This document shows, one piece after another, positions 1 through 64,000 of a DNA stretch of 64,000 nt (the first letter of the stretch is position 1; each line of letters starts with the position of its first letter). The stretch lies in IMG/VR virus record IMGVR_UViG_3300033977_000108, positions 62,001 to 126,000 of that record, one strand, 5' to 3'. The notes under the pieces are model-generated. The model searched no databases, had not been told where the DNA came from, and saw nothing but the letters and a program-made list of their open reading frames with translations. The translations under genes were made by a program, and so were the position numbers.

Positions 1-2103
1 GGTCCTTCTGGTTACACCGGCTATATGGGAAATACGGGGTATACTGGTTATACTGGTGGTACAGGGTATACAGGCACAAGCGCTACTGCCCCCCGTAGCG
101 GCAGAAAGGGCGATGGCGCGACGGGCATTGTAGTGTCGCCCTCCATGACCGTCTCGACAGACAATGTCTCCCTGAGCTTCTGGTTCAAGCCGCAAGCGCA
201 GCCTACTACCAGCACCGATGGCTCCATACTCGCTGCGGTTGACAACTGGCAGGCTATCGCAAGCTCTCATGCGATAAGCTTTGCCTGGAACGGCAAATCG
301 GGTGGATACGGTGCGGCGACGCTCTACTTCTCCACCTGGAGCGGCGTCAGCGACACATGGTATTTGGGCGTTGGCGCGCAAATCCCGAGCTCCTATTGGT
401 CTGGGATGGTCGGCATCTGGAACCACATTGCCTGCACCTTGCAATGGACGAATCCAGGATGCGTTGACACCATCTACCTGAACGGTACGCAGGTCGCCCA
501 GGTGACGGACAGCGGCGGCAATTATGAATATGGTCCCACCGGCTCGGGCTTCTATCTGAGCGCACTAAGCGGCTGTTGGGGCACGGCCAATACGGCGACC
601 GAGTATTCCAGCGACAGCGTGGCGGAGGTAGCGTTCTACGAATGCACGCTGACCGCTACAGATGTGACCAATCTCGCCAGTGGCGCTCCTGCCTCAACGG
701 TCGAGGCTTCCTCTCTCCAAGCCTATTGGAAGTTCATGGGCACCAGCCCAGAATCTGATTTGACCGGAAATAATAACAATGGCACAGTAACGGATACCAC
801 TATTGTATCTGGCCCAAGTGGCACAGCAGCGCTGGGCATGCCAGGAATGACGGGTTATACAGGATACACAGGAGCAGGTAATTTCACTGGGTATACGGGT
901 TATACAGGGTATACCGGTTATACGGGACGCACCGGGTATACCGGCTATACTGGTCCCGCAGGTGGCTCTGTATGGGCATGGCTGGGCAGTGCTTCGGGGA
1001 CTGCTATTACCCTGACTACCGCCAGCACTTGGTATGCTTTGGGCTCTTGGGGATTCAGTGGAACTTCTTTAGTAACGGTGAATACCAGCACTGGGATTAT
1101 TACTATTACCCAAGCTGGTACTTATTGTATTGATTTCTCAGGCGAGGTAACTTCATCTGCTACAGGGACCGTTGCCTTATTCCACAATAGCACCGAGCTT
1201 TATTCAGCCCAGGCGCTCGGAGGAACCAGCAATCAAACCATCTCCTTATCGGCAATTATTACCTGCGCCGCTGCTGATACACTAACGGTACAAGCACAGA
1301 GCGGAACCAGTGGGGCGACGGTTACACCAAACAACTCAACCCTTAGCGTCTCTTTAGTGGGCGGAATGGGGAATACAGGGTATACCGGTTCTACGGGATA
1401 TACAGGTCTTACGGGATATACGGGTTATACCAGCTATACCGGCTACACAGGGTATACCAGCTACACGGGCTACACTGGTTATACCAGCTATACAGGCTAC
1501 ACAGGGTATACTGGGGTAGGGAATTTTACTGGTTTTACAGGGTATACAGGATATACTGGTTATACCGGCATACCGGGCAGCGCGACAAGTACTGGGGCAA
1601 CGGGGTATACCGGGCCAAGCGAATGGTCCAGCATATCCCCCACTACTTCATCCACCTCGGTGCTCGGCTGCACCGTCTTCTCCGCCGGGACGTTTACCAT
1701 CTCAGCGGGTCAGACAAAGCGTTGGAAGTTGTCCGCCGCATACGGGACGTCCGGTTCCTACCCCGTCGGCTTCGTAATCTCACAGGGCGGCACCAACGGC
1801 TACGCCACGCAGGTTGCGGCGGGTGGCATAGGCATCTACTATACGACGAACTCTGGCTCTAGTTGGTCGGAGCCCGCCAGCACGTCCTGCACCAATACGG
1901 CGGGAACCTACATCGTCGATTTCGGCATTGCGGTAGACTCTGGCCATACCACATTATGGATAATGGTGAATGGTGCCCCTGCCTGTCAGTACGTGGATGC
2001 GACGCCCGTCCTGAACCTGACCAGCGGCACGAACTCGCTCTATCTCCGTCTAAACTCCAATTCCAGCAGCAATTTCAATGCCCTGTGGACTGCATCGCCA
2101 TAG
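1..2103 (+). CDS. Collagen-like (Gly-Tyr-Thr) fibre protein with LamG/ConA-like and C1q/BclA-CTD-like modules; 5' truncated by the window
   Basis: Frame 1 is open from base 1 (GPSGYTGYMGNTGYTG). GYT triplet tracts alternate with beta-rich domains: LSFWFKP..WNHIACT..IYLNG..AEVAFY (LamG-like) and GIITITQAGTYCIDF..AADTLTVQ (C1q/BclA-like). Confidence 0.8.
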   Translation, partial: GPSGYTGYMGNTGYTGYTGGTGYTGTSATAPRSGRKGDGATGIVVSPSMTVSTDNVSLSFWFKPQAQPTTSTDGSILAAVDNWQAIASSHAISFAWNGKSGGYGAATLYFSTWSGVSDTWYLGVGAQIPSSYWSGMVGIWNHIACTLQWTNPGCVDTIYLNGTQVAQVTDSGGNYEYGPTGSGFYLSALSGCWGTANTATEYSSDSVAEVAFYECTLTATDVTNLASGAPASTVEASSLQAYWKFMGTSPESDLTGNNNNGTVTDTTIVSGPSGTAALGMPGMTGYTGYTGAGNFTGYTGYTGYTGYTGRTGYTGYTGPAGGSVWAWLGSASGTAITLTTASTWYALGSWGFSGTSLVTVNTSTGIITITQAGTYCIDFSGEVTSSATGTVALFHNSTELYSAQALGGTSNQTISLSAIITCAAADTLTVQAQSGTSGATVTPNNSTLSVSLVGGMGNTGYTGSTGYTGLTGYTGYTSYTGYTGYTSYTGYTGYTSYTGYTGYTGVGNFTGFTGYTGYTGYTGIPGSATSTGATGYTGPSEWSSISPTTSSTSVLGCTVFSAGTFTISAGQTKRWKLSAAYGTSGSYPVGFVISQGGTNGYATQVAAGGIGIYYTTNSGSSWSEPASTSCTNTAGTYIVDFGIAVDSGHTTLWIMVNGAPACQYVDATPVLNLTSGTNSLYLRLNSNSSSNFNALWTASP
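1426..1506 (+). repeat. Three degenerate 27-nt tandem repeats encoding YTSYTGYTG
   Basis: tataccagctataccggctacacaggg / tataccagctacacgggctacactggt / tataccagctatacaggctacacaggg. Confidence 0.85.
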
Positions 2104-2142
2104 CGGCACGCCCGACCCAGGGCTGGTTATATTCTCATAATC

Positions 2143-2153
2143 TGTGCTATAAT
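2143..2153 (+). promoter_or_regulatory. Extended -10 sigma70-type promoter for the GIY-YIG gene
   Basis: TGTGcTATAAT followed by GAGGAG RBS (2161-2166) and ATG at 2175. Confidence 0.6.
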
Positions 2154-2174
2154 ACTCAATGAGGAGAACACCGC

Positions 2175-2930
2175 ATGAGTGTCGAATTCAGCGTTTGCCC
2201 TAATAAAGAACCCAACAATAAGTCTATCTCTATCTATCTTATTATCAATAAGCTAAATCACAAAATGTATGTTGGACAAACCTACAGGAGCTTGAAAAAG
2301 CGCTGGTGGGAGCATTGTCGTGGAACTCAATGTAGGGTTCTGGGCAGAGCTATACGCAAATACAAGTCTGAGAACTTTATTATCACACCAATAGTATCCG
2401 TGTTTATGGAAAAAGAGGCCGATGCATTGGAAACGGAATACATAAGCTTTTTTGATACTATGAATCCGTCCAAAGAATACAATCTTACATCTGGAGGCGG
2501 TAGGGGAAGAATGCTATCCAATGAATCCAGAGATAAAATGTCCGAATCAAAAAAGGGCGAAGCAAATCCACATCGTAACTTGATGAATAATAGCCAAAAA
2601 TACAGAATGAACTGGAAAGAGAACATGAAAAAGGCAATACATGGACATCCACATTGGGATTGGACTGGAAAATCCCCAGCGGCAATAAGCAGATACCTGA
2701 GAGTTCATTTTGGCGAGCCTAACAAATGCGAAAACGTTCATTGTATATACCCTCGTAAGATTGGTAAAAAGGGAAAATTACTACAGAAACCTACTGGATA
2801 CAAGTGGATAAATATCACTGATAATAATCTATCAAAGACTAGAGATGCTTGGCGCATATTATGTAATAGTTGCGCTTCATTCTGGAAGTGGAATGGCTTT
2901 GGTAATAAAAGTGAGGTGTGCTTTGCCTGA
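2175..2930 (+). CDS. Free-standing GIY-YIG homing endonuclease
   Basis: SIYLIINKLNHKMYVGQT..RWWEH..E..YNLTSGG, NUMOD3-like SNESRDKMSESKKG; AT-rich relative to flanks. Confidence 0.9.
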   Translation: MSVEFSVCPNKEPNNKSISIYLIINKLNHKMYVGQTYRSLKKRWWEHCRGTQCRVLGRAIRKYKSENFIITPIVSVFMEKEADALETEYISFFDTMNPSKEYNLTSGGGRGRMLSNESRDKMSESKKGEANPHRNLMNNSQKYRMNWKENMKKAIHGHPHWDWTGKSPAAISRYLRVHFGEPNKCENVHCIYPRKIGKKGKLLQKPTGYKWINITDNNLSKTRDAWRILCNSCASFWKWNGFGNKSEVCFA

Positions 2931-5463
2931 AAAACCCTTATGGTCAATAGTAAATATTATGCGAAACGAAGAAGCTCAGCTTCCTGGTCTAGCCGCTTCA
3001 TTAAGAGAATTCTTGGGGCGCGGTGGGGACTGGATTATCCTTGACACAGGGTCGATTGATAATAGCGTAAAAATTGCCAAGTCTCTTGGAGCGCGAGTTT
3101 TCGAAGCAGGGGAAAAGTTTATCTTTGCCATAAACGAGGATACAGCCAATAAAATAAATGAACGATTTATTATTCCTCCTGAAGAGCCTATCATAAAAGC
3201 CGGCGATAAGCTTTTTGATTATTCAAGTGCCAGAAATGAAGCTGCAAGCTATGCGCTGAATGATATGTGTCAGATGCCAGATGTAGATGAGAAATTCACG
3301 AAATGTGATATAGATTATATCAATGATGTAATAAGACAAGGCTATACACAAATAGAGTTCTCCTTTATTTTTGCGCATCTACCAAATGGCAAACCAGCTG
3401 TCCAATTCAGACAATCAAAAAGCTACAATCGCAAAATAATGAAATGGGTAGGCTATGTTCATGAAGTCCTTCAAGGAGATGCTAAACGAATCTACATTCC
3501 TCCAGATAAGCTTCTATTAGAGCACTTCCAGGCGCCACAGGCGCATCGTAGCCGATACATGGCAGGTCTCGCTTTAGATTGCTGGCAACATCCAGATAAC
3601 GATAGGAATTCCCACTACCTCGCCCGCGAACTATTCTGGAGCGGTCGCTATCATTCTGCAATTAAGGAATTTACGCGCCATGTCGCCATGAACCGTTGGA
3701 TACAAGAGCGCGGGGAATCAATGATTTTCATAGGCGATGCCCATTTAGCCCTGGGTGATGAGGAGAAAGCCATAGAGGCCTGGCATAAGGCTATTCAGAT
3801 AGATGATACGAGGCGCGCGGCCTGGATGCACCTGGCAGACCTTTATTGTAAAAAGAATAATCCACAGAGAGTTATTTGCTATTGTACCGCGGCCCTGGAA
3901 ATCCCGCCTAATGACTGCTACATGAATTTGAGTGCTCATTATACCTTTGAGCCTCACGAGCGTCTCTATTGGGCTTATAATGCCTTGGGCAACAAAGAAA
4001 AGGCCAAGGAGCACTGGAAGAAAGCATTTGACTATTGGCCTGATAACCCTAAGTTCCTGGCTGATAAGCAGTACTATGACCCAGCATCAGAGGAAGAGAT
4101 ACTACCGAAACTGGCTATTCTTCTTCCTACTTTGGGCCGGCCGGAAGGGTTAGAACGATGCCTGGAATCCATTCGTAAATCATTCTATCCAAAAGATTTG
4201 ATTACTGTCTATACAGATGACGATGCGGAAGCCTCCGTCCCTGTAAAAGTAAATCGTCTGGCAAAGGCTCATCTAGATGTGGATGCTTATGTCTATGCTG
4301 CCAATGATGTAGTGTTTGAGACCTTTTCTCTTCGTGATGCCGCCCGCGCCTCAAAAGAGCATGGATTGGTAGCCTTCAATTCAGGAGACCTCTACCCAGA
4401 CCAAGGGAACATCTGCGAGCACTTTATCATTACCAAGAATCTGGTGGATAAACTGGGAGAGATTTTCTGTGAGCGGTTCCATCATGTGGGCTGTGATAAT
4501 CTGCTCTGGGCGAAAGCCAGCAAGTTGGGGCAGGCCTATCGTTGTGAGGCGGCTATTATAAAACACCATCACTTTGCCAAGGGTGAGCCAATGGATGCCG
4601 TTTATGAGCGCGGCTGGTCGCAGGTGGAACAGGACCGCGCCATACTGAAAGAAGAACTGGCTAAACTTGAAGATCCCAACCGCGTAGAAGTGATAACCAA
4701 CATCCCCAAGCGTATCTTCACCATCTTCTTGAACGATTATGACGGAATGCCTTCAGTAGCCAAGAGATGCTTCCCTACGCACCAACTGCCTGGCTATGAG
4801 CATCGCTTCATTACAATGAAGAACGCCTACCTGGAGGCGCCCTACATTCAACAGGCCCTGGCCTCGAATAATAAAACCAAGTGGGTAAAGATTGCTGATT
4901 ATCTACGCATCTGGTATCTGCTGACAGAGGGCGGAATCTATGTGGATTCGGACATGGAAATCTTGCCGGGGAAGAACTTTGACCAGTTCTTACATTATAG
5001 GATGTTCGCCGGTAAAGAACACAATGGCTGGATAAGCAATGCCCTCATGGGTGCCGAAAAGGGCTATCCGTTCTTATCTGCTTGGCTGACTTACATGGAA
5101 AAGAACTTCCGCGGCGATGATGGGAAGGTCTATGAAGCCGCTATGGAGCCCATGACTAAGAACTACTGGCCTGGTGGCTCGGTTTTTTCTTATAATAACT
5201 TGGCCGATGTCATGGACCAGAAGCCTGGGGCTGCGAAAACTTTGTATCAGGAACCGCCTAATCCAGGCTGGTATAGGGAAGGCTTCATAGTTTATCCCCC
5301 AGAGTATTTCAATAACTTTGATCCAAGGACTTGGAAGCACGTAGTAAGCCCAGAGACCATAGCGATACATCACTTCACTAATGCATGGTTAGAAAGACGC
5401 CAGCAGCGCCCTTGTTGCGATTGGCAAAGCGATTGGGAAACGTGGCGCGAAAGAGGGAGTTAA
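2923..5463 (+). CDS. Multi-domain glycosyltransferase: GT2 + TPR + GT2-like + GT32-like (DxD)
   Basis: MRNEE..ILDTGSIDNS..DYSSARN..DVDE; TPR helices; ILLPTLGRPE..ANDV; IPKRIFTI..ADYLRIWYLLTEGGIYVDSD..AIHHFTNAW. TTG start at 2923 after GAGGTG is preferred over 2845. Confidence 0.85.
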   Translation: MPEKPLWSIVNIMRNEEAQLPGLAASLREFLGRGGDWIILDTGSIDNSVKIAKSLGARVFEAGEKFIFAINEDTANKINERFIIPPEEPIIKAGDKLFDYSSARNEAASYALNDMCQMPDVDEKFTKCDIDYINDVIRQGYTQIEFSFIFAHLPNGKPAVQFRQSKSYNRKIMKWVGYVHEVLQGDAKRIYIPPDKLLLEHFQAPQAHRSRYMAGLALDCWQHPDNDRNSHYLARELFWSGRYHSAIKEFTRHVAMNRWIQERGESMIFIGDAHLALGDEEKAIEAWHKAIQIDDTRRAAWMHLADLYCKKNNPQRVICYCTAALEIPPNDCYMNLSAHYTFEPHERLYWAYNALGNKEKAKEHWKKAFDYWPDNPKFLADKQYYDPASEEEILPKLAILLPTLGRPEGLERCLESIRKSFYPKDLITVYTDDDAEASVPVKVNRLAKAHLDVDAYVYAANDVVFETFSLRDAARASKEHGLVAFNSGDLYPDQGNICEHFIITKNLVDKLGEIFCERFHHVGCDNLLWAKASKLGQAYRCEAAIIKHHHFAKGEPMDAVYERGWSQVEQDRAILKEELAKLEDPNRVEVITNIPKRIFTIFLNDYDGMPSVAKRCFPTHQLPGYEHRFITMKNAYLEAPYIQQALASNNKTKWVKIADYLRIWYLLTEGGIYVDSDMEILPGKNFDQFLHYRMFAGKEHNGWISNALMGAEKGYPFLSAWLTYMEKNFRGDDGKVYEAAMEPMTKNYWPGGSVFSYNNLADVMDQKPGAAKTLYQEPPNPGWYREGFIVYPPEYFNNFDPRTWKHVVSPETIAIHHFTNAWLERRQQRPCCDWQSDWETWRERGS

Positions 5464-5466
5464 GGA

Positions 5467-6441
5467 ATGAAAATCGCTATCGTCTATCCAACTCTCTTAC
5501 CACTAGCCTGGGATGTATCTGGCGGCATCGTCCATACTTTGCGGAAGCTCGGGCACCTGGTGATGGAGATGCCTCAGTCCATAGAGTGCCATACTTCGGT
5601 CAACTGGTGGTCACGGCTTGATGAAATAAACGCTGGAGATTTATTCTTACTGATAGCCCCGGAATGGGCTATTGAGGGAGATGGCTATTGTGGGTATCAT
5701 AATGCCGAGCCTAAACCTAAAATAGATAGTATTCTATCAATGATAAAGATAAAGAAGGCGGCACTATTCACCGAAAATCAAGTGGTGGATGATGGGAAGA
5801 AGACCTTTGATTTCAAGCAGATAGCTTCAATGTTTGATTTCAATTTCTTTATTACAGCGCAGGAGGCTGCGCTCACAGGCGGTCTTTGGCTGCCGCCTGC
5901 CGTGGATACGGATATGTTTCATCCCACTGGGCAGCTGCGCACGATAGAAATAGCCGCGCCAGGAACAAGTTGGTCTGAAAGTAAAAGAGATTTCCTTTAT
6001 AGATACAGCCAAATAGCGTCTCCTCAATATATCCCTGTTGTGGGCAAATGCATAGTAGAGAACTTGGATGGAATCAGCCTGTACGAAACCGCCAAGCTAC
6101 TGGCTTATGATTATAACCGGGTAAAAATAGTAGTATCTTTACCCCCATGGAAGAATCATGTACCTACCTTTCTTCCTTTGCGGGCTACCGACGCAATGGC
6201 TTGTGGTTGTTGTGTTCTCACGCCGGTGCTCCGTGGCGCAGCGGCTGAAAATAGCAAGTTTATAAATGGAGTAGACCTTTTCTATTATGAGCCGACGCCC
6301 GCGGGCTTGTTAGAGACATTGCTGCGCGTAATAGACAAGCCAGAGAAACGCGACGCAGTAGCTGCCCGCGCTCCGCTCGCGATACAAGATGGAAATACTT
6401 TGGAGCAGCGAATGGAGACTATGCTGTCAGTTTGCTCATAG
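5467..6441 (+). CDS. GT-B (GT4/CgeB-like) glycosyltransferase
   Basis: WLPPAVDTDMFHP; LRATDAMACGCCVLT; C-terminal NTLEQRMETML. Confidence 0.7.
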   Translation: MKIAIVYPTLLPLAWDVSGGIVHTLRKLGHLVMEMPQSIECHTSVNWWSRLDEINAGDLFLLIAPEWAIEGDGYCGYHNAEPKPKIDSILSMIKIKKAALFTENQVVDDGKKTFDFKQIASMFDFNFFITAQEAALTGGLWLPPAVDTDMFHPTGQLRTIEIAAPGTSWSESKRDFLYRYSQIASPQYIPVVGKCIVENLDGISLYETAKLLAYDYNRVKIVVSLPPWKNHVPTFLPLRATDAMACGCCVLTPVLRGAAAENSKFINGVDLFYYEPTPAGLLETLLRVIDKPEKRDAVAARAPLAIQDGNTLEQRMETMLSVCS

Positions 6442-6450
6442 GATATTGCT

Positions 6451-7548
6451 ATGCTTTATCTAAACATGATAGTAAGAGACGAAGCTTCTTGTATCAAGCG
6501 CTGCCTTGATTCCATCAAACCATATATACAGGGCTGGGCTATCCTGGATACTGGTTCCACCGATGGGACGCAGGATATTATAAGGAAGGAATTAGCCAAT
6601 CTGCCCGGTGAATTGAGAGAGGCTGATTTCACAGACTTTGCCACAGCCAGAAATAAGGCTCTGGTACTTGCGAGGGCTTGGACTACGGAAGAGGATTATC
6701 TCCTGCTGATGGATGCTGATGAGGAACTCAAACAAGAAGAAAATACTATATTTCCTACCTTATCAGCAGATGTCTATGATTCCCTGATTCGTCTGGGGGG
6801 CTGTGAGTATTGGCGCACGCTAATCATCAAAGCACATTGGCCTTGGAAGTGGGCGGGCCCCTGCCATGAAAGAATTGCCTGCGATGGCCCTTTCACAAGA
6901 GATAAAATACGAGGTTTCTGGCGGCAGGCGTATCAGCATAAAGAAGAAGATAAAAAGGAGAGATCTCTCTGGTATGCCGCCATGCTGGAAAAAGAGATGG
7001 ATAAAGACCCGAAGGATGCGCGTGCTTGTTTCTATTGGGCGCAAAGCCTGCGGGATGCCGGAGAGTTGGAAAAGGCTGCGTTAGGCTATCGGCGTCGGGC
7101 TACGATGGGCGGCTTCCAAGAAGAAGTTTACATTTCTCTTCTCAATGTCGCCCGTATTTATGAGCGATTGAACAAGCCGGAAGATGTAGTAATAAACGCT
7201 TATCTAATGGCCGCTGCGTCTCGTCCTTCGCGCGCCGAAGCGTTAGGTAGCCTGATGTATTATCTGCGCAGCAGGAAGCGTTTCTATGAAGCTGCTCTTA
7301 TAGCCAGAGAAGCTTGCACGCTAATGCCAACCAATGACCTGCTATTCGTGGAACCAGAATGGGTCAATTGGCGTATCTTGGATGAGGCCTCCATCTCCTA
7401 TACTTGGGCCGGCCGCCTACGCCAAGCAAGAAATGCTATCTTGGCATTAATTACCAGACCTATCCCAGAGGCGCATAAACAGCGCATAGAAGCGAACCGC
7501 GACCTAATCATAAAAGCAGCAACCCCGCCAAATAAGCCTCAATCATAG
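6451..7548 (+). CDS. GT2 glycosyltransferase with TPR domain
   Basis: LNMIVRDEA..ILDTGSTDGT..DFATARNKAL..LMDADE..HE; TPR repeats; paralogue of the N-terminus of 2923..5463. Confidence 0.88.
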   Translation: MLYLNMIVRDEASCIKRCLDSIKPYIQGWAILDTGSTDGTQDIIRKELANLPGELREADFTDFATARNKALVLARAWTTEEDYLLLMDADEELKQEENTIFPTLSADVYDSLIRLGGCEYWRTLIIKAHWPWKWAGPCHERIACDGPFTRDKIRGFWRQAYQHKEEDKKERSLWYAAMLEKEMDKDPKDARACFYWAQSLRDAGELEKAALGYRRRATMGGFQEEVYISLLNVARIYERLNKPEDVVINAYLMAAASRPSRAEALGSLMYYLRSRKRFYEAALIAREACTLMPTNDLLFVEPEWVNWRILDEASISYTWAGRLRQARNAILALITRPIPEAHKQRIEANRDLIIKAATPPNKPQS

Positions 7549-7569
7549 AACAACATACGGACTTCTTCT

Positions 7570-7585
7570 ACCTATACTAACCAGG
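7570..7585 (+). promoter_or_regulatory. Repeated intergenic motif ACCTATACTAACCAGG (copy 1), candidate phage late promoter
   Basis: 16/16 identical to 11024-11039; 12-nt core also at 33751-33762. Confidence 0.55.
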
Positions 7586-7639
7586 TGTGGATAGTAGTAT
7601 CGCCTGCGAGCGTATCCTATGAAGTTTAGACGAGGCCTT

Positions 7640-8104
7640 ATGCCTAACGGACATCACCCAGATTGCACTTCCCTGCACGTCAACTGGGCAGCCTGGCTTA
7701 CTATCATTACTGTTTTATGCGCCCTATTTGCTTTCGGCGGCTATCTCTTGTCTGACCGCACCAGCATTTCATCCAGCATTGTCAATCTCACCGACCGGGT
7801 GAGCACGCTGGAAAAGAAGATGGACAACTTTGAAGTCAGCCACAACACCATCGTGCTGCCTTCCTTGTCGCGCATCGAGCAGTCCCTGGAAGACATTGAC
7901 AAGCGGATAGACGACATTCAGCAGCAAGAGAGGGCTGACCATCCCAGACAAGCAAGGATGAGGCCCGTTAGTTCGCTGCTTTCCGCCGCCCCGCAAAGCC
8001 TGGCACAAGCCTATGACCCGCCAGCAGACAAGCCGAAAGCGGACAAGCCAGTGCCGAAGGCGCGACAGAAGCACATTATAAAAGTGGAGTTGCCGAAGTC
8101 ATAA
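7640..8104 (+). CDS. Single-TM membrane protein with coiled coil (holin/spanin-like architecture, function unknown)
   Basis: WAAWLTIITVLCALFAFGGYLL, then heptads and a Lys/Pro tail; GAGG RBS before ATG 7640. Confidence 0.55.
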   Translation: MPNGHHPDCTSLHVNWAAWLTIITVLCALFAFGGYLLSDRTSISSSIVNLTDRVSTLEKKMDNFEVSHNTIVLPSLSRIEQSLEDIDKRIDDIQQQERADHPRQARMRPVSSLLSAAPQSLAQAYDPPADKPKADKPVPKARQKHIIKVELPKS

Positions 8105-8107
8105 TAT

Positions 8108-8875
8108 ATGATAAACGACAATCTCGTAATCACCATCTCAGTACCCCAAACGCTCAAACTAACCGATGGCAGAATAATGGGGCAAAGCGCCACATTTTCT
8201 GTCGTTGGTGATTTGCATCCTTACTACTGCTCCGTGGATGAAGTGCGCCTGGAAGGCGGCACATACCTGCGGCGTGTAGTGGATTTGACCATCGCCAGCA
8301 TGATTTATCACATCTCCAGGGAAGCTGATGTGCTGAGTTATAGCCATCCTTTCATGCCGCCGGAAGATACTCCCGAGTGGGACCCAGTAATGAAGAGATG
8401 GAGAAACTTTGAATGGGCGCGAGAACACTTTGTCCATTGTGAAGCCGCGAGAAATCTGATCCTGAATGTCTTTGATTTGGCTGGCACGCGTGGGCATCGT
8501 ACCTTGGGAAACTTTGCTATCTCTCGTCAAGAGTTCACGCGCGAAGAAGGGCTCCCTGGTAAGCTCCGCGATCTCGAAAAAGAAGTTAAAGAGATGAAGC
8601 TCATGCTGAAAAGCGGAGCTACCATCGGGCCAGGCGGCCACGTAAGACCGAGAATGGCGGCGAAGTATCTATATGATAGCAATGATATTCCAAGGCCTGG
8701 CCGGCTATGGATAACCAGCGGGCCTGGCGCCAATGCAGTTACTATTGGTTCTCGTAGTTCTACTGGAGGCCATGGCAAGCCCACGAAGTATTACAGCCCA
8801 TTCTACGTTGCTCGTAGACTCGGCAGATATACTGGTCCGGTGATTACCTCTGTAGGCTACTTCGGGGTGATCTAA
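8108..8875 (+). CDS. Putative head-tail adaptor/neck protein
   Basis: YCSVDEVR-type start of a helical domain; lies upstream of the putative stopper, terminator and sheath genes (synteny-based). Confidence 0.45.
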   Translation: MINDNLVITISVPQTLKLTDGRIMGQSATFSVVGDLHPYYCSVDEVRLEGGTYLRRVVDLTIASMIYHISREADVLSYSHPFMPPEDTPEWDPVMKRWRNFEWAREHFVHCEAARNLILNVFDLAGTRGHRTLGNFAISRQEFTREEGLPGKLRDLEKEVKEMKLMLKSGATIGPGGHVRPRMAAKYLYDSNDIPRPGRLWITSGPGANAVTIGSRSSTGGHGKPTKYYSPFYVARRLGRYTGPVITSVGYFGVI

Positions 8876-8976
8876 TGCTGATAAAGATTCTAATAGGATT
8901 CGCGCTTAGCATTGCTGCATTGCTGTATCTCTGTTGGAAGTGGATTGAGAAACATCCTCCGTTCATGGGTGGGTAA
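8875..8976 (+). CDS. 33-aa hydrophobic microprotein
   Basis: TAATG-coupled; MLIKILIGFALSIAALLYLCWKWIEKHPPFMGG exactly fills the gap to the next ATG. Confidence 0.5.
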   Translation: MLIKILIGFALSIAALLYLCWKWIEKHPPFMGG

Positions 8977-9258
8977 ATGCTTGAAGATAAAAGACCTAAG
9001 AAATCTCCTCCAAATAAGCCACCCTATCCACCTGGCGACCATCCTATCTCTGTGCGGCCTACGGTAAATCCGTCTGCCAAATCCGTAGCATCGCCCAAGA
9101 GTAGGAAATCGCATCCAGGTCCCAAGGCTGCTCTTCCTAAGCCAGGCGTGCCCAAACTGGCGAAATCTAGCTGGTCAACTTCGCCTCCGGTGGGTCATTT
9201 TACCAAAAAACGACCACATATCCCTTCCTATTTCCATAGGCGGGCATTTCTTATCTAG
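8977..9258 (+). CDS. Basic Lys/Pro/Ser-rich small protein
   Basis: 93 aa, low complexity, abuts upstream stop. Confidence 0.55.
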   Translation: MLEDKRPKKSPPNKPPYPPGDHPISVRPTVNPSAKSVASPKSRKSHPGPKAALPKPGVPKLAKSSWSTSPPVGHFTKKRPHIPSYFHRRAFLI

Positions 9259-9266
9259 GAGCATTT

Positions 9267-9425
9267 ATGGCAGGTTCGCTGATAGAACAAGATGAGCCGG
9301 TTATAACACAGGCGCCATCGCCGAGGCCTAATCCATACTTCCCCAATCGCGGCATCCTGCCGAATGAGATTCAGCAGCCTCCACCTTATCCTCTGCCGCA
9401 TACGGAACCAGTGCCAAAATCATAA
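9267..9425 (+). CDS. 52-aa Pro-rich microprotein
   Basis: AGGAG RBS; MAGSLIEQDEPVITQAPSPRPNPYFPNRG...PKS. Confidence 0.55.
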   Translation: MAGSLIEQDEPVITQAPSPRPNPYFPNRGILPNEIQQPPPYPLPHTEPVPKS

Positions 9426-9441
9426 GATAGGTAAGTAATTG

Positions 9442-9996
9442 ATGTCACAGAACTTATACTACCCCGAGTCGCGTCAATTCGATGTACGTGAAGAAATGGA
9501 TAATCTTCTCTTCGGCAGCCACGAGAATGCGCCTATAGGTGTGCCGGTAATTGTGCGCCGCATACAAGATAAAGTATGTGCCTGCTGGGATGGGCAGACT
9601 GGCTCACCAGACCCTAATTGTAAGTATTGTGAAGGCGAGGGCTTCCTGTGGACAGAAGACCTGGAGACCGCCTACATTGTGCGTAACTTCGGAAGCGTCC
9701 AGAATCCCAGCGCAGTCATAAGCCAAGAGAATATGGTCACCCAGGTAGGTGTGACAGAGGTTAGCCGCGCGCTGGCGTTTATGACATATAGGGCATTTCC
9801 GAATTGGGAACGCTATGTAAAGCCCGAGCATCCGAGATACGATTCCCTATATGAGTTGAAAGTAGACGAAGATGGCAATATTCAACATCCCCTAATCCGT
9901 GCTGCTAAGTGGCAGATAAGGGATGTGGCGCCGCATCGCGGTGACTATGGACGTGTGGAGTACTTCGAATGTGGTTTGCAGAAAGAAACCAAATAG
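9442..9996 (+). CDS. Putative head-closure (stopper) protein with Zn-finger
   Basis: CACW...PNCKYCEGEG motif as in neck proteins of large myoviruses; C-terminal WQIRDV..GRVEYFEC; position. Confidence 0.55.
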   Translation: MSQNLYYPESRQFDVREEMDNLLFGSHENAPIGVPVIVRRIQDKVCACWDGQTGSPDPNCKYCEGEGFLWTEDLETAYIVRNFGSVQNPSAVISQENMVTQVGVTEVSRALAFMTYRAFPNWERYVKPEHPRYDSLYELKVDEDGNIQHPLIRAAKWQIRDVAPHRGDYGRVEYFECGLQKETK

Positions 9997-10010
9997 AATC
10001 AATGAGTTAG
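9997..10010 (+). promoter_or_regulatory. IHF-consensus-like site
   Basis: AATCAATGAGTTA matches WATCAANNNNTTR; 13-mer ATCAATGAGTTAG recurs at 55723-55735. Confidence 0.4.
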
Positions 10011-10012
10011 AG

Positions 10013-10150
10013 ATGATTGTTTATTTAATACGTAATAAATTGAATGGTAAAGGATACGTAGGACAGACAATACGTTCTCTTGAACAGAGATGGCCGGAAC
10101 ACAAAGCAGCTCTTATTGCCGGCCGTTGGGCCCAAAAAGAAACAAAATAA
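10013..10150 (+). pseudogene. Truncated GIY-YIG endonuclease remnant (45 aa)
   Basis: MIVYLIRNKLNGKGYVGQTIRSLEQRWPEH aligns with the N-terminus of 2175..2930; lacks the catalytic Glu/Asn half. Confidence 0.8.
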
Positions 10151-10169
10151 AGGACTTAAGGAGATAGAA

Positions 10170-10979
10170 ATGAGACAAATCACCCTGATGATCTTTGCCG
10201 CCGTGCTCTTCACAGCGACCCTTGTGTTGGGTCAGGGCGTACCCGAAATAGAGAAAGGTTATGTAAATACCAAGCTTTATCCCGCCACTGCTTTACTTTA
10301 TTCGCAGACCGCTGAAGGTAGCATGGACATGCGCTGCACAGCTACCGCCGTAGAAGAGACTGATAGCACTTTTACTTTTGTCACCGCCAGCCATTGCGGT
10401 TGTAGTGAGGATTCTGTCAAGAACATAGTAACAGTGGAGAAGACTTTCTTCTTCATTAGCCCCGACATCCCCGGCAATAAAATCTATCTAAAAGCTACAC
10501 CAATAGGCTGTGGCTTTCGTCATCGTGGAGACGATTTCTTCTTATTGACCACTGATAAAACCATCCATTTCCCTATTATTCCGCTGGGCAAGGACCCAAA
10601 GAGGATGGATAGCATCATCAATGTTGGCGGTCCCTTGGGCCTGGGTAAGCAAATCTTCGTAGGCATGGTCACCAATCCAAGCGTAGACCGGCCTATAGTA
10701 GATGGAGACATAAACTGGACTAATGCCGTTCTTTTACAGCTATTTGGCGTGAATGGCGGGAGTTCTGGTTCTTCCGTGGTTTGTGAAGACCAGCATGCTA
10801 TTTGTTCTTTCGTCGTCGGCAGCGTGGCAGAGACCACCATGGTTGCCATGCCTGTATCACGGCTAATCAAATTCAGGGAGGATTTGGCTGCTGGAAAATA
10901 CAAATGGTATGTGGCCAATCCAGATGAGCCGGCCAAGATTGTAGTGGGTGCGGCCGCCGCCCCGCCAAAGACCGACTAA
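10170..10979 (+). CDS. Trypsin-like serine protease with signal peptide
   Basis: AGGAG RBS; MRQITLMIFAAVLFTATLVLG; CTAT..VTASHC (His), DDFFLL (Asp), GGSSGS (Ser). Confidence 0.85.
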   Translation: MRQITLMIFAAVLFTATLVLGQGVPEIEKGYVNTKLYPATALLYSQTAEGSMDMRCTATAVEETDSTFTFVTASHCGCSEDSVKNIVTVEKTFFFISPDIPGNKIYLKATPIGCGFRHRGDDFFLLTTDKTIHFPIIPLGKDPKRMDSIINVGGPLGLGKQIFVGMVTNPSVDRPIVDGDINWTNAVLLQLFGVNGGSSGSSVVCEDQHAICSFVVGSVAETTMVAMPVSRLIKFREDLAAGKYKWYVANPDEPAKIVVGAAAAPPKTD

Positions 10980-11023
10980 GAGATTGTAAGTTCATTGGAT
11001 AGCGAGGTTTCCAAGCCGCCGCG

Positions 11024-11039
11024 ACCTATACTAACCAGG
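11024..11039 (+). promoter_or_regulatory. Repeated intergenic motif ACCTATACTAACCAGG (copy 2)
   Basis: Identical to 7570-7585; directly upstream of the terminator-sheath-tube block. Confidence 0.55.
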
Positions 11040-11062
11040 AGGGAGAATAGATTGAGGTCTGT

Positions 11063-11791
11063 TTGGAGAGGCCCGTGGAACAATTTGAGGAGCTTCTGAA
11101 TAATACACCTGTATTTCCTGGCACGGATGAGCCCAGGCAGTTGACACGCGCGGCTTTGCCGGCCGTTTATTTGAGGGGGTTTTTTAAGGCTGTCCAAGAA
11201 GCTATGCAGCTTCACCTAAAGACCGCCCCCTTGCCAGGAGATAAAGCTCCGACGCTGGTGGAAGATTTCCCGAAAGACCGACAAGGTAATCCAGATACCT
11301 CCTATGATGTAATACAATGGAGCGTATTGGAGAGCGTTCCGGCCGGAATGGACAGGTCAGGTCATGGCAGAGTGCCTTTCAGACCTTTGCCCAGGGAAGT
11401 AATATCTCATCCTGATAAGGCCGGCTATTTCCTGATTACCTATGGCTGGTGGGAGTGGGCGACGGTTGTATTCACTGTATTCGCCAAGAGTAATGCCAGG
11501 GCAAATGAACTGGCCGAATGGTTCCACTTCTTCATGATGTTGTACGGCCAGCAGTTAGATTTCATGCGGATGCGTGGAGTGAATAAGTTGCAGTTCATGG
11601 GGCGCGGCCGGGATGAAGAGAATGAGCGATTTGGCGGACAGACGCTCTATATGAGACCTTTGAAGTACGCGTTCCGCTTGGAAGTCCTTAACACTGCTGA
11701 AGTTAAGACGCTTGAGACCGTGGAGTTCAATCTGGGCAAAAACCCGATTGAAACTATCACTTTGCCCAAGCCTCAAACATTAGGGAGCTAA
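11063..11791 (+). CDS. Putative tail terminator/completion protein
   Basis: VVFTVFAKSNARANELAEWF..RPLKYAFR; immediately upstream of the sheath gene (start may be GTG 11075). Confidence 0.5.
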   Translation: MERPVEQFEELLNNTPVFPGTDEPRQLTRAALPAVYLRGFFKAVQEAMQLHLKTAPLPGDKAPTLVEDFPKDRQGNPDTSYDVIQWSVLESVPAGMDRSGHGRVPFRPLPREVISHPDKAGYFLITYGWWEWATVVFTVFAKSNARANELAEWFHFFMMLYGQQLDFMRMRGVNKLQFMGRGRDEENERFGGQTLYMRPLKYAFRLEVLNTAEVKTLETVEFNLGKNPIETITLPKPQTLGS

Positions 11792-11792
11792 T

Positions 11793-13631
11793 ATGAGCTA
11801 TGCGAATCTTCCTGGAGTACAAGTTTTCACGGTTGACGGCGGCTTAGCCGGGCTTGCCACTCCGCAAGACAAGTCTACATTGATTCTTGGAAGCGCGGGA
11901 ACTGGTCCGTGCAATGTTCCGTATCAGGTAACAAATAAGGCGACGGCTGAAGCAGTTTTTGGTTATAGCGGCACTTTGGCCCAGGGCTTGGAAGAAGTTG
12001 CTGTTTATTGCGATAATATCTTCTTGTATCGCTATGGAACCGAGCCTGCAACGGTTTCTGGCATCGGAGTCGATAGCGTATACCCTGGCTTTTCGATTAC
12101 GCTGGGCGAAGTGGCTGCGACTACTGGTACCGATTACCAGATCTGGTATTCCGCTGGTATCCTGTATCTGTGGCTAAGTGGTAATCTGGTCTATACAAAT
12201 GACCCAGAGAATCCGGTTGATACATCTGATTCGGTTGTTTCCGGGTCGGCTGTTGGCGGACAGGCCATCAATACCGGCAGCAATCCAAAGACCGTTGCTG
12301 GCGCACTGACTATTTCTGCCGCGGCTGCTGCTAGCGGATCTACGCTGGAGTATGTGCCTTGTGTGACTGGCCTTGGTTTGACTGGCAGAGAGGTCTATAT
12401 CGCGGCTGCTGAAGCATTGGATCTCCTGACCAACTTCCCAATACAGCAAGTCTATTGTCCAGAGATGATTTTGGACCAGCCAAACGTTGCTTTTTATTTG
12501 GGCGGCGAGGGTGGCGAGGCTAATGAAGTTGACAATCCGGCAACCAATCCTGATGCTCTTGATTGGCTGAATACCACGACCGACCAGTACGGAAATGTGA
12601 CCTATCATTGGGCATCCGAGAGCGTGGATAGCAATGGAAATCCAGCTACACCACAAACATTTACCAGTGCTACTCAGCGCTTAGGTGCTAACTATCATGA
12701 AGTAAACTTCGGCTATCAGCTGGCGCGATTTGCCGCTGCTCAATCCGAAGTATTAGGCGGCTGTGTCGCTTTCCTAGGCTGCGCGCCGACACCAAACAAC
12801 AAATACGACTTGCCAAGCATCAGAAAGTGGATCGGCTACTTGCCCACTTATAATCCCGTCACTGGGACTCCAACGGTATCTGGCGGCGGGCTATTGGGCA
12901 TACCATATCTAGTTGGTTGCTCTGCTGACACTTTGAATTTCCTGTGTGCCGACGCGGCCAATGGCTATCGGTTGCCAGGCTTTTTCCAGACCGATTCCGA
13001 TGAATATGATGGTGGAGTTGATTACGATCAGAACAACTATCCTATTGACATCGGCGCCTATTTGCACGTATTCGGTGATACGGCCCTTATCCAGAACGGG
13101 TATGGGCAATATATTGGGAACGCGGCAGCTGTTATCGCCGGTTTGCACTCAACTCTTGACCCGAAGGTAGCATTGACTTACGAGCCTGTGGTCAGTGTGA
13201 CCCAGTTGTACAGAGCCTCGCTCAATCAGCTGGATGCTCTGACACAAGCGAAAGTTGACATGCTGCGTTACAATGGGGCCGGTAATCCTCCAGTCTGCCT
13301 GCATGACCGTACTGCTGCTGGAAGCCAGAGTGACTATATCTTCTTGCTGCGTCAGGACATCAAGTTCCTGGTAGCACAGATACTCTTCACTACCGGCGGC
13401 CAGTTCATCGGCAAATCCAGTATTGATGGTTTGCAGATGCAATCTATGCAGACCGCTCTTGATAAGCAGATGCAACAATTGCAGAAGAACCAGTACATCA
13501 GCTCTTACAGTTTCACGGTCTCTACTACAGTTGCCGATTATAAAATAGGAAGGGCTACAATCAATGTAAGATTTAATCCAGCTAATGAATTGGTTCAGCT
13601 CTTCTGTGTCATCGGCATACAACAGACATAA
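11793..13631 (+). CDS. Contractile tail sheath protein
   Basis: N-terminal LPGV; AEAVFG; C-terminal FIGK..ALDKQMQQL..INVRFNPANELVQL typical of the sheath C-domain; 612 aa. Confidence 0.8.
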   Translation: MSYANLPGVQVFTVDGGLAGLATPQDKSTLILGSAGTGPCNVPYQVTNKATAEAVFGYSGTLAQGLEEVAVYCDNIFLYRYGTEPATVSGIGVDSVYPGFSITLGEVAATTGTDYQIWYSAGILYLWLSGNLVYTNDPENPVDTSDSVVSGSAVGGQAINTGSNPKTVAGALTISAAAAASGSTLEYVPCVTGLGLTGREVYIAAAEALDLLTNFPIQQVYCPEMILDQPNVAFYLGGEGGEANEVDNPATNPDALDWLNTTTDQYGNVTYHWASESVDSNGNPATPQTFTSATQRLGANYHEVNFGYQLARFAAAQSEVLGGCVAFLGCAPTPNNKYDLPSIRKWIGYLPTYNPVTGTPTVSGGGLLGIPYLVGCSADTLNFLCADAANGYRLPGFFQTDSDEYDGGVDYDQNNYPIDIGAYLHVFGDTALIQNGYGQYIGNAAAVIAGLHSTLDPKVALTYEPVVSVTQLYRASLNQLDALTQAKVDMLRYNGAGNPPVCLHDRTAAGSQSDYIFLLRQDIKFLVAQILFTTGGQFIGKSSIDGLQMQSMQTALDKQMQQLQKNQYISSYSFTVSTTVADYKIGRATINVRFNPANELVQLFCVIGIQQT

Positions 13632-13643
13632 TCTGATCGGGTT

Positions 13644-13715
13644 GTGTTGAGCATATTCATCGCCGGTCGGAGTCGCCAAGCGTCTCCGGCCGGTGAGCTA
13701 ACCTTTGCTTAGCGC
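13644..13715 (+). ncRNA. Candidate structured RNA element between sheath and tube genes
   Basis: Nested stems 13644-53/13706-15 and 13660-72/13684-96, with all non-Watson-Crick pairs being G-U. Confidence 0.45.
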
Positions 13716-13761
13716 CATGAACTGTAGATGTACATTTGAAGCTTAATAATTAGGAGATGTT

Positions 13762-14475
13762 ATGTCAAACTCACCTTTGCCAACTGTTACAGGCAATCCA
13801 TCAACCGAAAGTGATATAGCTCGTAGTTACAACTCATTTTCCGGTAGCGATATACGAGCCATGATTGGCCCCTATACCTTCGCTGAAATCCAAGCTATTA
13901 GTTACAGCGTCACACGCGAGAAGGCGCCTATCTATACGATGGGTTCTCCTGATGTGCGCTCTTTCAGCCGTAACAAGCGCGGTGTGGCTGGCTCGTTGAT
14001 CTGGATCAACTTTGACCGTCATTCTCTGTTGAACTTGATCCGAGCGTCACAGGGTACTTTTGTCGCTAATGTTGACGATCTACGGCCTGAATTCAGAACG
14101 GCCCAAACCGCTTATATTCAGGATGGGTCATTGGTCTCTGCGCCAGAGGTTCGTGATACCGGCGTGCCGGCGTCTGCTTATATTGACCAGTCAACTCTTG
14201 GAGCCAACATTGCTACAACTGGTGCTTTGAGCGGATATAAAGAACTGGCAATCCCTTGGTATTCTGACCAGATTCTGCCTTTTGATGTGACTGCTTCCGG
14301 CGCGAATGAGTATGGTGCGGCTACAGGTATGAAGCTGTATGGTGTGGAAGTCTTGAATGAAGGTAGCGGCATTTCAATTGATGACCCAGTTACTGAAATG
14401 CAGGCTACTTTCGTTGCCCGCCTGGCTATGCCTTGGATGGCCATCAGGACGCCTTGGACCAATTCTGGCGCCTAA
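13762..14475 (+). CDS. Tail tube protein
   Basis: Follows the sheath, strong RBS; SFSGSDI..QAISYSVTREKAPIYTMG..RGVAGSL..LPFDVT..GISIDD..TFVAR. Confidence 0.75.
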   Translation: MSNSPLPTVTGNPSTESDIARSYNSFSGSDIRAMIGPYTFAEIQAISYSVTREKAPIYTMGSPDVRSFSRNKRGVAGSLIWINFDRHSLLNLIRASQGTFVANVDDLRPEFRTAQTAYIQDGSLVSAPEVRDTGVPASAYIDQSTLGANIATTGALSGYKELAIPWYSDQILPFDVTASGANEYGAATGMKLYGVEVLNEGSGISIDDPVTEMQATFVARLAMPWMAIRTPWTNSGA

Positions 14476-14505
14476 TCCCTGACCCGCCATAGCAAAACCT
14501 CCCTT

Positions 14506-14537
14506 GGCCGCGGCGCTTGGTCGCGGCCTTCTTTCTT
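14506..14537 (+). terminator. Intrinsic terminator after the tube gene
   Basis: GGCCGCGGC-gcttg-GTCGCGGCC followed by TTCTTTCTT. Confidence 0.7.
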
Positions 14538-15533
14538 ATGTCAATACCCAACTTTGACCCACTTAGTGCTTTGGATGGCGGCTTATCTACGCCTAACCCA
14601 CAAATACAGCAAAGCAGCACTCTGCCTGTTTCAGGCATGACAGTGCTGCCACCTGACATGACTGGGGTACCTTTGACCCAGCCTCCCAATCAGATAAGCG
14701 ACCAGCAGGCAGCCGGTATACAACAAGCCGCCAATACTTGGCCCAGCTATGCACCTTTACCGCAAATAATGGACCTGAATGGCGTTCCATTGAGTCTGAA
14801 CCCTAATCCCTCTGATGTTGGCTCGGACCTTATTATCAATCCGACAGCTATGAATACACTGGCCACCCCAGGTATTACAAATGATTACGACAACAACATT
14901 ACAAGCTATACCGGGTCAGATTTGCGGCTTATTGTGGATGTAGTAGATGCTTTTCGTCCCTGGCCGACCAGCACAAAGCTGACGAAGCAGCTCATAGAAT
15001 GCACTACTATTACCGTCTCCGTTCATAGGGAAAAGGATGCTGTACGGGCTTGTAGTTTTATCAATCCAAAAGGCTTCGCGCGTGGCAAGAGAACAATAGC
15101 TGGTACGCTTATTTTGACCCAGTTCACGGTAGATGTATTGCTTCGGTTCCTGGGCGCCACACTTTGGAATGATACCAGCAAAGACAGCGGCTATGTAAAA
15201 GTAGACCAGCTGCCGCCTATGGATTTTACTATGGTGTTTGGTAATGAACAGGGACAATGCTCCTATCGCCGCCTGCTTGGGGTTGATTTTCTCACCGATG
15301 GCACCATCTATTCAATGAATGACGCTATGACAGAACAGACCATCAGTTTTGTGGCGGCTGATTTTACGCCCCTATTGCCATTCAATCTGAAATGTTTATC
15401 CAACAACATACGGCCAAGCGCATCGGCGCAGCTGACCCCCGGCGACCTAATAAGAGCCAACACCCAGAATTCCAGCAATACGATACAGAATAACACCAAT
15501 GTGAAGCCAATAGAAAGTGTGATAGGCCAATGA
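14538..15533 (+). CDS. Tube-like paralogue 2 (tube initiator-like)
   Basis: SYTGSDL..TVSVHREKDAVR..GKRTIAGTL..DQLPPMD..SFVA aligns with the tube. Confidence 0.7.
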   Translation: MSIPNFDPLSALDGGLSTPNPQIQQSSTLPVSGMTVLPPDMTGVPLTQPPNQISDQQAAGIQQAANTWPSYAPLPQIMDLNGVPLSLNPNPSDVGSDLIINPTAMNTLATPGITNDYDNNITSYTGSDLRLIVDVVDAFRPWPTSTKLTKQLIECTTITVSVHREKDAVRACSFINPKGFARGKRTIAGTLILTQFTVDVLLRFLGATLWNDTSKDSGYVKVDQLPPMDFTMVFGNEQGQCSYRRLLGVDFLTDGTIYSMNDAMTEQTISFVAADFTPLLPFNLKCLSNNIRPSASAQLTPGDLIRANTQNSSNTIQNNTNVKPIESVIGQ

Positions 15534-16291
15534 ACTTGCAGCTAACCATTACAGATAATAATGGCAATGCTCTTGGCGGCGTGTCGGTTACGCTGGCGGA
15601 TATGGCTGGAAGCATTTATCAACGGGAGGCTACCGGTATTTCCGGCAGTGTGCTGTTTATAGTAGACCCAAATACCTCTTGGCAAGTCGCCCTATCCAAA
15701 ACAGGCTATTCTACTTACAATACTATCGTCAGCGTTGGGACGTCGGATGTTCAGGAAACACTGGAACTTTTCCCTGTCAGTTCCTTTAGAGCGGTGGCTA
15801 TAACCTGCGTGAATTCAATAACTTATCTGCCACTGGCGGGAGCAATCTGCACACTCGTAGGCACCGATTCAGCCATCACGAAAGCCTGGACGGACCAGAA
15901 CAATAACTGCAAGGCTAATACAAGCTCTATAGGTCTGTATTCAGCCAGCGTCATTTCCGGCGTTTATACATTGACTGTTACGCTGCCTGGCTATGAGCCT
16001 TTTGTCATCTCGGTGGATACTACCGCCGGCCCAGTGACCGAGACTTTGTTGATTATCCAGGCGACCAATACTTATCCCATAGCCATACAAGCGGTAGATG
16101 AGACGGGCACCCCAATACAAGGGGCTACGGTTTATATCTACGACCAGGGCGAATATAATGGACCATTTATTCTTGTGACTGATGTCAATGGCAGCGTGAA
16201 CCTGTTGGTTTTCGCTGGAACTTATAGCATTTACATCAATGCCCCGAACTATCAAGTAAGTAATCAGATTATAACTATCCCAGAGGAATAA
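15530..16291 (+). CDS. Virion protein with three CnaB/carboxypeptidase-regulatory-like domains
   Basis: Repeated D..G..(L/I).G(A/V).V..TD.NG..G.Y.....GY pattern. Confidence 0.7.
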   Translation: MNLQLTITDNNGNALGGVSVTLADMAGSIYQREATGISGSVLFIVDPNTSWQVALSKTGYSTYNTIVSVGTSDVQETLELFPVSSFRAVAITCVNSITYLPLAGAICTLVGTDSAITKAWTDQNNNCKANTSSIGLYSASVISGVYTLTVTLPGYEPFVISVDTTAGPVTETLLIIQATNTYPIAIQAVDETGTPIQGATVYIYDQGEYNGPFILVTDVNGSVNLLVFAGTYSIYINAPNYQVSNQIITIPEE

Positions 16292-16292
16292 C

Positions 16293-17345
16293 GTGGGTAC
16301 TTTTCCATTTGGACTTACTTCTCTGTCAAGTGAGTCGCAGACCGTTGGTTTTCAATTCAATACGGCTCAAACCAATCAGTTATCTTGGGCTGTAATGGGA
16401 AGCGACGGTCTGCCGGTAACCAATGGTTCTATAGATAATCCAATCGTTGGCGTTAATACAGCCCGTATCCCTCTGAATCCCGGCTCTTATACTTTGATAG
16501 CCCACCAGGCAGGCGCAGAGACAAACACGCAAGATTTTACTGTCGGGAATAGCCCAGTAACAGTAGCGACGGATATGATTGGTAGTGATACTGGAACCAG
16601 TTTATCCCCGCCAGCTACGCCTATCCCAGCGCAAACATTGACGGTTTTGAGCAATGCTATACCGCCGCCGACTCCAGAAGAAGAGTTCATCTACCCAGAT
16701 ACGGCTTATAATAAATACTATACCGCCACGCAAGCGCGTATCTATGTGGGTAATCTGTTCATAGATGAGATAGATACTCTACAGTTTGTCCTGCAAGACA
16801 ATACCGTGCCCATTTTTGGCTATTCCAGCCGCTACTTGGATGCTTATGGACAAGGTCGGTCATTGGTTCAGGGCCAGCTCGCGCTGAACTTCGTGACCGA
16901 GGGGTATTTATACACCGTACTACAGAATGTTACCGACATGGCGTTGCCGGAGACCACCCAGGCGAACACCTCGCAGCAATCCCAGCTGGACGGCTATTTG
17001 GCCAGCAGAAGTTATTTGTCAGCCCAGCCGCAGACAGCAGCCAATACTGCTATGTTGAACTATGTCAATCAGCAGATACAACAGCTTATTGCGAATATAG
17101 GTCCTCCTGGTGTACAATATATGAGGAGCTACATTGAATCAAGAACACAGGCGCCAGATGGGTATAAGATAAATCCTGTCTATCAGCCTGTGCTGTTTGA
17201 TTTAGAGATGGATTTAGGCGAGGGTCCTACGCTACGAATTCGCCGCTTGGAAAAGATCAAGTTAGTTAGCAATGAGATGATTGTAGATCAGAGCGGCAAG
17301 CATTTGCTGGACTGTTACGCATTTCTCGCACGACGTTTACGATAA
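16293..17345 (+). CDS. Tube-like paralogue 3
   Basis: YTATQARIYVG..PIFGYSS..GRSLVQGQLALNF..YAFLARR. Confidence 0.65.
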   Translation: MGTFPFGLTSLSSESQTVGFQFNTAQTNQLSWAVMGSDGLPVTNGSIDNPIVGVNTARIPLNPGSYTLIAHQAGAETNTQDFTVGNSPVTVATDMIGSDTGTSLSPPATPIPAQTLTVLSNAIPPPTPEEEFIYPDTAYNKYYTATQARIYVGNLFIDEIDTLQFVLQDNTVPIFGYSSRYLDAYGQGRSLVQGQLALNFVTEGYLYTVLQNVTDMALPETTQANTSQQSQLDGYLASRSYLSAQPQTAANTAMLNYVNQQIQQLIANIGPPGVQYMRSYIESRTQAPDGYKINPVYQPVLFDLEMDLGEGPTLRIRRLEKIKLVSNEMIVDQSGKHLLDCYAFLARRLR

Positions 17346-17373
17346 GGAAAATCACTGCTAATAGGAGAAAAAC

Positions 17374-17814
17374 ATGACCGAGAGTCTGACCCCCACAGAG
17401 GAACAGAAAACCAAAGAAACGCTACTTACCCCTGCCGAATTCCTGGCTACCGTTCCAGGCGCGCCGACGCCACAGCAACTGGATGGTTGGAAAGCCAATG
17501 TGCCAAATCACAGGCTCAAGCTATTCGCCCCTGAAAAGGGTCGGGTATTCATTATCCGTGGTATTACCGGCTTGGAAATGACTGCCATACGGCGAGCCGT
17601 TCCTGATAATGCCCGAGATCCAGATGATGAAGTCCAGTGCGCTGCTGTTGAAAAGGCTGTGCTATGGACTAATACTACTGCCAGCAATAGGATTACCAGG
17701 GCTGAGTTGGTATCTGGTTCGGCTGGTTTGCCGTTCGCTATCTTCACTGTGATAGCAGAACTGAGCGATTATTACGCGCCCGACTTTATCGCCAGTGTAT
17801 CTGGAGATCTATAG
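17374..17814 (+). CDS. Putative tail assembly chaperone
   Basis: QLDGWK..FIIRGIT..E; between tube genes and the giant genes. Confidence 0.55.
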   Translation: MTESLTPTEEQKTKETLLTPAEFLATVPGAPTPQQLDGWKANVPNHRLKLFAPEKGRVFIIRGITGLEMTAIRRAVPDNARDPDDEVQCAAVEKAVLWTNTTASNRITRAELVSGSAGLPFAIFTVIAELSDYYAPDFIASVSGDL

Positions 17815-17826
17815 GAAGAGGCTACA

Positions 17827-18339
17827 ATGCGCAAATGGGAAGCCATCTGGCGTGATGGCGTTCGCATTGTCTGGCGCAGCCTCCGTTGGGAAGAATACAA
17901 AGCTTTCAGTTCCCGCACCCATCACCCAGCTGACCTATATCTGGAAATCTATAAAACTTGTATCCTTGAGGGGCCTTCTGCCGAGGAGGTCCCATTCGGG
18001 GTTGTTGATTGGCTGGGCCTGCGGGAGTTTGAGCAGAATCCCTTTTCCGGCCGGCTTAGCCAAGTCAATATTGCCATCAATGAAAAACGTGTTTGGTTAG
18101 CAAGCAACTATTTCGCAGCTTGTTCGGCTATCCTAGCCTCGGTATTGCACATACCCTTGGAGACTATTGAAAAGATGGATGCGGATGAGTTCTTCTTTCG
18201 TGTGGCGCAGGCCGAGTTCCTAATAGGCAAGCCTCTTGACCCAAGAACCAAGTCTACCAAAGGTAGGCACAAGAAGCCACACGAGCCCGGCGCCAGGGAT
18301 ATGCAGTTTGAAAAGTCCGACTTTACCTTCACCAAATAG
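17827..18339 (+). CDS. Putative second tail assembly chaperone
   Basis: WRSLRWEEYK pattern similar to the upstream gene; position. Confidence 0.5.
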   Translation: MRKWEAIWRDGVRIVWRSLRWEEYKAFSSRTHHPADLYLEIYKTCILEGPSAEEVPFGVVDWLGLREFEQNPFSGRLSQVNIAINEKRVWLASNYFAACSAILASVLHIPLETIEKMDADEFFFRVAQAEFLIGKPLDPRTKSTKGRHKKPHEPGARDMQFEKSDFTFTK

Positions 18340-18341
18340 CC

Positions 18342-21300
18342 ATGTCATTGCCTTATGACCAATCATTCTTTGTTCTTGACATTGAGACGGGCGGCGAGCT
18401 TCTCGAACGCGGCGGGGAAAGTGTAGCCGGGTTTTTTGAGGCAAGTGAACGAGGCCGCTTTGTTGGCAGTGCCTACCATACTCTTCACTCCAATCATCCA
18501 CTCTTACAAGTAGACGTCTATAGAGGCGGAGCATTTGCTCCTATTGGCGGCCCAGGCGGCGGTTATGTGCGCCCGCCTGTGGGCGCTATTGCCAGCACTT
18601 TCTCCCTGAAAAAAGGCACTTGGGAGCGCGCGATGGCTTCTTCCATGACGGAGGAGGAGGCCGCCCATAGAGTATTTGAAGAGCTGGCAGCCCACATAGG
18701 GCAACATAAGCCTGCTATAGTCAGTGGCTATCACCCACTATACGATTTATCCTTTATTGAGACTCTTACCTGGCGCTATCCGAGCTTGTCTGCTTATAGG
18801 GGCAAACTTGCCGAATGGCGTCGGTTAGGACAGCTGAAAATTCAGGAGCTTGAGGAACCTTTCCTACGCCTGGCCCTGGCTTTTGGACAGCAGCATAAGG
18901 AATTCGCAGAGAAGTTCTTCCGTATGGGGCCGAACACCCCAATCACCCCAGCCTACTGGCCTGGCAAGCTGGCAGAGACCTTTGAGGAGATGAAGTTCGT
19001 TCCTGGATGGGGCCAGGAAAATATAGTAAGAGCATTGGGTGGTCAGAGGTTTTTAAAGTCATTACAACTGCTCTATCCATATGTCAATCTTACCGGTTTG
19101 CATGAAGCCCGTACTGACATCATCGCTTCTATTCACTCTTACGAGTTATTCCAGAGGGCATTACAAAAAGTAGAGGCTGGAGTAGATATTGAGACAGCCC
19201 TACAAGGTGCCCTACCAGACATAGGCCTTACGGCTGAAAGCTTCTTTAGATCGGTTTATCGTCCTTTTGAAACGGCGGCGGGCGCTATAACAACAAAATC
19301 AGTCGCCCGAGCCGGCTCCCGCATAAAAGGCAAATACTGGGCCATAGCAGCTGGCGCTACTCTATTATCTGCTCTATTGGCCAGCTCACGGGTCGGCAAG
19401 CCTGCTCATCACATAACCGGCTTACAAGATATAGGCCTGGCTCCTGAAGGCAGACACGCGCGCACCGACTTTGGATCCGGTTATCAGGGGCTGGATAAAA
19501 GTCCTACCCTTACCACTGCAGAATATATGCTGGCAGCCGGGGTATTATATGGGACTCATCGCTATCTCCTGCGCGCGGTGCCAGAATATGGTAAGACCCT
19601 ATTCAGTTTCTTCCGGACATTAGAAGAACGCTCGCCAGCGGGTATATTGAAGACTTTTAGTCTAGGGGATATATTTTCTGCTTATATACCCAGTACGCTC
19701 CATTATGAGCCAGGACAGCTAATCTCCAAGGGCACTGGTCTTTATACAGAACTGGGCGCCCATTTCCAAAGACTGACAGGCCTCGGTAAGGAACAAATGC
19801 GTGCTGGCTTGACCTTTGAAAGGGTCAGCACGGCCGAGCCATACATGCGATTGAAGGAAGCGCCTGGTGTTTCAGTAAGATTTGCCAGGCAAGGGCGATT
19901 GGTTACTTCTTCCGCTCGCTATGGCGCCCCCTTACGCCCAGCGCCTCCTATGCCAAAGACCTATATGTCTTTGGATCAGATGTTCAATCTAAAAGCTTGG
20001 AGTCGCGCATTTGAGGCCTTAAAGGAAACACAGCGCGGGCGGCGCCTACAAGGGATTGCTTGGAGCACTTTTGAAGGCGAGAAGATAGGATTTCAGCCTT
20101 TGTATGTCCGCCGCGGCCCTGGGGCGGCAAAACAGGTTGCCAGCCGCTTAGATACTTTACGACGCGTATTATTTGAACTGGCAGAACGCCCACAGCGATT
20201 AATGACTGAGGCGGGAGTAGGCCTAAAGGCAGGCTCCTATAACAAAGTCTTCAACTTTCCGTTTGTAGGGAAAGGCGGGCTGATAAATCAGCTCCTTCTA
20301 AAGCGAGTTTTACCAGCTTATCTTGCTTATACCGGCCTGCGTTGGCTGGATTACAAGACGGGCCATAGAGCGAGCGATGCCATAGCTGGCCTGCCTTTGC
20401 ATGCTAATATCTTGCGGGCAGAGCTCACAGACTTTATACCTGGCCTGCGCAAGGTAACGGATTTCTATGCCAGGAATGTGCCTGGGCCCCAATATGGGCC
20501 TTTGGCCTTACCTGCAGGCGGTGCTTTTCTTGGTGCGGCCTTGCACTATGCTCATGTTTTACAGGGTCGATTCCAAACAGAGGCCGTTAGAAAAGCCGCG
20601 CTTTCAAAATATGGCAAAGTGGGAGCCTTGATTGGCGCCGCCCTTATGCTGCCATTGCTGCCGGGTATGATAGGCAGCCGAAAGACAGCGGATGAACTGC
20701 GCCGTATCTATTCCGGCGAAGAGGAAATACCGGTCAGGGCCGGGCGCTGGTGGGAGGTGGGCTCCACCCCATTCTGGGGCGGACGCATCAAGTATTTTAG
20801 ACCGCATTGGTATGCCAGAATGAAGGCGCGCTCCGAAGCGGTTTCATTGTGGGGCTCCGAGGAAGAGTATTGGAGACATCACCCTCTACTGCACCCTATA
20901 CGGGCATTCACACATCCTTATGAACTGGAAGAGAGGAACTATTGGCAACGGCCTTATCCGGTAACCTCGCCTGCCTTTTCTAATGTTCCATTGATTGGGC
21001 CTATTCTCGCCGCGACAATAGGCAAAATAGTAAAGCCGCCACGCTACATGCATCAGGGCGAATGGTCCCCGGAAGAATACACCCTTTATAGTCCGAGGCT
21101 GGAGCCGAAGGAGGGCGGCCTGCCTCCAGCGCGCGCTAGAGATGAGTATGGCCTGATGGATGTACTCAAGCGCGAGGCGTATAATGTCACCGAATTCATA
21201 GGATTGCCTGGGTTTATAGCCCAAAGCTTATGGCAACGTATTCATCCGCCGCAGCCCGGCGGGCCTCCTATGCTACAGGGTAGCAGGCAAATGACCAACA

Positions 21301-23264
21301 TTTCCAGGCGCTATTATGAGAAAGAGTTAGGCGCTTTGATAGGAATAACGCCTAGCGCTGATATATATGGATTTTCAGAGCCTCTTCGTCGCTTCATTCA
21401 GCCCGAACGGCTCGGCGCCCAAGTCAATGAAATACCAAATCAGATGCCTTCTTGGCTGCCTGGCGAGGATTACTATACCAACTTCCGCGTAGGTGATATT
21501 TATGCCCGCATACCAGAAGGTTATATGCGATTGCCGGGGGCTGGCTATGAGGCGCTACACCCGGAATTGCAAGGTCTAAAGCCCGAGGAATATCCTGATT
21601 TGACAAAGCTCAGAATTCTGGCTGATGTCGCACCTTATTCAAGGCAATATGAATCAATGCGTGTCCGAATGCAGGCTGAAGCCCGGCGCGATACAAACTT
21701 GGCTATTGAAGTTGATAGAGTAACGCAACAAGTAGAACGATTGAAGAAATCTACTATTCAACTTAGTCATCGTCGCTTTACCGAAGAGGTGCAGAAGATA
21801 CGCGGTACTATAAAAGCCGCTGGTCCGACAGGCGTGCTACTGGAAGAATATCCTGGCCGCACTTTCCAATTTAGCGCCCTCGGTATGTCAATGTCGGACA
21901 TGTCAGCCGTTGTATTGGGAGAACAGAATGCCCTGACTCGGACGCAAATGGTACAGGAGGTAGAGCGCAGACAACAGCGGAGAGATGAGTTTATTGCGAA
22001 CTATTTACAGCCCGGGACCCAAGTATTCGCGACTGTGCCGGTAGGCGCCGTAGAACATGCCCCCGAAATACAAGCGGTACTTGAAACACGCGATATAAAC
22101 ATCAACAGGGCCCTCATCAACCAAGGATTAGCCAGATTGCGACCAGAGGAGGCCGGAGCTGAATATCAGGCCATGGAAGGACCTGCTGGAAGGGTATTAG
22201 GCACTCTGGCCGAATCTTTAGCCTTTGCCGGCGATCAGAGTATGTTCAATCCGATGCGCTACATACCGACGCCATTCGGCACCAAACTTTGGCAGATGCA
22301 AACGCCCCTCGCACGCTATCAAGAAGAAGAGATTTACGGCAATCGTATGCGCAGATGGGACAGACCTTTACATGATTTCTTGATGCCTTATCTGCGTGGT
22401 ATGACCCATAGACTGACCGGTCAGAATTTGATGCCGGCCGAGGTACAACACAAGAGAAACTTGAATGAGTTGGCTGATGTTATGAAATACTTGCGCGGCA
22501 TACAATCCGGCAGTGCCATGCAAGCAGCCCGCACAGCAATGGGAGCTAATTTGTTTGCCGAGCCTTCATATGTAATGTCCACTTTACCACGACGTGAACA
22601 GCTTTATTTCGCCGACTTTCTGAATGAAACGAACCCTGATAAGCGCAGAGAGATTCTTGATTCTGTGGCGCCGGAGACCGCCCGTGCCTTGCAGGCTCAA
22701 TGGGTAACCAGAGATGCCAGTATACTTCGTGCAGAAGGGAAGCGAGTCCCACCTATAGGCGAAGGCGGCCGGCTATACACACCAGAGGATGTTGAAGATT
22801 ATGAGCGCGCCCAGACTGATTTGACCTATGGTCAGTATGTCCGAAGCAGGGAGATAGCCGAGTTCTTTGCTCGCACTGGCTGGGCTATGCCAGAAGCGGG
22901 GGCCGATGCCTACAATCCTGCCATTGACTACGAAGATTTGAAAGTCAAGATGCTAATGCAGGAAGGCTATAATCTGCACGATTTCAATCTTTATGACGAC
23001 CGCGCCAATACCGTCTGGCGTAAGCCCTATCTGGATGGAGCTATACGGGAGCTCACCAGTGGCGGAAATCGGTCGGTAGAGAACATCAGGCGCACGGTAG
23101 AAAGACTTATGCTGGACTCACAAGGCGGCAATCCGAAAGTGATTGCTACGGGGCATCCGTCTAATCAACCGATAAATCGTGTAAATGTTACCTTTGATGA
23201 ACATCCGGAGAACGACATGCTCCGTGACATACAGCGTAATAGAGAAGAGTATGCGGTAGGCTAA
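18342..23264 (+). CDS. 1640-aa virion/tape-measure-locus protein with N-terminal DEDDh exonuclease domain, TM segments and a degenerate SNase-like domain
   Basis: VLDIETGG / GYHPLYDL / LHEARTD; hydrophobic YWAIAAGATLLSALL and GALIGAALMLPLL; NINRALINQGLA. Confidence 0.6.
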   Translation: MSLPYDQSFFVLDIETGGELLERGGESVAGFFEASERGRFVGSAYHTLHSNHPLLQVDVYRGGAFAPIGGPGGGYVRPPVGAIASTFSLKKGTWERAMASSMTEEEAAHRVFEELAAHIGQHKPAIVSGYHPLYDLSFIETLTWRYPSLSAYRGKLAEWRRLGQLKIQELEEPFLRLALAFGQQHKEFAEKFFRMGPNTPITPAYWPGKLAETFEEMKFVPGWGQENIVRALGGQRFLKSLQLLYPYVNLTGLHEARTDIIASIHSYELFQRALQKVEAGVDIETALQGALPDIGLTAESFFRSVYRPFETAAGAITTKSVARAGSRIKGKYWAIAAGATLLSALLASSRVGKPAHHITGLQDIGLAPEGRHARTDFGSGYQGLDKSPTLTTAEYMLAAGVLYGTHRYLLRAVPEYGKTLFSFFRTLEERSPAGILKTFSLGDIFSAYIPSTLHYEPGQLISKGTGLYTELGAHFQRLTGLGKEQMRAGLTFERVSTAEPYMRLKEAPGVSVRFARQGRLVTSSARYGAPLRPAPPMPKTYMSLDQMFNLKAWSRAFEALKETQRGRRLQGIAWSTFEGEKIGFQPLYVRRGPGAAKQVASRLDTLRRVLFELAERPQRLMTEAGVGLKAGSYNKVFNFPFVGKGGLINQLLLKRVLPAYLAYTGLRWLDYKTGHRASDAIAGLPLHANILRAELTDFIPGLRKVTDFYARNVPGPQYGPLALPAGGAFLGAALHYAHVLQGRFQTEAVRKAALSKYGKVGALIGAALMLPLLPGMIGSRKTADELRRIYSGEEEIPVRAGRWWEVGSTPFWGGRIKYFRPHWYARMKARSEAVSLWGSEEEYWRHHPLLHPIRAFTHPYELEERNYWQRPYPVTSPAFSNVPLIGPILAATIGKIVKPPRYMHQGEWSPEEYTLYSPRLEPKEGGLPPARARDEYGLMDVLKREAYNVTEFIGLPGFIAQSLWQRIHPPQPGGPPMLQGSRQMTNISRRYYEKELGALIGITPSADIYGFSEPLRRFIQPERLGAQVNEIPNQMPSWLPGEDYYTNFRVGDIYARIPEGYMRLPGAGYEALHPELQGLKPEEYPDLTKLRILADVAPYSRQYESMRVRMQAEARRDTNLAIEVDRVTQQVERLKKSTIQLSHRRFTEEVQKIRGTIKAAGPTGVLLEEYPGRTFQFSALGMSMSDMSAVVLGEQNALTRTQMVQEVERRQQRRDEFIANYLQPGTQVFATVPVGAVEHAPEIQAVLETRDININRALINQGLARLRPEEAGAEYQAMEGPAGRVLGTLAESLAFAGDQSMFNPMRYIPTPFGTKLWQMQTPLARYQEEEIYGNRMRRWDRPLHDFLMPYLRGMTHRLTGQNLMPAEVQHKRNLNELADVMKYLRGIQSGSAMQAARTAMGANLFAEPSYVMSTLPRREQLYFADFLNETNPDKRREILDSVAPETARALQAQWVTRDASILRAEGKRVPPIGEGGRLYTPEDVEDYERAQTDLTYGQYVRSREIAEFFARTGWAMPEAGADAYNPAIDYEDLKVKMLMQEGYNLHDFNLYDDRANTVWRKPYLDGAIRELTSGGNRSVENIRRTVERLMLDSQGGNPKVIATGHPSNQPINRVNVTFDEHPENDMLRDIQRNREEYAVG

Positions 23265-26200
23265 TGGCGTTGAATCCTTTTCTAAAGTTCGCCAGTAATC
23301 CGGTTCTCACCGGGCTGACCGGCTTGGCAGCCGTGACAGCGCCGTTTGCTATGCGAACGGAGAATCGCGGCTATTTTAAGACGGCAGCCATTACTACTCC
23401 TTTGATACTGGCAGCAGGCATTGCTGCACCATCCTTTATTTCCTCGGCGGCATCCGCCATTTCAGAACATGTACGCTTTACTGGTAGGGCTTTTAGCAAA
23501 TTGGCCCAAGCCGGTTCTATGGATTATAAGACACTCCGGCAATTCTTGGAAACGGGCAACATAGGGAGTTCTGCTTATGACGCGGCCAGCGAATTTCTAC
23601 CGGCTGCCGCAATAGATTGGCTTGGCCAGTTTGGCCGGCCAGCCGCCAAAACGCTTACGCAAAGATTGACAGACATTACCACTTTGTTGAATAATATGGC
23701 TACCAATGAGTTATGGGAGGAGAACAAATGGCTGCTCACTCATGCCTTTGAGCGCAGCCGCCTAAGGACAACTCCTCCAGCGGCTTTGGCAGGTGCCGAT
23801 TTGACCATAGCTGGTACTCCTTTGGGCAGGGAAGAGCTTTTCCAACGCCTGCGCCAAGCCGAACTAAATAAGAATGAATACTTCTTGGAGGTGCTGGAAG
23901 GTCAGCTGCGCTATGGAGGCATGCTACGGGACCTCGGACCAATGACTGATATAGCAGCACAAGCGATACAAGCCATGCCGCCGGAAACATTTGGAGTAAA
24001 AGACCTGATTGGCGGTGTATCGCCTTTAGATTTGTTGAGAAGTCAGAAAAGAGAGAAGGTTTATGAAGCCCTAATGGCGAGGCAAAATCTATTGGACACC
24101 GCTACCTTTGTGGCAACCGATGTAGCGACAACGCCAAAACTTATCCGCATCAATCTTCGCCTTCCAGGAGGGGATTTAGCAATACCTATTTTGGATCCGA
24201 CTACAGGAGTTGTCCATGTCGGTGCTGATTATCGTATTGCTTCTGGTCGGGGTGTCTGGGAGCCGGTCGGGGATACAAAGACCGTGCGTATGGCTTTGGA
24301 TGAGTGGATAGCCTCTCATTTGGACCGGCCATTTGCGGATTTACAAAGTGCCTTGGATATAGCTCCTGTCGGCAGTATAGATAAACTGAATGCCTACAAA
24401 TATGAGAGCATGGCTGCTGATAGGGCCGCTGTTCTTACCCCGGGCGCTACGAAGCGTTATAGCATGGAATACATACCGGCCCCAGGTAAAGTATTCCCAG
24501 GAAATAGAACATACGAAGATTTGACGCAGGCCGAGAGGATGACTTATGCCCGCAGTGCCTTGGCCGATTGGGCATCTCCAATAACCGCAGAACATCCCTT
24601 CCTTGGTGGCACTTTTGGCGCCAGGGAGTTGGAGTTCTATACGGCTGGCCGCATGGCCCCGTGGAGTAGGCAATCGGAAGCCATGCGAGCATTCAACAAG
24701 CCCTTGCATTATGGTTATGTGCCGCTGGAACTTCGGCCCAGATTTACGACTGCTGCTATGGCAGGCGAAGCCTCGGTTAGACATACATTTGCTATGATAA
24801 GCCCACAGGAGGCCGAGTTGTTTGGCGGCTTACCCCTATCAACCGGCGGGCTGGCCGGCGGAAAAGGCGCGGCCATTGGAAGATTGAGATTTGAACACCC
24901 CAATCTAACAGAGGCACAAGCCTCGCAACTGTGGGATACCTTGGTTAGAGAGCAATTGAGTAATCCTGATGTATTACAGGCTGCCCGTTTGGCAGGAGGT
25001 CTGGGTGAAACAGAAGCCATCCTGAGACCTGGCCAGGCCACCCGGATACCAACTATCAAGAACCGCTGGATACCATTGAATACAGTCAACATACCTTTCA
25101 ATACGCCCTATGGACCCAATCAAGTAATAGGCTGGGGCGATATAGAGCGTGTTGTCTCCGAAGCCGATGAAACCCGCCTATTGAAATTGGAACGGAGCAT
25201 TTCAGGACAATTACAGGCTTTGGTAGAAGAGACTTACTTCTCCAGGACTGGGGATAAGCTGAATGTCGGTGGGGTAAAAGCCACCACTATTCAGCCTACT
25301 GCGGAGGATTTTGAGGCGTTGCGACAGGTTGTAAATCTGAAGCGCAGGATGCTTGGAGAAACTGAAATCCCAGAGGATGCCACCGCTCTAATCAATGAGA
25401 TGTTCTTCCATGAGAAAATACATGAGCCTGCTGGTCTATTAGCCGAGCAGGCTGCCAGCTTATACGAGGAAGCCAAGGCTTTGCAGACGGAGTTTCCTTT
25501 TGATCCCGCCCTCACCGAAGCTATGACAGCCTTTAGAGAGGGCATGGCGGCACAGAAAATCTCCTACACCGGCGCCGGATTTGAAGAAGATACAGCGGCA
25601 CTGGCTGGTTGGCTGCGGGAGGATTTGAATACACGACAGGCACGGATACTTGACCTCGCCGAAGGTTTAGCCAAGAACCTGGAAATCTACGCCGGCGCGC
25701 ATCGTGGAAGAATAATGAAGCATGGCGGCGTCCTAAAGGGTTTCCTGAATGCCAAGAATGAACAAAGCCTTCTGCGTTATACATTATTCCATCATTTGGA
25801 GGCCGGCACTGCCAAATGGAACGCCCAAGGCTTATATATGCCGAAGCGTACTGGGGTGACTTGGGAATTCTATAGCCGTCTCTACGAAAGTGGCTTGATT
25901 GAGTCAATGCGTACTGTTTTTGGCAGGGTCAATTTCTTACATGGCGAGATACGGCCGATGGCTGATTTGGCCCGCTATTTCGGCGCGGGAGATTATACGA
26001 AAGTCTTTGGCGAGCGAGTATTCAGCATGGCCGAAGCTGTGCCTTCCGGGTTCTCCATGAAGGGGCTTACTGGGCGAGTAGGCTTGTTTGATTATACTGA
26101 CCCAAGGTTTAGGAATCCCTTCTCTATTCGTCTTGACCGCCCGATTGATGTAGAGATGGGCAGGCAAATGGTAAAACATGAATACATCCCTGTATTGGGC

Positions 26201-28072
26201 TGGGGTACTTATGGCGGCGGCCCGAATATAGAAGGCCCAGGACAATTCTATGCCACCGCTTACGAGAAAGCCCTCAATAGACTTATCGCCGCTTCCAAGG
26301 GAACTGGGGTGGGCTATGGGGAAGCTTGGCGAGCTTATCAGGACGCCATCGCCAAAGCGGCATTTGGGAAAGAGGGAGCTGTTTGGAGGGCTACGACATT
26401 TGATCCGATGGCTATAAGTGCGACATCAGAGCAGATAGCCAAACTTGAAGGCAGGAGTCCATTTGAGATTTTTGTATCGGAAGAAATAGCCGAAGGCTTT
26501 GGACCAGAGGTGCGTGCTGCTATGAGGAAGGAGGGTGTTTATGGCATCATAACTCGGCACCCGGAACAGGCGACATTGCCTATTTTGGTCAGAGTTCCAG
26601 CTAGGAATTCAGCCGAGATAGCGCTCCTGGGGAAGCGTGGCATTGGCATTTCTAAACAATTGGCAGGTGCTTTGGAGGCGGATTTTGATGCTGACACTTT
26701 GAACTTATTTTTGATGTCGCCGCGCGATAGACCAGCGATTGCCGAATTGAGGGCGGCTATAGAAGAACCGACAAGCTTTGCTAATCAATATCTCAACACC
26801 ATCAATCTTATGTATGCCAATGCCGAAGCGTCGGCTACCCATAGGATGAGTACAATACGCGGCGAGGGCTCTCCTTGGGAATACTTGCTTGGTAAGGTAG
26901 GTAAAGAGGCCGGCAATGTGGAAACAGCCGCCTCTCGATTGAGCGGTCGATTCATAGGACATTTTGCGAATCTGGTGTATGCGTCCCAGACTATGTTGAG
27001 AAGCCATCCAGCTTTTATGATTGACCCCAAAGAGCGGGCATTTTTGAGCAATGTGTTGTGGCTCCCGAAACAGGCAGCCATCGGCGCAGTGAAAAGCACA
27101 CAAGCCGTTGGGACACAAACCGCGGTAGAGACTATCTTTGAACGGATGCGCGCCGGCCTGGGTATGGGGACCAAAGTAGGTGCCGAGCAATATATTTCTG
27201 GCTTGCAGGAGATTGCCAAAGGCTGGAAGTGGGAGGCAGCCCTAACACCTGAAACAGCAGCCCAATTGTTTGGCGTATCCGAACAAGAGCTGGCCGAAAG
27301 CATCGGTATGGGAACGGTTGGCAATTTACGGCAAGCCATGCGCGATCAGAGACACTTCAATATTGTGCAGCAGGTAGTGGGGTCTGAACGCGTCCGGCGG
27401 GATTTGGAAACCTTGATTCAACATCCTTATGGGCAACAAGCAAGGAATGTCACCCATTTGTTGATGACACCTTCTGAAAGAATAACCACAGAGGCCTTTC
27501 AGGAGTTTCGCCGTATTGGCAATGTGGCTCCTGAATTACAGGCATTGGCTGGCGAGCAGCGTGGAATACGCGATGTCGTGGCTGGTATTCTTGGCGCTTG
27601 GAATCGGGAAACCGCTGCTGCCCGAGGCGCTGTTGGCAAAGCCTTCAAAAGTACTCTACCTATACTGGGCTTGGGACTTGGCGCCGCTGCTTTGGCCGGC
27701 GTATTTGTCGGTGGCGGAATGGGAGAAAAAAGTGCCTCTGCTTATCGGCCAGAAATGGCTTTGGGAACGACCGATAATGTCCCAGGTGAGCCTATTGCTG
27801 GCCTTATGGCGCCTGTCCGACCGCCCAGAAGGATTATACCCGGGCCGCCAATGACAAGGACAGCAGTAATTGCACCTATGCGTCAGTCTGTGGATTTAGA
27901 GGTCAGATCTCCTTCTGGGGACCGAGAACGAGCAGCTGAGCTTAGCCGAGTGGTTTCACAGGTAGCTGGTGGAGGCATCACGTTCTCAAATATCAACTAT
28001 GTGAATGGTCATAAGCGATTGAGCACGCTGCGCATGAGACAAAAGGTACATGAAATGTTAGGTGAAGAATAA
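23264..28072 (+). CDS. 1602-aa putative single-chain double-psi beta-barrel RNA polymerase (virion-associated)
   Basis: GDKLNVGGVK (25250), ITRHP (R at 26555), LEADFDADTL (DFDAD 26681-26695); hydrophobic termini. Confidence 0.6.
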   Translation: MALNPFLKFASNPVLTGLTGLAAVTAPFAMRTENRGYFKTAAITTPLILAAGIAAPSFISSAASAISEHVRFTGRAFSKLAQAGSMDYKTLRQFLETGNIGSSAYDAASEFLPAAAIDWLGQFGRPAAKTLTQRLTDITTLLNNMATNELWEENKWLLTHAFERSRLRTTPPAALAGADLTIAGTPLGREELFQRLRQAELNKNEYFLEVLEGQLRYGGMLRDLGPMTDIAAQAIQAMPPETFGVKDLIGGVSPLDLLRSQKREKVYEALMARQNLLDTATFVATDVATTPKLIRINLRLPGGDLAIPILDPTTGVVHVGADYRIASGRGVWEPVGDTKTVRMALDEWIASHLDRPFADLQSALDIAPVGSIDKLNAYKYESMAADRAAVLTPGATKRYSMEYIPAPGKVFPGNRTYEDLTQAERMTYARSALADWASPITAEHPFLGGTFGARELEFYTAGRMAPWSRQSEAMRAFNKPLHYGYVPLELRPRFTTAAMAGEASVRHTFAMISPQEAELFGGLPLSTGGLAGGKGAAIGRLRFEHPNLTEAQASQLWDTLVREQLSNPDVLQAARLAGGLGETEAILRPGQATRIPTIKNRWIPLNTVNIPFNTPYGPNQVIGWGDIERVVSEADETRLLKLERSISGQLQALVEETYFSRTGDKLNVGGVKATTIQPTAEDFEALRQVVNLKRRMLGETEIPEDATALINEMFFHEKIHEPAGLLAEQAASLYEEAKALQTEFPFDPALTEAMTAFREGMAAQKISYTGAGFEEDTAALAGWLREDLNTRQARILDLAEGLAKNLEIYAGAHRGRIMKHGGVLKGFLNAKNEQSLLRYTLFHHLEAGTAKWNAQGLYMPKRTGVTWEFYSRLYESGLIESMRTVFGRVNFLHGEIRPMADLARYFGAGDYTKVFGERVFSMAEAVPSGFSMKGLTGRVGLFDYTDPRFRNPFSIRLDRPIDVEMGRQMVKHEYIPVLGWGTYGGGPNIEGPGQFYATAYEKALNRLIAASKGTGVGYGEAWRAYQDAIAKAAFGKEGAVWRATTFDPMAISATSEQIAKLEGRSPFEIFVSEEIAEGFGPEVRAAMRKEGVYGIITRHPEQATLPILVRVPARNSAEIALLGKRGIGISKQLAGALEADFDADTLNLFLMSPRDRPAIAELRAAIEEPTSFANQYLNTINLMYANAEASATHRMSTIRGEGSPWEYLLGKVGKEAGNVETAASRLSGRFIGHFANLVYASQTMLRSHPAFMIDPKERAFLSNVLWLPKQAAIGAVKSTQAVGTQTAVETIFERMRAGLGMGTKVGAEQYISGLQEIAKGWKWEAALTPETAAQLFGVSEQELAESIGMGTVGNLRQAMRDQRHFNIVQQVVGSERVRRDLETLIQHPYGQQARNVTHLLMTPSERITTEAFQEFRRIGNVAPELQALAGEQRGIRDVVAGILGAWNRETAAARGAVGKAFKSTLPILGLGLGAAALAGVFVGGGMGEKSASAYRPEMALGTTDNVPGEPIAGLMAPVRPPRRIIPGPPMTRTAVIAPMRQSVDLEVRSPSGDRERAAELSRVVSQVAGGGITFSNINYVNGHKRLSTLRMRQKVHEMLGEE

Positions 28073-31000
28073 TGAGTTTGATGGCAACAGAGGAACGGAC
28101 AGCAGGAACCTCGGGGTACTTCCGCATTGGTGACGTGGTTTTGGATATTCCTCCGGAAGAGATAATCACGAGCAAGATAACCAATAACGAAGAAATGACC
28201 CCTATTCGTGCGCCTTATCCTTTCTTGGAGAAAACCGGGCACGCCAGATGGGATGTGACCATCCATTGGAAAGCCCTCGTGGATAATACAGGAGGTGCTT
28301 CCGATTACTCTCAATGGATAAAGGTGCGGCGCATTCTGGCGATGTTGAAGGCCGCTCCTTTTGTTGAAGTGGAGAATAGGCACCTACGGCATCTATTTAT
28401 AAAAGACGATACGATAAACGCCCTATATTCAAGGATGGCTTTTGCCTTGAAGCAGCTGCGCGTGGATGTAAATCCAGACTTGGTTGATTGCTTGGATTGT
28501 ACCCTGACCATGTGCCTGTTCAACTATCGGCCATTTAGTAAAGACTTTGCCTACTTGGGAAAAGACGGGCGGCAGGTCAGCGCACACGAGTCGCCGTTCT
28601 TCGCGAAATACCTTGATGATTGGATTTCCAATAACTTGGACGCGCCTTATGCCGGCGAAGATATAGACTTTACATCAGCTTGGGATATACAAAAAGATGG
28701 CACGCTATGGTTCAAATGGCGGGAGATTATAGCTTTGCCCTTGACCCCCGTTTTAGGAAAGGACATGGGCGTTGTTCCATCCTTGGGCACTTGGAAACGC
28801 CCGCCTAATAGCCAGCAAGATACCGAGGCGGATTTGGCCAATCGCAGATACTGGCCGTGGACGCTGGATAAAAATAATGAAAGCCAGGTAACAGCCCTGC
28901 GTAATGCTATCATAAAATACGAATCCGTATCTGCGGCTTATCCCCATGGAGGCAACCCCAACGCTATATCCCCGACAGGCGCCACCGGTTTGATGCAATG
29001 GACCTCGACCAGTGCTATACAGACATTGAGCACGTTGGGAGGTCATTATTTTCAGGCTGCCATACAGAGCGGATTGTTGCAGCGTATGGGCAACGGCAGC
29101 CTGCAATGGGCCGGGCCAGACCACATGCAGAGCTATCATACTTGGATGACCGGCACCCAAGCACAGACCGGGCTAACGAGTGAGCAGCAACTGGACATGC
29201 AAAATCAGATGGCTGATACATGGATGACCATGAAGCTGCAGGAATCCAATTATGATGTTGACCAGACCTTGATGCATCATCTTGGTGTGTATGAGTACTA
29301 TTCAAGTCTCAATACTGTAAAAATACATGGTAGGGACAACTATTATGCTTCCAAGCCTCATGCAGAAGAGGCAAGTGTATGGTGGGACAATGTAGTCGGC
29401 GACTTCCGTACAGCCATCAACGACCCGACGGCCTTGCAGGGCTCATCGCCGCCCCAAAATGTGAACACAGCGGCGCAGGCATCTGTTCAACCAGTGCCAG
29501 CTACTCCTACTCCGAATCCGCCCAATCAGCCAGCTACGTCAACCCAGAATGTAACCAGTGAATCAGCGCCAACTGCGGCAGAAATGAAAGCTATAAATGA
29601 TAAAATCACTGAAGGCTGGATGCCAGACCATTATACCGATCTCTGGGCTTTTTTATACTGGGTCCACTCCATGAAGCTGGTGGATGAAGAGCATGGTGAT
29701 AGCGGGCCTCTATTAGAAATGTCTCCGGTTGATTGCGGCCTGTGGCCGACTAATCTGTCAGTTGTATTCTCCAATAACCTGGCCCAGCTGCCGCTACAAG
29801 ACGAGGTGTATCCTACTTATCAGCACATGGGGCCGGCTACAACCTTGGTCAGCGTTAGTTTTACTTCAGTCGGCAAGTCAAAGTATGAAGAAGAGGAGCC
29901 CTATCACGTAGGTCTGTCTTGGCTGACTGCTACCTTCTCTACATTGGACAATCAATATCACAACTATCACTCTTTGTGGCGGATGGCCTCCACTAACCAC
30001 AAGATACAAGGCATTGTCTTGCAGAATAAAGTCTTGAATATGTTAGGGATACGAGGGATATTACTAGACAGTTTCACCACCCAGACCGTAAAGGAAAGCC
30101 CGAATGTTGTCCAGGCCGAGTTTTCAGCCTATCAGTTTGAGAACGTTTATGAGGACCAGGTAGCTTATAGGGTAGCGGGAATAGGCACGCTGGAGGCAGC
30201 TCTGTGGTGGGATATGCTGGCAGGTACGGCTAATGGGCAGCCTACACCTAATCATAAGCTATTCAATGATTTTAGGGCGGGGCTGACGCCGGAACAGGCT
30301 GCTCCTTATGTAACGCTATTCGGATTACAAGATACTCTGAATAATCCGACATCTGCCGCTGCGCAGAGTAATTTGCAGTCTTATCTCACCGAGAATCGCG
30401 GCTATCTTGATGACCCGGGCTGCCGAGTAATACCAATGCCTGCTGATGTAGAAAACAATCCCCTATGGACGCAGCATATGAATGTTACTGATCCGGGGAC
30501 TGTATTGCAGCAGTTTCCAAACCTACAGAACGAATATCCAGCCATCCCGGCGGCGATGGAAGCCCATGTCGGATTGACCTATACCGATTGGTTCGTATTG
30601 TCAAGAAGCATAGGCGTCCCGACCACCCAGGCTAAACCTTATCTTTCCTGGCTAATCGGAGAAACTCCGAATCTGGCCGGAGTGCCTCCTACTTCATCGT
30701 ATACCAATTATTTGGCTGTGGCGGGCCAGATAGACACCTTGATTGCCAATCAGGCGACGAGCCAAGGTATAGTACAACCAATTACCCAGCTCTGTCAGTT
30801 TTATTTCAACTTCAAACGCAAAACGGATAACTCCCTTTTATCAGCAATGCTGACCATTGAAAGAATGAATAATCCGCTTGGGCAAATATTCAAAAATTCT
30901 ATCAATTCAGGCGGACCAGGGCGTGACCCTTGCAATGCAGAGCACGGAGCATATAGAGATATTGGACTGATGCCCGTATCTAATGCTGGTATAGATAATA

Positions 31001-33738
31001 ACCCTGCCTATTACTTCTATGATTACAGCAATGAAATGAAGGCCAGCCTGGGTGATAAGGTAACATCAGCGGTGACTTCTGCCTTACAGGCAGAAGACAT
31101 GATAAATCAAGTCGCGGGCTATCCGCCTACGCTGGATGTGAAATCTATTTCAATCGCCGACCAGAACAAATCAAAGACGCAACGGATACAGGTAGCTACA
31201 TCAGAATCAGCTCCTCTCTTGGGCTCCATGAGCCGGGCATTCCCAGCTTTCAAGTTATTCTTTGTGGAAGAGAACCTTGATAAACCATTCTACATGTTGG
31301 ACAACTTCTATAGCTATGCCAATGTCCTGGATATGGAGATTATCAAATACCGAGACCAGCCGGATACAGCTGTGCTGACCATTACTAATAAGTCGCATCT
31401 GTTATCACACCGGCTCTTTGATAACACTGTCGCTGGTAGGCAAGAAAGAAAAGATAACATACAGCTCGTAAATCTACCGAATGCCGGTCCTGGGATGGCA
31501 TCGCCAGGCTACCAAGGCGGAGCGGTTATCAATAAAACGCCGAATGGCTTTCTTGAGATGAAGAATCTTACTGATTCTTTGCCTGGCAGCACTGCTGATA
31601 ATGTTCAACGAGCCTCGCCTAACTGGTTCGCTTTGCAGACCGGCTCAAAGATACAGGTAAGACTGGGTTTCACCAATAATCCTGATGACCTATTGCCTGT
31701 CTTCAGTGGCTTCGTCACCGACATACAAGGAGATGAGGTATTGACCATTACGGCGCAAGGATTTATGCTTGAGCTTATGTCTCCGGCGCCGGATTTGATG
31801 AAGCGTGTCGGCAATGTGGCTAACTATATCGCTTGGAATGCGGATGCCATTGGGGTTATGGATACCTGCCTGCAATCGCCCTATGCCAAGCATTTTGGGC
31901 ATTGGCAGATAGGTAATACCCCCAATCAATTTATAAAAGGATTCCAATGGGGCCCAGTTATCTATTCAACTTTCAATGCTTTGACGACCGGCCGGGTCAG
32001 AGATGTCAGCGTCTTGCTGAAACAATCCTATAATAGGCGAAACGAGAATCTGCGTATCAATAGATTCGTCAGCTTTGATGGTAGCAGTACACCACAAACA
32101 GCCAGGCCTTGGAACTATGAAGGTACGGCATGGGGTGCTTTCCCGCCCTGTTATTGGATACCAGATGACACATCTGTTACTCCATGGCAGATAATGCAGG
32201 ACATAGCTAGGCGTTATCCTGAATACATCCTGGCTGTCAAGGATTATGGTTTCCCTTATGATGTGGCTGCTACTCTCGTGTACCTTGACCCTAACGAGTG
32301 GTATTTTTCAAGGTATCAACTGCCGGGGGATTTGGAAAAGATACGCGGAGCAAACATTAGCACTGATAAGTTTGATAGGTGGTGGGCAAGTCAAGGCCGG
32401 TCTCAAGTTGAAGGTCTCCTAGGACTTGGTAAATCCAGCACTCCACAAGCTACTACTGTCCTTGTCGGGGCTGTGGCTGCTGTAATGTTTGGAAATGTGA
32501 ATGGGGGCTGGGTTCAGAACCTATTATCCAATACGTTAGCTCGGAACGCTTTGGTGGCAGGCTCGGTTGCTACCACACCCGGAATGGCTGCTCTGCGTTA
32601 TGGGCTCTCGGTTACGCCGCTCAAAAGTCCCCTGTGGTCAACGCCGGCACAGTTGATTGTAGATTGGATAACCCAAGGCCATGGTCCCGCCTTTGATCAA
32701 TTTGTGAATGCCAGCGAGATAGTCTGTTCCTCAGCTATCATACCATTGATAACTTTGCCCCTGCCCGGGATGAATTTAGCCCATGATTTTATGTCTACGG
32801 TGACCGGCATACAAACAGATCTCTATGCTTATTTGCACAGTACGTACGGTGACCTAAAGACAACACTGGGCGATTGGATGAAACCAGTGCGAAACTGGTG
32901 GTTTGCTGATAGGTCGGTTATCCTGGAGAATGCTATAACAAAGAATGATGATGTATTCAACGCCGTACAGATAAATGGAACCACCACGGCTATAAATGAC
33001 ACTATACCTGAACAATACCGCCACATCCTGGTAGCCGATAAGATGTGCGTAAATCCTAAAAAGAATATAGGGTATCAAGACCCAAATCTCAAGTTTGCCT
33101 ATCAGGCGTCTTTCCTGAAAGAGGAAATAGGCAAGATGTATAGGGGTGAATTAGTTCTGCTGGGTTCGCCGGAGATTAGCCCGTATGACATCATTATAAT
33201 CTCTGATGAGTGGATGGGAATGCGGGGACCCGTGGAAGTGGACTCCGTTATCCATTCCTTTTCACAAGAAACCGGCTACATTACCATTGTGAAGCCGCGC
33301 GCGCTAGTCTCGGTCAATGAGCGAGTAACGGCGCCTGTGTACATTGTCTTGAGCGATTTGTGGAGGAGCATTGCAAAGGATGTCGGACTTGGCGCCAGGT
33401 TCTCAAGCATCAAGGCAGCAGCGAGTATACAGAATGATACCATCACTACTGGGGCAGTGGCATTAGCGGCTGGCGCCACATTGGCAACCGTAGGAATAAG
33501 TGAGTTAGCCACAGTGGGCTGGTTATTTGGCGTCAATGTGACGAATCTGAACCCTATTATAATCTGCCCGATAGAACGCTTTGGCAGACCTTGGGTCGCC
33601 GGGCTTCAGGGTTTCAAGATTTCCAGCCTATTAGGCGTAGTAAAAGACCGCTATTATAGATTCTGTCAGTCAGAGTTTTATCCTTTCATTGAGTCCTGGC
33701 GGGACGCTGAAAGGCAGTATTTGACCATAACTAACTGA
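28072..33738 (+). CDS. Baseplate hub protein with lytic transglycosylase domain
   Basis: IIKYES..NPNAISPTGATGLMQ (SLT); GSKIQVRLGF..VFSGFVTDI; YRGELVLLGSPEISPYD..VDSVIHSFS..GYIT (hub). Confidence 0.75.
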   Translation: MSLMATEERTAGTSGYFRIGDVVLDIPPEEIITSKITNNEEMTPIRAPYPFLEKTGHARWDVTIHWKALVDNTGGASDYSQWIKVRRILAMLKAAPFVEVENRHLRHLFIKDDTINALYSRMAFALKQLRVDVNPDLVDCLDCTLTMCLFNYRPFSKDFAYLGKDGRQVSAHESPFFAKYLDDWISNNLDAPYAGEDIDFTSAWDIQKDGTLWFKWREIIALPLTPVLGKDMGVVPSLGTWKRPPNSQQDTEADLANRRYWPWTLDKNNESQVTALRNAIIKYESVSAAYPHGGNPNAISPTGATGLMQWTSTSAIQTLSTLGGHYFQAAIQSGLLQRMGNGSLQWAGPDHMQSYHTWMTGTQAQTGLTSEQQLDMQNQMADTWMTMKLQESNYDVDQTLMHHLGVYEYYSSLNTVKIHGRDNYYASKPHAEEASVWWDNVVGDFRTAINDPTALQGSSPPQNVNTAAQASVQPVPATPTPNPPNQPATSTQNVTSESAPTAAEMKAINDKITEGWMPDHYTDLWAFLYWVHSMKLVDEEHGDSGPLLEMSPVDCGLWPTNLSVVFSNNLAQLPLQDEVYPTYQHMGPATTLVSVSFTSVGKSKYEEEEPYHVGLSWLTATFSTLDNQYHNYHSLWRMASTNHKIQGIVLQNKVLNMLGIRGILLDSFTTQTVKESPNVVQAEFSAYQFENVYEDQVAYRVAGIGTLEAALWWDMLAGTANGQPTPNHKLFNDFRAGLTPEQAAPYVTLFGLQDTLNNPTSAAAQSNLQSYLTENRGYLDDPGCRVIPMPADVENNPLWTQHMNVTDPGTVLQQFPNLQNEYPAIPAAMEAHVGLTYTDWFVLSRSIGVPTTQAKPYLSWLIGETPNLAGVPPTSSYTNYLAVAGQIDTLIANQATSQGIVQPITQLCQFYFNFKRKTDNSLLSAMLTIERMNNPLGQIFKNSINSGGPGRDPCNAEHGAYRDIGLMPVSNAGIDNNPAYYFYDYSNEMKASLGDKVTSAVTSALQAEDMINQVAGYPPTLDVKSISIADQNKSKTQRIQVATSESAPLLGSMSRAFPAFKLFFVEENLDKPFYMLDNFYSYANVLDMEIIKYRDQPDTAVLTITNKSHLLSHRLFDNTVAGRQERKDNIQLVNLPNAGPGMASPGYQGGAVINKTPNGFLEMKNLTDSLPGSTADNVQRASPNWFALQTGSKIQVRLGFTNNPDDLLPVFSGFVTDIQGDEVLTITAQGFMLELMSPAPDLMKRVGNVANYIAWNADAIGVMDTCLQSPYAKHFGHWQIGNTPNQFIKGFQWGPVIYSTFNALTTGRVRDVSVLLKQSYNRRNENLRINRFVSFDGSSTPQTARPWNYEGTAWGAFPPCYWIPDDTSVTPWQIMQDIARRYPEYILAVKDYGFPYDVAATLVYLDPNEWYFSRYQLPGDLEKIRGANISTDKFDRWWASQGRSQVEGLLGLGKSSTPQATTVLVGAVAAVMFGNVNGGWVQNLLSNTLARNALVAGSVATTPGMAALRYGLSVTPLKSPLWSTPAQLIVDWITQGHGPAFDQFVNASEIVCSSAIIPLITLPLPGMNLAHDFMSTVTGIQTDLYAYLHSTYGDLKTTLGDWMKPVRNWWFADRSVILENAITKNDDVFNAVQINGTTTAINDTIPEQYRHILVADKMCVNPKKNIGYQDPNLKFAYQASFLKEEIGKMYRGELVLLGSPEISPYDIIIISDEWMGMRGPVEVDSVIHSFSQETGYITIVKPRALVSVNERVTAPVYIVLSDLWRSIAKDVGLGARFSSIKAAASIQNDTITTGAVALAAGATLATVGISELATVGWLFGVNVTNLNPIIICPIERFGRPWVAGLQGFKISSLLGVVKDRYYRFCQSEFYPFIESWRDAERQYLTITN

Positions 33739-33747
33739 TAGCAAAGG

Positions 33748-33762
33748 ACCATACTAACCAGG
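33748..33762 (+). promoter_or_regulatory. Repeated intergenic motif ACC-ATACTAACCAGG (copy 3)
   Basis: 12-nt core identical to copies 1 and 2; upstream of the baseplate block, merging into its RBS. Confidence 0.5.
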
Positions 33763-33770
33763 AGAGGAAG

Positions 33771-34421
33771 ATGAATCCAATAAAACCGATACGCGAAGGA
33801 AGAGAGACACTCAAAATCTTGGGCTCTGCTGAAGTAGTAACGCAGGCCCCTACCAAGCGTCTCGGTATCGTAAGCCCCTGCTCCAGCTGCAATAATCATT
33901 ATGATAGTGTTTCAGAAGGAGATGTGGTGCATGTTCCATGCCCGCGATTGCAATGGATAGCCAGGTTGAAACAACAGGACCCTGATTTACCGCCAGCCTA
34001 TCCCTCTTATTTGAGCTTGACCGGCACAAGCGGGAACTCATTGGCGAATCCCGTCTATTCCACGGACGATAGTACCGTTTTTACTTGGGTTGCAGTAGAA
34101 GACCATAATCAGGGAGTCCTGGACGAAAACGGCAATCAAGTAGCCCCTGACCTGCTTGACCCGAGCTTCAATGTTAGCCAGCATAGTGAGTATTTACGCT
34201 GCGAGTTGCTGCCCTTTGTGCTTGACAAAACCCAGGCCGAGCTGTATAATAATGGGGTACTGCATGAAAGCGACCGCATTTACGCCGAGGAGTTCTCCCA
34301 ACAACAGATGGACATGTCGGGGATGCAGAGCTTTGTAGCCGGCACCATAACCAAAGCGACTCTGCCATTCAGCTTCAGTTTGAAAACGCCGCTTCGGGAC
34401 AACTGTCCTAGCGGCTGCTAG
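33771..34421 (+). CDS. Hypothetical baseplate-region protein, Cys-containing
   Basis: GGAGAGG RBS; CSSC..CP, C-terminal CPSGC. Confidence 0.55.
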   Translation: MNPIKPIREGRETLKILGSAEVVTQAPTKRLGIVSPCSSCNNHYDSVSEGDVVHVPCPRLQWIARLKQQDPDLPPAYPSYLSLTGTSGNSLANPVYSTDDSTVFTWVAVEDHNQGVLDENGNQVAPDLLDPSFNVSQHSEYLRCELLPFVLDKTQAELYNNGVLHESDRIYAEEFSQQQMDMSGMQSFVAGTITKATLPFSFSLKTPLRDNCPSGC

Positions 34422-34428
34422 AGGAACC

Positions 34429-34821
34429 ATGTTTTCTTCAATCGTTTCAGATCAAGAAATAGATGTAGTAAGCCCACAAATGCAGCCCAAGGTATTTACC
34501 GCCGGGGACGATAATGTCGGGCAGCCTTACATTGTAGTCATGGATACAGCTATTGGTATCATAGGCGATCCAAACACCGGCATCATTGTAGATCCAAACT
34601 ACGGCGTATCTTTGGTGGGTAATGTATTCGTTACCCAGAGCCCGGGCGGTATAAGCTTTGGAGGAGGCTATTGGCGCATGAACCCGCAGCAGATGAGCTG
34701 TATTGGCTCCAGCGCGGCGGCGCCGGTCCCCTTTATGGTACCCAGTACACCCAGTATTTTGCAGGCATCCAACGGGATTACTACCTGTATGAATATGTTG
34801 GAAGGTTTTGCGGGGTTCTAA
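34429..34821 (+). CDS. Putative baseplate spike-associated protein
   Basis: Beta-strand-rich, between hub and gp25-like gene. Confidence 0.4.
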   Translation: MFSSIVSDQEIDVVSPQMQPKVFTAGDDNVGQPYIVVMDTAIGIIGDPNTGIIVDPNYGVSLVGNVFVTQSPGGISFGGGYWRMNPQQMSCIGSSAAAPVPFMVPSTPSILQASNGITTCMNMLEGFAGF

Positions 34822-35226
34822 ATGTCGATTGACTATCGTTGGCAAAGTTTCGGTGGAATACTACTGGATGGCACAGGCGACATCGCTTTGACCGAGCCGA
34901 CCGGCTTGGAAAGCTTGCAGGACATGGTGCGCAGCAGGCTGAAAGCCGCCCTGAACGGATGGAAACTCTATTCAATCGGTGCGGATTTGCAAAGTACTCT
35001 TGGACAAGCCGCTATACAGGAGTTGGAAACAACTATCAATAGAATGGTCCAGCAATCTCTTACCAAGCAGTTTTTGCAGCCAGGGGTCTTCCAAGTAGAA
35101 ACCCTGATAGAACCAACTGTGGGGAATGCCGGGGCCACAGCATCGGTTTATGTATTCCTAAATCAATCCCTAATAGCCACAGCCGTTGTTACGCAGCAGC
35201 TACCTGTGGATGTTACCCTAACATAA
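34822..35226 (+). CDS. Baseplate wedge/sheath initiator (T4 gp25/GpW-like)
   Basis: GDIAL..LQDMVRSRLK..GW..IGADLQSTLG. Confidence 0.75.
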   Translation: MSIDYRWQSFGGILLDGTGDIALTEPTGLESLQDMVRSRLKAALNGWKLYSIGADLQSTLGQAAIQELETTINRMVQQSLTKQFLQPGVFQVETLIEPTVGNAGATASVYVFLNQSLIATAVVTQQLPVDVTLT

Positions 35227-35235
35227 GGTGAGCCA

Positions 35236-36435
35236 ATGGCTATACAAACACCAACATCAGCATCTACTTATCAGACAAACATACTGGCAGCGATTTCCCA
35301 GACGGCTATTACTCAGCTTTCGCCTGGGGGCAAGGCACGGGCTTTTTCTGACATAGTGGGAGACCAGCTGGGACAACTGGAGAGCAATGAATTTCAGAAC
35401 TTGAGTCAGACTCTGCTGCCTTATGCCACAAGTGATTCTCTTGATTTTATAGGACAAATCTATGGCGTATCTCGACTCCCGCAACAAGATGCTGCTGTAG
35501 CAACGACAGACAATAACATTACCTTTTATGTCAGAACAGGAACATTTGGCAGCATCAATAACGGACAGGACATTGACATACCAAACGGCGTACAGATAAC
35601 TACTTTGGCGCCTGGCGGTCCTATCTATGTGACAGATGCTGTTGTATTGCCAGCCGCTGATTCAAGCCTGGCCATTAGTGCCACCAGTTATTATCCAGGA
35701 GCCGGGGGCAATACCGCCCAAAACACCCTGAACTCTCACAACTTCACTGGATACGCAGATTCAACCTATGGCTCACTTTTGGTGACCAATAACTTTGGTA
35801 TTGTGAGCGGTCGTGAGGAAGAATCGGATGATGATTACAGATACCGCATCAATCTGAAAATCACCGGAATGGCTGGTGCCAATCAGGCGGCTCTGACATT
35901 TCAAATATTACAGATACCCGGAGTACAGAATGTAGTTTTCGTACCATTGGCTGGTACTTATCAGGTCTATGTTTACGGCATCACCCCAGATACATCGGAT
36001 GGCCTTTTACAGCTGGTTCAGACGGTATTGGATACCTACTCAGCTTACCCCTTGATTGGCGTGGCGATAGCCCCGGATTTGGTGGGTATTAGTCTTTCTA
36101 CCACGGTCGATTTTGTATCTGGTGCGTCGCTGGATGACCAAAATACCGCTTTGGCAAATGCCACTTCGGCAGCCGAGGGCTACATTGATAACTTGAACAT
36201 CGGGCAGGAGCTGGTCATCAACGCATTAGCCGATGCAATAATGTCTTCTGATGCCAACATCTTGGATATAGGCTCGCCTGATGAGCCTATCAATGAAATC
36301 TTTATCTGGCGCGCGCGGACAGATGGGTCCAGATACTCTCAATATCTGGTCAATAACTATATGCCCCAGCAAGGAGAGAGGATTGTTGTAGAACCCTCTA
36401 TCCCTATTCCTATCAACATTGTAGCAGCAACATAA
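35236..36435 (+). CDS. Baseplate J-like wedge protein
   Basis: ATSDSLDFIGQIYGVSR; GAGGN; GREEESDDDYRYRI; IPGV. Confidence 0.85.
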   Translation: MAIQTPTSASTYQTNILAAISQTAITQLSPGGKARAFSDIVGDQLGQLESNEFQNLSQTLLPYATSDSLDFIGQIYGVSRLPQQDAAVATTDNNITFYVRTGTFGSINNGQDIDIPNGVQITTLAPGGPIYVTDAVVLPAADSSLAISATSYYPGAGGNTAQNTLNSHNFTGYADSTYGSLLVTNNFGIVSGREEESDDDYRYRINLKITGMAGANQAALTFQILQIPGVQNVVFVPLAGTYQVYVYGITPDTSDGLLQLVQTVLDTYSAYPLIGVAIAPDLVGISLSTTVDFVSGASLDDQNTALANATSAAEGYIDNLNIGQELVINALADAIMSSDANILDIGSPDEPINEIFIWRARTDGSRYSQYLVNNYMPQQGERIVVEPSIPIPINIVAAT

Positions 36436-36439
36436 GCTT

Positions 36440-37978
36440 ATGTCATCTACTCCAAACTTCCGATCTTATTTGCTCCAAGTGCTTCTAAACTATTTCGACG
36501 ACACCGATGTGCGTGTGCGCGAAATGCCTTGGACCATAGATGCCCAGCTACTGAACGCCATGGCACAATCCATGGAAATGTCTTCTATGCGCACCAACAG
36601 GGAAATAAAGGGCAGGTTCCTGACGCAGTGCCCGCTGCTATTAGATAATAGAGGGGTCTATTATGCTGTAAGGATACCATCCAGCGTGGTTCTACCCACT
36701 GATTCCTCCGGCAATCTATTGCCGTTGAGTAGCGTAGTCGGGATAGACAGTGTTGGTGGCCGGCATCCCCTGACCCTCTATGATGATACATTGCCCGTAC
36801 CTTCCGGAATAGAACTGGATACAACTACTATGCCGGTGCCAATGAATAGCCCGCTGCTATTCAGCACGGTAGGCACAGGGGCTACGCAGACTTTTTCTGT
36901 TAATATGCCGTTACCTAATAGGTTGACCTTTTGGATTGAGGGCTTTGGAGCACAGGTGGCTACTGCCGCGACTGCCAAGATTAGCGGCACGATGTTTCCA
37001 GCCTCGCCTTGGGCTGGCTCTGACATAGAAGATGCCGAAACAGTTGTATTGCCAGATATCGGGTCGGTGGAATCTACTTACATCTGGCAGGAAGTAGATA
37101 CCATTGTTGTTTATGGCTTGCCGATTGGGGCGACGCTGCAATGCTATAGTCTGGCATTCAATATGCCTGGGGTAATAGACACCGACCGCCCCTATACGGA
37201 CTCCGGCTATAGGGATTTTCTATTCCCAAGATACTGGTTAATGAATGGCAATTTGATAGAAGAGACTTGCCTGCATAATCGCTTTGACGGCTTTGATTAC
37301 ATTCAATCGTATCAGGCGCCGTGGATACCGATAGATGTAGCCGTAGAGCCGAATACTTATGGCTTATGGCTAACGGATGGAACGAGTTTATATTATGCGG
37401 ATCGGAGAGAGCCGGTCCCCAGCAATCTGATACAGACCTCAATGATGATAGAACCATTCTATGGTTTGGACGCTCATTACGATGTGGATTATCCAGGGGC
37501 TGTGCGCTTCGTTGAACTGACCCCAGTAGCCTATGCCAATTCTGACAACCTGGTGCAATACAGATATATAATGGAAGACCCGTCTGGGGATTCGTATGTG
37601 CTACAACCGGAAACAGGAACATTGGCTGCTTTTGCCAGTTCGGCGGGCTGGCGACGCGGCGTACCAAAAGAGTTCTCTATTCCATTGAACCAATGTGGAA
37701 CCTATTATTTCACATTACAGCAGATGGATGATACCAACCAGATTGTGAGTGATGTAGTGCCCTATTCCAATCTTGCCTTAGCGCCGCTGGCTACTATAAG
37801 TGCGGCCGGGGCTGCGCCAATAATCAAAGGATTGGCATTTGACGCACACCAGAGATTATGGCTATGGACAGGCGACTTTGCAGTGCCCGTAACGCCGCAT
37901 TATGACGGCTATGTATTTGATCCAAGTACAACGACTGTGTATTTGACAGATCAATTTGCGCAGGTGCAGGTAAACTAA
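36440..37978 (+). CDS. Baseplate structural protein
   Basis: 512-aa ORF in the coupled baseplate operon. Confidence 0.6.
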   Translation: MSSTPNFRSYLLQVLLNYFDDTDVRVREMPWTIDAQLLNAMAQSMEMSSMRTNREIKGRFLTQCPLLLDNRGVYYAVRIPSSVVLPTDSSGNLLPLSSVVGIDSVGGRHPLTLYDDTLPVPSGIELDTTTMPVPMNSPLLFSTVGTGATQTFSVNMPLPNRLTFWIEGFGAQVATAATAKISGTMFPASPWAGSDIEDAETVVLPDIGSVESTYIWQEVDTIVVYGLPIGATLQCYSLAFNMPGVIDTDRPYTDSGYRDFLFPRYWLMNGNLIEETCLHNRFDGFDYIQSYQAPWIPIDVAVEPNTYGLWLTDGTSLYYADRREPVPSNLIQTSMMIEPFYGLDAHYDVDYPGAVRFVELTPVAYANSDNLVQYRYIMEDPSGDSYVLQPETGTLAAFASSAGWRRGVPKEFSIPLNQCGTYYFTLQQMDDTNQIVSDVVPYSNLALAPLATISAAGAAPIIKGLAFDAHQRLWLWTGDFAVPVTPHYDGYVFDPSTTTVYLTDQFAQVQVN

Positions 37979-38163
37979 TGAGAGACTGGAAGAAAGGCAA
38001 AACACCAAAGGGACTCGTACTCGGCTGGGGGCGCAATTGCCCACCTCTAAATGGAAATGTCCCAAACCGCCATCATGGCTCCCGCCTGCCAAGTCCCTAT
38101 CCACAACCGCCCAATCGTATAGGCAAAGGCGTGCATGGAGAACCAAAAAGAACCGGTGCGTAG
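37978..38163 (+). CDS. 61-aa basic Gly/Pro-rich microprotein
   Basis: TAATG-coupled upstream and abuts the next ATG exactly. Confidence 0.55.
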   Translation: MRDWKKGKTPKGLVLGWGRNCPPLNGNVPNRHHGSRLPSPYPQPPNRIGKGVHGEPKRTGA

Positions 38164-38949
38164 ATGAGTATAGTTATCACAGAACTACAACAGAAGAACA
38201 GCACTACTTACGTGGATTTATTGGGCGTTCTTCTTGGTTTGTCTCGGCTGCCTGGGGAGACTTCCCAGCAGTTCTATGACCGGTTGATGCGCGCATCTAA
38301 ATCAAATAGGACACATCAGTATGTAGGCTTGATAAATGAGTTGACTTTGCAGCTGGGTTTGAGCTTGTATGCGGCTGTTAGTCTTTCCGGCCCAGTGGAA
38401 ACAAATGTGAGCGTCTCTATTGCTGGTATACAGCTTTCCAACGCCAGTTTGGCAGCTACTACTATCCCTTTGTTTACTACGGACATAGATGATTTGTGGT
38501 CTTGGCGGATGCTATCCGCGGTAGTAGCCGACATAAATGCTGCCGGTTATACAGCCACTATGCTTATTGAGGACACGCCAGCCATCGTCCTATTGAAACA
38601 ACAAAATACCCTCTTGGTATTGGCGCAGAGTATCTCGGGTCAGGACATAAATCTGGGCTATACAGGTGTCGAAGTTGGCACCGAGCTATTCAATATAGCG
38701 GTGCCTTCTTATACTTTGACGGCCGATGGCCAGCTGCATTTTAGCAGCCCTGTAGCCGATGGGACGCAGATTACATTCCAATGGCAAGCATGGCCCTATA
38801 ACATAGTCGCCTCGGATGTGAATGTATTGAGCCTTACAGACCCTGATTTAGCCACTGTAGCTGTGGCGCCTGACGGCAACCTGGTCTATCAAATCAGGGA
38901 ATATATACAGAACATCGTAGGCAGAGATCTTTCTTACTGGGGTACATAA
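38164..38949 (+). CDS. Baseplate wedge protein (GpI-like N-terminus)
   Basis: DLLGVLLGLSRLPGETSQQFYDRL. Confidence 0.6.
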   Translation: MSIVITELQQKNSTTYVDLLGVLLGLSRLPGETSQQFYDRLMRASKSNRTHQYVGLINELTLQLGLSLYAAVSLSGPVETNVSVSIAGIQLSNASLAATTIPLFTTDIDDLWSWRMLSAVVADINAAGYTATMLIEDTPAIVLLKQQNTLLVLAQSISGQDINLGYTGVEVGTELFNIAVPSYTLTADGQLHFSSPVADGTQITFQWQAWPYNIVASDVNVLSLTDPDLATVAVAPDGNLVYQIREYIQNIVGRDLSYWGT

Positions 38950-41900
38950 TGTCTCTCTCTTTTTATATGGATGCCGAGTTGACGTTGCCTTTGAGCTATG
39001 CAACGGCAAAGCAGTTCTTGTTTCCGCTGGAGGGCGGGACCAGAACTACGTCTCTTTGGCTTGGCGATGAGAACCCAGGGACTTATTACACCTCCGTTAT
39101 ATCCGGTTCTAACATTAGAGTATCTGTTTGGGGCGGGCTATCTAATCCGCCAGACCCAATCGTTCAGGTAAGTTTCAAGCTGCCTACTTCTGATACCTTT
39201 GGTCTGCCCAGCGTTCCTCTCATACTGCCTGCCGACGCTATCTATGGCGGCATGGGCGGCGCCATAGAAGTGAATGTTCAAGTCGTGTTGCCAGCCGGTA
39301 CTCAACAAGAGATCACTGGCATACAGATAAGCTCCAGTCAAATGAAGGACCAGGTTGGGGACACTATTTCAGCTGCGGCTGCCTTGGACATCCTGCAAAT
39401 ACAAGATGGATTGACGCAGCGCTTACATCTACTGCCGGCAACAAGACAAGTATCCGCCGAACTTCCAGGATTTATCTATGGGCAGTATAGGTGGAGAGAT
39501 CAGACCACGATAAACGCTATCCCTCTTATCCCCCAGCATTGGGACCCTGATGTCGCAGCCATCGGCAGCCAGTCTTTTGCTTATGGCATAGGTGTAAATG
39601 ATGACCTGGAGCTGATAGATGTGGAAGAGCCGACTGACAGCAACTCTATCTATCCAAGAATACAGCATGGCGCCTTTTGGAATAACTACCTCAGATATTG
39701 GTTTCCGGCCGGTGGCTATGAGTTGGAGTTCTTACCAGTTGGCATTGGCGACCAGAGCATAGCCTCGCAGCCGTCTTTTACCTTACAACAGACGCCGAGA
39801 GAACTGTCTCCTGTCTTTGTTGGTACCTGGGCGTCAGATGACGCTGGCTTTTTTGATACCAATATTCAATACCGCTACATGTGCCAGGGCTTTGATACCA
39901 GCAACCGCCCGCCCTATAATCCTTATCAGTTCACCCTGGATAGAAAGACGAAGACGCTAACCTTGAATCAGGGACTGCCTAATGGGCAATTGCTGATAGG
40001 ATTGACTTCTGGTGAGGCCACTGACTATTTTGATTTGCCGCTACACCCCGTTGCTAGTATACTCAATGCTTGGGCAGCTGACCCACTGACTGCCAGTCAG
40101 ATAAGCATAAACTATACCTTCAATCAACAGAATGGGACAATAAGCACCAGTGCCGTATTGGATATCAACGGCAAGCCAAGACAAGGCCTTCCAATCTGGG
40201 TGGCTTATCAGCCCGCTGTAGCCGTTCTCTATGAGACTGGGGCATCTGATAACATACTGGTAAATGATGGCTCAATAGAACTCAACCCAGCATTCTCCGG
40301 CGTTGCCAATGGCTACTTGTATCTGCAAACTCGCAAGCAAAAGGCTGGGAGCATTATGCTGGCGGCGGATAAACCGCTTGTCGCGGAGCCGGCTGATAGC
40401 CTGATACCAAGCGGGATGGAAGTTTATGGGCCGGTCTATTATCAGAATGATTATGCTTTGCTAACAGCTACGGCCTATGCTTTTAGCCCTTGGGCCATCG
40501 CGCCTATACCGGCTGTTAATCCTTATGGCTTGACGGGCGGGCCAGTGATACAAACCAATGAAACTGTGCCAGCAGTTGAGATGCTGGTTATCCCGGGCCC
40601 TGATTGGTTCGGCGTCATCAACTATCAGGACCCTTCCCAAGAGGATGTCTATGTAACCACCGGCAGCGACGGCAAAGCAAACATGATCTATTTGCCAACT
40701 ATGGATTTTGGGCAATATTTACCATTATCCGATGCGAGTGGGGCCACATTGACGCTTGCCACCCCATTGGAGTATAGCGAAATCTATGATGCCGGAACGC
40801 AAACCTGGGTATTGAGCACTTATCTGGTGTACAATAACAACCCATACTATGGCCAAGTTCCAACGACAGCCTTGCGTGGGAGACAAGGCAATGGAGCCAC
40901 TGGCTACATAGAGAGTTTATCAGAACTATCAAATGCCTATGGTAATCCAGCTTCTTATGAAGGACCAATGAGTTTGCACTTTTGGTTCAAGCCGGCGGCG
41001 GCTCCACAAGTATCCCAAGCACAGGACTCCTATGAGTTTGGTGCAATGGGAACCGATGGCACCCCCAAAATGATGTTCCGTTGGAATACGACGGATACTT
41101 CAAATCCTGTCGCGGCAGTAGTAGGCCAGAGTGTCTCTGGAGGTAATATAGTCCAATCAAAAACAGTGGGCTATACTGATGGAGCCAAATGGTCTACGTT
41201 TACTTTTAATAGTGAGCCAACCGCAGGGAATACTATTGTATTTATTTTGAGCGGTACTTGGAGTGAGTGGCTGCTTGAATCTGTGTGGCCTTCGGGTTAT
41301 ACATGTATAACCGTTCTTGGTGGCCATGTAAACGCTGCCCCTATTATCGCGGTATTTACGCGGGTGGTACAATCAGGCGATAGCGCAACTACTAATTGGT
41401 ATATGGACTTGGACGGAGTTATCACGGGTTATGAGCTGCAGGGTACCCCAACTATAACGGCTCAAGTCAACTATACGGCTAATAATACAAATCTGTCAAC
41501 TGCGGTACTGGATTATCCGAATGCTTCATTTGTGTTTGCCGGCTTCGCTTGGGAATATTGGGGTGCTGCGAACTTCCTCACCCTAAATGATATTGCTCCG
41601 TCGGCTTATACATTACAGGAAAACTACGAAGTGCAGAATCAGTTTGGACAATATCCTGGGACGCAACAGTTTATGGCCACTCATCCAGTGCCTAATGCAG
41701 CCCTCACTGGTACTTTATCGGCGGCGGCAGATTTACAAGTGGCTTGGTATTCAGTTGCCGTAACCTATACTGGTTCGGCTGGCTCCCCGACAGTGATAAT
41801 CCCAGTGCCGGAAGCCTCGTGGCCAGCGACAGGAGCTTGGTGTGACGTAGCTATCGTGACCGCTAATGGCTCAAATTTTGATGTTTACATCAACAACAAT

Positions 41901-42929
41901 CTTGTTGCTTCCGGCTCGCTAACGGGCTCTCCTTATGCTCAGTTCTTGAACTTCATTGGTTTGTCAATGAATGGAACGGTAGGCTTCTCAGCAAATACTA
42001 TAGCAGACCCTGCATTTTGGACCTGCGCGCTGACTGGCGGAGATTTGGCTTCCTTGGTAGCTGGGGCAAATGCCGCGGGAATAGAACCTGATAGTCTTGT
42101 TTCTTACTGGCTATTCCAAGGCATCTCTCCGGAGATAGACTATAGCTACAGCGAGAATGACGGCACAGTAGTCGGAGCTATCCCTGTTCCTGGGCCGGCA
42201 AGCCTGACCACTATACCTGCCCCACTGACCCCTACGCAGCCTTCTAATCCAGGCGGCGGCGCTTTGTATGCGACGATAAGCTCAAATCCAGAGTCCATAC
42301 AAGAATCAGAGAGCTCCACACTTACTTGGACATCTGATAATGCGACGACGCTTTTATTGGGGCCGATGGCTTCCGGATCTTCGGACGCTACACCGGTTGA
42401 GGCTTCTGGCGCTTTGACCGTATCCCCAACGCAGTCTATGACTTATGGTTTATGGGCGTCTGGGGCGACATCCGAACTGATGAAAGCCAGGGTTATGGTA
42501 CCTTTTGTTTCTTCTACTACGCCCGGGGCTCCTGTATACACGCTGGGGACTGGTTATCGTATCTTATGGAAGGTTCAAGGGCAGCCGGTCTCACCAATTT
42601 ATGCCATTGATGACAAGGGGAACCACAGCAACTCTCCTCATTTTGATGGTACGGTTGTGGCTCTGGTTTATCCTTATGCCCTGCCCAACGATGCCTACGT
42701 CGCAGCGTTCTATGTGGATTACATAAGGACTGTATCACTGATGCTACAAGCGGTGGATAATCCCAACGTATTGAGTAACGTCATCTACATTCAAATGGGC
42801 CCGCCGCCAGAGATAGATGAAAACCCGTTCCTGATTATTCAGGATAAAATACAAGGCCGCATCAACTTGTATCGTGTCGGCGGAGCTTGGCCGACTGGTC
42901 TTGTAATCCCAGGGGGTATGATTGACTAA
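38949..42929 (+). CDS. Large baseplate/receptor-binding protein with a split LamG-like module and Ig-like domain
   Basis: LHFWFKP..WCDVAI..VYINN..LVSYWLF resembles the ORF1 LamG domain; SSTLTWTS..SPTQSMTY Ig-like. Confidence 0.65.
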   Translation: MSLSFYMDAELTLPLSYATAKQFLFPLEGGTRTTSLWLGDENPGTYYTSVISGSNIRVSVWGGLSNPPDPIVQVSFKLPTSDTFGLPSVPLILPADAIYGGMGGAIEVNVQVVLPAGTQQEITGIQISSSQMKDQVGDTISAAAALDILQIQDGLTQRLHLLPATRQVSAELPGFIYGQYRWRDQTTINAIPLIPQHWDPDVAAIGSQSFAYGIGVNDDLELIDVEEPTDSNSIYPRIQHGAFWNNYLRYWFPAGGYELEFLPVGIGDQSIASQPSFTLQQTPRELSPVFVGTWASDDAGFFDTNIQYRYMCQGFDTSNRPPYNPYQFTLDRKTKTLTLNQGLPNGQLLIGLTSGEATDYFDLPLHPVASILNAWAADPLTASQISINYTFNQQNGTISTSAVLDINGKPRQGLPIWVAYQPAVAVLYETGASDNILVNDGSIELNPAFSGVANGYLYLQTRKQKAGSIMLAADKPLVAEPADSLIPSGMEVYGPVYYQNDYALLTATAYAFSPWAIAPIPAVNPYGLTGGPVIQTNETVPAVEMLVIPGPDWFGVINYQDPSQEDVYVTTGSDGKANMIYLPTMDFGQYLPLSDASGATLTLATPLEYSEIYDAGTQTWVLSTYLVYNNNPYYGQVPTTALRGRQGNGATGYIESLSELSNAYGNPASYEGPMSLHFWFKPAAAPQVSQAQDSYEFGAMGTDGTPKMMFRWNTTDTSNPVAAVVGQSVSGGNIVQSKTVGYTDGAKWSTFTFNSEPTAGNTIVFILSGTWSEWLLESVWPSGYTCITVLGGHVNAAPIIAVFTRVVQSGDSATTNWYMDLDGVITGYELQGTPTITAQVNYTANNTNLSTAVLDYPNASFVFAGFAWEYWGAANFLTLNDIAPSAYTLQENYEVQNQFGQYPGTQQFMATHPVPNAALTGTLSAAADLQVAWYSVAVTYTGSAGSPTVIIPVPEASWPATGAWCDVAIVTANGSNFDVYINNNLVASGSLTGSPYAQFLNFIGLSMNGTVGFSANTIADPAFWTCALTGGDLASLVAGANAAGIEPDSLVSYWLFQGISPEIDYSYSENDGTVVGAIPVPGPASLTTIPAPLTPTQPSNPGGGALYATISSNPESIQESESSTLTWTSDNATTLLLGPMASGSSDATPVEASGALTVSPTQSMTYGLWASGATSELMKARVMVPFVSSTTPGAPVYTLGTGYRILWKVQGQPVSPIYAIDDKGNHSNSPHFDGTVVALVYPYALPNDAYVAAFYVDYIRTVSLMLQAVDNPNVLSNVIYIQMGPPPEIDENPFLIIQDKIQGRINLYRVGGAWPTGLVIPGGMID

Positions 42930-42940
42930 GAGGTAAATGT

Positions 42941-44698
42941 ATGGCAAATCCTAATGCTTATAGAACGGTTGATTATCTCGGCGGCCGATATTTGGAAGCG
43001 CGAGAACTGCTGAAACAGCAGGCAATAGATACGCAGACTGAAGAGCAGGGTCTTGGTGCTCTCTATAGGACCGGCGCCGTATTCAACATTACGCCGACCG
43101 TCTCTGGTCAATCTGTTGTCTTGGTGCCTACTAATTCATCGCTGCCTATGCAGGTGATGCTCAATGGCAACTTTGAACCATTGGTTGATGCTACTGGTGC
43201 GCCATTGGCTTCCATTGCCCTGGATTACTCGGCTGGAACGAGCGTTGGTGTGTATCTGAATTATGAAATTCACATCGTTTCTTGGGGGACATCCTGGACG
43301 CTAAATACAGACCCTACGCTTCTGGATCCTATTACCGGCGAACCGACGGCAAACATGGGTGAGCTACGGATGACGGTTACAAATAACCCCACCTTGCCTA
43401 TTTTGGATCCCACCACCCAACTGGAAGTCAATACCTCGGTGATTACGCTATTTGGCGTTACTTATAGCGGCGGAGTGCCACAAGTTCAATGGCTGAACAA
43501 TGCTAACTATCAGGCTTTAGCTACAGGATTGACTGCTGGATTAGTTAGCCTGACGGATAATACGGGTGACCCCGGCATTGCGGTTGCAGACGATGATTAT
43601 CGGCTCTATAATGAGCGCGTGCCTGTGGATGGCTCGGTAACCGACATCAAAGTAGCTGCTATCACTACTACAGACGGGCATACTGTATCTCCCAGCAACA
43701 CGGGTGGAATAACTTCTGATAAAATAATCTATACCACCTGGAATGATGTCTTGACGTGGGTGTTGGACACATTCAACAGCTGGATAACTGCGCTACAGAA
43801 TGCCTTTTATAATCAACACCAGGGACAAGTATTAGGAGAGCCGGGTACCACACAAGCAAGCTTGGTACATCCTATACCAGCCTCTTATTTGACTGGCAAT
43901 TTCGCTCCTCTTTCTCACGTTGGCTTGCCGATGGATTTATCCACCTCCCACCAGCCGCTGATAAATAGTGATACCGATGGCTTTGTTGTGGTAGATACCG
44001 GAGCCAACCCAGATGATTGGTCATTCTTGACACATAATGGGTCTGTCGCACCGCCTTCTTCTTCTATCACTGGAAGCAATGGGGTAGCTGGTATTACCCA
44101 CGGAGGCGATGGTTTCTATAGCGCAGCCAATGCCTATTCTGTGACCCCTGGCGGCAATTCGCCGGATGGCACCGCCATGTATACAGGGACAATCGGCTGG
44201 ATAAGCAACTTGGCACATACGCTGGAACAGCATGTCAACCAGAACTCGCACGCCAATCCACACGGCTTGACTTGTGCCGATATTGGCGCCGCCACGGTAA
44301 CTTATGTGGATTCTCTCCATTACCCGATGACCGAGGAATTGTTCCTCGGCTATTATGGCTCGGGACAAAGTGTCGCAGTAGCAGACATCCCGGACAAGTT
44401 TATAAGTCCTTTGACTGGCTATCAATACAGCCAGACCGATGTGGTGAAATACAAGTATGTTATGACCAGCACCAGGCCTGCAGCCGGCGGTAGCGAAGGA
44501 CAAATGACAGACCCAGGCGCTTCTGGCACGAATCCGGCTGGAACGAACTATGTGCTTTATTCTGTAACGTTCCAGGTCAATGCGAGCACCCTTGTTACTT
44601 ATAACCAGGTGGCTTATTGGGGAGTAAATGGGGCAGATGCCGAAGAAAAGGATTATCAGGGCTATGGCGAAGTCTATGCCCTTTGTCAGAGGTCCTAA
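42941..44698 (+). CDS. Tail fibre/baseplate protein (DUF4815-like N-terminus)
   Basis: GRYLEARELLKQQ; fibre motif HVNQNSHANPHGLTCADIGAA. Confidence 0.6.
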   Translation: MANPNAYRTVDYLGGRYLEARELLKQQAIDTQTEEQGLGALYRTGAVFNITPTVSGQSVVLVPTNSSLPMQVMLNGNFEPLVDATGAPLASIALDYSAGTSVGVYLNYEIHIVSWGTSWTLNTDPTLLDPITGEPTANMGELRMTVTNNPTLPILDPTTQLEVNTSVITLFGVTYSGGVPQVQWLNNANYQALATGLTAGLVSLTDNTGDPGIAVADDDYRLYNERVPVDGSVTDIKVAAITTTDGHTVSPSNTGGITSDKIIYTTWNDVLTWVLDTFNSWITALQNAFYNQHQGQVLGEPGTTQASLVHPIPASYLTGNFAPLSHVGLPMDLSTSHQPLINSDTDGFVVVDTGANPDDWSFLTHNGSVAPPSSSITGSNGVAGITHGGDGFYSAANAYSVTPGGNSPDGTAMYTGTIGWISNLAHTLEQHVNQNSHANPHGLTCADIGAATVTYVDSLHYPMTEELFLGYYGSGQSVAVADIPDKFISPLTGYQYSQTDVVKYKYVMTSTRPAAGGSEGQMTDPGASGTNPAGTNYVLYSVTFQVNASTLVTYNQVAYWGVNGADAEEKDYQGYGEVYALCQRS

Positions 44699-46233
44699 TG
44701 GCTAATCAGGACATTTTCCATCTCTATTACGCGCAGAATCTGCCGCCTCGTTCGGTGGCTATTGCTCAGTTGAGCACGCCGATAATGACGCCGGCTGACT
44801 TGATAGATGTAAGCAATAACCCTATTCTACAAGGCGCCCTGACGGTGGAGACTTATCCGCCTGCCAACTTCTTTACCGCCCCGGACTTGAATGTTCCCAT
44901 GCAGATTTCTGGGGAGACCAGTTATGTAGTAGGCAGCCAGTTCTTTCTACTATCGGACCAAGTGGCGGATGATGGGATTACCCCTTATTGGTATTGCCAT
45001 GATTTGCCGGTTACTTCTGCAGCGATTTATGATTTGAATGGCAATGGAATAAATCTGTCCGAATATACCATTCGGCAGGTATACAGAGATGGTGTGCTGC
45101 ACAATTACCTCCTGCATTCCTTGGATGGGGCGCCTTACTTTGTAAAATACATAGACCCCAATGGCTTCCCTACGACCCAATTGTTGCAGTACATGCCGGT
45201 GATACAGCGTTCGCTTTATGCCAGCACAGCCACTACGTATACTCTAACCGGTTCCATTCTCGAAGTAGAGGATAGCAGCGCTTACTGGATAATGTTTACC
45301 GACTATGGCGGCTTTGAGGTGTTGCCTCCGTATGGCGATTTACCTAATGATCCGTGGTATGTCCGCATCAATTATCCATTGAATCCATTGCCATTGGAGT
45401 ATGGTATGCAGCTTTTTGATCCTAAGCTACCGTACATGTTTGCTTCTTGGGTGCCCGGCGTTGTGTATAAGAACAACGTCATCCAGTTTGAAAGAAAAGA
45501 TATCTCTTTTGATGGCATTCATTTTCCGGATGTTCTAGTGTATAGTTCTGATTACCAGCTGAAATATGCCCTGGCGGGAAGTCCGTACAGAGGCTATGAG
45601 TATCCCTGGCGCCAGAATCAGATAATACCAGCAGGTATTGAGCCTTATTCAGCCACGGTCCAGACCCTTGTAGCTTTGGATACTACGGATATTGTATTCG
45701 GGTTTTATAATTACGCTGAATACAAGATACTCTATACCGACCTGGATGTGAATCCGTTCACCAATCCAAGCGTGCGGAACATGGAGATAAGTTTCATCTA
45801 TAATCCAAATGGGCCGGTAGCAAATAAAGTCATCTACCATCAAGTAGTAGACCCCCTAACTGGGGAACAGGTTGCTCCTGCTTATGACCCATTGTCTACG
45901 ACTGGACCAGAAAGTCCGCAGGTTTTCGGCTATGTGGTTCCCGGAGCCGAAGTAAGCGTTGGTAGTTATACCATTCAAGACGCGCGCGTTAGAGGCGGCG
46001 GGCTCATACCAACATCCCAAGACATACCCCAAGCAGCAAACTTCTGGGATTTGGGTTATTGGGATGGCAAGCCCTATCCCATAGGAGGTGGCTTGGTCAT
46101 CTATTTGCCAACTTCCATAGAGCAACGCTTTACGCCGGGCCAGCTATTAGCCAAGGCACAAGCTATAGTGCCTATGGGCGTTTTGCCGGTGGTGCGCTTT
46201 TATAATTCCGAAGGCGAGGAATCTAATGCTTAA
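44698..46233 (+). CDS. Virion structural protein
   Basis: TAATG-coupled start at 44698; C-terminal DARVRGGGL..WDLGYWDG.PYP. Confidence 0.6.
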   Translation: MANQDIFHLYYAQNLPPRSVAIAQLSTPIMTPADLIDVSNNPILQGALTVETYPPANFFTAPDLNVPMQISGETSYVVGSQFFLLSDQVADDGITPYWYCHDLPVTSAAIYDLNGNGINLSEYTIRQVYRDGVLHNYLLHSLDGAPYFVKYIDPNGFPTTQLLQYMPVIQRSLYASTATTYTLTGSILEVEDSSAYWIMFTDYGGFEVLPPYGDLPNDPWYVRINYPLNPLPLEYGMQLFDPKLPYMFASWVPGVVYKNNVIQFERKDISFDGIHFPDVLVYSSDYQLKYALAGSPYRGYEYPWRQNQIIPAGIEPYSATVQTLVALDTTDIVFGFYNYAEYKILYTDLDVNPFTNPSVRNMEISFIYNPNGPVANKVIYHQVVDPLTGEQVAPAYDPLSTTGPESPQVFGYVVPGAEVSVGSYTIQDARVRGGGLIPTSQDIPQAANFWDLGYWDGKPYPIGGGLVIYLPTSIEQRFTPGQLLAKAQAIVPMGVLPVVRFYNSEGEESNA

Positions 46234-46720
46234 TCTTCAATGGTCACAGAATGGGGTCCTGATTAGCGGGTATAATTATCAGACCAATGTCTGGGTAAAT
46301 GAACAAATAAACTATGGTATCCTATTCCCAGATATGACTACCCCTGCCCAGAAGATTACTTTGGCTTCCTCGGCGGCGCAGGAAGCCGGACAGACACTGA
46401 CCAATGTAAGCTTATACTTGGATGGGGCTGCTGACGAAATCGAAGAGATACAATTGAACTGGCCTGCCAAAGGTGGCGGGCTACAGGTAAGCTTTGATGG
46501 CGGGGTGACCTATAATACCTTTTCCTTGGTCTATGGATACAAAGGTGATAGCACTACTTGGCCCATCCTTCCGGCCGGCTCAATGAGCCTGGATGCTTCG
46601 GATGGAATAATACGGCCGATAGATACAGCAACTTTATTGATACGCTGCGTCGTGCCAGCCAGCGCAGAGTTGTATGAGATTTTCTCTCTGCATATTGAAA
46701 TCAGCTGTGATGTGGTATAA
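46226..46720 (+). CDS. Virion structural protein
   Basis: Overlapping coupled ORF; VSFDGG.T (Asp-box-like). Confidence 0.55.
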   Translation: MLNLQWSQNGVLISGYNYQTNVWVNEQINYGILFPDMTTPAQKITLASSAAQEAGQTLTNVSLYLDGAADEIEEIQLNWPAKGGGLQVSFDGGVTYNTFSLVYGYKGDSTTWPILPAGSMSLDASDGIIRPIDTATLLIRCVVPASAELYEIFSLHIEISCDVV

Positions 46721-46722
46721 TT

Positions 46723-48684
46723 ATGAATCTCTTGGGACCTTACAGCAGCAATTTGGCGGCGTTTTCCTATCAGGAATTAGTCTCTCTGCTTCAGCAGGCG
46801 ATTGCTGCTGGTGAATACGCTGGTGGTACTTTATTTGATAGTGAGAGCGCAGCAGCTTTGCAATCGCTGGCTACCTCTTTTGCCAGCCTGCCGCTCCCGA
46901 GCGCAGAAGAGAGAGCAATAGCTGACCAAGTAAATACACCGCTCAATCTTCTGATAGCTCGATACAACGCCATAACAAGCGAGGTCTCTGACTTCCAGAC
47001 ACAGCTAAACAATCTGCTGTCAATCCTATACAAAGATTCCTATTTGATAGTACAGACTTTGAATGCTTCTATAGGGAATAATTGGGCTGCCCAGCAGCCT
47101 ATAATCGCTGGAGCAATACAGTTCAGCTGGGATTTCTCGGCAGGTTATGGGAATGTGACATTTGATATCCCAAGAACGGACCCTTCCAATGGCGTAGAAT
47201 ACGATACCATTCTGCCATTGAAAACCTTATTCAATGGTACAGACATTGTTGGCGGCTTGGCGGCGCCTTCCAATGATACTCAATTCGCGGTAAAGAATCT
47301 GAATTGGGTATACTCTTTTAATGCGCAGACAGAGACAGCCAGCGGAGATGACTGGACGGAGTTTAGCCTATTGGCTAATGCCCCGCTAATGACTTATAGC
47401 AGCACGCCGCAAATGTCCACTGTTATACCTATTGGCGGCGATGCGACGCAATTCTTTATCGCGGGCGGGCAGTCAACCGTTGGCAATTTGCCTATCTATG
47501 TTCAGATTAGCTTTATTGAACGGGCTCGTGTTGTCTCTGTGAATGCCGTGGCCAATCAATCGGTGCAGTTATCGTCTTATACTATTTCTGTGACCGATTC
47601 GGCTGTCTATAGCCCTGGCGTAGAATACGTGCTGAATACAGACTATACCCTGACTAATAGCGGGCAATTTACGCCGCTAGCTTCTTTGAACGGGCTCACC
47701 GTAAATGTATTAGTATCAGAATTCTATCCAGCTTATCAGTGCTCTATCAATCAGAATGATTGGAGCCTGCCTGTTATGTTGGATACCGCGCGGCTGTATC
47801 CCGACAATACCACGGAGTTTGTGCCCGTTGATTTGATTACTACTTCTAATGGGAGCCTGGCGTTTCCTGTGACAGATGAGGATGGTGTGTCGTTGGGACT
47901 ATGGATACAAATGATAGCTCCACCTGATTCAGAAATGGTGTTCTCGATAGCTTCGCCAGCAGCCCCCAGCTATGGCGCCCAGGCTGAACTGGATGTGGAG
48001 TTTGAAAAGCCTGGCTACATGACGGGTTTCAATCTCGGCTCATTCACTAACTTCCCGCCAACTCTGACCGGCGTGGTTTTAGAGGGCTTGGTGCCGGCGA
48101 ACAATGTAGCTTTACCGATGACGCCCGTCGTGCTAAACCAAGAAACAACGCTCACTTTTCCTACCCAACTGGTGCGTAGGGTGCGATTGCTGCTGACACA
48201 GACAAACTATTCCTTAAAAGAATACCAAGCAACGGCTCCCGACGCCCTTCGTAGGGATACCTTGGCTAATCTTCAAGCGGTTCTGCCTTTCGCCATTCGT
48301 AATACGCAGCCTGCCTTGCCAGTATTTTATGAAGGTGCCGAATATGATTTCGGCATTGAGAACTTGTATGGGCTGCTATCTGAACCAAGATTGCCAGGCG
48401 TATTTATAGTGGGGCCTTTCAATATAACTGGCGTGCCGGAAATCCTTCGGCTGGATACCCAGACGACAGGCGATGTGGATACTTATCTGACTTACCAGAG
48501 CTTTGATGCTAATGGAAATCAATTAGCAGATGCTTCAGCAGAGATACCTTTCTTGCCGGCTACTTCTATGGTATTCCCGCCGACTGACTCGGCTATATAT
48601 AGTGTCACGCTCTATTTGAAGTTTGTGCTTAGGGACCAGACCAGTATGGTAAGCCGGTATCTTTTGCAAGCGACGGTGGCTTAA
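46723..48684 (+). CDS. Virion structural protein (N-terminal helical/coiled coil, beta-rich body)
   Basis: 653-aa ORF in the operon. Confidence 0.6.
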   Translation: MNLLGPYSSNLAAFSYQELVSLLQQAIAAGEYAGGTLFDSESAAALQSLATSFASLPLPSAEERAIADQVNTPLNLLIARYNAITSEVSDFQTQLNNLLSILYKDSYLIVQTLNASIGNNWAAQQPIIAGAIQFSWDFSAGYGNVTFDIPRTDPSNGVEYDTILPLKTLFNGTDIVGGLAAPSNDTQFAVKNLNWVYSFNAQTETASGDDWTEFSLLANAPLMTYSSTPQMSTVIPIGGDATQFFIAGGQSTVGNLPIYVQISFIERARVVSVNAVANQSVQLSSYTISVTDSAVYSPGVEYVLNTDYTLTNSGQFTPLASLNGLTVNVLVSEFYPAYQCSINQNDWSLPVMLDTARLYPDNTTEFVPVDLITTSNGSLAFPVTDEDGVSLGLWIQMIAPPDSEMVFSIASPAAPSYGAQAELDVEFEKPGYMTGFNLGSFTNFPPTLTGVVLEGLVPANNVALPMTPVVLNQETTLTFPTQLVRRVRLLLTQTNYSLKEYQATAPDALRRDTLANLQAVLPFAIRNTQPALPVFYEGAEYDFGIENLYGLLSEPRLPGVFIVGPFNITGVPEILRLDTQTTGDVDTYLTYQSFDANGNQLADASAEIPFLPATSMVFPPTDSAIYSVTLYLKFVLRDQTSMVSRYLLQATVA

Positions 48685-50192
48685 TGTTTAACGACCCAAA
48701 TGATTTATTTCAGGACAATTCGGAGACGGTAAATGCTTTGCTACAGGCTAGGCTGACGGCGCTACAGCAAACACTGCGCAGTATTGTCTATTACACGCGT
48801 GAGGATTATCAGGCGGCTGTCTATAGTGCATTGAACGCCGTATTGAATTTGGGTAATAACATGACGCCTTTGCAGCTAATACACGCGGGCACGCCAGCCA
48901 TCGTAGGCAACCTGGAGAATAATTTGAGCATCCTAAATAACGATGCCCAATCCATCGTTGCGCAGATAACCGACTTGGAAAGCCAGGCTTCGGAGCTGTA
49001 TAATCTGTCTGCTCTGACTCAGAACTCCCTCCGACAACAAATACGCGAAAGATTGCTGTTCCCAACCTCGCAGTTTTATGTTGGGCCATTCTTGAATCAG
49101 AATAACTTGGATTCAACCAAGACCACAGCCGCTCTTGATTACTCTATAGGACTGGCGACTTTACCTCTTATCTCCGAGACGGCGCTTACCCCAGATGCTA
49201 TTGAGGTGGGTCCGTCCAGCTTAGGCTCCATGGCTTCAGGGAGTTCGGCTAGCCAGATGATTAGCCCAACGCTGGGCACCGTAATGACTTGGAATGGCGC
49301 CCAATTGGAATTGAGAATAGAATTTGATACTCCACAAATAGTGAACCGATTGGAACTTGTACAAGATAACTATCAAGGCTTGTATTTACAAGAATTTACA
49401 TGCTCTGATACTGGATCCAACCAGGACAACATTATTAGCAACTTGACCGAATCGCAGCTTTTGCTGAATGCTTCCAGCGGGAAGTTTACAGGCAACTTTA
49501 TTCTTGATTTCCCGCCGCGCACAATAACAGAGCTTCGGTTAGTACTTCAGGACATAACAGGCCAGAACCTGATAGCTCTGCGTGGGATAAATGTATCACA
49601 GAGATTATACGATACCCAGGCGACTGTTCAATCAAACTCTATAAGCCAACCAAGTGGCGAGGTCTACTTCAATGTGAGCCAAAACGTGGCAACGCCATTG
49701 GTGAACATCACCCATTTGATTTCCTACGATGATGTTCATTTTCAGGCGATTACCCCTGGCAGTAAGATTACACTCACCAGTTCTCCTTTCTGGTATCAGG
49801 CCGCCCTTAGTCGGATGACTAACATTTCCGAGCTGACTGGGCCCTTATTGACAACCACAGACCCAGGGCTCAATCCGAATTATAATCTGGTGTCGTCTAC
49901 TACTATCAATCTGGGCGCAAACATCGTACAGCGTTCGCTGGTGTTTTCTTCTATAAATGGGCCCCTCACTTTTATAGATGACCCGTTGTCTGGCACTTTT
50001 GCCGTGTATCAAGGGGCCAATCTAATGAGTTCATCCAGCTATACTTTCAATGATAATGTCTTGCTCTTTCCTAATGTGATGCAGAACATTACCGTGACTT
50101 ATCAGGCTTCTACTACGGGGACGGCAGGTTTACAGTCAAGATTGCAGTACTTTTCACCTTACCTTTATCAAGTGAGTTTTGAACAATTATGA
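48684..50192 (+). CDS. Virion structural protein (coiled coil + discoidin-like domain)
   Basis: LRIEFDTPQIVNRLEL..LDFPPRTITELRL. Confidence 0.6.
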   Translation: MFNDPNDLFQDNSETVNALLQARLTALQQTLRSIVYYTREDYQAAVYSALNAVLNLGNNMTPLQLIHAGTPAIVGNLENNLSILNNDAQSIVAQITDLESQASELYNLSALTQNSLRQQIRERLLFPTSQFYVGPFLNQNNLDSTKTTAALDYSIGLATLPLISETALTPDAIEVGPSSLGSMASGSSASQMISPTLGTVMTWNGAQLELRIEFDTPQIVNRLELVQDNYQGLYLQEFTCSDTGSNQDNIISNLTESQLLLNASSGKFTGNFILDFPPRTITELRLVLQDITGQNLIALRGINVSQRLYDTQATVQSNSISQPSGEVYFNVSQNVATPLVNITHLISYDDVHFQAITPGSKITLTSSPFWYQAALSRMTNISELTGPLLTTTDPGLNPNYNLVSSTTINLGANIVQRSLVFSSINGPLTFIDDPLSGTFAVYQGANLMSSSSYTFNDNVLLFPNVMQNITVTYQASTTGTAGLQSRLQYFSPYLYQVSFEQL

Positions 50193-51448
50193 ATGACATC
50201 GCTATAGATGGAACTTCATCCAGTGCAGGGCTATTGAATACCCAGTTTATAGCCCTGCAATCGCAGGGACAAACTGCTCTCAATAATCTCAACAGCACCA
50301 ACTTGGAGGCGCTGCTGGAGATACAGAGGGGTCTGGCTAGGCTCAACGGCTATCGTTGTCGGGCTAATAGGGTTCTGGCGCCAGGCTTGTCGGCAGCATT
50401 CTATGTATCTGATCTATTGGATACCAACCAGGCTGCTACTACGGCGACCATGCGCGCGGATGCCCAATCTGCCACATTGGCTGAACGCAAGGCGCCAGGT
50501 CAAGTGTCGGTAGCAAGCACTACTTTTTCTACCAATGTTGGCTCAGTGGAGCAGTTCGGAGATTTATACAGGGTAAGCACAACTGACGGCTCTGCTCCTG
50601 TAGGCACCTTTACTATTACTTTGAATGAGCCTTATAGCATCTCTCTCTTGGTTATTGACATCGCACCGACGCCTTCGCTACCGAATATCGCGGTCTCGGT
50701 ATCAGCGGATAACTTGGTATACAATCAAGCTATTAGTTCATCCTTTAGCGGCTATCGGGTGAATGTTCACATCGTGCCACAAGAAGTGAGATACATACAG
50801 ATTGTATTCTCGCCGACGCATCCTGATACCTTGGGAGGTTCAAGCTATACTTTTGGGATTACCGATTTTAGCGCCTTGGCTGTTCAATATCAGCTGGAAT
50901 CGGAATGGTATAGTGTGCCTATTACATTCAATCCAACCTCTGCTAATGTAATGTTCTTGGCGACTGGAGGCGCTAATATTGAATACTACCTGTCTTTTGA
51001 TGGACAGATATGGCAAGGAGTAACTCCTGGACAAGTAATCCCAGTGCCTGGTGCCACAACGAATAGTACTACTATGCCCCTGCTTCTGACCTTGGGCGGG
51101 GAAGCAAATACAAATGGCCAGTTGGATGGTATTTTACCAAGTGATATCTATTTTCCGTCTTTGCAGGTATCATTGAACGGAACAGAACTACCTATTGTGC
51201 TTGGCTTGCCATTGGGCACCAGGGCAACGAATAATGAATACATTATCGTACAGGAATTATCTGTTGCCGGAACAATCGGGTATGCTTTATACTTATTGCC
51301 GTGTACAACTTATAATTTTGGGCAAGTATTCAATGTCTCCTATGATGCCGGACCGGCTGAAATGACAGCCTATTTACGGGTTCAAATGAATACGGAGGAC
51401 AAAGCTATCACGCCGAGTTTTTCTGGAGCATCTTTGGAGAGCGTATAG
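50189..51448 (+). CDS. Virion structural protein (discoidin-like)
   Basis: VSVSADNLVY..PQEVRYIQIVF; YYLSFDGQIW. Confidence 0.6.
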   Translation: MNDIAIDGTSSSAGLLNTQFIALQSQGQTALNNLNSTNLEALLEIQRGLARLNGYRCRANRVLAPGLSAAFYVSDLLDTNQAATTATMRADAQSATLAERKAPGQVSVASTTFSTNVGSVEQFGDLYRVSTTDGSAPVGTFTITLNEPYSISLLVIDIAPTPSLPNIAVSVSADNLVYNQAISSSFSGYRVNVHIVPQEVRYIQIVFSPTHPDTLGGSSYTFGITDFSALAVQYQLESEWYSVPITFNPTSANVMFLATGGANIEYYLSFDGQIWQGVTPGQVIPVPGATTNSTTMPLLLTLGGEANTNGQLDGILPSDIYFPSLQVSLNGTELPIVLGLPLGTRATNNEYIIVQELSVAGTIGYALYLLPCTTYNFGQVFNVSYDAGPAEMTAYLRVQMNTEDKAITPSFSGASLESV

Positions 51449-51457
51449 GAGTGATTT

Positions 51458-52225
51458 ATGGGTGGTCTAGCAACTTTAAATCTAAATACATTGACATTGA
51501 CGAGTACGTTGATGGAAGCACCTTATAATGGTGCGCCATCATCCCAGGATTATAATGATGCCTGGCAAGAAGCCCTTGTAGATTTGTCTACGATTACCGG
51601 GTTCATAAACGATACGCTGATACCCATTTTGAATGCGCTGCCGGCTACCGCGGCTAACGGGCTGACCGGCGCTACAACTATCAGCGACCCAAGCGACCAG
51701 AGTGCCTTGTTTTTCAATGCCCAGTCTAATCAGTCATTGGTGGTATCGGATTCTATGCGTGTCTTATTGGGGCAGCTCAATACACTGAATACCCAGCTCA
51801 CCGACTTGGGTGTACAGGTAACCGCCCTACAAACACAGGTAGGAACTACTAATCAGAACGGGGTTATACAGACTTTACAAGGATTATCACAGACTGTGAG
51901 CACTATTAGTACTACTCTGGCTCAGCTCGGACTTACTGTGACAGCCCAGGGCGTAACCCTAAGTAAGTTCCAGGTCATGCGTGTAAATACTGGTCCTATA
52001 TCACCAGGGCATTCTGCAACGATAAGCTTGGTTTGGAATTCGCCATATCCGACCAACAGCTATACTCCTATCGTAACACTATTAGATTCGACCGGCGAGT
52101 TATATATAACAAGTGTGAGTTATAGTAGTTCAGTTGGAGTAGGACTCACAATAATAGTTACAAATGGGAGTGATGTCCCTGGCGCCGTTACTGGCACTTT
52201 ATGTGCTCTCGCTAAAGGTGATTAA
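51458..52225 (+). CDS. Coiled-coil fibre-like structural protein
   Basis: AGGAG RBS; Gln/Thr heptads, beta-rich C-terminal knob. Confidence 0.6.
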   Translation: MGGLATLNLNTLTLTSTLMEAPYNGAPSSQDYNDAWQEALVDLSTITGFINDTLIPILNALPATAANGLTGATTISDPSDQSALFFNAQSNQSLVVSDSMRVLLGQLNTLNTQLTDLGVQVTALQTQVGTTNQNGVIQTLQGLSQTVSTISTTLAQLGLTVTAQGVTLSKFQVMRVNTGPISPGHSATISLVWNSPYPTNSYTPIVTLLDSTGELYITSVSYSSSVGVGLTIIVTNGSDVPGAVTGTLCALAKGD

Positions 52226-52226
52226 G

Positions 52227-52394
52227 ATGGCTAAGAAGCTGATAACAGGCAAGATCTCAGCAGCTGCCAAGCAGCGAGGCTATAATAAGGCTCAGCCGTT
52301 GTGGTTTACAATGCCGCCTTATATCAAGGTAATCGGGCCCTTATCAGCTCACTTTGAGCCCAAGAGCCAACCACGGACAAAGTTCCATAAATAG
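52227..52394 (+). CDS. 55-aa basic microprotein
   Basis: AAGGTG RBS; MAKKLITGKISAAAKQRG... Confidence 0.5.
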   Translation: MAKKLITGKISAAAKQRGYNKAQPLWFTMPPYIKVIGPLSAHFEPKSQPRTKFHK

Positions 52395-52413
52395 CAAGAA
52401 CCAGAACATAAAA

Positions 52414-52950
52414 ATGACTAACCATGGCTCTATACTTCCTCCGGAGGCCAAGTGGCCGCTTCTTGTGGATTATGCCCACAAGATAGGCGCTAAAGTACTT
52501 ATAGAAACAGGTACTCACAGGGGATATACGGTAGAACACGCACTTCCTTTCTTTAGGGACATTTATTCTATTGAACTGGGCGAGCATCTTTACGAATATT
52601 GTGTCCAGATGTTCGCGGGGCAGGATAACGTACATCTTTTCCAAGGAGATAGCGCTGTTCTTCTTCCTATTGTGCTGGAGCATGTAAATGAGTCAGCAAT
52701 CTTTTGGCTGGATGCCCATTATTCGGGAGGAGATACTGTGCTCGGGCCCAAAGGTAGCGCTATTGGCGGAGAGATAGATGCCATTCTGAAGTGGGGCAGG
52801 GGAGATGCTGCAATACTCATAGATGATATACGAGACTTTGGAGGTGGAGATTATCCTCCTATTGAAGAGATTGGAAAGAAGTTGCTTCTCGCTCATCCTG
52901 ACTGGGTTTTCTATGTAGAGAATGACATAGCCAGAGCGCACAGGTCATAG
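52414..52950 (+). CDS. Class I SAM-dependent methyltransferase (sugar O-methyltransferase-like)
   Basis: LIETGTHRG..SIEL..GDS..FWLDAH..ILIDD. Confidence 0.75.
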   Translation: MTNHGSILPPEAKWPLLVDYAHKIGAKVLIETGTHRGYTVEHALPFFRDIYSIELGEHLYEYCVQMFAGQDNVHLFQGDSAVLLPIVLEHVNESAIFWLDAHYSGGDTVLGPKGSAIGGEIDAILKWGRGDAAILIDDIRDFGGGDYPPIEEIGKKLLLAHPDWVFYVENDIARAHRS

Positions 52951-52967
52951 CCAAGTTGTGGAGGAAA

Positions 52968-53750
52968 ATGAAGCCCGTCATATATTCCGATTTCAATTGG
53001 CAGCCAAAATTGACGGATAGGGACGTTCAAATTGCCATTATGGTGGATTATCGCCCAGAACAAGATGCTTTTTGGGAGGCGCCCATTAGAATATTCGTCC
53101 AAGCCGAACCTCCATGTGTGCGTCCTGATGTACTTGCCCGTTTATCCAAAGAACAGAGTAGATTTACAGCCATTTTAGGTTGGCATTCTTCGCTTCGTGA
53201 CTGCCCGAATGCCAGCTATTTCAATCTCTGTACTGAGACACGTCTCGGAGAGAATTATCAGCCGCTTGCCGATAAAAAGTTTGGTGCTTCTTATTTAATT
53301 AGCACCAAAGCATGGTGCCCAGGCCACATATTCAGGCAAGCTGTCTTTGATGCTGTGGGAAGCTTTGATGGGTTTGAAATTGCCAAATTAAAGAATCTGC
53401 CTTCGCAATACATAGAAAAGGCAGATTTCATCGGCCATTACCAATTTGATATCTCTATTGAAAACGAATTCATCGAGAATTGGTTTACGGATAAGATAAT
53501 TGATGCCTGGGTGGCGAAGGTTGTGCCGATCTATTGTGGGTGCCCGAATCTCGCCGATTTTGGATTTGATACGAGCGGGGTCTTATATTTTTCCAGTATT
53601 GATGATCTAAAAGGGCTTTTGCAACGGATCACTCCGAATACCTATGCTAGCATGTCGGTTGCCATAGAGACCAATTATAACCTGGCGAAGAAATGGATTG
53701 ACCCTTGGCTGCTGGATAAAGAAATAACCAGGATACTGGAGGGAAATTGA
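52968..53750 (+). CDS. GT10 (alpha-1,3-fucosyltransferase-like) glycosyltransferase
   Basis: YQFDISIEN..WFTDKIIDAW..VPIYCG motif; GGAGG RBS. Confidence 0.85.
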   Translation: MKPVIYSDFNWQPKLTDRDVQIAIMVDYRPEQDAFWEAPIRIFVQAEPPCVRPDVLARLSKEQSRFTAILGWHSSLRDCPNASYFNLCTETRLGENYQPLADKKFGASYLISTKAWCPGHIFRQAVFDAVGSFDGFEIAKLKNLPSQYIEKADFIGHYQFDISIENEFIENWFTDKIIDAWVAKVVPIYCGCPNLADFGFDTSGVLYFSSIDDLKGLLQRITPNTYASMSVAIETNYNLAKKWIDPWLLDKEITRILEGN

Positions 53751-54448
53751 ATACATCTCCAGCGAAACCGACTAGGGTGCTCATAGCGATTACCAGCTGC
53801 GACAAAGAACCTTATCTATTTAGGCAGAAGCTTCAGCAAGAGACATGGATACCTATAGCCCAGCAGGCTGGTTATGCCGTTGAGTTCTTTACTGGCAAGC
53901 GTTTAGGTGTCTCGGATGACTATTTGAAACTGCCCCTCAAATTAAGGGCTATGTGCCGTTGGGCAACAGAGCAGAATTATGATTACATGCTCAAAGTAGA
54001 CGATGATACTTATGTGAATGTCGGGGGCTTGAGAATTATAAGGGCAGATTATGCTGGAGTTCCTATACCACCAAATGATTGTGGGGATTATAAGAATTCA
54101 GCTCCGGAACTTAAACCTGGGACTACGAAATATCCCTATTGTCCTGGAGGGGCGATCTGGTTATCAGCGAGAGCGATGAGGTTTATTGCGAATGCGCTGG
54201 TTGAGACGGATTGGGCTGATGATAGATGGGCAGGACAAGTGCTGGGGAAATATAACATAATTATCTGTTCTATGGCAGATAAGATGATTCTGGGTCCTGT
54301 TAATCATGGTATGTTCAACCCAGCAACTTTGCGGCCTCTATTGAAGAAAGAGATTGTAGCTGTTATGCAAGCCGGTGCAGGTGACAGAGGCAAAGACAAT
54401 TTTGTTCTATGCCAGAAATTCTTTGCTGGTGCTTATATATTGAGATGA
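53747..54448 (+). CDS. GT31 (galactosyltransferase/Fringe-like) glycosyltransferase
   Basis: QETW..L..K..YDYMLKVDDDTYV..GGAIWLS..DD. Confidence 0.8.
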   Translation: MNTSPAKPTRVLIAITSCDKEPYLFRQKLQQETWIPIAQQAGYAVEFFTGKRLGVSDDYLKLPLKLRAMCRWATEQNYDYMLKVDDDTYVNVGGLRIIRADYAGVPIPPNDCGDYKNSAPELKPGTTKYPYCPGGAIWLSARAMRFIANALVETDWADDRWAGQVLGKYNIIICSMADKMILGPVNHGMFNPATLRPLLKKEIVAVMQAGAGDRGKDNFVLCQKFFAGAYILR

Positions 54449-54825
54449 AACAAATTCCCAAAGCTTGGCGGCGGCACAACAGAAAGAGAAAGAAATCCAG
54501 TTATGAAGTCATTGTAGAATGCTGGCTAAAGGAACTGGGTGCTCATTATAAGCGGGAAGCGGCAATCGGCCATTGCCACGCTGACTTCCTGATTTATCCC
54601 AGGACACTCGTAGAAGTCAATGGATGCTACTGGCACAAGTGCCTAAAGTGCTTTCCAAAGCCGACTAAGAAGCAGGAAGCGCAGAGAATCAGAGATTTCT
54701 ACCGCTATCAGTTCTTCCAAAAGAAAGGCTATAGAGTAGTGGTTATACGAGGGCACGAGATAGATGAAGACCCATTGGGAGTAAAAGAACACATTAAGAA
54801 ATTGTGCTCGTCTTTGGATGAGTGA
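54445..54825 (+). CDS. Vsr/DUF559-like PD-(D/E)xK endonuclease
   Basis: ADF..VEVNGCYWH.C..RD..GYRVVVI..E; ATGA-coupled. Confidence 0.8.
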   Translation: MKQIPKAWRRHNRKRKKSSYEVIVECWLKELGAHYKREAAIGHCHADFLIYPRTLVEVNGCYWHKCLKCFPKPTKKQEAQRIRDFYRYQFFQKKGYRVVVIRGHEIDEDPLGVKEHIKKLCSSLDE

Positions 54826-54827
54826 TT

Positions 54828-55730
54828 ATGGCTTTCGCATCAGGAAATGTAGGACCTAACATTGGGGGCGGATTGCTTGCCGGGCAGAACGATGCTACAG
54901 GCGGGCAGAATTCAGCCCTTTGGGGCGTCCCAATTGCCGCCGCCGCTGGTGGACTGGGTTATTGGGCGTGGAAGCGCTACCCAAGAGAAACCGCACAAAT
55001 GCCTTTATTCCCAAGAGGCGAGCTGCCGGAACGCAGTATGTTAGGCGCCATGGGAAGAGATATAGACCGGGCCTGGGCGTATGTCGGCAGTCGTATGTCC
55101 AGGACTATCGGCGACTTACGCTATAATATGGGCCGGCACCCACAGCAACTGGAACTGCCTTTTGGTGCTGCTGCGGCACGCAATGCGCGCGGTGTAGGAA
55201 GTTGGATAGGAAGAGCCAAGGCATGGGGAGGGAATCTTCGCACAGGCGCGATATGGGGCGTACCCGATATTATGAGGGGACGGCCTATTCGCGGGCTCAG
55301 CCGTGTAGGCCGAGGTATAGGGTCTGGTTGGAAGATGGGTTTTGGTTCCGGCTGGGCGGGCTGGGGATTTGGATTAGTGGCTGGCGGGGTAGGTGCTGGT
55401 TTAGCACCTCGGGGTCATAGAGTAAGCACCTTTGCCGGCGCAACAATGGGCTGGATGCTAGGAGCGCTTATAGGCGGCGCCATTGCCGGTCCTGTGGGTG
55501 CCACTGTTGGTATGTTTGTTGGAACCACGGCGTTAGAAGGTGTAATAGCCAAGCCTATACAATTCCTGCACGATTATGCTACGATGACCAGACATTTGGG
55601 CATGGGTGGTTGGTATGAGGATACCTATCCGGCTTATACTATGCGACAGCGGGCAGTAAGAGAGATGTCGGCTAGCCTACTCAATGCCCGACAATATTTG
55701 GGCCGCGAAGCTCTCCTTTTACATCAATGA
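54828..55730 (+). CDS. Gly-rich membrane protein with glycine zippers
   Basis: GATMGWMLGALIGGAIAGPVGATVG; C-terminal TMRQRA..NARQYLGREA. Confidence 0.65.
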   Translation: MAFASGNVGPNIGGGLLAGQNDATGGQNSALWGVPIAAAAGGLGYWAWKRYPRETAQMPLFPRGELPERSMLGAMGRDIDRAWAYVGSRMSRTIGDLRYNMGRHPQQLELPFGAAAARNARGVGSWIGRAKAWGGNLRTGAIWGVPDIMRGRPIRGLSRVGRGIGSGWKMGFGSGWAGWGFGLVAGGVGAGLAPRGHRVSTFAGATMGWMLGALIGGAIAGPVGATVGMFVGTTALEGVIAKPIQFLHDYATMTRHLGMGGWYEDTYPAYTMRQRAVREMSASLLNARQYLGREALLLHQ

Positions 55731-55738
55731 GTTAGCAC

Positions 55739-55768
55739 TTGACAGCTTTGCGTAGTTTATAATACACT
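55739..55768 (+). promoter_or_regulatory. Sigma70-like promoter of the HNH gene
   Basis: TTGACA (55739)-18 nt-TACACT (55763); GGGAGG RBS follows. Confidence 0.5.
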
Positions 55769-55784
55769 AACATCGGGAGGAACT

Positions 55785-56519
55785 ATGGCAAAGCTAATAA
55801 ATTTGCTTGGGCAGCGTTTTGGCAGACTTGTTGTAGTAGAGCGGATGAGACAAAATAAGAGAGATAGGCCGGCATGGCGATGCTTGTGTGATTGTGGGGT
55901 TGAAACAATCATTGAAGGCGAAAATCTTAGATATGGCCATACAAAAAGCTGCGGTTGTTTAATACCAAATTTCATAGATCTGACTGGACAACGTTTTGGT
56001 AAATTGGTTGTTTTAGAGATGGCTGATAGGAACAAATTTCATCATATTCTATGGAAATGTAAATGTGATTGTGGAATGCTAAAATCTGTTTCTACGACCG
56101 TGCTAAGGAATGGAAAAACTATCAGTTGTGGCTGCGCTCATAAAGAAGCCATGGTTGCTCTTAGTAAGCAGTATCGTGAAGCTCATGGCTGTATTAGTGA
56201 AACCTATGAATATAAGATATGGCAATCGGCAAAACATAGGGCAAAGCGTGATAATCTACCGTTTAATATCTTGCCATCCGATATCATAATCCCTAAATTA
56301 TGCCCGGTTCTCGGTATTGAGTTGAAAAGGAATGGGCGAGAAGCAAAAGGTGATAGTCCATCTATGGATAAGATAATCCCACAACGAGGCTATGTTAAAG
56401 GAAATATCAGGATTATCAGCTTTAGAGCCAATTCTATAAAGAGGGACGCTACGGCTGAAGAGCTTAGAAAAGTGGCCGACGATGCAGCAAAACAGGAAGC
56501 TATGCTATTTCATCAATAG
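55785..56519 (+). CDS. Free-standing HNH-type homing endonuclease
   Basis: Two (N/D)L.GQRFG.LVV..W.C.CDCG..SCGC repeats; CPVLG..SMDKI..GYVKGNIRIISFRAN. Confidence 0.88.
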   Translation: MAKLINLLGQRFGRLVVVERMRQNKRDRPAWRCLCDCGVETIIEGENLRYGHTKSCGCLIPNFIDLTGQRFGKLVVLEMADRNKFHHILWKCKCDCGMLKSVSTTVLRNGKTISCGCAHKEAMVALSKQYREAHGCISETYEYKIWQSAKHRAKRDNLPFNILPSDIIIPKLCPVLGIELKRNGREAKGDSPSMDKIIPQRGYVKGNIRIISFRANSIKRDATAEELRKVADDAAKQEAMLFHQ

Positions 56520-56528
56520 GGAGTATCT

Positions 56529-56774
56529 ATGGCTGATATTACATATGGAGGGCTGGATTTAACGCTTTTAGAAGGACGTGTGAATCAATTAGATGGGGCG
56601 GGCCTGCCCGCTGGACAAACATCGGACATCGCCGCCTTACAAAAGCAAATCAATGGCCTGAAGACTACAATGAATAATCTTACCCTAACCTTTGAGCAGC
56701 AATTACAGGCTCTCACCAAACAGGTAGCCAATCTAACCATCCTAGTCAATACGATAACAGGAACCAACTCCTAG
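56529..56774 (+). CDS. Small coiled-coil protein
   Basis: GGGAG RBS; heptad pattern. Confidence 0.6.
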   Translation: MADITYGGLDLTLLEGRVNQLDGAGLPAGQTSDIAALQKQINGLKTTMNNLTLTFEQQLQALTKQVANLTILVNTITGTNS

Positions 56775-56956
56775 GGAATATACCGGTCCGTGGAAACAAA
56801 TAGGTGTATCTCCCAATCGTATGACTCATGCAAATGCGTAATGACTTTAGGCGGGTGCAGCCAATAAAGCAGCATGGTGCTCCAGGCAATCTTATCCCTC
56901 CTGTAGTTCTGTCCATAATCAAATAATCTGGGCTTATTGTCCGTGTTTTTAGGCAT
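56771..56956 (-). CDS. Hypothetical 61-aa protein
   Basis: TAATG-coupled to the GT gene; converges with the + strand gene at CTAG. Confidence 0.5.
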   Translation of the reverse strand: MPKNTDNKPRLFDYGQNYRRDKIAWSTMLLYWLHPPKVITHLHESYDWEIHLFVSTDRYIP

Positions 56957-58440
56957 TATTGTCTCTTCAAGATACCATTTTCAAAGTGTCGGGAGCGTCC
57001 TGGGATTAGAGGCGCTGCCGCTGCTGACTTCTGTACCGTTCGGCGCTGAATAGGCCTCTGGATAGGCCTCTGGTGCGGCAGAATTGGCTTCCTGACGGGG
57101 TTCGGGATACTGGTTAGGGTCTGAGGTATAGGCTTTTTATAGCTTTTACTCCTGGGTTTCTGCGTTTCGGTCCTATCTGTCCTGAAATCATAGATATACA
57201 GAGGTTCTTCTATCGTATAGCCGGTCTTCAAAACGCCGTCCTTTGTCATTAGATGCCAGCGTTCGGAGTCTTCACTCATGCTTTTGGCAGGAAATCTGTA
57301 CTGGCGGGCGATTGTGGCACGCGTAGGGCATAAATGATTGGGCTCGCGGATTTGAAATACATCGCTCAAGTCTGTATCTTGTTTGTATTCAATGGCAAAG
57401 CGGGAAATCCTGGGATGCTTCAAGTCCAACATAGTAAGTTGAAGGAAGCAGATGACGTCTACATCTTTCTCTGCGGCGGCCACCAGCTTGGCTACATAGT
57501 CGGCCGTAATCTTATCATCGTCATCAATGTAGCATAGATATTTCCCTCTGGCTATGTCCATCAATTCATTGCGTTTAGTACCTACATCCTTTTCCAGATT
57601 ATCAATGTTATACAGTATTTCAACATCGTCTGGGTTGGGCAAGTCAAACACCTGGGCGTATAACCCAGCCAATAAATCCACCAATAGCTGATGCCGGCTT
57701 TCAATCGAACAGATTAGAATGCTCAAAATAGGGTCTTTGATATCGAAGTTCTTAGCCCGCCGTTTGTTAAAAAGCTCTCCATCTACACCATAATAGGTCT
57801 CATTCCTTTGCATCAGCTCATCCCATTGGGCGCCGGTGAAAATCGGATGCAAATGCTTGACCAAGCACTTCCCTGAAGCCCTGCTCCATTCGGGTACCTC
57901 GGTGAATTTATGCAGCATTTTATGTACTTCACCATTCTCTGTGTCGCCGTATAAAGAAACATAGGCAGGAGAAAAGAAGTAGTTGAAACGACGATACAGA
58001 TTATAGCCGATAATGCAAAGGGTCGGCATGCTATCCGGCCGGAAGCCATCCCAATAGTATAAACTACCATCCAGCCCTGGATAATACTTATCCATGTCTG
58101 TCGCTATGATGTCGTCATAATCTTTTACCTGCGGCCACATATCGTCGGCGGCTACGATGGCAATGTCAAACCTGCGGCCGTGCATCCCTATATTGCAGGC
58201 CTCATGCTTGCAGCGGGCATGGACTATCATAAACTCTACATTGGCGCCATTGCTGGTGTATTTATGGCTGGTGCCCGCGCTAAAAAGATCCAAAGCGGTC
58301 TGTAAGGTTGGGTCATCATCATCAAGATTGACAAGGAAGTTCACATTATGCTTGCCAGAGAGCAGGGAAATCCAAGTGTCCAAACATTCCTTGAATTGTG
58401 TCGGGCGGGAGCGGGTTGGGAATTTGATTAGTATTTCCAT
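56956..58440 (-). CDS. Tandem GT2-like glycosyltransferase with basic tail
   Basis: ILIKFPTRSRP..AADDM; ILSILICS..KRNEL..GKYLCYIDDDD..SED. Confidence 0.85.
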   Translation of the reverse strand: MEILIKFPTRSRPTQFKECLDTWISLLSGKHNVNFLVNLDDDDPTLQTALDLFSAGTSHKYTSNGANVEFMIVHARCKHEACNIGMHGRRFDIAIVAADDMWPQVKDYDDIIATDMDKYYPGLDGSLYYWDGFRPDSMPTLCIIGYNLYRRFNYFFSPAYVSLYGDTENGEVHKMLHKFTEVPEWSRASGKCLVKHLHPIFTGAQWDELMQRNETYYGVDGELFNKRRAKNFDIKDPILSILICSIESRHQLLVDLLAGLYAQVFDLPNPDDVEILYNIDNLEKDVGTKRNELMDIARGKYLCYIDDDDKITADYVAKLVAAAEKDVDVICFLQLTMLDLKHPRISRFAIEYKQDTDLSDVFQIREPNHLCPTRATIARQYRFPAKSMSEDSERWHLMTKDGVLKTGYTIEEPLYIYDFRTDRTETQKPRSKSYKKPIPQTLTSIPNPVRKPILPHQRPIQRPIQRRTVQKSAAAAPLIPGRSRHFENGILKRQ

Positions 58441-59840
58441 CAGATTGATGTATAGAACTCGTGCATCTTCTCGGGCGTCACATAATGCGTGCTGATGATG
58501 TCATTATCCTTCGTGGGGTAGGCATCAGAAATAGAAGACTGATAGCGCGTATCCCAGTGTAAGAAAATCTTGTGCTGTGCCAATAGGCGGCTGACTGCTG
58601 TGTCTTCTGGTTGCAGACCGCCTTCAAAGATTGTAAACTCTTCCAAGGAATGGGATAGAATGGCTTTCATTGCTGCCCGGCTTAGCCAATAACCAGCGCC
58701 GCCGGAAGCAAATGGCACATCGCCGGACCTGTGCTCCGCATTTAGTTCCCGCCCTACATAGTCATAACAAACATAATCCGAATACAAAAGCCTATCGGGC
58801 ACTGCATAGGTGTCGGTGTCGCATTTGAAAAGATAGGTATAGCCTTGTTTATAGGCCCAATCAATCAGAGCATAAACCTTGTGGCATAGATGGTCATAAT
58901 CGCCAGGCACATCCAGGTATACTTCATTCGGCTTTGTTGTTGGCTGGTCGCCGGCCCCAAAGAAGAAGCGTACATCTACATTGGGAAGATTGCCTAACCA
59001 GGTTTCCTGTTGGGCCTTCTGAGATTCCCTGTTCTTATCACAGGCTGGGACAGCGACTAATATCTTTTCATCAGGCACTGCCAGTTTATACCAGCGGTCG
59101 GGTATAATGTCTTTGGCGTCGATGTCTTTGATTGCAAACCATTTATCTGGGGCTATGCGCAACCCAGTGTATTGGGATAGCCACGAGCCCCACCAAGAAT
59201 AGCTACTATTTGTGATAATCGCATGGCGGCATAAAGTCATCAATCGCAGATGCACGTATTTATCCCCGGGGACTACTACCCCGTCAAACTGGGACAATCC
59301 ATTCCAACCTGGTTCATCGGTGAAGATGTAGAACTTGGGATTCTGCACTTTCTGCTGAATCAGACTACACGCCGCGCGATACCAAGACAAAGGCATCAAT
59401 CCATGGATTTTCATCACATCGCTTCGTAGATAATCACCCCGGCGGATAGATACAGCTACGGATTCGCTATTGCTTATCTCTTTGGCCAGGTCAGGTGGCC
59501 TTATCTGATAACGAAAAGCAAGGTGCCGCCTGATAACGGGTTCTATCGCCGCAAAATACTTCTCGGATTGCCAATAACCATCAAAGCAATTATTGTCCCC
59601 TGCTTCAAGAAATGAGGGATTGAATGTAAAAGCATCCTCTGTTTTCGTGATGGGGATAGCATGGCTTATAGTGGAAGCCTTGATCATGAAATGCTGGAGA
59701 TCGTATGTTCTGCCAGAACTATCAGGATAGGTAGAAGTATCTAATAGCAAAGATGTTTTATACCGCTGGGCAAGAGCGGTGCCAAAGGCGTACTGGAACA
59801 TCTGATTCCCGAGACCACCTCTGAGTTTTATAGTAATCAT
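58440..59840 (-). CDS. GT11 (alpha-1,2-fucosyltransferase-like) fused to a GT31-like domain
   Basis: GGLGNQMFQYA, GYWQSEKYF, IRRGDY, NSSYSWW; then FKCDTDTY..SGGAGYWLS..ED. Confidence 0.9.
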   Translation of the reverse strand: MITIKLRGGLGNQMFQYAFGTALAQRYKTSLLLDTSTYPDSSGRTYDLQHFMIKASTISHAIPITKTEDAFTFNPSFLEAGDNNCFDGYWQSEKYFAAIEPVIRRHLAFRYQIRPPDLAKEISNSESVAVSIRRGDYLRSDVMKIHGLMPLSWYRAACSLIQQKVQNPKFYIFTDEPGWNGLSQFDGVVVPGDKYVHLRLMTLCRHAIITNSSYSWWGSWLSQYTGLRIAPDKWFAIKDIDAKDIIPDRWYKLAVPDEKILVAVPACDKNRESQKAQQETWLGNLPNVDVRFFFGAGDQPTTKPNEVYLDVPGDYDHLCHKVYALIDWAYKQGYTYLFKCDTDTYAVPDRLLYSDYVCYDYVGRELNAEHRSGDVPFASGGAGYWLSRAAMKAILSHSLEEFTIFEGGLQPEDTAVSRLLAQHKIFLHWDTRYQSSISDAYPTKDNDIISTHYVTPEKMHEFYTSI

Positions 59841-60571
59841 GTCCTTTTTAGCACGCCATTCTCAAAATGCCTGGAGCCGTGAGAAGTGGGGACTATGTTC
59901 TTTGGCGTGGGCGTTGGCTTACGAATAACCTGGCGTCTAGGCAGGATTGGTTTTGTGGCGGGGGCTGTGATTGGGTTCTTGGCATGAGTTTCCGTACCCT
60001 TGAAGCGGAAATCATAAAGGTAGATGGGCACAGGAATGGTAGTGCAGGTTCTTATGTGCTGGAATACTTCCATAGCCCATGCGCTATCTTCCCCATAGGA
60101 AATCTCTGGGAACTTGTGGGCTTTGGCGTGGGCGGCTAAAATAGGACAGACATGGTAGGGAGGTTTATTATACACACCTTCAATGGTAGGGCTCTCCTTG
60201 CCATAATCCATTGAATGCCTAAACATCTTAGGGTTTCTTAAGTCCCAAGTAATAATGCCGGTAATGCCTACAGCGTCAGGGGATGTTTTTACGGCGTCCA
60301 GGATGCGGGCTACATAATCGCCGGCAACTCGGTCATCGTCATCAACAAAGACCACATACTTGCCGCGGGCCATCTCAAGGAGTTTATTGCGCTTGGCGCC
60401 TACGGTAATCTCTTTATTATCAACCAGATAGATGATTTCTACTGATTCAGGATTGGGCAGGTATTTAATCTGGGCGTATAAGGATGCAAGCAATCCCTGG
60501 AGCAATTCTTTCCTGGCTTCCAGCGAACAAATGAGAATACTTAAAATAAGAGATTGTTCGGTCTCCGGCAT
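59837..60571 (-). CDS. GT2 glycosyltransferase with basic tail
   Basis: ILSILICS..GAKRN..GKYVVFVDDDD..GED; paralogue of the C-domain of 56956..58440. Confidence 0.85.
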   Translation of the reverse strand: MPETEQSLILSILICSLEARKELLQGLLASLYAQIKYLPNPESVEIIYLVDNKEITVGAKRNKLLEMARGKYVVFVDDDDRVAGDYVARILDAVKTSPDAVGITGIITWDLRNPKMFRHSMDYGKESPTIEGVYNKPPYHVCPILAAHAKAHKFPEISYGEDSAWAMEVFQHIRTCTTIPVPIYLYDFRFKGTETHAKNPITAPATKPILPRRQVIRKPTPTPKNIVPTSHGSRHFENGVLKRT

Positions 60572-61677
60572 TAAGTTGCATCCTCATCGCGGGCCCTCAT
60601 GATAGCTCGTATTCCATCTCTCAATTCAATGGTGCGTTGGTCTGTGGCGCCAATCAGTTGCCATAATCCCTGATGGTCGCGTTTCAAATCGTGGGCCGGG
60701 TCAAAGCGAATTCTGTCAAGGAAAGACCAGCGAGTAGCATAGCCTCTCTTGTTCTTTGATCCGTGATAGAAGTGGAACACATGGCCGGGCATAAAGCCTA
60801 CATTCTTCTTTATGTGGTCGGCGCATAGCTTGGCCCAATTTCGCACCATGCTATTATAGATAGTCAGGTGGTCTGTATGCTCGGCTATTGAGGATTCAAC
60901 ATGGCCTATAAGAGCCGTAGCCATATGCCAATCGGCAGATCCCATTATAGCCCAGTCAATCAGCATACCAACTTTGGCTAAGGAACTCCTACGCCAAGCC
61001 CAAGCCAACCCAGGCTGCCCCCAGAAGCCTTTTGCATAACCACCAGGGCCATAGGCAGCCTTGAATGGGATGGGGTCATGCCCGCCAGGCCTATGAGGCT
61101 CATTCTGCTTTGCAAACCATTCGGCTATAAAGCCTGGAAACATCAGCGTATCACGCGCGAACAGGTTCTTATCCCTTTGTCTCACGCCCATGGGCTCATA
61201 GTTGGCATTCAAGTCTTGTACTGTGCTGAACATCTGTATGACATCATAATGTTGCAGCAGATGTAGTGTTTCTTGTGCCCAGTCCTGGCGCGCGAACATA
61301 GCGTCGGCGTCAATAAAGGCTATGTATTGAGCCTCCGCCGGCAATCGCTGAACCATTAGATTCTGGGCGTTTTCTTTATACCAGAGCTCATCATGGGAGC
61401 GCAGCTGCAAATGGTGCGGATTGTCAGGCTGCGTTACTTCAAACTGGCGGCCACCAAAAGCTACCTCGGCGGTATATAAAACGGCACCGCCTGCCTCGAT
61501 TTGGCGTTCAAAATTATGATAGTTCTGATAACGAGAACGCCAACGGAGAGGATTGCTCACCATGGTGACAACATAAAGTTTGTCTGGGAAAGGGTGTATA
61601 CCGGGTTTGGCATGTGCAGGATGCTCAATATATGCCCCGGAACCCTCTGGAAAGTGTTTCAGGGGATGGGCATTCAT
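60571..61677 (-). CDS. GT-A-fold glycosyltransferase-like protein
   Basis: WYKENAQN..IAFIDAD..G.AWA..GSAD..HFYHG. Confidence 0.6.
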   Translation of the reverse strand: MNAHPLKHFPEGSGAYIEHPAHAKPGIHPFPDKLYVVTMVSNPLRWRSRYQNYHNFERQIEAGGAVLYTAEVAFGGRQFEVTQPDNPHHLQLRSHDELWYKENAQNLMVQRLPAEAQYIAFIDADAMFARQDWAQETLHLLQHYDVIQMFSTVQDLNANYEPMGVRQRDKNLFARDTLMFPGFIAEWFAKQNEPHRPGGHDPIPFKAAYGPGGYAKGFWGQPGLAWAWRRSSLAKVGMLIDWAIMGSADWHMATALIGHVESSIAEHTDHLTIYNSMVRNWAKLCADHIKKNVGFMPGHVFHFYHGSKNKRGYATRWSFLDRIRFDPAHDLKRDHQGLWQLIGATDQRTIELRDGIRAIMRARDEDAT

Positions 61678-61697
61678 GTTTAAATCCTAATAATCTT

Positions 61698-62501
61698 CTA
61701 TGCTGTAACTAAACTGACATCTGCTTCCAATTGCGCCAGGTCCAGTCCTGTAGGAGTTACTCCGCTCTTGGTGAACCAATCGGGAGTAATCAGAACATAA
61801 GCTTCGTCAAAATAATGATGGAGGAATGGCCAAGTCAACCCAAGCGTCTCGCCCCAAGTAACGCAGGTAAGACCTTGTACGCCGACACCATTGTTCTTTA
61901 GTAACGCGCGGATGGTATATTGTCCGATTGGTATGCAATGTCCGCCCCAACTGCCAGGAGCTGCGTTTGGATCGCTTCCAACCGGCGTATCAGCGTCCCA
62001 CCAGAGAGGAGGCGTGGCATCTGTCTGATTCTGCGCGGTTATTGGAAGATTGACGCCACAATAAATTCCACCGAACAAATCAGTGGCGATTTCTACTTCC
62101 TTTTCACTCTTTAGATTGACCGCGGCATAAGCTTCTAGTTTTATGCCGGCGATAGGATTATTTCTCCACCAGTTCAGCAGGTCTAAAATGACCAAGCCAT
62201 CGTCATTTGGGCTCAATTCCTTGTAAATACTGACTATCTGATCTTCGGTCGGGGTCACAGGACTGCCACAGGCCGTTGTCCAAAGCTGAATCATGTGGCC
62301 AATAGCCGCCAAAGTACAATCACCCAGCGTATCGTTGCCGTACATGGGCCAGCTGCTTACTTTGGTTAGCCAATCTATTGAAGACGCTGGCAAGGTCACC
62401 TGTGCTTTGGCAGGCTTTATCAGTTTGGTGATATACTTGCTCAATTGCAGAGTGCGAGGGTCTATCTTCGCGGGTTTCTTACCGAGCTTACGATTAGGCA
62501 T
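61698..62501 (-). CDS. Papain-like (C1-related) cysteine peptidase
   Basis: ND..GDCTLAA (Cys), GGHC (His), VTWG; AAGGAG RBS. Confidence 0.75.
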   Translation of the reverse strand: MPNRKLGKKPAKIDPRTLQLSKYITKLIKPAKAQVTLPASSIDWLTKVSSWPMYGNDTLGDCTLAAIGHMIQLWTTACGSPVTPTEDQIVSIYKELSPNDDGLVILDLLNWWRNNPIAGIKLEAYAAVNLKSEKEVEIATDLFGGIYCGVNLPITAQNQTDATPPLWWDADTPVGSDPNAAPGSWGGHCIPIGQYTIRALLKNNGVGVQGLTCVTWGETLGLTWPFLHHYFDEAYVLITPDWFTKSGVTPTGLDLAQLEADVSLVTA

Positions 62502-62520
62502 ACGAACTCCTTCAAAGAAT

Positions 62521-62597
62521 TGGTGGCGGGGACTGGATTTGAACCAGTGATTTCTTGATTATGAGCCAAGCGAGATACCAGACTTCTCTACCCCGCT
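62521..62597 (-). tRNA. tRNA-Met(CAT), initiator-like, CCA encoded
   Basis: AGCGGGG-TA-GAGA..TCTC-G-CTTGG-CTCATAA-TCAAG..ACTGG-TTCAAAT-CCAGT-CCCCGCC-ACCA; 77 nt. Confidence 0.93.
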
Positions 62598-62602
62598 AAA
62601 AC

Positions 62603-62755
62603 TTATTTACCTTGAAACGGAGACTGGGTGGTTCTATACGGCTTCTTGCCGCCGGCTTTGAATACACCAATCTTACCTGGGCCATCACTCTTGCCTGGGG
62701 ATGGATTCTTTACAGGATTAGGGCCTTTGGCTGCCCCGGATGCTCTTGCGCCCAT
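62603..62755 (-). CDS. Basic microprotein E (50 aa)
   Basis: MGARASGAAKGPNPVKNPSPGKSDGPGKIGVFKAGGKKPYRTTQSPFQGK; AAAGGT RBS. Confidence 0.8.
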   Translation of the reverse strand: MGARASGAAKGPNPVKNPSPGKSDGPGKIGVFKAGGKKPYRTTQSPFQGK

Positions 62756-62756
62756 G

Positions 62757-62885
62757 TTATTTACCTTTCTTTTGATAAGGTGGCTGTGTGGTACAGTAGG
62801 GCTTTTTGCCCCCGCCCTTGAACACACCTACCTTGCCAGGCCCGTCGGACTTACCTGGGCTGGGATTTTTATAGGGATTGGCCAT
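62757..62885 (-). CDS. Basic microprotein D (42 aa; not in the ORF track)
   Basis: MANPYKNPSPGKSDGPGKVGVFKGGGKKPYCTTQPPYQKKGK; AAGGAGG RBS. Confidence 0.85.
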   Translation of the reverse strand: MANPYKNPSPGKSDGPGKVGVFKGGGKKPYCTTQPPYQKKGK

Positions 62886-62896
62886 TGGAGGCCTCC

Positions 62897-63052
62897 TTAC
62901 TTGGATTTCTTCTGGAAAGGCGGAGCAGCGCCTTTGAACGCAGGCTTCTTCTCGCCTTTGCCGCCGGCCTTGAACTTGCCCACCTTGCCAGAGCCTGTGG
63001 TTTTCTTCACGGGCTTTTTCTTATCGAACTCGGATGGATTGAACATATCCAT
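62897..63052 (-). CDS. Basic microprotein C (51 aa; not in the ORF track)
   Basis: MDMFNPSEFDKKKPVKKTTGSGKVGKFKAGGKGEKKPAFKGAAPPFQKKSK; AAGGAG RBS. Confidence 0.8.
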   Translation of the reverse strand: MDMFNPSEFDKKKPVKKTTGSGKVGKFKAGGKGEKKPAFKGAAPPFQKKSK

Positions 63053-63072
63053 TTAGGTTCTCCTTGTTGCGT

Positions 63073-63276
63073 TTATTTGCCCTTGCCGGACTTCGTGAAG
63101 GCGCCGCGAGGCTTGAATGCCTTGGCGGGAGCCTGATTAACCGGAGGTGGCAGAGCATGCGGATCCGTGCCATGGTGTCTTCTTCCTGGCCCTGTAGCAG
63201 TTGGGTTCATGAAACTACCGACTTTCCCTGGACCATCACTTTTACCCGGGCTTGGATTCTTATAAGGATTAGACAT
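63073..63276 (-). CDS. Basic microprotein B (67 aa)
   Basis: MSNPYKNPSPGKSDGPGKVGSFM..DPHALP; AAGGAG RBS. Confidence 0.85.
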   Translation of the reverse strand: MSNPYKNPSPGKSDGPGKVGSFMNPTATGPGRRHHGTDPHALPPPVNQAPAKAFKPRGAFTKSGKGK

Positions 63277-63769
63277 GTTCGTCTCCTTTATTTTCGTATT
63301 GTTTTAGGTATTCAATCATACCTGATAATTTTCGTATGCTACTGCTGAATAGACCTTCTCCGCAGTTGCAACTAAAGCAAAGAATACCACGTATTCTGCC
63401 TGTTGCATGATCATGATCTGTTTGCCAGCCTTTTGGCCCTGGATCTGTAGTTAGACAGCCTGGATTGGCACAGCGTCTGCCTTGTCTTTCAAACAAGGCC
63501 TCCCACATTTCCTCAGATATACCATATTTCTTCTTTAACATATATCTTCGTTGTATGGAAGCATAGCCTGGCTTTCCTTTCTTTCTTTGCGCATGTATCC
63601 TATCATACGCTTTTGCTTTGTCTGGATTTTTCTTCTCCCATGACTTCTTTTGTTCGTTGCTGCATTTCTTACACCAGCATTTCAGCCCATCTGGTTTCCT
63701 TTTGTCCTTATAAAACGGACCAGGACCGCCACATTTAGGACAAATCTTCGTCTTGATGGGTTCTATCAC
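63269..63769 (-). CDS. Endonuclease VII-like homing endonuclease
   Basis: CPKC..CKKC; KKYGIS..Q..RCA..DHDHATGRIRGILCFSCN. Confidence 0.88.
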   Translation of the reverse strand: MIEPIKTKICPKCGGPGPFYKDKRKPDGLKCWCKKCSNEQKKSWEKKNPDKAKAYDRIHAQRKKGKPGYASIQRRYMLKKKYGISEEMWEALFERQGRRCANPGCLTTDPGPKGWQTDHDHATGRIRGILCFSCNCGEGLFSSSIRKLSGMIEYLKQYENKGDEHV

Positions 63770-63951
63770 TAGTTTATCTTTTTCCCAGTTCTTTGTGGCA
63801 TTGCATGAGGATCTCCAGACGGATAAGAATGTCTCAAACCAGGACCTTCTTTCCTTACCTTGCCAGGATTAGGGCCTTTCATGAACGTACCGATGTGCCC
63901 AGAGCCCTCGCCCTTGCCAGATGGCTGGGGATTCTTGTATGGATTCGGCAT
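63769..63951 (-). CDS. Basic microprotein A (60 aa)
   Basis: MPNPYKNPQPSGKGEGSGHIGTFM..DPHAMP; GAGG RBS before ATG 63951. Confidence 0.8.
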   Translation of the reverse strand: MPNPYKNPQPSGKGEGSGHIGTFMKGPNPGKVRKEGPGLRHSYPSGDPHAMPQRTGKKIN

Positions 63952-64000
63952 TTTAGTCCTCTCTATTATGCAGTCACTGACAGCTCGCAAACTGCGTCAA

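What the first reader, a model, noticed from the sequence alone, without database searches (positions are those of the whole stretch)
2923..61677. Phage-encoded glycosylation arsenal: 9 genes, ~13 GT domains, plus a methyltransferase
Seen: three GT clusters (2923-7548, 52414-54448, 56956-61677) bracket the tail module. They include GT2-like x6, GT-A-like, GT4-like, GT32, GT10, GT11 and GT31 x2, with internal paralogue pairs. Known: GT10/GT11/GT31 build fucosylated/galactosylated (Lewis/H-type) glycans, and some phages and giant viruses glycosylate their virions. Inference: a complete pathway for a branched, methyl-capped virion glycan. Late-operon placement and the lack of TM anchors favour this over host O-antigen conversion. 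No nucleotide-sugar synthesis genes occur in the window.
Basis: partly seen in the sequence, partly recalled or inferred. Interest (0 to 1): 0.72.

Follow-up and report, generated by a model that had tools for sequence, protein, structure and literature searches.

The report
Phage sugar-coating kit for collagen-like fibres
An uncultivated 205-kb peat phage carries nine glycosyltransferase genes (13 catalytic domains) and a methyltransferase, and comparison with other phages suggests that at least the first cluster puts sugars on a giant collagen-like virion fibre encoded right next to it, much as Clostridium decorates its spore-coat collagen BclA3.

Summary
Three clusters (2923-7548, 52414-54448, 56956-61677) carry 9 glycosyltransferase (GT) genes with 13 GT domains, plus one class I SAM methyltransferase. 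They are the only GT2-type matches in a complete 204,633-bp phage genome. That genome has no nucleotide-sugar, base-hydroxymethylation or polytopic membrane genes.

A 1,879-aa collagen-like protein with 112 Gly-x-Thr triplets, (GYT)n and (GPT)n, ends at window 2103, directly upstream of cluster 1.

The GT2+TPR module of the 846-aa cluster-1 enzyme lies within 10 kb of such collagen genes in 72 of 80 IMG/VR loci. The figure is 4 of 80 for GT11 control loci. In a relative, the enzyme and the collagen gene sit together at a different genomic site.

The module is 28% identical (E 5e-37) to a clostridial GT2+TPR protein 4 bp upstream of a GPT collagen gene. That is the published SgtA/BclA3 arrangement. 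Its best solved folds are the peptide glycosyltransferases SunS and ThuS.

Clusters 2 and 3 belong to a separate GT11/GT10/GT31/methyltransferase neighbourhood that is usually collagen-free. Domain fusions and one adjacency in other phages tie them to the cluster-1 enzyme.

Verdict: fibre glycosylation is probable for cluster 1. A single shared pathway is plausible but unproven. This is a new variant of a known kind.

The parts
1..2103 (+). C-terminal 700 aa of a 1,879-aa collagen-like fibre protein (whole gene = genome 58464-64103). It has (GYT)n/(GPT)n runs interrupted by globular domains. Proposed acceptor of the glycan.
   Evidence: 112 G-x-T-G triplets in 13 runs. Pfam Collagen 79.8 bits; BclA_C 22.8 bits, below cut-off. 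PHROG tail-fibre and collagen-like minor tail families. It holds every G-x-T/S run of 6 or more triplets in the genome.
2175..2930 (+). GIY-YIG + NUMOD3 homing endonuclease inserted between the fibre gene and GT cluster 1
   Evidence: Pfam GIY-YIG 35.6 bits, NUMOD3 23 bits. Homologues sit at the same place in L003 and L021.
2923..4092 (+). Cluster 1 multi-enzyme, module 1 (aa 1-390): GT2-like GT-A domain plus TPR. Proposed initiating protein O-glycosyltransferase (SgtA/SunS-like).
   Evidence: Pfam GT2 and TPR. Invariant D120-x-D122-E in 25 homologues. AF2 model pLDDT 91.8. Best solved folds SunS/ThuS, E 2.5e-14. 28% identity, E 5e-37, to the clostridial GT2-TPR protein next to a GPT collagen gene. 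72/80 loci collagen-linked.
4096..4671 (+). Cluster 1 multi-enzyme, module 2 (aa 392-583): GT-A-like domain
   Evidence: phrog_14945 glycosyltransferase E 1e-6. Present in 70/80 GT2-TPR loci. Found in shuffled order in homologues.
4702..5397 (+). Cluster 1 multi-enzyme, module 3 (aa 594-825): GT32-like domain with a VDSD DxD motif
   Evidence: Gly_transf_sug 30.9 bits, Caps_synth 25.1 bits. DxD read directly.
5467..6441 (+). GT-B fold (GT4-like) glycosyltransferase
   Evidence: Glyco_trans_1_2 39.7 bits. A 36%-identical homologue follows the multi-enzyme in relative L001.
6451..7548 (+). Second GT2 + TPR-like protein, a paralogue of module 1
   Evidence: GT2 27.2 bits. phrog_13126 E 1.6e-27. 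NCBIfam best hit SunS family, 38 bits, far below the equivalog cut-off. DxD motif LMDADEE. Homologue next to the multi-enzyme in L029.
52414..52950 (+). Class I SAM-dependent methyltransferase (O-methyltransferase-like)
   Evidence: ESM Atlas feature score 0.98 and TM 0.91-0.93 to class I / O-methyltransferase clusters. A 39%-identical domain (E 7e-32) is fused to a collagen-linked multi-enzyme, P0016.
52956..53750 (+). GT10-like (alpha-1,3-fucosyltransferase-like) protein
   Evidence: PDB sequence hits 9s6a E 8e-9 and 2nzw E 2.6e-7. Pfam 20.7 bits, below cut-off. ENxxxxxWFTDK motif.
53747..54448 (+). GT31-like glycosyltransferase with a DDD motif
   Evidence: Galactosyl_T 25.9 bits. A 38%-identical domain (E 5e-45) is fused into multi-enzyme P0015.
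54409..54825 (+). Vsr/DUF559-type endonuclease (mobile element) beside cluster 2
   Evidence: DUF559 23.6 bits. Conserved in L018 and L331.
55785..56519 (+). HNH homing endonuclease between clusters 2 and 3
   Evidence: phrog_374 E 2.6e-42.
56956..58440 (-). Two-domain GT: GT-A (aa 1-232) plus GT2 (aa 233-440), with a Pro-rich tail
   Evidence: phrog_14945 E 9e-12, phrog_8858 E 2e-34. GT2 29.3 bits. Atlas 0.99, TM 0.9.
58440..59840 (-). GT11 (alpha-1,2-fucosyltransferase family) fused to a GT31-like domain
   Evidence: Glyco_transf_11 72.5 bits. IRRGDY motif invariant across 25 homologues. C-terminal half is a paralogue of 53747-54448, E 8.7e-15.
59837..60571 (-). GT2 glycosyltransferase, paralogue of the C-terminal domain of 56956-58440
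   Evidence: GT2 36.5 bits. 40% identity, E 8e-55.
60571..61677 (-). GT-A fold glycosyltransferase of a mainly viral family (motif IDADA)
   Evidence: Atlas feature score 0.99, TM 0.79-0.92 to viral GT2-like clusters. Pfam GT2 only E 0.04.
61698..62501 (-). Unknown 267-aa protein that travels with cluster 3
   Evidence: phrog_19005, unknown function. Lies inside the conserved cluster-3 block of relative L331.

Best explanation
The window comes from a complete, uncultivated 204.6-kb myovirus-like phage from a peat metagenome. It encodes a protein-glycosylation system aimed at its own collagen-like fibre.

Shown:
- Nine soluble GT genes (13 domains with intact DxD or family motifs) and one SAM methyltransferase lie in three clusters.
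- A 1,879-aa Gly-[Tyr/Pro]-Thr collagen-like protein is encoded immediately upstream of cluster 1.
- The GT2+TPR module of the cluster-1 enzyme belongs to a family that in phages lies within 10 kb of such collagen genes in 72 of 80 loci.
- The module is homologous to a clostridial GT2+TPR protein beside a GPT collagen gene.
- It has the fold and architecture of the peptide glycosyltransferases SunS and ThuS.

Inferred:
- In the infected cell's cytoplasm, the TPR domain holds the unfolded collagen-like chain.
- The GT-A domain puts a first sugar on Thr at the third position of the triplets. By analogy with SgtA this may be a HexNAc; that is not shown here.
- The fused GT-A and GT32 domains, the GT-B enzyme and the second GT2-TPR paralogue then extend or diversify the glycan.
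- The GT31, GT10-like, GT11 and further GT2 enzymes and the methyltransferase of clusters 2 and 3 probably add galactose- or HexNAc-type, fucose-type and methyl caps to the same glycan. This link rests only on fusions and one adjacency seen in other phages.
- All sugar donors must come from the host's pools.
- The product would be a glycan-covered fibre on the virion, a viral counterpart of the BclA nap of spores.
For: Domain inventory.

Substrate gene.

Linkage of the GT2-TPR module to collagen genes:
- 5 of 5 long contigs have G-x-T collagen genes beside the enzyme.
- 72 of 80 IMG/VR loci do, against 4 of 80 GT11 control loci. Odds ratio 171, Fisher p 1e-30.
- The result holds after dereplication: 55/62, 25/30 and 16/18 clusters at 90, 70 and 60% identity.
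- In relative L018 the collagen gene and the multi-enzyme together occupy the site where this genome has clusters 2 and 3. In relative L001 they sit at the cluster-1 site.

Homology and fold:
- The clostridial 363-aa GT2+TPR protein lies 4 bp upstream of a 510-aa GPT collagen gene. It is 28% identical, E 5e-37.
- SgtA (358 aa, GT-A + TPR, upstream of bclA3) adds beta-O-GlcNAc to Thr of GPT repeats in vitro (PMC7157674).
- AF2 model pLDDT 91.8; top solved folds SunS/ThuS, E 2.5e-14.
- The SunS family is the best NCBIfam hit of the second paralogue.

Links from clusters 2 and 3 to cluster 1:
- Methyltransferase fused in P0016 (E 7e-32) and GT31 fused in P0015 (E 5e-45).
- A 471-aa GT11 gene overlaps the end of P0016's gene.

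Exclusions: no ThyA, ThyX, TET/JBP or C5-methyltransferase. No protein has four or more transmembrane-like segments.
Against: - There is no biochemical, proteomic or expression evidence. The phage is uncultivated.
- That the collagen-like protein is a virion fibre is inferred from gene position and from PHROG hits that largely reflect the collagen repeats.
- The reverse linkage is weak. Only 6 of 79 loci found by a GYTx4 DNA pattern show the GT2-TPR module in their (often short) flanks. Most such collagens therefore do without this enzyme nearby.
- The 80 loci are not independent lineages (18 clusters at 60% identity).
- Distant homologues in cultured jumbo phages (PaBG, 28% identity) have no collagen neighbour.
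- Clusters 2 and 3 belong to a guild that is normally collagen-free, so their target may differ.
- SgtA's own sequence could not be compared.
- Donor sugars cannot be read from family membership.
Confidence: 0.6

Rival explanations
1. Clusters 2 and 3 (and conceivably all three) remodel a host envelope glycan (LPS O-antigen, capsule or S-layer glycan) during infection, for example to block superinfection. On this view only the position of cluster 1 next to the fibre gene reflects virion work.
For: GT10 and GT11 enzymes of bacteria such as Helicobacter pylori build Lewis-type O-antigens (established knowledge; solved FucT structures hit). The cyanophage literature assumes host-surface modification for the same GT families (PMC12801897). 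The GT11/GT10/methyltransferase/GT31 guild is not collagen-linked (4/80) and never has the GT2-TPR enzyme nearby (0/80). Soluble GTs are the norm for undecaprenyl-linked assembly. Cluster 3 is on the strand of the non-structural genes.
Against: The genome has no polytopic membrane protein that could serve as initiating transferase, flippase, polymerase or ligase, and no sugar-nucleotide genes. The cluster-2 methyltransferase and GT31 types occur as domains fused to the collagen-linked enzyme in other phages. A GT11 gene overlaps the end of such an enzyme gene. Cluster 2 sits inside the structural block.
Confidence: 0.25
2. The GTs glycosylate other virion proteins, such as capsid or tail-tube subunits as in mycobacteriophages, rather than the collagen-like fibre.
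For: Mycobacteriophages carry GT genes in the structural region and glycosylate C-termini of capsid and tail-tube subunits (Freeman et al. 2023, as cited in PMC12619734). Clusters 1 and 2 lie in the structural block.
Against: No Ser/Thr-rich tails were found in any other ORF of the genome; the only window with 50% or more S/T is in the collagen-like protein. The specific, conserved linkage is to G-x-T collagen genes.
Confidence: 0.08
3. The GTs hypermodify phage DNA with glycans to evade restriction.
For: Phage GTs are known to glycosylate hydroxymethylated bases, including multi-sugar chains (bioRxiv 10.1101/2023.12.21.572611).
Against: No ThyA-type hydroxymethylase, ThyX, TET/JBP dioxygenase or C5 cytosine methyltransferase was found in the complete genome. 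The phage has an N6-adenine methylase instead. TPR-fused GT-A enzymes with SunS/ThuS-like folds point to peptide substrates.
Confidence: 0.03

Closest known systems
Clostridioides difficile SgtA / BclA3 (exosporium collagen-like glycoprotein and its O-GlcNAc transferase; PMC7157674)
   Same: A GT-A (GT2-like) domain is followed by TPR repeats. The gene lies next to a collagen-like gene rich in Gly-x-Thr triplets. The enzyme is soluble. A clostridial protein of the same size, architecture and context is 28% identical to module 1 over its full length.
   Different: Here the enzyme is viral and is fused to two more GT domains. It is accompanied by ten further GT domains and a methyltransferase. 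The triplets are mainly GYT as well as GPT. The acceptor would be a 1,879-aa phage fibre, not a spore protein. Direct homology to SgtA itself, the donor sugar and the activity are all untested.
SunS / ThuS glycocin S-/O-glycosyltransferases (PDB 7msn, 7msk)
   Same: These are the best full-length structural matches to module 1: GT-A plus TPR, acting on peptides (E 2.5e-14, TM about 0.59). The SunS family is also the best NCBIfam hit of the paralogue at 6451-7548.
   Different: Only 14-15% identity, and the NCBIfam score (38 bits) is far below the equivalog cut-off (350). No glycocin-like Cys-peptide gene is nearby, so this is not a glycocin system.
Mycobacteriophage virion glycosylation (Freeman et al. 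2023, cited in PMC12619734)
   Same: Phage-encoded GTs lie in the structural gene region and are proposed to modify virion proteins in the cytoplasm.
   Different: In mycobacteriophages one or two GTs act on C-terminal tails of capsid and tail-tube subunits. Here there are 13 domains, a TPR-guided initiating enzyme and a collagen-like fibre as the proposed acceptor.
GT-rich T4-like cyanophages (e.g. S-SCSM2R with 13 GTs including GT10, GT11, GT2; PMC12801897)
   Same: The same families as clusters 2 and 3. GT11 homologues at about 33% identity occur in more than 100 phage records, mostly cyanophages. Their target is also unknown.
   Different: Those phages also carry sugar-nucleotide enzymes, and the genes are assumed to change the host surface. 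This phage has none of those enzymes and adds the collagen-linked module.
Giant-virus glycosylated fibrils and capsids (Mimivirus, chloroviruses; Chem Rev review PMC9614988)
   Same: Virus-encoded, cytoplasmic, multi-enzyme glycosylation of virion surface structures. GYT-type collagen genes also occur on giant-virus MAG contigs.
   Different: Giant viruses encode their own sugar-nucleotide pathways. No homology of their GTs to module 1 was tested here.

Membership tests
SgtA-type GT-A+TPR collagen Thr O-glycosyltransferase | N-terminal GT-A (GT2-like) catalytic domain with a metal-binding DxD motif | tested here: met
   Pfam GT2 23.8-28 bits. D120-x-D122-E invariant in 25 homologues. Confident Rossmann-like model.
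SgtA-type GT-A+TPR collagen Thr O-glycosyltransferase | C-terminal TPR repeats directly after the GT domain | tested here: met
   TPR_1 42.5 bits, TPR_2 42 bits at aa 233-375 of the 846-aa protein. Helical repeats at 212-385 in the model.
SgtA-type GT-A+TPR collagen Thr O-glycosyltransferase | Gene adjacent to a Gly-x-Thr collagen-like gene | tested here: met
   The fibre gene ends 820 bp upstream with only a homing endonuclease between. 72/80 related loci against 4/80 controls.
SgtA-type GT-A+TPR collagen Thr O-glycosyltransferase | Sequence homology to SgtA itself | not tested
   No tool provided the SgtA sequence, and it was not among the 120 listed relatives of the clostridial protein. Homology to a clostridial protein of the same size, architecture and context is met (E 5e-37).
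SgtA-type GT-A+TPR collagen Thr O-glycosyltransferase | Transfers beta-GlcNAc from UDP-GlcNAc to Thr of the triplets | not testable with these tools
   Needs an enzyme assay.
GT11 alpha-1,2-fucosyltransferase | Pfam Glyco_transf_11 above cut-off, and the RRGDY donor-binding motif | tested here: met
   72.5 bits against a cut-off of 23.9. R133, R134, D136 and Y137 invariant in alignment A2. More than 2,700 homologues.
GT10 alpha-1,3/4-fucosyltransferase | Family profile above cut-off over both Rossmann domains | tested here: inconclusive
   Pfam covers only the C-terminal domain at 20.7 bits, below 23.9. PDB sequence hits to three solved FucTs, E 8e-9 to 1.8e-6, cover aa 111-225 only. The FucT-like ENxxxxxWFTDK motif is present.
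GT31 (beta-1,3-glycosyltransferase / Fringe-like) | Family profile above cut-off and the DDD/DxD motif | tested here: met
   53747-54448: 25.9 bits against 23, motif VDDDTY. The C-terminal half of 58440-59840 scores only 14.1 bits but is a paralogue at E 8.7e-15 with motif CDTDTY.
GT32 | Gly_transf_sug profile with DxD | tested here: met
   30.9 bits against 23; Caps_synth 25.1 against 24.5; motif VDSDME.
Phage DNA glycosylation systems | A route to hydroxymethyl-pyrimidines (ThyA-like hydroxymethylase, or C5-methyltransferase plus TET/JBP) | tested here: not met
   No match to PF00303, PF02511, PF12851 or PF00145 in the complete genome.
Phage O-antigen conversion (GtrABC-type) or a self-contained surface-polysaccharide locus | Polytopic membrane components (flippase, GtrA/GtrC, polymerase, initiating transferase) | tested here: not met
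   No ORF of the genome has four or more transmembrane-like segments, and none of the GTs has one. This is a hydropathy scan only.
Glycocin (SunS/ThuS) systems | Equivalog-level match and a glycocin precursor peptide nearby | tested here: not met
   38 bits against an equivalog cut-off of 350. Fold similarity only.

The most novel reading that the evidence does not exclude
Many large phages (at least 147 IMG/VR stretches), and perhaps giant viruses, coat collagen-like virion fibres with O-glycans. The glycans are built on the Thr of Gly-[Tyr/Pro]-Thr triplets by modular, domain-shuffled multi-enzyme 'assembly lines' (GT2-TPR initiator + GT-A + GT32 ± GT31 ± methyltransferases). In this phage the glycan is extended with fucose-type and methyl caps. 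This would be a viral, cytoplasmic protein-glycosylation system, parallel to the BclA nap of spores and so far undescribed in phages.
Probability: 0.45. Interest if true: 0.75.

Novelty: new variant of a known kind. Interest (0 to 1): 0.62.

Why it matters
Experimentally shown phage virion glycosylation, as far as my searches and knowledge go, rests mainly on mycobacteriophages.

If the linkage found here reflects function, it names three things for a widespread and so far unremarked class of glycosylated phage fibres in soil, peat and water: a substrate (Gly-x-Thr collagen repeats), an initiating enzyme type (GT-A+TPR), and simple test peptides.

It would also give a first concrete target for some of the many orphan GT10/GT11/GT31 genes of large phages. 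It would offer modular enzymes for glycosylating collagen-like biomaterials. Glycan coats on fibres could affect adsorption, stability in humic environments and recognition by hosts or grazers.

Tried and rejected
- Near-identity DNA searches of both GT regions in the phage collection found nothing. The tail sheath has only one weak hit at 26% identity.
- Single-sequence scans of IMG/VR with the multi-enzyme and the sheath found nothing. Alignments were needed.
- Moraphages (PMC12619734) were considered as the lineage. No link was established and this was not pursued.
- The promoter and terminator scan of 51-64 kb was uninformative: 34 promoter-like sites against 20.8 expected, terminators at chance level.
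There is no verdict and no evidence either way.
- The single-sequence AF2 model of the fibre's last 390 aa was unusable (pLDDT 35.4), so the BclA_C/C1q-like fold remains a weak Pfam hint only.
- The PurZ (2-aminoadenine genome) idea for the adenylosuccinate synthetase homologue is not supported. The protein keeps the GDEGKG Asp, and its listed solved relatives are all named adenylosuccinate synthetase, E. coli PurA first.
- SgtA itself could not be retrieved.
- PaBG, a cultured phage with a distant homologue, has no collagen neighbour.
- NCBIfam gave no names for seven of the ten proteins.
- The shared C-terminal tail of two GT2 paralogues occurs nowhere else in the genome or in the fetched loci.

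Full report
**Source and setting**

The window is bases 62001-126000 of a single 204,633-bp contig. IMG/VR classes the contig as having direct terminal repeats, and CheckV rates it 100% complete. GC is 0.50, and there are three tRNA genes. The only public run holding the sequence is a peat metagenome.

The plus-strand block from about 34 kb to 118.7 kb of the genome holds the portal, a capsid-like protein, the tail sheath and a baseplate wedge protein. The rest of the genome, on the minus strand, holds replication genes: primase-helicase, PolA-type polymerase, ribonucleotide reductase, RecD-like helicase and an N6-adenine methylase.

No catalogued phage is close. The sheath has one hit at 26% identity.

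- The best-supported domains are GT11 (72.5 bits), three GT2 domains (27-37 bits), the GT-B enzyme (39.7 bits), GT32 (30.9 bits) and one GT31 (25.9 bits).
- The weaker ones are the GT10-like protein, the two phrog_14945 GT-A domains, the 368-aa GT-A protein and the second GT31. They are backed by hits to solved fucosyltransferases (E 8e-9), by Atlas feature and structure neighbours, or by paralogy (E 8.7e-15).
- DxD or family motifs are intact throughout.
- The GT11 IRRGDY motif is invariant among 25 homologues.
- All GT2 matches of the genome lie in the window.
- None of the GTs has a transmembrane-like segment.
- The genome has no match to Epimerase, GDP_Man_Dehyd, NTP_transferase, RmlD, DegT, CTP_transf_3 or UDPG_MGDP_dh.

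The ORF that runs into the window's first 2,103 bases is the end of a 1,879-aa protein (genome 58464-64103).

- It has 13 collagen runs and 112 Gly-x-Thr-Gly triplets, mostly GYT and GPT. Globular domains separate the runs.
- Pfam Collagen scores 79.8 bits. A BclA C-terminal domain hit (22.8 bits) is below cut-off.
- PHROG families of tail fibres and collagen-like minor tail proteins match it.
- It holds every Gly-x-Thr/Ser run of six or more triplets in the genome.
- It ends 820 bp before GT cluster 1, with only a GIY-YIG homing endonuclease in between.

**Linkage of the cluster-1 enzyme to collagen genes**

The 846-aa cluster-1 protein has three modules: GT2+TPR (aa 1-390), GT-A (392-583) and GT32 (594-825). 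These modules recur in at least 178 database proteins, in shuffled order, often with fused methyltransferase domains.

- In all five long phage contigs that I opened, G-x-T collagen genes lie beside the enzyme.
- An alignment of module 1 (A1) retrieved 147 IMG/VR stretches. Of the 80 kept, 72 have a collagen run (6 or more triplets, at least 50% Thr/Ser in the third position) within 10 kb, in all but one of them only on the enzyme's strand. The nearest run lies 0.4-5 kb from the enzyme.
- A control set of 80 IMG/VR loci chosen by GT11 has 4 such loci, and two of those are merely Gly/Ser-rich linker-like runs. The odds ratio is 171, Fisher p 1e-30.
- After dereplication of the enzyme at 90, 70 and 60% identity, the linkage holds in 55/62, 25/30 and 16/18 clusters.
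- The triplets near these enzymes have Tyr (37%), Pro (29%) or Ala (14%) in the second position and Thr (69%) in the third.
- The reverse is not true. Of 79 loci found by a GYTx4 DNA pattern, only 6 show module 1 in their often short flanks. Such collagens also occur on giant-virus MAG contigs.

**Synteny with true relatives**

- Contig L001 (210 kb; sheath 56% identical) has two GYT collagen genes, the multi-enzyme and the GT-B gene between the same neighbours as here.
- Contig L018 (172 kb) is collinear with window 46723-55730. It carries a collagen gene plus the multi-enzyme at the end of the late block, where this phage has clusters 2 and 3.
- The pair therefore sits together at two different genomic sites in related phages.

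**Homology and fold**

A scan of species-representative genomes found relatives mostly on short MAG contigs. Collagen runs are again present for the closer relatives. In Clostridia MAGs there is a 363-aa GT2+TPR protein 4 bp upstream of a 510-aa GPT collagen gene. It is 28% identical to module 1 over the full length, E 5e-37.

That is the size, architecture and context published for C. difficile SgtA. SgtA is 358 aa, with GT-A at aa 1-260 and four TPRs at 262-358, and is encoded upstream of bclA3. It adds beta-O-GlcNAc from UDP-GlcNAc to Thr residues of GPT repeats in vitro (PMC7157674). I could not obtain SgtA's own sequence, so direct homology is untested.

An AlphaFold model of module 1 (pLDDT 91.8) is most similar, over its whole length, to the peptide S-glycosyltransferases SunS and ThuS, which are also GT-A+TPR (E 2.5e-14). 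The TPR part matches O-GlcNAc transferase and GmaR. The second GT2-TPR paralogue (6451-7548) has the SunS family as its best NCBIfam hit, far below the equivalog cut-off.

**Clusters 2 and 3**

A neighbourhood census shows two guilds.

| Guild | Members | Near collagen genes |
|---|---|---|
| A | GT2-TPR, middle GT-A (70/80), GT32 (15/80) | yes (72/80) |
| B | GT11, GT10 (24/80), methyltransferase of the 52414 type (9/80), GT31 (5-7/80) | no (4/80); GT2-TPR in 0/80 |

Cluster 1 is guild A. Clusters 2 and 3 are guild B. Guild B's families also fill large cyanophages, where the literature assumes host-surface modification (PMC12801897). Cluster 3, including the unknown gene at 61698-62501, is conserved as a block in relative L331.

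Bridges between the guilds exist:

- A 39%-identical copy of the cluster-2 methyltransferase is a domain of multi-enzyme P0016 (E 7e-32).
- A 38%-identical copy of the cluster-2 GT31 is a domain of multi-enzyme P0015 (E 5e-45).
- On P0016's contig, a 471-aa GT11 gene overlaps the enzyme gene's end.
- GT11 is itself fused to a GT31 paralogue in this phage.

These fusion and adjacency links make a shared pathway plausible, at about even odds, but they do not prove it.

**Rivals**

- DNA glycosylation is unlikely. No ThyA, ThyX, TET/JBP or C5-methyltransferase is present.
- A self-contained surface-polysaccharide or Gtr-type system is not encoded. No ORF has four or more transmembrane-like segments.
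- Soluble GTs could still feed a host pathway.
- 'Late-operon placement' applies to clusters 1 and 2 only. Cluster 3 is convergent on the other strand.

**Mechanism proposed**

Shown: the gene set, the intact motifs, the adjacent collagen-like gene, the conserved linkage, and the homology and fold.

Inferred: the TPR domain binds the nascent, not yet trimerised collagen-like chain. The GT-A domain glycosylates Thr of the triplets. The fused and neighbouring GTs elongate the glycan. The GT31, GT10 and GT11 enzymes and the methyltransferase possibly cap it. All donors come from the host.

The result would be a glycan-coated fibre on the virion, analogous to the BclA nap of spores.

**Novelty**

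The chemistry has a precedent in SgtA/BclA3, and virion glycosylation by phage GTs has one in mycobacteriophages. My literature searches found no description of a collagen-linked GT-A+TPR multi-enzyme family in phages. I therefore rate it a new variant of a known kind, of moderate to high interest and directly testable with peptides.

Noticed in passing
window 2175-2930, 54409-54825, 55785-56519, 63269-63769: Four homing-endonuclease-type genes (GIY-YIG+NUMOD3, Vsr/DUF559, HNH, Endonuclease VII) flank the three GT clusters. Homologues accompany the GT genes in other contigs, so they may help to move the cassettes.
   Followed up: partly
window 56956-57100 and 59837-59950 (C-termini of the two GT2 paralogues, minus strand): Both paralogues end in a Pro-rich linker followed by the same tail, G-S/R-S-R-H-F-E-N-G-[VI]-L-K-R. 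It occurs nowhere else in the genome or in the fetched loci. It may be a docking peptide.
   Followed up: partly
window 18342-33738: Three consecutive giant ORFs (1,640, 1,602 and 1,888 aa) in the tail region have no Pfam match at all.
   Followed up: no
genome 196531-197811 (L012:11531-12811, minus strand), outside the window: An adenylosuccinate synthetase homologue (Pfam E 1.2e-65). It keeps the PurA-type GDEGKG loop, and its listed solved relatives are all named adenylosuccinate synthetase, E. coli PurA first. It therefore looks like a purine-metabolism gene rather than a PurZ of 2-aminoadenine genomes.
   Followed up: partly
genome 137643-140027 (L009:12643-15027, minus strand), outside the window: A single 794-aa protein fuses an N6-adenine DNA methylase with a type I specificity (S) domain.
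   Followed up: no
genome 36565-37095 (176-aa ORF), outside the window: A small protein with a short collagen-like stretch rich in G-V-T and G-Y-T triplets. It is a second possible acceptor.
   Followed up: no
L020:15611-19842 (322-kb JGI contig): Next to its collagen-linked multi-enzyme, this phage carries two methyltransferases, a GT2, a polysaccharide pyruvyl transferase and KdsD/KdsA-like genes (SIS, DAHP_synth_1). Some relatives therefore bring their own sugar chemistry.
   Followed up: no
L105, L110, L124, L162, L163, L168 and other GVMAG contigs: Long (GYT)n collagen-like repeats also occur on giant-virus (Nucleocytoviricota) MAG contigs of IMG/VR.
   Followed up: no
window 54822-55730 and genome 41851-42417: The 302-aa Gly-rich protein between clusters 2 and 3 shares its last 90 residues (38% identity) with a 188-aa protein near the start of the late block. 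It is conserved in relatives L018 and L331.
   Followed up: no
window 13762-14475 and 14517-15533: Two adjacent genes just after the tail sheath both match phrog_9206, which is annotated 'major head protein'. Given their position they are more likely tail-tube-type paralogues.
   Followed up: no
window 62521-62597 (minus strand): A tRNA-Met (CAT) gene lies directly upstream of the cluster-3 block.
   Followed up: no

What the first reader, a model, noticed from the sequence alone, without database searches (positions are those of the whole stretch)
9979..10150. GIY-YIG remnant ends with a synonymous copy of the upstream gene's last codons
Seen: the neck gene ends CAG AAA GAA ACC AAA TAG (QKETK*) and the endonuclease ORF ends CAA AAA GAA ACA AAA TAA (QKETK*). 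That is 15/18 nt, with all three differences at silent third positions. Inference: the element inserted inside the 3' end of an essential gene and supplied a recoded replacement end, possibly cleavage-immune, while borrowing the displaced end and stop codon. This would be splicing-free invasion of a coding sequence.
Basis: partly seen in the sequence, partly recalled or inferred. Interest (0 to 1): 0.65.

Follow-up and report, generated by a model that had tools for sequence, protein, structure and literature searches.

The report
Duplicated gene tail beside dead endonuclease
A jumbo phage carries the dead stub of a selfish GIY-YIG endonuclease gene just after a virion gene, flanked by two copies of that gene's last five codons and stop. 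This is a recombination scar of a kind known from fungal mitochondria, and it is small and no longer active here.

Summary
The virion ("neck") gene ends at 9979-9996. A 45-codon GIY-YIG stub (10013-10150) ends at 10133-10150 with the same five residues plus a stop: 15 of 18 bases match, and all three differences are silent. In the whole 204.6 kb phage genome, on both strands, the first copy has only this one match at 15/18 or better.

The closest relative, L003, has an empty site with a single tail. Its stop and the bases after it match the downstream copy's context. A second relative (L046/L047) has the same GIY-YIG gene starting 27 nt after its neck stop; its first 30 residues are 27/30 identical to the stub. 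A third (L016) has an HNH endonuclease gene in the same spacer.

The upstream tail arrived linked to the endonuclease gene, and the downstream tail is the resident relic. However:
- the endonuclease ORF itself sits in the spacer;
- the shared stop is most simply a by-product of truncation;
- the protease is a separate cassette, absent from all relatives;
- immunity to cleavage is untested.

The same architecture is well known for mobile endonuclease ORFs in fungal mitochondria. I rate this a new phage member of a known kind, of moderate interest.

The parts
9442..9996 (+). Neck/virion structural gene, 184 aa, intact
   Evidence: PHROG virion structural protein hits. There are 22 homologues, all ending at the same alignment column with a family C-terminus ...ELGLxKExx. 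Gene order p255 - neck - p242 - sheath is conserved in relatives.
9979..9996 (+). Copy 1: functional tail of the neck gene (QKETK + TAG), inferred to have arrived linked to the endonuclease gene
   Evidence: The TAG stop followed by AATCAA is shared with the HNH-occupied allele L016. Endonuclease-occupied alleles use TAG in 3 of 3 cases; endonuclease-free alleles in 2 of 14 (Fisher 0.015, my count).
9997..10012 (+). 16-nt spacer-derived stretch between the neck stop and the endonuclease ATG
   Evidence: An 11-nt exact match (ATGAGTTAGAG) to the neck-p242 spacer of L009, and an AATCAA start as in L016.
10013..10102 (+). GIY-YIG homing endonuclease stub, codons 1-30 (GIY...YVG...R..EH), 36% GC
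   Evidence: Pfam PF01541 E 2.6e-8 and PHROG homing endonuclease hits. 27/30 aa identical to the GIY-YIG ORF that starts 27 nt after the neck stop in L046/L047. A 251-aa paralogue lies at window 2175..2930.
10103..10132 (+). 30-nt linker (KAALIAGRWA), 60% GC, origin unresolved: either more endonuclease sequence or filler copied from the p242 5' region
   Evidence: For endonuclease origin: the Pfam alignment runs to residue 38, and some homologues read EH[IV]KAAL. For filler: GC jumps from 0.36 to 0.60; 10116-10127 is identical to 11156-11167 in p242, a match reached by 27 of 5000 shuffles; and L047 diverges right after EH.
10133..10158 (+). Copy 2: relic of the resident neck tail (QKETK + TAA) with the native start of the spacer (TAAAGGACTTA at 10148-10158)
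   Evidence: TAAAGGACTTA matches 11/11 the sequence 4 nt after the neck stop in L046, and 10/11 the stop plus spacer start of L003. Removing 9979-10132 leaves an intact neck ORF ending QKETK*.
10159..10982 (+). Separate protease cassette: RBS AAGGAG (10158-10163) and a secreted S1-C trypsin-like protease ORF (10170..10979)
   Evidence: Weak Trypsin_2 hit. 306 homologues, some named S1-C serine protease, in unrelated phage contexts: next to GroEL/ES, or in connector/tail modules. Absent between neck and p242 in all relatives. Removing it restores collinearity with L003.
10983..11062 (+). Native neck-p242 spacer with the conserved motif CTATACTAAC (11026-11035), probably a promoter
   Evidence: The motif is present in the spacer of nearly all relatives. 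A second exact copy lies at 7572. The promoter role is inferred.
11063..11791 (+). p242 virion structural gene, which directly follows the neck gene in relatives
   Evidence: PHROG 20284; tblastn synteny.

Best explanation
This is the scar of a free-standing GIY-YIG homing endonuclease gene (HEG) that entered the neck-p242 spacer by recombination with a diverged, HEG-bearing relative.

The incoming tract carried the donor's last neck codons, its TAG stop, 16 nt of donor spacer and the HEG. On the other side the repair joined illegitimately, not in homology. As a result the resident genome's own last five neck codons, its TAA stop and its spacer start were kept just downstream. That spacer already held a protease cassette.

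The HEG lost everything beyond its first 30-38 codons, either in that same aberrant join or in a later deletion. The stub happens to run in frame into the relic tail and uses its stop.

Shown: the duplication; the native context of both copies; the empty site; occupancy of the same spacer by the same HEG family in a relative; and the truncation.

Inferred: the order of events, the donor/recipient roles and the repair pathway. One attractive version is an abortive homing event, in which normal homing would have deleted the protease cassette. Nothing suggests the stub is active today.
For: - The repeat is unique in the genome.
- Copy 2 plus TAAAGGACTTA equals the native neck-stop context of L003 (10/11) and L046 (11/11).
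- Copy 1 plus TAG AATCAA, and the ATGAGTTAGAG stretch, match spacer sequence of L016 and L009.
- L003 and 13 other relatives have one tail and no HEG.
- L046/L047 carry a 27/30-identical GIY-YIG N-terminus 27 nt after the neck stop. Nucleotide identity there is about 69% (my estimate from the alignment) with mostly silent changes, so both were once functional genes.
- L016 carries a NUMOD3-HNH HEG in the same spacer.
- Removing the 154-nt unit and the 828-nt protease cassette restores collinearity with L003.
- All three differences between the copies are silent. I estimate about 0.07 for this under in-place duplication plus drift, against near 1 for two functional alleles.
- HEG-occupied alleles use TAG (3/3) and HEG-free alleles mostly TAA (12/14 not TAG). 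The relic has TAA.
- L003 shows a mirror-image case: a different protease cassette flanked by an 18/15-nt repeat of the first codons of the next gene. The copies differ by a silent Leu codon swap and one whole codon, and the relic copy is nearer to the window's allele (16/18).
- Precedents: co-conversion from distant cleavage sites by T4 Seg enzymes (PMC2988022), and SegB-linked duplications joined at microhomology that truncate segB (PMC13096335).
Against: - Only 18-26 nt are duplicated and only three differences exist, so the argument from silent differences is statistically thin.
- Copies 1 and 2 are equally similar to the L003 tail (13/18 each). The assignment of donor and resident therefore rests on the few bases after each stop.
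- No relative shows an intact HEG with both tails. The contigs that carry the HEG (L046, L047) stop 109-146 nt after the neck gene, and the longer one has no DNA on hand.
- L003 is about 74% identical in DNA, too far to trace a co-conversion tract in the neck gene.
- The origin of the 30-nt linker is unresolved.
Confidence: 0.6

Rival explanations
1. In-place short duplication. The HEG, or any DNA, was inserted by an illegitimate event that duplicated about 18-22 nt of the target, as with a staggered break that is filled in or a template switch back to an upstream point. The two copies started identical and then drifted.
For: Short imperfect direct repeats directly flank the 136-nt insert. The L003 protease cassette has the same look. 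The copies are more alike (15/18) than either is to L003 (13/18).
Against: All three differences are silent, and the stop codon and 3' context of each copy match different natural alleles. In L003 the relic copy is closer to the window allele than L003's own functional copy is. None of this is decisive with so few sites.
Confidence: 0.22
2. Evolved strategy. The element is a tail-carrying mobile unit that invades the 3' end of the essential gene, supplies a recoded end that its own enzyme cannot cut, and reuses the displaced end and stop for its own ORF. This would be an active phage counterpart of fungal mitochondrial mobile ORFs.
For: The architecture matches fungal mORF gene hybrids: a foreign C-terminus, an endonuclease ORF, then a native C* relic (PMC3630166). 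The differences are silent. The TAG stop is associated with occupied alleles.
Against: The enzyme is dead: half of the catalytic domain and all DNA-binding parts are missing. In occupied relatives the ORF is intergenic with its own start well after the stop. The full-length paralogue at 2175..2930 has no flanking tail repeat. The in-frame fusion needs no selection. No cleavage data exist.
Confidence: 0.12
3. Coincidence. Copy 2 is just the A-rich leader of the protease cassette, and the truncated ORF happens to end there.
For: Gene boundaries here are A-rich. Protease homologues in other phages end PKEK*/PKK*, and K/E-rich ends are common. Pairs at 15/18 are not rare at the base level.
Against: The match is the only one in 409 kb of sequence. 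It is in frame, with aligned stops and silent-only differences. It extends into an 11/11 match with the native post-neck context in L046. Protease homologues in other phages have unrelated leaders.
Confidence: 0.05

Closest known systems
Mobile endonuclease ORFs (mORFs) of fungal mitochondria that create gene hybrids: Allomyces macrogynus atp6; Glomus sp. atp6, atp9 (GIY-YIG), cox2, nad3 (PMC3630166 and the Allomyces work it cites)
   Same: An endonuclease ORF sits behind a gene. The functional C-terminal coding end is a foreign copy linked to the ORF, and the native C* end is kept downstream as a relic. The copies differ mostly by silent changes. [quoted passage not shown]
   Different: Here the host is a phage structural gene, not a mitochondrial respiratory gene. 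The relic is only 18-26 nt, against about 50-280 nt. The endonuclease is reduced to 30-38 codons. No expression or cleavage data exist. The ORF has its own start in the spacer rather than being fused to the gene.
Free-standing GIY-YIG Seg endonucleases of T4-like phages (SegA-G) and intronless homing (PMC2988022)
   Same: A GIY-YIG plus NUMOD3-type free-standing HEG family lies between essential genes. Presence varies among relatives. Flanking gene sequence is co-converted because cleavage lies away from the insertion point.
   Different: No retained duplicate of the target gene's end is described for Seg genes in that review (no occurrence of 'duplication'). This HEG is a stub.
SegB-linked segmental amplification in phage T6 (PMC13096335)
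   Same: A GIY-YIG HEG locus in a phage is duplicated, with the join at microhomology that removes the 3' end of the HEG.
   Different: That case is a 718-bp tandem unit under selection from a defence system. Here the two units have different 3' contexts, so it is not a simple tandem repeat.
HEG decay cycle (invasion, fixation, degeneration, loss), referred to in PMC13405050; short N-terminal GIY-YIG ORFs such as PHROG 20015
   Same: A truncated, inactive N-terminal fragment is left at a former homing site. L114 holds another 46-aa internally deleted copy.
   Different: Nothing essential. The tail repeat is the extra feature.

Membership tests
GIY-YIG homing endonuclease (Pfam PF01541) | N-terminal GIY...YIG motifs and the conserved Arg | tested here: met
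   The stub reads VYLIRN..GKGYVGQT..R..EH. PF01541 E 2.6e-8, 34.5 bits against a cut-off of 22.6.
GIY-YIG homing endonuclease (Pfam PF01541) | Complete catalytic domain (profile about 78 positions, including the second half with the conserved Glu and Asn) | tested here: not met
   Only profile positions 3-38 of 78 are matched, in a 45-aa ORF. Homologues are 158-360 aa. It is a remnant, not an enzyme.
GIY-YIG homing endonuclease (Pfam PF01541) | DNA-binding region (NUMOD3/HTH-type) after the catalytic domain | tested here: not met
   Absent from the stub. Present in the full-length paralogue at 2175..2930 (NUMOD3).
Free-standing phage HEG at a homing site | Presence/absence polymorphism at the same site among related genomes | tested here: met
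   The same HEG family lies after the neck gene in L046/L047. It is absent in L003, L004, L048 and 11 other distinct relatives. An HNH HEG occupies the spacer in L016.
Free-standing phage HEG at a homing site | Site-specific cleavage of the empty allele and immunity of the occupied allele | not testable with these tools
   Needs an intact enzyme and cleavage assays.
mORF-type gene hybrid (fungal mitochondria) | Duplicated C-terminal coding end flanking the endonuclease ORF, with the upstream copy in phase with the gene | tested here: met
   Copy 1 at 9979-9996 completes the neck ORF. Copy 2 at 10133-10150 follows the stub.
mORF-type gene hybrid (fungal mitochondria) | Downstream copy is the native one (closest to the empty allele of relatives); upstream copy is foreign | tested here: inconclusive
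   Stop codon and 3' context favour this: TAA-AGGA(C/T)TTA in L003 and L046 against TAG-AATCAA in L016. Within the 18 nt, both copies are 13/18 to L003.
mORF-type gene hybrid (fungal mitochondria) | Unit (foreign end plus ORF) is mobile as a whole, driven by its endonuclease | not tested
   No intact copy with both tails was found. The contigs with the HEG end too early.

The most novel reading that the evidence does not exclude
Phage free-standing HEGs, and perhaps HEG-less cassettes such as the two protease genes, move between diverged jumbo phages as units that carry the last or first few codons of the neighbouring essential gene. They leave the resident codons as a relic on the far side. 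That would be a phage counterpart of mitochondrial mORF gene hybrids, and a general splicing-free way to insert at gene boundaries, with the neck-p242 spacer as a hot spot.
Probability: 0.2. Interest if true: 0.55.

Novelty: new member of a known kind. Interest (0 to 1): 0.38.

Why it matters
If the reading holds, homing-type gene conversion in phages can leave short duplicated gene ends. Such ends could serve as a searchable signature, marking former HEG sites and the direction of transfer even after the HEG has decayed.

It would also link phage HEG biology to the C-terminal duplications long known in fungal mitochondria. The neck-p242 spacer of this jumbo-phage group would be flagged as a recurrent landing site: GIY-YIG and HNH endonuclease genes and a secreted protease all lie in this spacer, and an EndoVII-family gene lies just upstream of the neck gene in one relative.

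For annotation, the 45-aa ORF should be marked as a pseudogene fragment, not a gene.

Tried and rejected
No read-level test for empty or occupied alleles was possible, and read laying was not used.
- A single-protein search of IMG/VR and a protein search of GenBank phages gave no close relative.
- The contigs of P0004 and the longest contig of P0003 have no DNA on hand.
- I tested whether the duplication extends upstream of QKETK into the 30-nt linker. It does not: 627 of 2000 shuffles scored as well.
- I considered a third degenerate tail copy at the protease end (PPKTD*). I rejected it because protease homologues in other phages natively end PKEK*/PKK*.
- A second adjacent-gene tail pair in the genome (…LDKAK*/…LDKVK*) proved to be two tandem paralogous genes, not a tail duplication.
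- Three other 15/18 tail repeats are in non-coding frames or not at gene ends.
- No flanking tail repeat surrounds the full-length GIY-YIG paralogue.
- There is no Rfam family and no convincing promoter or terminator in 9500-11300.
- Sliding identity to L003 shows no co-conversion tract, because divergence is uniformly high.
- The large protein-representative search, structure prediction and complex prediction were not needed and not run.

Full report
**Setting**

The window is bases 62001-126000 of a 204,633-bp IMG/VR phage record with direct terminal repeats. Around the finding, the genes on the + strand are:
- a 255-aa protein (8108..8875);
- three small ORFs;
- a 184-aa virion structural ("neck") gene (9442..9996);
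- a 45-codon ORF (10013..10150);
- a trypsin-like protease with a signal-peptide-like N-terminus (10170..10979);
- a 242-aa virion protein (11063..11791);
- the tail sheath (11793..13631).

**The observation**

The two 18-nt ends are exactly as described, and both read QKETK plus a stop. They share 15 of 18 bases, and the three differences are silent third-position changes. The repeat finder lists the pair on its own.

The 45-aa ORF is the N-terminal half of a GIY-YIG catalytic domain (PF01541, E 2.6e-8, profile positions 3-38 of 78; PHROG homing endonuclease families).

Base identity alone is weak evidence. Pairs at 15/18 or better within 300 nt occur at about 0.004 per position, and 7 of 1316 stop-to-stop ORF tails have one. 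Three further facts settle it:
- The upstream copy has a single match at 15/18 or better in the entire genome on both strands, and it is this one, 154 nt away.
- It is the only tail pair with identical translation.
- The match continues into native flanking context (see below).

**Relatives**

A word search found 22 homologues of the neck protein. All end at the same alignment column, with a conserved ...ELGLxKExx end, and the closest (82% identical) ends NKETK. The upstream QKETK is thus the family's normal end.

Across 17 distinct loci the gene order is p255 - neck - p242 - sheath. A spacer of 50-130 nt between neck and p242 holds a conserved CTATACTAAC motif. Compared with that, the window has 1066 extra bases.

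In the closest relative, L003, the neck stop TAA is followed by AGGATTTA and then by spacer sequence that aligns with window 10983 onward. Two cuts restore collinearity with L003:
- Removing the 154-nt unit 9979-10132 leaves an intact neck ORF ending in QKETK.
- Removing the 828-nt protease cassette (taken as 10155-10982 in that alignment) closes the rest of the gap.

So there are two separate insertions, not one.

**Which copy is native**

The downstream copy ends TAA and runs into AGGACTTA. The 11-mer TAAAGGACTTA is found 11/11 four bases after the neck stop in L046, and 10/11 as stop plus spacer start in L003. I estimate the chance of such an 11-mer in the first 30 nt after the stop of 16 relatives at about 1e-4.

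The upstream copy ends TAG and runs into AATCAA, as in L016. Its following 16 nt contain an 11-nt exact match to the L009 spacer.

So each copy is contiguous with a different natural-looking allele context. Endonuclease-occupied alleles use TAG in 3 of 3 cases (window, L046, L016). Endonuclease-free alleles use TAG in 2 of 14 (Fisher 0.015, my count). The relic has TAA.

Within the 18 nt themselves, both copies are 13/18 to L003, so this assignment rests on few bases.

**The endonuclease**

L046/L047 carry a neck protein 64% identical to the window's. Their GIY-YIG ORF starts 27 nt after the neck stop, and its first 30 residues are 27/30 identical to the stub. Nucleotide identity over those codons is about 69% by my estimate from the alignment, with mostly silent differences, so both were once working genes. 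These contigs end 109-146 nt past the neck gene, so the far side cannot be seen.

L016 has a NUMOD3-HNH endonuclease gene in the same spacer. One P0003 contig has an Endonuclease_7 gene just upstream of the neck gene. The site is a hot spot.

Eighty GIY-YIG homologues from IMG/VR are mostly 158-360 aa, and none ends in QKETK. The window also holds a full-length 251-aa paralogue (2175..2930, GIY-YIG plus NUMOD3), which has no flanking tail repeat.

**The 30-nt linker (10103-10132) is unresolved**

- The Pfam alignment runs to residue 38, and some homologues read EH[IV]KAAL, so the linker may still be endonuclease sequence.
- Against that, GC jumps from 0.36 to 0.60, and the closest homologue diverges right after EH.
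- In addition, 10116-10127 is identical to 11156-11167 in the 5' part of p242. A match of that length occurs in 27 of 5000 shuffles.
- It may therefore be filler copied from p242 during an illegitimate join.

**The protease**

It has over 300 homologues, some named S1-C serine protease, at 73-79% identity in the closest. They sit in unrelated phage contexts: next to GroEL/GroES, or inside connector/tail modules. Their leaders are unrelated to the window's.

It is a floating accessory gene. It sits exactly after TAAAGGACTTA, the same junction that holds the GIY-YIG gene in L046.

**A mirror-image case in L003**

In L003 a different trypsin-like protease (Trypsin_2, E 6e-15) is inserted after the sixth codon of the homologue of window gene 8977..9258. 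It is flanked by an 18-nt and a 15-nt copy of that gene's first codons. The copies differ by a silent Leu codon swap and one whole codon.

The relic copy is 16/18 to the window's allele, with silent differences only. The protease ORF takes its stop from inside the second copy.

Two such boundary duplications in two related genomes suggest a shared way of acquiring cassettes. One side recombines in homology, inside the neighbouring gene. The other side joins illegitimately, leaving a short relic of the resident gene end.

**Mechanism**

Most likely (about 0.6), a diverged HEG-bearing relative served as template. The tract copied in held the donor's neck tail, TAG, 16 nt of spacer and the HEG. 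The far end joined illegitimately, just upstream of the resident tail. This kept that tail, its TAA and the protease cassette, which normal homing into this spacer would have removed.

The HEG was truncated in the same event or later, and the stub reads into the relic in frame by chance (one in three).

Precedents:
- T4 Seg enzymes cleave away from their insertion point and co-convert flanks (PMC2988022).
- SegB-linked duplications in T6 are joined at microhomology that truncates segB (PMC13096335).

The silent-only differences favour two functional alleles over in-place duplication plus drift. My estimate is about 0.07 against near 1. With three sites this is only suggestive.

**Comparison with what is known**

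The architecture is foreign functional C-terminal end, then endonuclease ORF, then native C* relic, with mostly silent differences between the copies. This is the defining picture of mobile endonuclease ORFs in fungal mitochondria: Allomyces atp6, and Glomus atp6, atp9 (with a GIY-YIG ORF), cox2 and nad3 (PMC3630166).

The papers I searched on phage HEGs did not describe such tail duplications. This is a limited library, so it is not proof of absence.

I therefore file this as a new, decayed, phage member of a known kind.

**Limits**

- No close relative (over 90% DNA identity) was available.
- The read-level tools could not be used.
- The donor/recipient assignment rests on short contexts.
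- Cleavage immunity is untested.

Noticed in passing
L003:448-500 and L003:1347-1375 (window homologue 8977-8994): A trypsin-like protease cassette in L003 is inserted after codon 6 of the next gene. It is flanked by 18/15-nt copies of that gene's start (MLEDKR / MLDKR), which differ by a silent Leu swap and one codon. The protease ORF ends inside the second copy. This is a mirror image of the window's tail repeat.
   Followed up: partly
window 10116-10127 and 11156-11167: A 12-nt exact repeat (TTGCCGGCCGTT) links the GC-rich linker of the endonuclease stub to the 5' part of the p242 gene. A match of that length occurs in 27 of 5000 shuffles. It may be templated filler from an illegitimate join, or chance.
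   Followed up: partly
window 10170-10979: The secreted S1-C trypsin-like protease is a floating accessory gene. It is found at 73-79% identity in unrelated phage contexts (beside GroEL/GroES, or inside connector/tail modules). Here it sits at the same junction (after TAAAGGACTTA) that holds a GIY-YIG gene in L046.
   Followed up: partly
L016:3611-4225; no-DNA contig of P0003: Other endonuclease genes cluster around the neck gene in relatives. L016 has a NUMOD3-HNH gene in the neck-p242 spacer. One P0003 contig has an Endonuclease_7-family gene immediately upstream of the neck gene.
   Followed up: partly
window 11026-11035 and 7572-7581; spacers of L003-L019: The motif CTATACTAAC(C)AGG is conserved in the neck-p242 spacer of nearly all relatives and recurs upstream of the gene at 7619. 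It is probably a phage promoter.
   Followed up: no
L006, L009, L011, L013, L015, L018 (sheath gene region, about 4300-6500 in each locus): tblastn matches to the tail sheath are split by gaps of 150-870 nt in several relatives. These could be lineage-specific insertion domains, or introns/HEGs within the sheath gene.
   Followed up: no
window 25-2103 and 2175-2930: A 692-aa protein with long GYTGYTG collagen-like repeats is followed by a full-length GIY-YIG/NUMOD3 endonuclease gene (251 aa). The end of that gene overlaps the start of a large multi-domain glycosyltransferase-like ORF (2845..5463).
   Followed up: partly
L129:484-1136 (genome 176283-176935, minus strand): Two adjacent genes (128 and 89 aa) end ...LDKAK* and ...LDKVK*. 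They are tandem paralogues sharing a GDF[FI]VYAS core, not a tail duplication.
   Followed up: yes
L114:4001-4140: This is another short GIY-YIG ORF (46 aa). It looks like an internal deletion that fuses the N-terminal motif to the C-terminal end of a full-length homologue. Such stubs recur (compare PHROG 20015, a 46-position profile).
   Followed up: no

What the first reader, a model, noticed from the sequence alone, without database searches (positions are those of the whole stretch)
18342..23264. Tape-measure-position giant protein carrying an apparently intact DEDDh exonuclease
Seen: ExoI (DIE), ExoII (GYH..YD) and ExoIII (HEARTD) motifs in the first ~260 aa, then TM-like segments and an SNase-like end lacking DGDT. 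It directly follows the chaperones and is TAATG-coupled to the RNAP-like gene. Its Arg-rich composition contrasts with the outer virion proteins. Inference: an ejected, membrane-anchored protein delivering a nuclease (DNA-end processing, RNA trimming or anti-defence) together with the polymerase.
Basis: partly seen in the sequence, partly recalled or inferred. Interest (0 to 1): 0.68.

Follow-up and report, generated by a model that had tools for sequence, protein, structure and literature searches.

The report
Virion tail-lumen protein carrying an exonuclease
A 1640-residue internal tail protein of an uncultured peat jumbo phage has gained an N-terminal 3'-5' exonuclease domain with all catalytic residues conserved, so the phage probably carries a nuclease in its virion and may deliver it into the host, which has not been described for this kind of protein.

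Summary
ORF 18342-23264 (+, 1640 aa) is real. It directly follows the two tail-chaperone genes and overlaps the next giant gene by TAATG.

- **Exonuclease domain (aa 1-~300).** It is a DnaQ/RNase T-type DEDDh exonuclease. D13, E15, D135, H254 and D259 are kept in 15 of 16 orthologs at 24-44% identity. A family profile hits RNase T in the PDB (E 1.9e-4). An AlphaFold model (pLDDT 88.8) aligns to ExoI, Pol III epsilon, RNase T and TREX1 at Z 11-13.6.
- **Rest of the protein.** It is orthologous to gp145 of Bacillus phage 0305phi8-36, a virion protein found by mass spectrometry. It holds hydrophobic helices, a hyper-conserved Pro/aromatic-rich core, and an SNase-like fold at aa 1148-1283 (not at the end) that lacks the catalytic residues.
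- **Domain distribution.** Cultured relatives and one Terracidiphilus relative lack the exonuclease module, so it is a clade-specific N-terminal addition.
- **Composition.** This protein (pI 9.2) and the next (pI 7.4) are the only non-acidic large proteins in a tail block otherwise at pI 4.0-5.2.

Ejection, membrane anchoring and the substrate remain inference. The neighbour's RNAP-like label rests only on conserved motifs. The host is probably Acidobacteriaceae from peat.

The parts
17374..17814 (+). Tail chaperone 1 (146 aa), ortholog of 0305phi8-36 gp143 / ME3 gp033
   Evidence: Transitive BLASTP: the window protein matches L004/L008 orthologs at E 1e-37 to 1e-41, and those match gp143/gp033. 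The two-gene chaperonin is described in PMC2147016.
17827..18339 (+). Tail chaperone 2 (170 aa), ortholog of 0305phi8-36 gp144
   Evidence: Transitive BLASTP via L004_188 and L008_170 to gp144 (E 8e-7 and 2e-6). Its stop lies 2 nt before the ATG of the target ORF.
18342..23264 (+). Target ORF, 1640 aa (P0001): a gp145-family virion protein with an added N-terminal exonuclease
   Evidence: tblastn and BLASTP to 0305phi8-36 gp145, ME3 gp035, Edson, WH1 and Moorella MTATph1 over aa ~590-1640. About 13 full-length orthologs in metagenomes.
18342..19271 (+). DEDDh (DnaQ/RNase T-like) 3'-5' exonuclease domain, aa 1-~310
   Evidence: AF2 model with pLDDT 88.8 and pTM 0.88. VIA-align Z 13.6 to ExoI, 12.9 to Pol III epsilon, 12.0 to RNase T, 11.7 to a TREX1 homolog (Plex9.1) and 11.6 to human TREX1. 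Foldseek hits in PDB, BFVD and Atlas are all DEDD exonucleases. Profile versus PDB gives RNase T at E 1.9e-4.
18378..18386 (+). ExoI motif, D13-x-E15
   Evidence: Invariant in all 16 aligned N-termini. Aligned to the DVET motif of RNase T.
18744..18746 (+). ExoII aspartate D135 (in GYHPLYD; family consensus GWNxxYD)
   Evidence: Kept in all orthologs except P0011, where it is H. Aligned to HNxxFD of RNase T.
19101..19118 (+). ExoIII motif, H254-x4-D259 (the 'h' of DEDDh)
   Evidence: H and D are kept in all orthologs except P0011, where H is replaced by N. Aligned to HSALYD of RNase T.
19335..19391 (+). Hydrophobic, TM-like helix 1 (aa ~332-350), directly after the exonuclease domain
   Evidence: Kyte-Doolittle scan: weak in the window protein, 1.7-1.86 at the aligned position in relatives. 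Cultured relatives start about 30 aa before an N-terminal hydrophobic helix of their own (KD-positive in 0305phi8-36 and Moorella only); its equivalence to TM1 is not shown.
19413..19490 (+). Conserved motif ITGL..GLA..RH..TDFGSG (aa 358-383), function unknown
   Evidence: F377, G378 and G383 are nearly invariant across 13 orthologs, and I358, G360, R371, H372, T375, D376, S379 and G380 are invariant in the 3-sequence alignment. The exonuclease-less Terracidiphilus homolog begins here.
20481..20678 (+). Helical hairpin with TM-like helix 2 (aa ~714-779)
   Evidence: Kyte-Doolittle 1.93 at aa 759-779. The AF2 helices match small membrane subunits only weakly, at Z 6-8. Homology to 0305phi8-36 gp145 starts here.
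20679..21671 (+). Hyper-conserved Pro/Trp/Tyr-rich core (aa 780-1110)
   Evidence: The highest conservation in the protein: mean per-column identity to the window sequence is 0.46-0.67 per 40-aa block, mostly 0.6-0.67. It is 38% identical to gp145 over aa 763-909. AF2 confidence is low, pLDDT 24-57.
21291..21929 (+). Module (aa 984-1196) also found as stand-alone multi-copy 150-350 aa ORFs in Acidobacteriaceae chromosomes
   Evidence: Genome scan. 59% identity over 214 aa to L021:8016-8774. 89 hits across the loci.
21783..22190 (+). SNase-like OB-fold domain (aa 1148-1283) without the catalytic/Ca-binding residues
   Evidence: AF2 pLDDT is 64-89 per 10-aa block, mostly 77-89. The top 50 Foldseek hits are staphylococcal nuclease or Tudor-SN/SND1, with TMt ~0.6 for the nuclease rows. 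VIA Z 8.3-9.8 to SN-like parts of extended Tudor domains and to SNase. The alignment shows GPTG where SNase has DGDT. Pfam SNase is hit weakly by 3 of 12 members and is precomputed for P0011.
22191..23264 (+). Mostly helical C-terminal region (aa 1284-1640), conserved to gp145
   Evidence: AF2 secondary structure. BLASTP to gp145 residues 1735-1925.
23264..28072 (+). Next gene (P0021, 1602 aa): a candidate two-barrel RNA-polymerase-like protein with hydrophobic N- and C-termini
   Evidence: TAATG overlaps at both ends. Motifs invariant in 6 orthologs: G663-D-K665...K672, and R1098-x-P1100...D1140-x-D1142-x-D1144. The nearest named Atlas clusters are RdRP PF05183 and Rpb1_2, at weak scores of 0.79 and 0.76. 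No profile or fold support.
28072..33738 (+). Baseplate hub with lytic domains (1888 aa), ortholog of 0305phi8-36 gp147
   Evidence: phrog_20474 at E 7e-46 and a weak SLT match. gp147 is a T4 gp27-like hub (PMC2147016).

Best explanation
The gene encodes the ortholog of 0305phi8-36 gp145. That is a conserved virion protein of this jumbo-myovirus lineage, always encoded in the order chaperone 1, chaperone 2, gp145-like, second giant protein, hub.

In a clade of uncultured peat/soil phages (host probably Acidobacteriaceae) this protein has gained a module of about 375 aa at its N-terminus. The module is a DEDDh 3'-5' exonuclease with a complete catalytic pentad, followed by an extra hydrophobic helix.

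Shown here: the fold, the conserved catalytic residues, homology of the rest to a virion protein, the hydrophobic helices, a catalytically dead SNase-like OB fold, and a basic composition unlike the acidic outer tail proteins.

Inferred:
- The protein is packed inside the tail with, or as part of, the tape-measure complex.
- It is expelled on sheath contraction, and its hydrophobic helices insert into the cytoplasmic membrane.
- The N-terminal nuclease is then placed at the cytoplasmic mouth of the DNA conduit. There it acts on 3' ends, either of the entering phage genome or of host nucleic acids, at the moment the neighbouring RNAP-like protein and the DNA arrive.
For: Fold and active site.

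Homology of aa ~590-1640 to gp145 (annotated 'identified as virion protein by mass spectrometry') and to the 'virion structural protein' entries of ME3 and WH1.

The gene order is conserved in 0305phi8-36, ME3, Moorella MTATph1, Edson and six metagenomic contigs. Chaperone orthology.

The module is an addition. Cultured relatives begin about 30 aa before their first hydrophobic helix and score nothing against the exonuclease profile. A Terracidiphilus-MAG homolog starts at the position of aa 376.

The fusion is independently assembled in at least 13 contigs from different samples.

Hydrophobic helices. SN-like fold without catalytic residues.

The target protein has pI 9.2 and P0021 has pI 7.4. 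All other large proteins of the tail block have pI 4.0-5.2. This fits proteins shielded from the acidic outside and working with nucleic acid.

Tight TAATG coupling across the three giant genes.
Against: - There are no virion data for this phage. Virion location is carried over from a relative that shares under 30% identity overall and lacks the exonuclease.
- A folded 300-aa domain is about as wide as a typical tail-tube lumen. It would have to sit in the neck or head, or travel unfolded.
- One ortholog lineage (P0011, and likewise the fragment P0020) has D135 replaced by H and H254 by N. Catalysis is therefore dispensable in at least one lineage.
- Pfam RNase_T does not reach any threshold, so the domain is very divergent.
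- The hydrophobic segment after the domain is weak in the window protein itself.
- AF2 cannot fold most of aa 760-1100 and much of the C-terminal part, so the architecture of the body is unknown.
- The substrate and the side of the membrane are pure inference.
Confidence: 0.6

Rival explanations
1. The protein is itself the tape measure, or a co-tape-measure, and the exonuclease domain works mainly as a DNA-end holder. It would sit at the head-proximal end of the tail lumen and grip the 3' end of the packaged genome as a plug or pilot, with little or no hydrolysis.
For: The gene directly follows the G/GT-like chaperones, which is the usual tape-measure position. The neighbour looks like an enzyme rather than a ruler. 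gp145-like and gp146-like lengths both scale about 1.5-fold between ME3 and 0305phi8-36. Loss of two catalytic residues in P0011 with the domain retained fits a binding role.
Against: Five catalytic residues are kept in 15 of 16 orthologs while the rest of the domain is the least conserved part of the protein, which argues for catalysis. The AF2 model is not the long helical rod expected of a ruler. There are no Pfam or PHROG tape-measure hits. The published assignment gives the ruler role to gp146.
Confidence: 0.2
2. The nuclease is an injected counter-defence or host-takeover enzyme. It would degrade host nucleic-acid molecules, such as signalling oligonucleotides, defence RNAs or DNAs, or host mRNA or DNA 3' ends, rather than process phage DNA.
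For: The closest structural relatives include oligoribonuclease/REXO2, RNase T, TREX1 and the CBASS-associated Cap18 exonuclease. The module is a recent, clade-specific accessory, as is typical of arms-race genes. It is lost or inactivated in some lineages.
Against: Nothing here points to a substrate. The same structural hits include the DNA enzymes ExoI and Pol III epsilon at equal or higher Z. Being tethered by a hydrophobic helix would limit its reach to substrates near the membrane.
Confidence: 0.15
3. The domain acts only inside the producing cell, for example in DNA maturation or repair near assembling tails, and is removed or irrelevant in the virion. The fusion would then be a gene-organisation accident.
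For: No other RNase_T-family gene is detectable in the 204.6-kb genome, so the phage might use this one for replication or repair.
Against: The fusion has the same architecture in at least 13 independent contigs at 37-48% full-length identity. It lies in the middle of the late tail operon with overlapping stop/start codons. Replication exonucleases are normally encoded with the replication genes.
Confidence: 0.05

Closest known systems
Bacillus phage 0305phi8-36 gp145 (ORF145, ABS83703.1) and its homologs: Acinetobacter phage ME3 gp035, Bacillus phages Edson and vB_BceM_WH1 gp096, Moorella phage MTATph1 CDS0026
   Same: Same gene position (chaperones, this gene, second giant gene, hub). Homology runs from the second hydrophobic helix through the Pro/aromatic core, coiled coil and SN-like domain to the C-terminus: 38% identity in the best block and 21-30% elsewhere. 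gp145 is a virion protein found by mass spectrometry.
   Different: None of them has the exonuclease domain. They begin about 30 aa before their first hydrophobic helix. No function has been published for any of them, as far as the held literature shows.
DEDDh 3'-5' exonucleases: RNase T, E. coli exonuclease I, Pol III epsilon (DnaQ), oligoribonuclease/REXO2, TREX1/2
   Same: RNase H-like fold at Z 11-13.6 over 160-185 aligned residues. The ExoI, ExoII and ExoIII motifs are colinear, with H-x4-D as the fifth-residue type.
   Different: Sequence identity is 12-18%. There is no Pfam RNase_T hit at any threshold. About 100 extra residues form conserved insertions between the motifs. It is fused to a virion protein of more than 1300 aa instead of being free-standing or part of a polymerase.
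Phage tape-measure and ejection proteins that carry enzymes (T5 Pb2 and mycobacteriophage TM4 tape measures with cell-wall hydrolase motifs; T7 gp16 transglycosylase; N4 and crAss-like virion RNA polymerases) - comparison from general knowledge
   Same: A large internal virion protein with hydrophobic helices that takes an enzymatic domain into the cell at infection.
   Different: The known cargo enzymes are cell-wall hydrolases, RNA polymerases or modifying enzymes. Full-text searches found no exonuclease-bearing tape measure or ejection protein.
Staphylococcal nuclease / SN-like domains of Tudor-SN and extended Tudor proteins
   Same: OB-fold with C-terminal helices at aa 1148-1283: Foldseek TMt ~0.6 and VIA Z 8.3-9.8. 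The NINRxLIxxGLA motif resembles the SNase C-terminal strand-helix.
   Different: The DGDT and RLxGIDxPE positions are not conserved. Like the eTudor SN-like domains, it is most likely a binding module and not a nuclease.

Membership tests
DEDDh (DnaQ-like) 3'-5' exonuclease superfamily | ExoI motif D-x-E | tested here: met
   D13 and E15 are invariant in 16 of 16 N-termini and align to DVET of RNase T.
DEDDh (DnaQ-like) 3'-5' exonuclease superfamily | ExoII aspartate in an (H/W)N-x-x-(F/Y)-D context | tested here: met
   D135 lies in GYHPLYD (family consensus GWNxxYD). It is kept in all orthologs but P0011 and aligns to HNSSFD/HNANFD of RNase T.
DEDDh (DnaQ-like) 3'-5' exonuclease superfamily | ExoIII motif H-x4-D (the h subtype) | tested here: met
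   H254-EART-D259 is kept in all orthologs but P0011 and aligns to H-SALY-D of RNase T.
DEDDh (DnaQ-like) 3'-5' exonuclease superfamily | RNase H-like alpha/beta fold | tested here: met
   Predicted model with pLDDT 88.8. Z 11-13.6 to ExoI, epsilon, RNase T and TREX1. BFVD and Atlas hits are all DnaQ/RNase_T. The model is a prediction, not a solved structure.
DEDDh (DnaQ-like) 3'-5' exonuclease superfamily | Match to the curated family model (Pfam PF00929 RNase_T) above its cut-off | tested here: not met
   No hit even at E <= 10 for aa 1-330, or in the whole genome. Membership rests on a custom profile versus the PDB (E 1.9e-4) and on the fold.
DEDDh (DnaQ-like) 3'-5' exonuclease superfamily | Metal-dependent 3'-5' exonuclease activity | not testable with these tools
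   Needs a biochemical assay.
Phage tape measure protein | Gene directly downstream of the tail assembly chaperone pair | tested here: met
   The same order is found in all relatives examined.
Phage tape measure protein | Predominantly extended alpha-helical protein whose length sets tail length | tested here: inconclusive
   The AF2 model shows mixed helices, globular domains and about 40% low-confidence sequence. No tail-length data could be found for relatives. The literature assigns the ruler role to the next gene.
Phage tape measure protein | Match to known tape-measure families (Pfam/PHROGs) | tested here: not met
   No Pfam or PHROG hit for the whole protein.
0305phi8-36 gp145-like virion protein family | Significant colinear sequence homology to gp145 | tested here: met
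   BLASTP blocks at E 4e-29, 2e-21, 9e-17 and 1e-4 across aa 763-1633. tblastn E 4e-23.
0305phi8-36 gp145-like virion protein family | Presence in purified virions | not testable with these tools
   Known only for gp145 itself, from the record's annotation.
Staphylococcal nuclease (PF00565) | SNase OB fold | tested here: met
   There are also weak Pfam hits in 3 of 12 family members and a precomputed hit in P0011.
Staphylococcal nuclease (PF00565) | Ca-binding and catalytic residues (the DGDT and R...D-x-P-E positions) | tested here: not met
   The family alignment shows GPTG/xPxG and F-x-x-S-x-L-G at these positions, with no conserved Asp or Arg. The comparison with the SNase motif is from general knowledge of that enzyme.

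The most novel reading that the evidence does not exclude
The three TAATG-coupled giant genes encode one ejected machine. The exonuclease-bearing protein forms the membrane conduit and resects the 3' strand of the first genome end to enter. This would expose a single-stranded template on which the co-ejected two-barrel RNA polymerase-like neighbour starts early transcription. It would be an N4/crAss-style 'bring your own polymerase' strategy, but housed in the tail lumen of a contractile-tailed jumbo phage and helped by a dedicated nuclease.
Probability: 0.12. Interest if true: 0.88.

Novelty: new variant of a known kind. Interest (0 to 1): 0.62.

Why it matters
Proteins that phages carry in the virion and release into the cell decide the first seconds of infection. 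The known ones are cell-wall hydrolases, RNA polymerases, and anti-restriction or modifying enzymes.

A nuclease built into a tail-internal protein would be a new class of delivered activity. It could explain how some large phages prepare their genome ends, or blunt host nucleic-acid-based defences, before any phage gene is expressed.

It also gives a first functional handle on the gp145 family. That family is conserved in jumbo phages of Bacillus, Acinetobacter, Moorella and Acidobacteria and has had no assigned role since 2007. Together with the RNAP-like motifs in the neighbour, it questions which of the two giant proteins really is the tape measure in this lineage.

Tried and rejected
- Pfam and PHROG scans of the whole protein and of aa 1-330 and 1380-1640 gave nothing useful.
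- Two word-index protein searches of the N-terminal domain (as part of the whole protein, and alone) found only the query. The exhaustive representative search was needed to find orthologs.
- Single-sequence phmmer against the PDB was blank for aa 1-320, 330-1100 and 1100-1640. A profile of aa 441-1640 was also blank.
- RNase_T (PF00929) and RdRP (PF05183) scans of the whole phage genome had no match.
- Neighbour gene P0021: there was no match by tblastn to phages, phmmer or profile to the PDB, BLASTP to 0305phi8-36 gp146 or ME3 gp036, word search, or hhalign to the YonO-like gp99 of 0305phi8-36. Its RNAP-like status rests on motifs only.
- I considered that gp146 might be the YonO-like polymerase cited by Iyer et al. 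2021. It is not. That protein is ORF99, ABS83659.1.
- I tried to use tail lengths of relatives to decide which giant protein is the ruler. There is no paper on Moorella MTATph1, the ME3 announcement has no dimensions, and the 2007 Virology paper is not held.
- The genome's 'direct terminal repeat' is only 127 bp exact. It cannot be taken as the physical end, so no argument from end structure was made.
- Read laying and complex prediction were not used. The only run holding the sequence is the probable source peat DNA sample, and no binding claim is made.
Full report
**1. What is there**

The window is bases 62001-126000 of a 204,633-bp IMG/VR virus record, judged complete, with a 127-bp exact terminal direct repeat. 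The only sequencing run that holds the gene is a peat metagenome.

ORF 18342-23264 (+) encodes 1640 aa. Upstream lie a tail sheath, two tail-tube paralogs and two small genes. The two small genes are transitive orthologs of the split tail chaperonin gp143/gp144 of Bacillus phage 0305phi8-36 (PMC2147016).

The stop of chaperone 2 is 2 nt from the ATG of the target ORF. The target's stop overlaps the next start as TAATG. That next gene (1602 aa) overlaps the hub gene (1888 aa) in the same way.

**2. The exonuclease domain**

Curated libraries see nothing in this protein. Word-index searches find no relatives of the N-terminus. The exhaustive search of 1.84 billion representatives found 19 hits. 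About a dozen are 1630-1740-aa orthologs and none is a free-standing exonuclease. Two more orthologs came from IMG/VR.

- **Conservation.** In the 18-sequence alignment the DxE, (W/Y)(N/H)xxYD and HxAxxD motifs are kept in every complete N-terminus except P0011, which has H for D135 and N for H254. The domain is otherwise the least conserved part of the protein. Retention of exactly these five residues therefore points to selection for catalysis.
- **Profile evidence.** A profile of the alignment finds RNase T of P. aeruginosa (E 1.9e-4) and of E. coli (E ~3e-3) as the best PDB sequences. Three colinear segments fall on ExoI, ExoII and ExoIII.
- **Fold evidence.** AlphaFold2 with this alignment gives pLDDT 88.8 and pTM 0.88. 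The top Foldseek PDB hits are REXO2, RNase T, Pop2/CAF1 and PolC-exo. VIA-align gives Z 13.6 to exonuclease I, 12.9 to Pol III epsilon, 12.3 to a Cas-associated DnaQ domain, 12.0 to RNase T, 11.7 to a TREX1 homolog (Plex9.1) and 11.6 to human TREX1. In all, 343 chains score Z >= 8. BFVD and the ESM Atlas return only DnaQ/DEDDh/RNase_T entries. A language-model search had already pointed weakly to RNase_T clusters.

The fold is there.

**3. The rest of the protein**

From about aa 590 to the C-terminus the protein is homologous to several phage proteins:
- 0305phi8-36 gp145, annotated as found in virions by mass spectrometry;
- ME3 gp035;
- the corresponding proteins of Bacillus phages Edson and WH1;
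- the corresponding protein of Moorella phage MTATph1.

Hydrophobic helices lie at aa ~332-350 and 759-779. Residues 780-1110 are the most conserved part. They are rich in Pro, Trp and Tyr, and AlphaFold cannot fold them as a monomer. That would fit a segment that is extended or folds only in the assembly.

Residues 1148-1283 fold confidently into an SNase-like OB domain. All 50 top Foldseek hits are staphylococcal nuclease or Tudor-SN/SND1. VIA gives Z 8.3-9.8 to SN-like parts of extended Tudor domains. The positions of the SNase Ca-binding and catalytic residues are not conserved. This is best read as a binding module.

**4. The exonuclease is a clade-specific addition**

The cultured relatives start about 30 residues before their first hydrophobic helix and score nothing against the exonuclease profile. 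A homolog on a Terracidiphilus MAG contig, 45% identical in the body, starts at the position of aa 376.

A contig binned with an Ignavibacteriaceae MAG carries the full exonuclease-bearing form. The fusion has been assembled independently in at least 13 contigs, with the same flanking genes wherever context could be read.

**5. Composition**

This protein (R 8.6%, pI 9.2) and its neighbour (R 7.4%, pI 7.4) stand apart from every other large protein of the block, all at pI 4.0-5.2. Within the protein, the basic part is aa 311-1110. The exonuclease domain itself has pI 6.0.

This fits two internal proteins that are shielded from the acidic peat environment and that work with nucleic acid or membrane.

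**6. The neighbour**

Six orthologs of the 1602-aa neighbour share only 21-30% identity, yet two motifs are invariant:
- G-D-K...G-x-K at aa 663-672;
- R-x-P followed 40 residues later by D-x-D-x-D-x-x-N at aa 1098-1147.

These resemble the signatures of the beta-like and beta'-like double-psi beta-barrels of two-barrel RNA polymerases. The YonO-like gp99 of 0305phi8-36 shows the same R-x-P...D-x-D-G-D spacing.

The nearest named language-model clusters are viral RdRP (PF05183) and Rpb1 domain 2, at low scores. Profile, BLAST and hhalign tests were all negative. The label 'RNAP-like' is therefore a reasonable lead and not a result.

**7. Mechanism**

What is shown: a nuclease fold with an apparently intact active site, fused to a member of a virion protein family, in the tail-interior gene block, with hydrophobic helices and an internal-type composition.

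What is inferred: that the protein lies in the tail lumen or neck, is expelled on contraction, inserts into the membrane, and presents the nuclease to 3' ends at the entry site.

I rate the overall picture at 0.6. Between DNA-end processing, counter-defence and a mainly binding role I cannot decide. The structural neighbours include both DNA enzymes (ExoI, epsilon, TREX1) and RNA or oligonucleotide enzymes (RNase T, Orn) at similar Z.

Three points weigh against a simple story:
- the size of a folded domain relative to a tube lumen;
- the P0011 lineage with two catalytic residues lost;
- the absence of any virion data for this clade.

**8. Comparison and novelty**

The protein is a member of the gp145 family by sequence. 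Its N-terminal domain is a member of the DEDDh superfamily by motifs and predicted fold, though not by the curated Pfam model.

It works like the enzyme-carrying tape-measure and ejection proteins of other phages. Full-text searches found no exonuclease in such a protein. I class it as a new variant of a known kind.

**9. Host**

Relatives of the body of the protein are concentrated in Acidobacteriaceae MAGs from peat, bog and soil. One copy lies inside a 3.26-Mb contig. This points to Acidobacteriaceae as the host group.

Noticed in passing
window 23264-28072 (+); motifs at 25250-25279 and 26555-26704: The next giant gene keeps two motifs invariant across six orthologs at 21-30% identity: G-D-K...G-x-K, and R-x-P...D-x-D-x-D-x-x-N. 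These resemble the two double-psi beta-barrels of YonO/crAss-type RNA polymerases. The protein has hydrophobic N- and C-termini. No profile or fold confirmation was obtained.
   Followed up: partly
window 21291-21929 (aa 984-1196 of the target); loci L018-L089, e.g. L021:8016-8774: This module occurs as stand-alone 150-350-aa ORFs in many Acidobacteriaceae genomes. There are several copies per genome, at up to 59-74% identity to the phage protein and over 90% identity between MAGs. The copies sit among ordinary metabolic genes, often as perfect inverted repeats of about 3.5 kb placed 6-16 kb apart. This could be a mobile element that captured a phage gene piece, or a host decoy. It is unexplained.
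   Followed up: partly
window 11793-51448: All outer tail, baseplate and fibre proteins are strongly acidic (pI 4.0-5.2) and very poor in Lys and Arg. Only the two giant internal proteins and chaperone 2 are neutral to basic. This may be an adaptation of exposed virion surfaces to acidic peat.
   Followed up: partly
L011:6001-11229 (P0011) and fragment P0020: One ortholog lineage retains the exonuclease domain but has H at the ExoII Asp position and N at the ExoIII His position. Its locus also has a weak GIY-YIG ORF just upstream on the other strand.
   Followed up: no
L014:7746-11750; L017:7524-11547: A Terracidiphilus MAG contig carries a 1335-aa version without the exonuclease module. A copy inside a 3.26-Mb Acidobacteriaceae contig is split into several frames, which indicates either a decaying prophage or long-read frameshift errors.
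   Followed up: partly
window 13762-14475 and 14517-15533: The two tail-tube paralogs hit phrog_9206, labelled 'major head protein'. This label appears to come from the RefSeq product names of 0305phi8-36 gp140/gp141, whose own notes say tail tube. It is an annotation error that propagates.
   Followed up: no
window 25-7548: A collagen-repeat, BclA-like fibre protein is followed by a run of glycosyltransferase genes, one of them fused to TPR repeats. They lie inside the structural region, which suggests glycosylated virion fibres.
   Followed up: no
window 19413-19490 (aa 358-383): A strongly conserved motif, ITGL..GLA..RH..TDFGSG, lies between the first two hydrophobic segments. The exonuclease-less homolog begins exactly here. 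No known family matches it.
   Followed up: no
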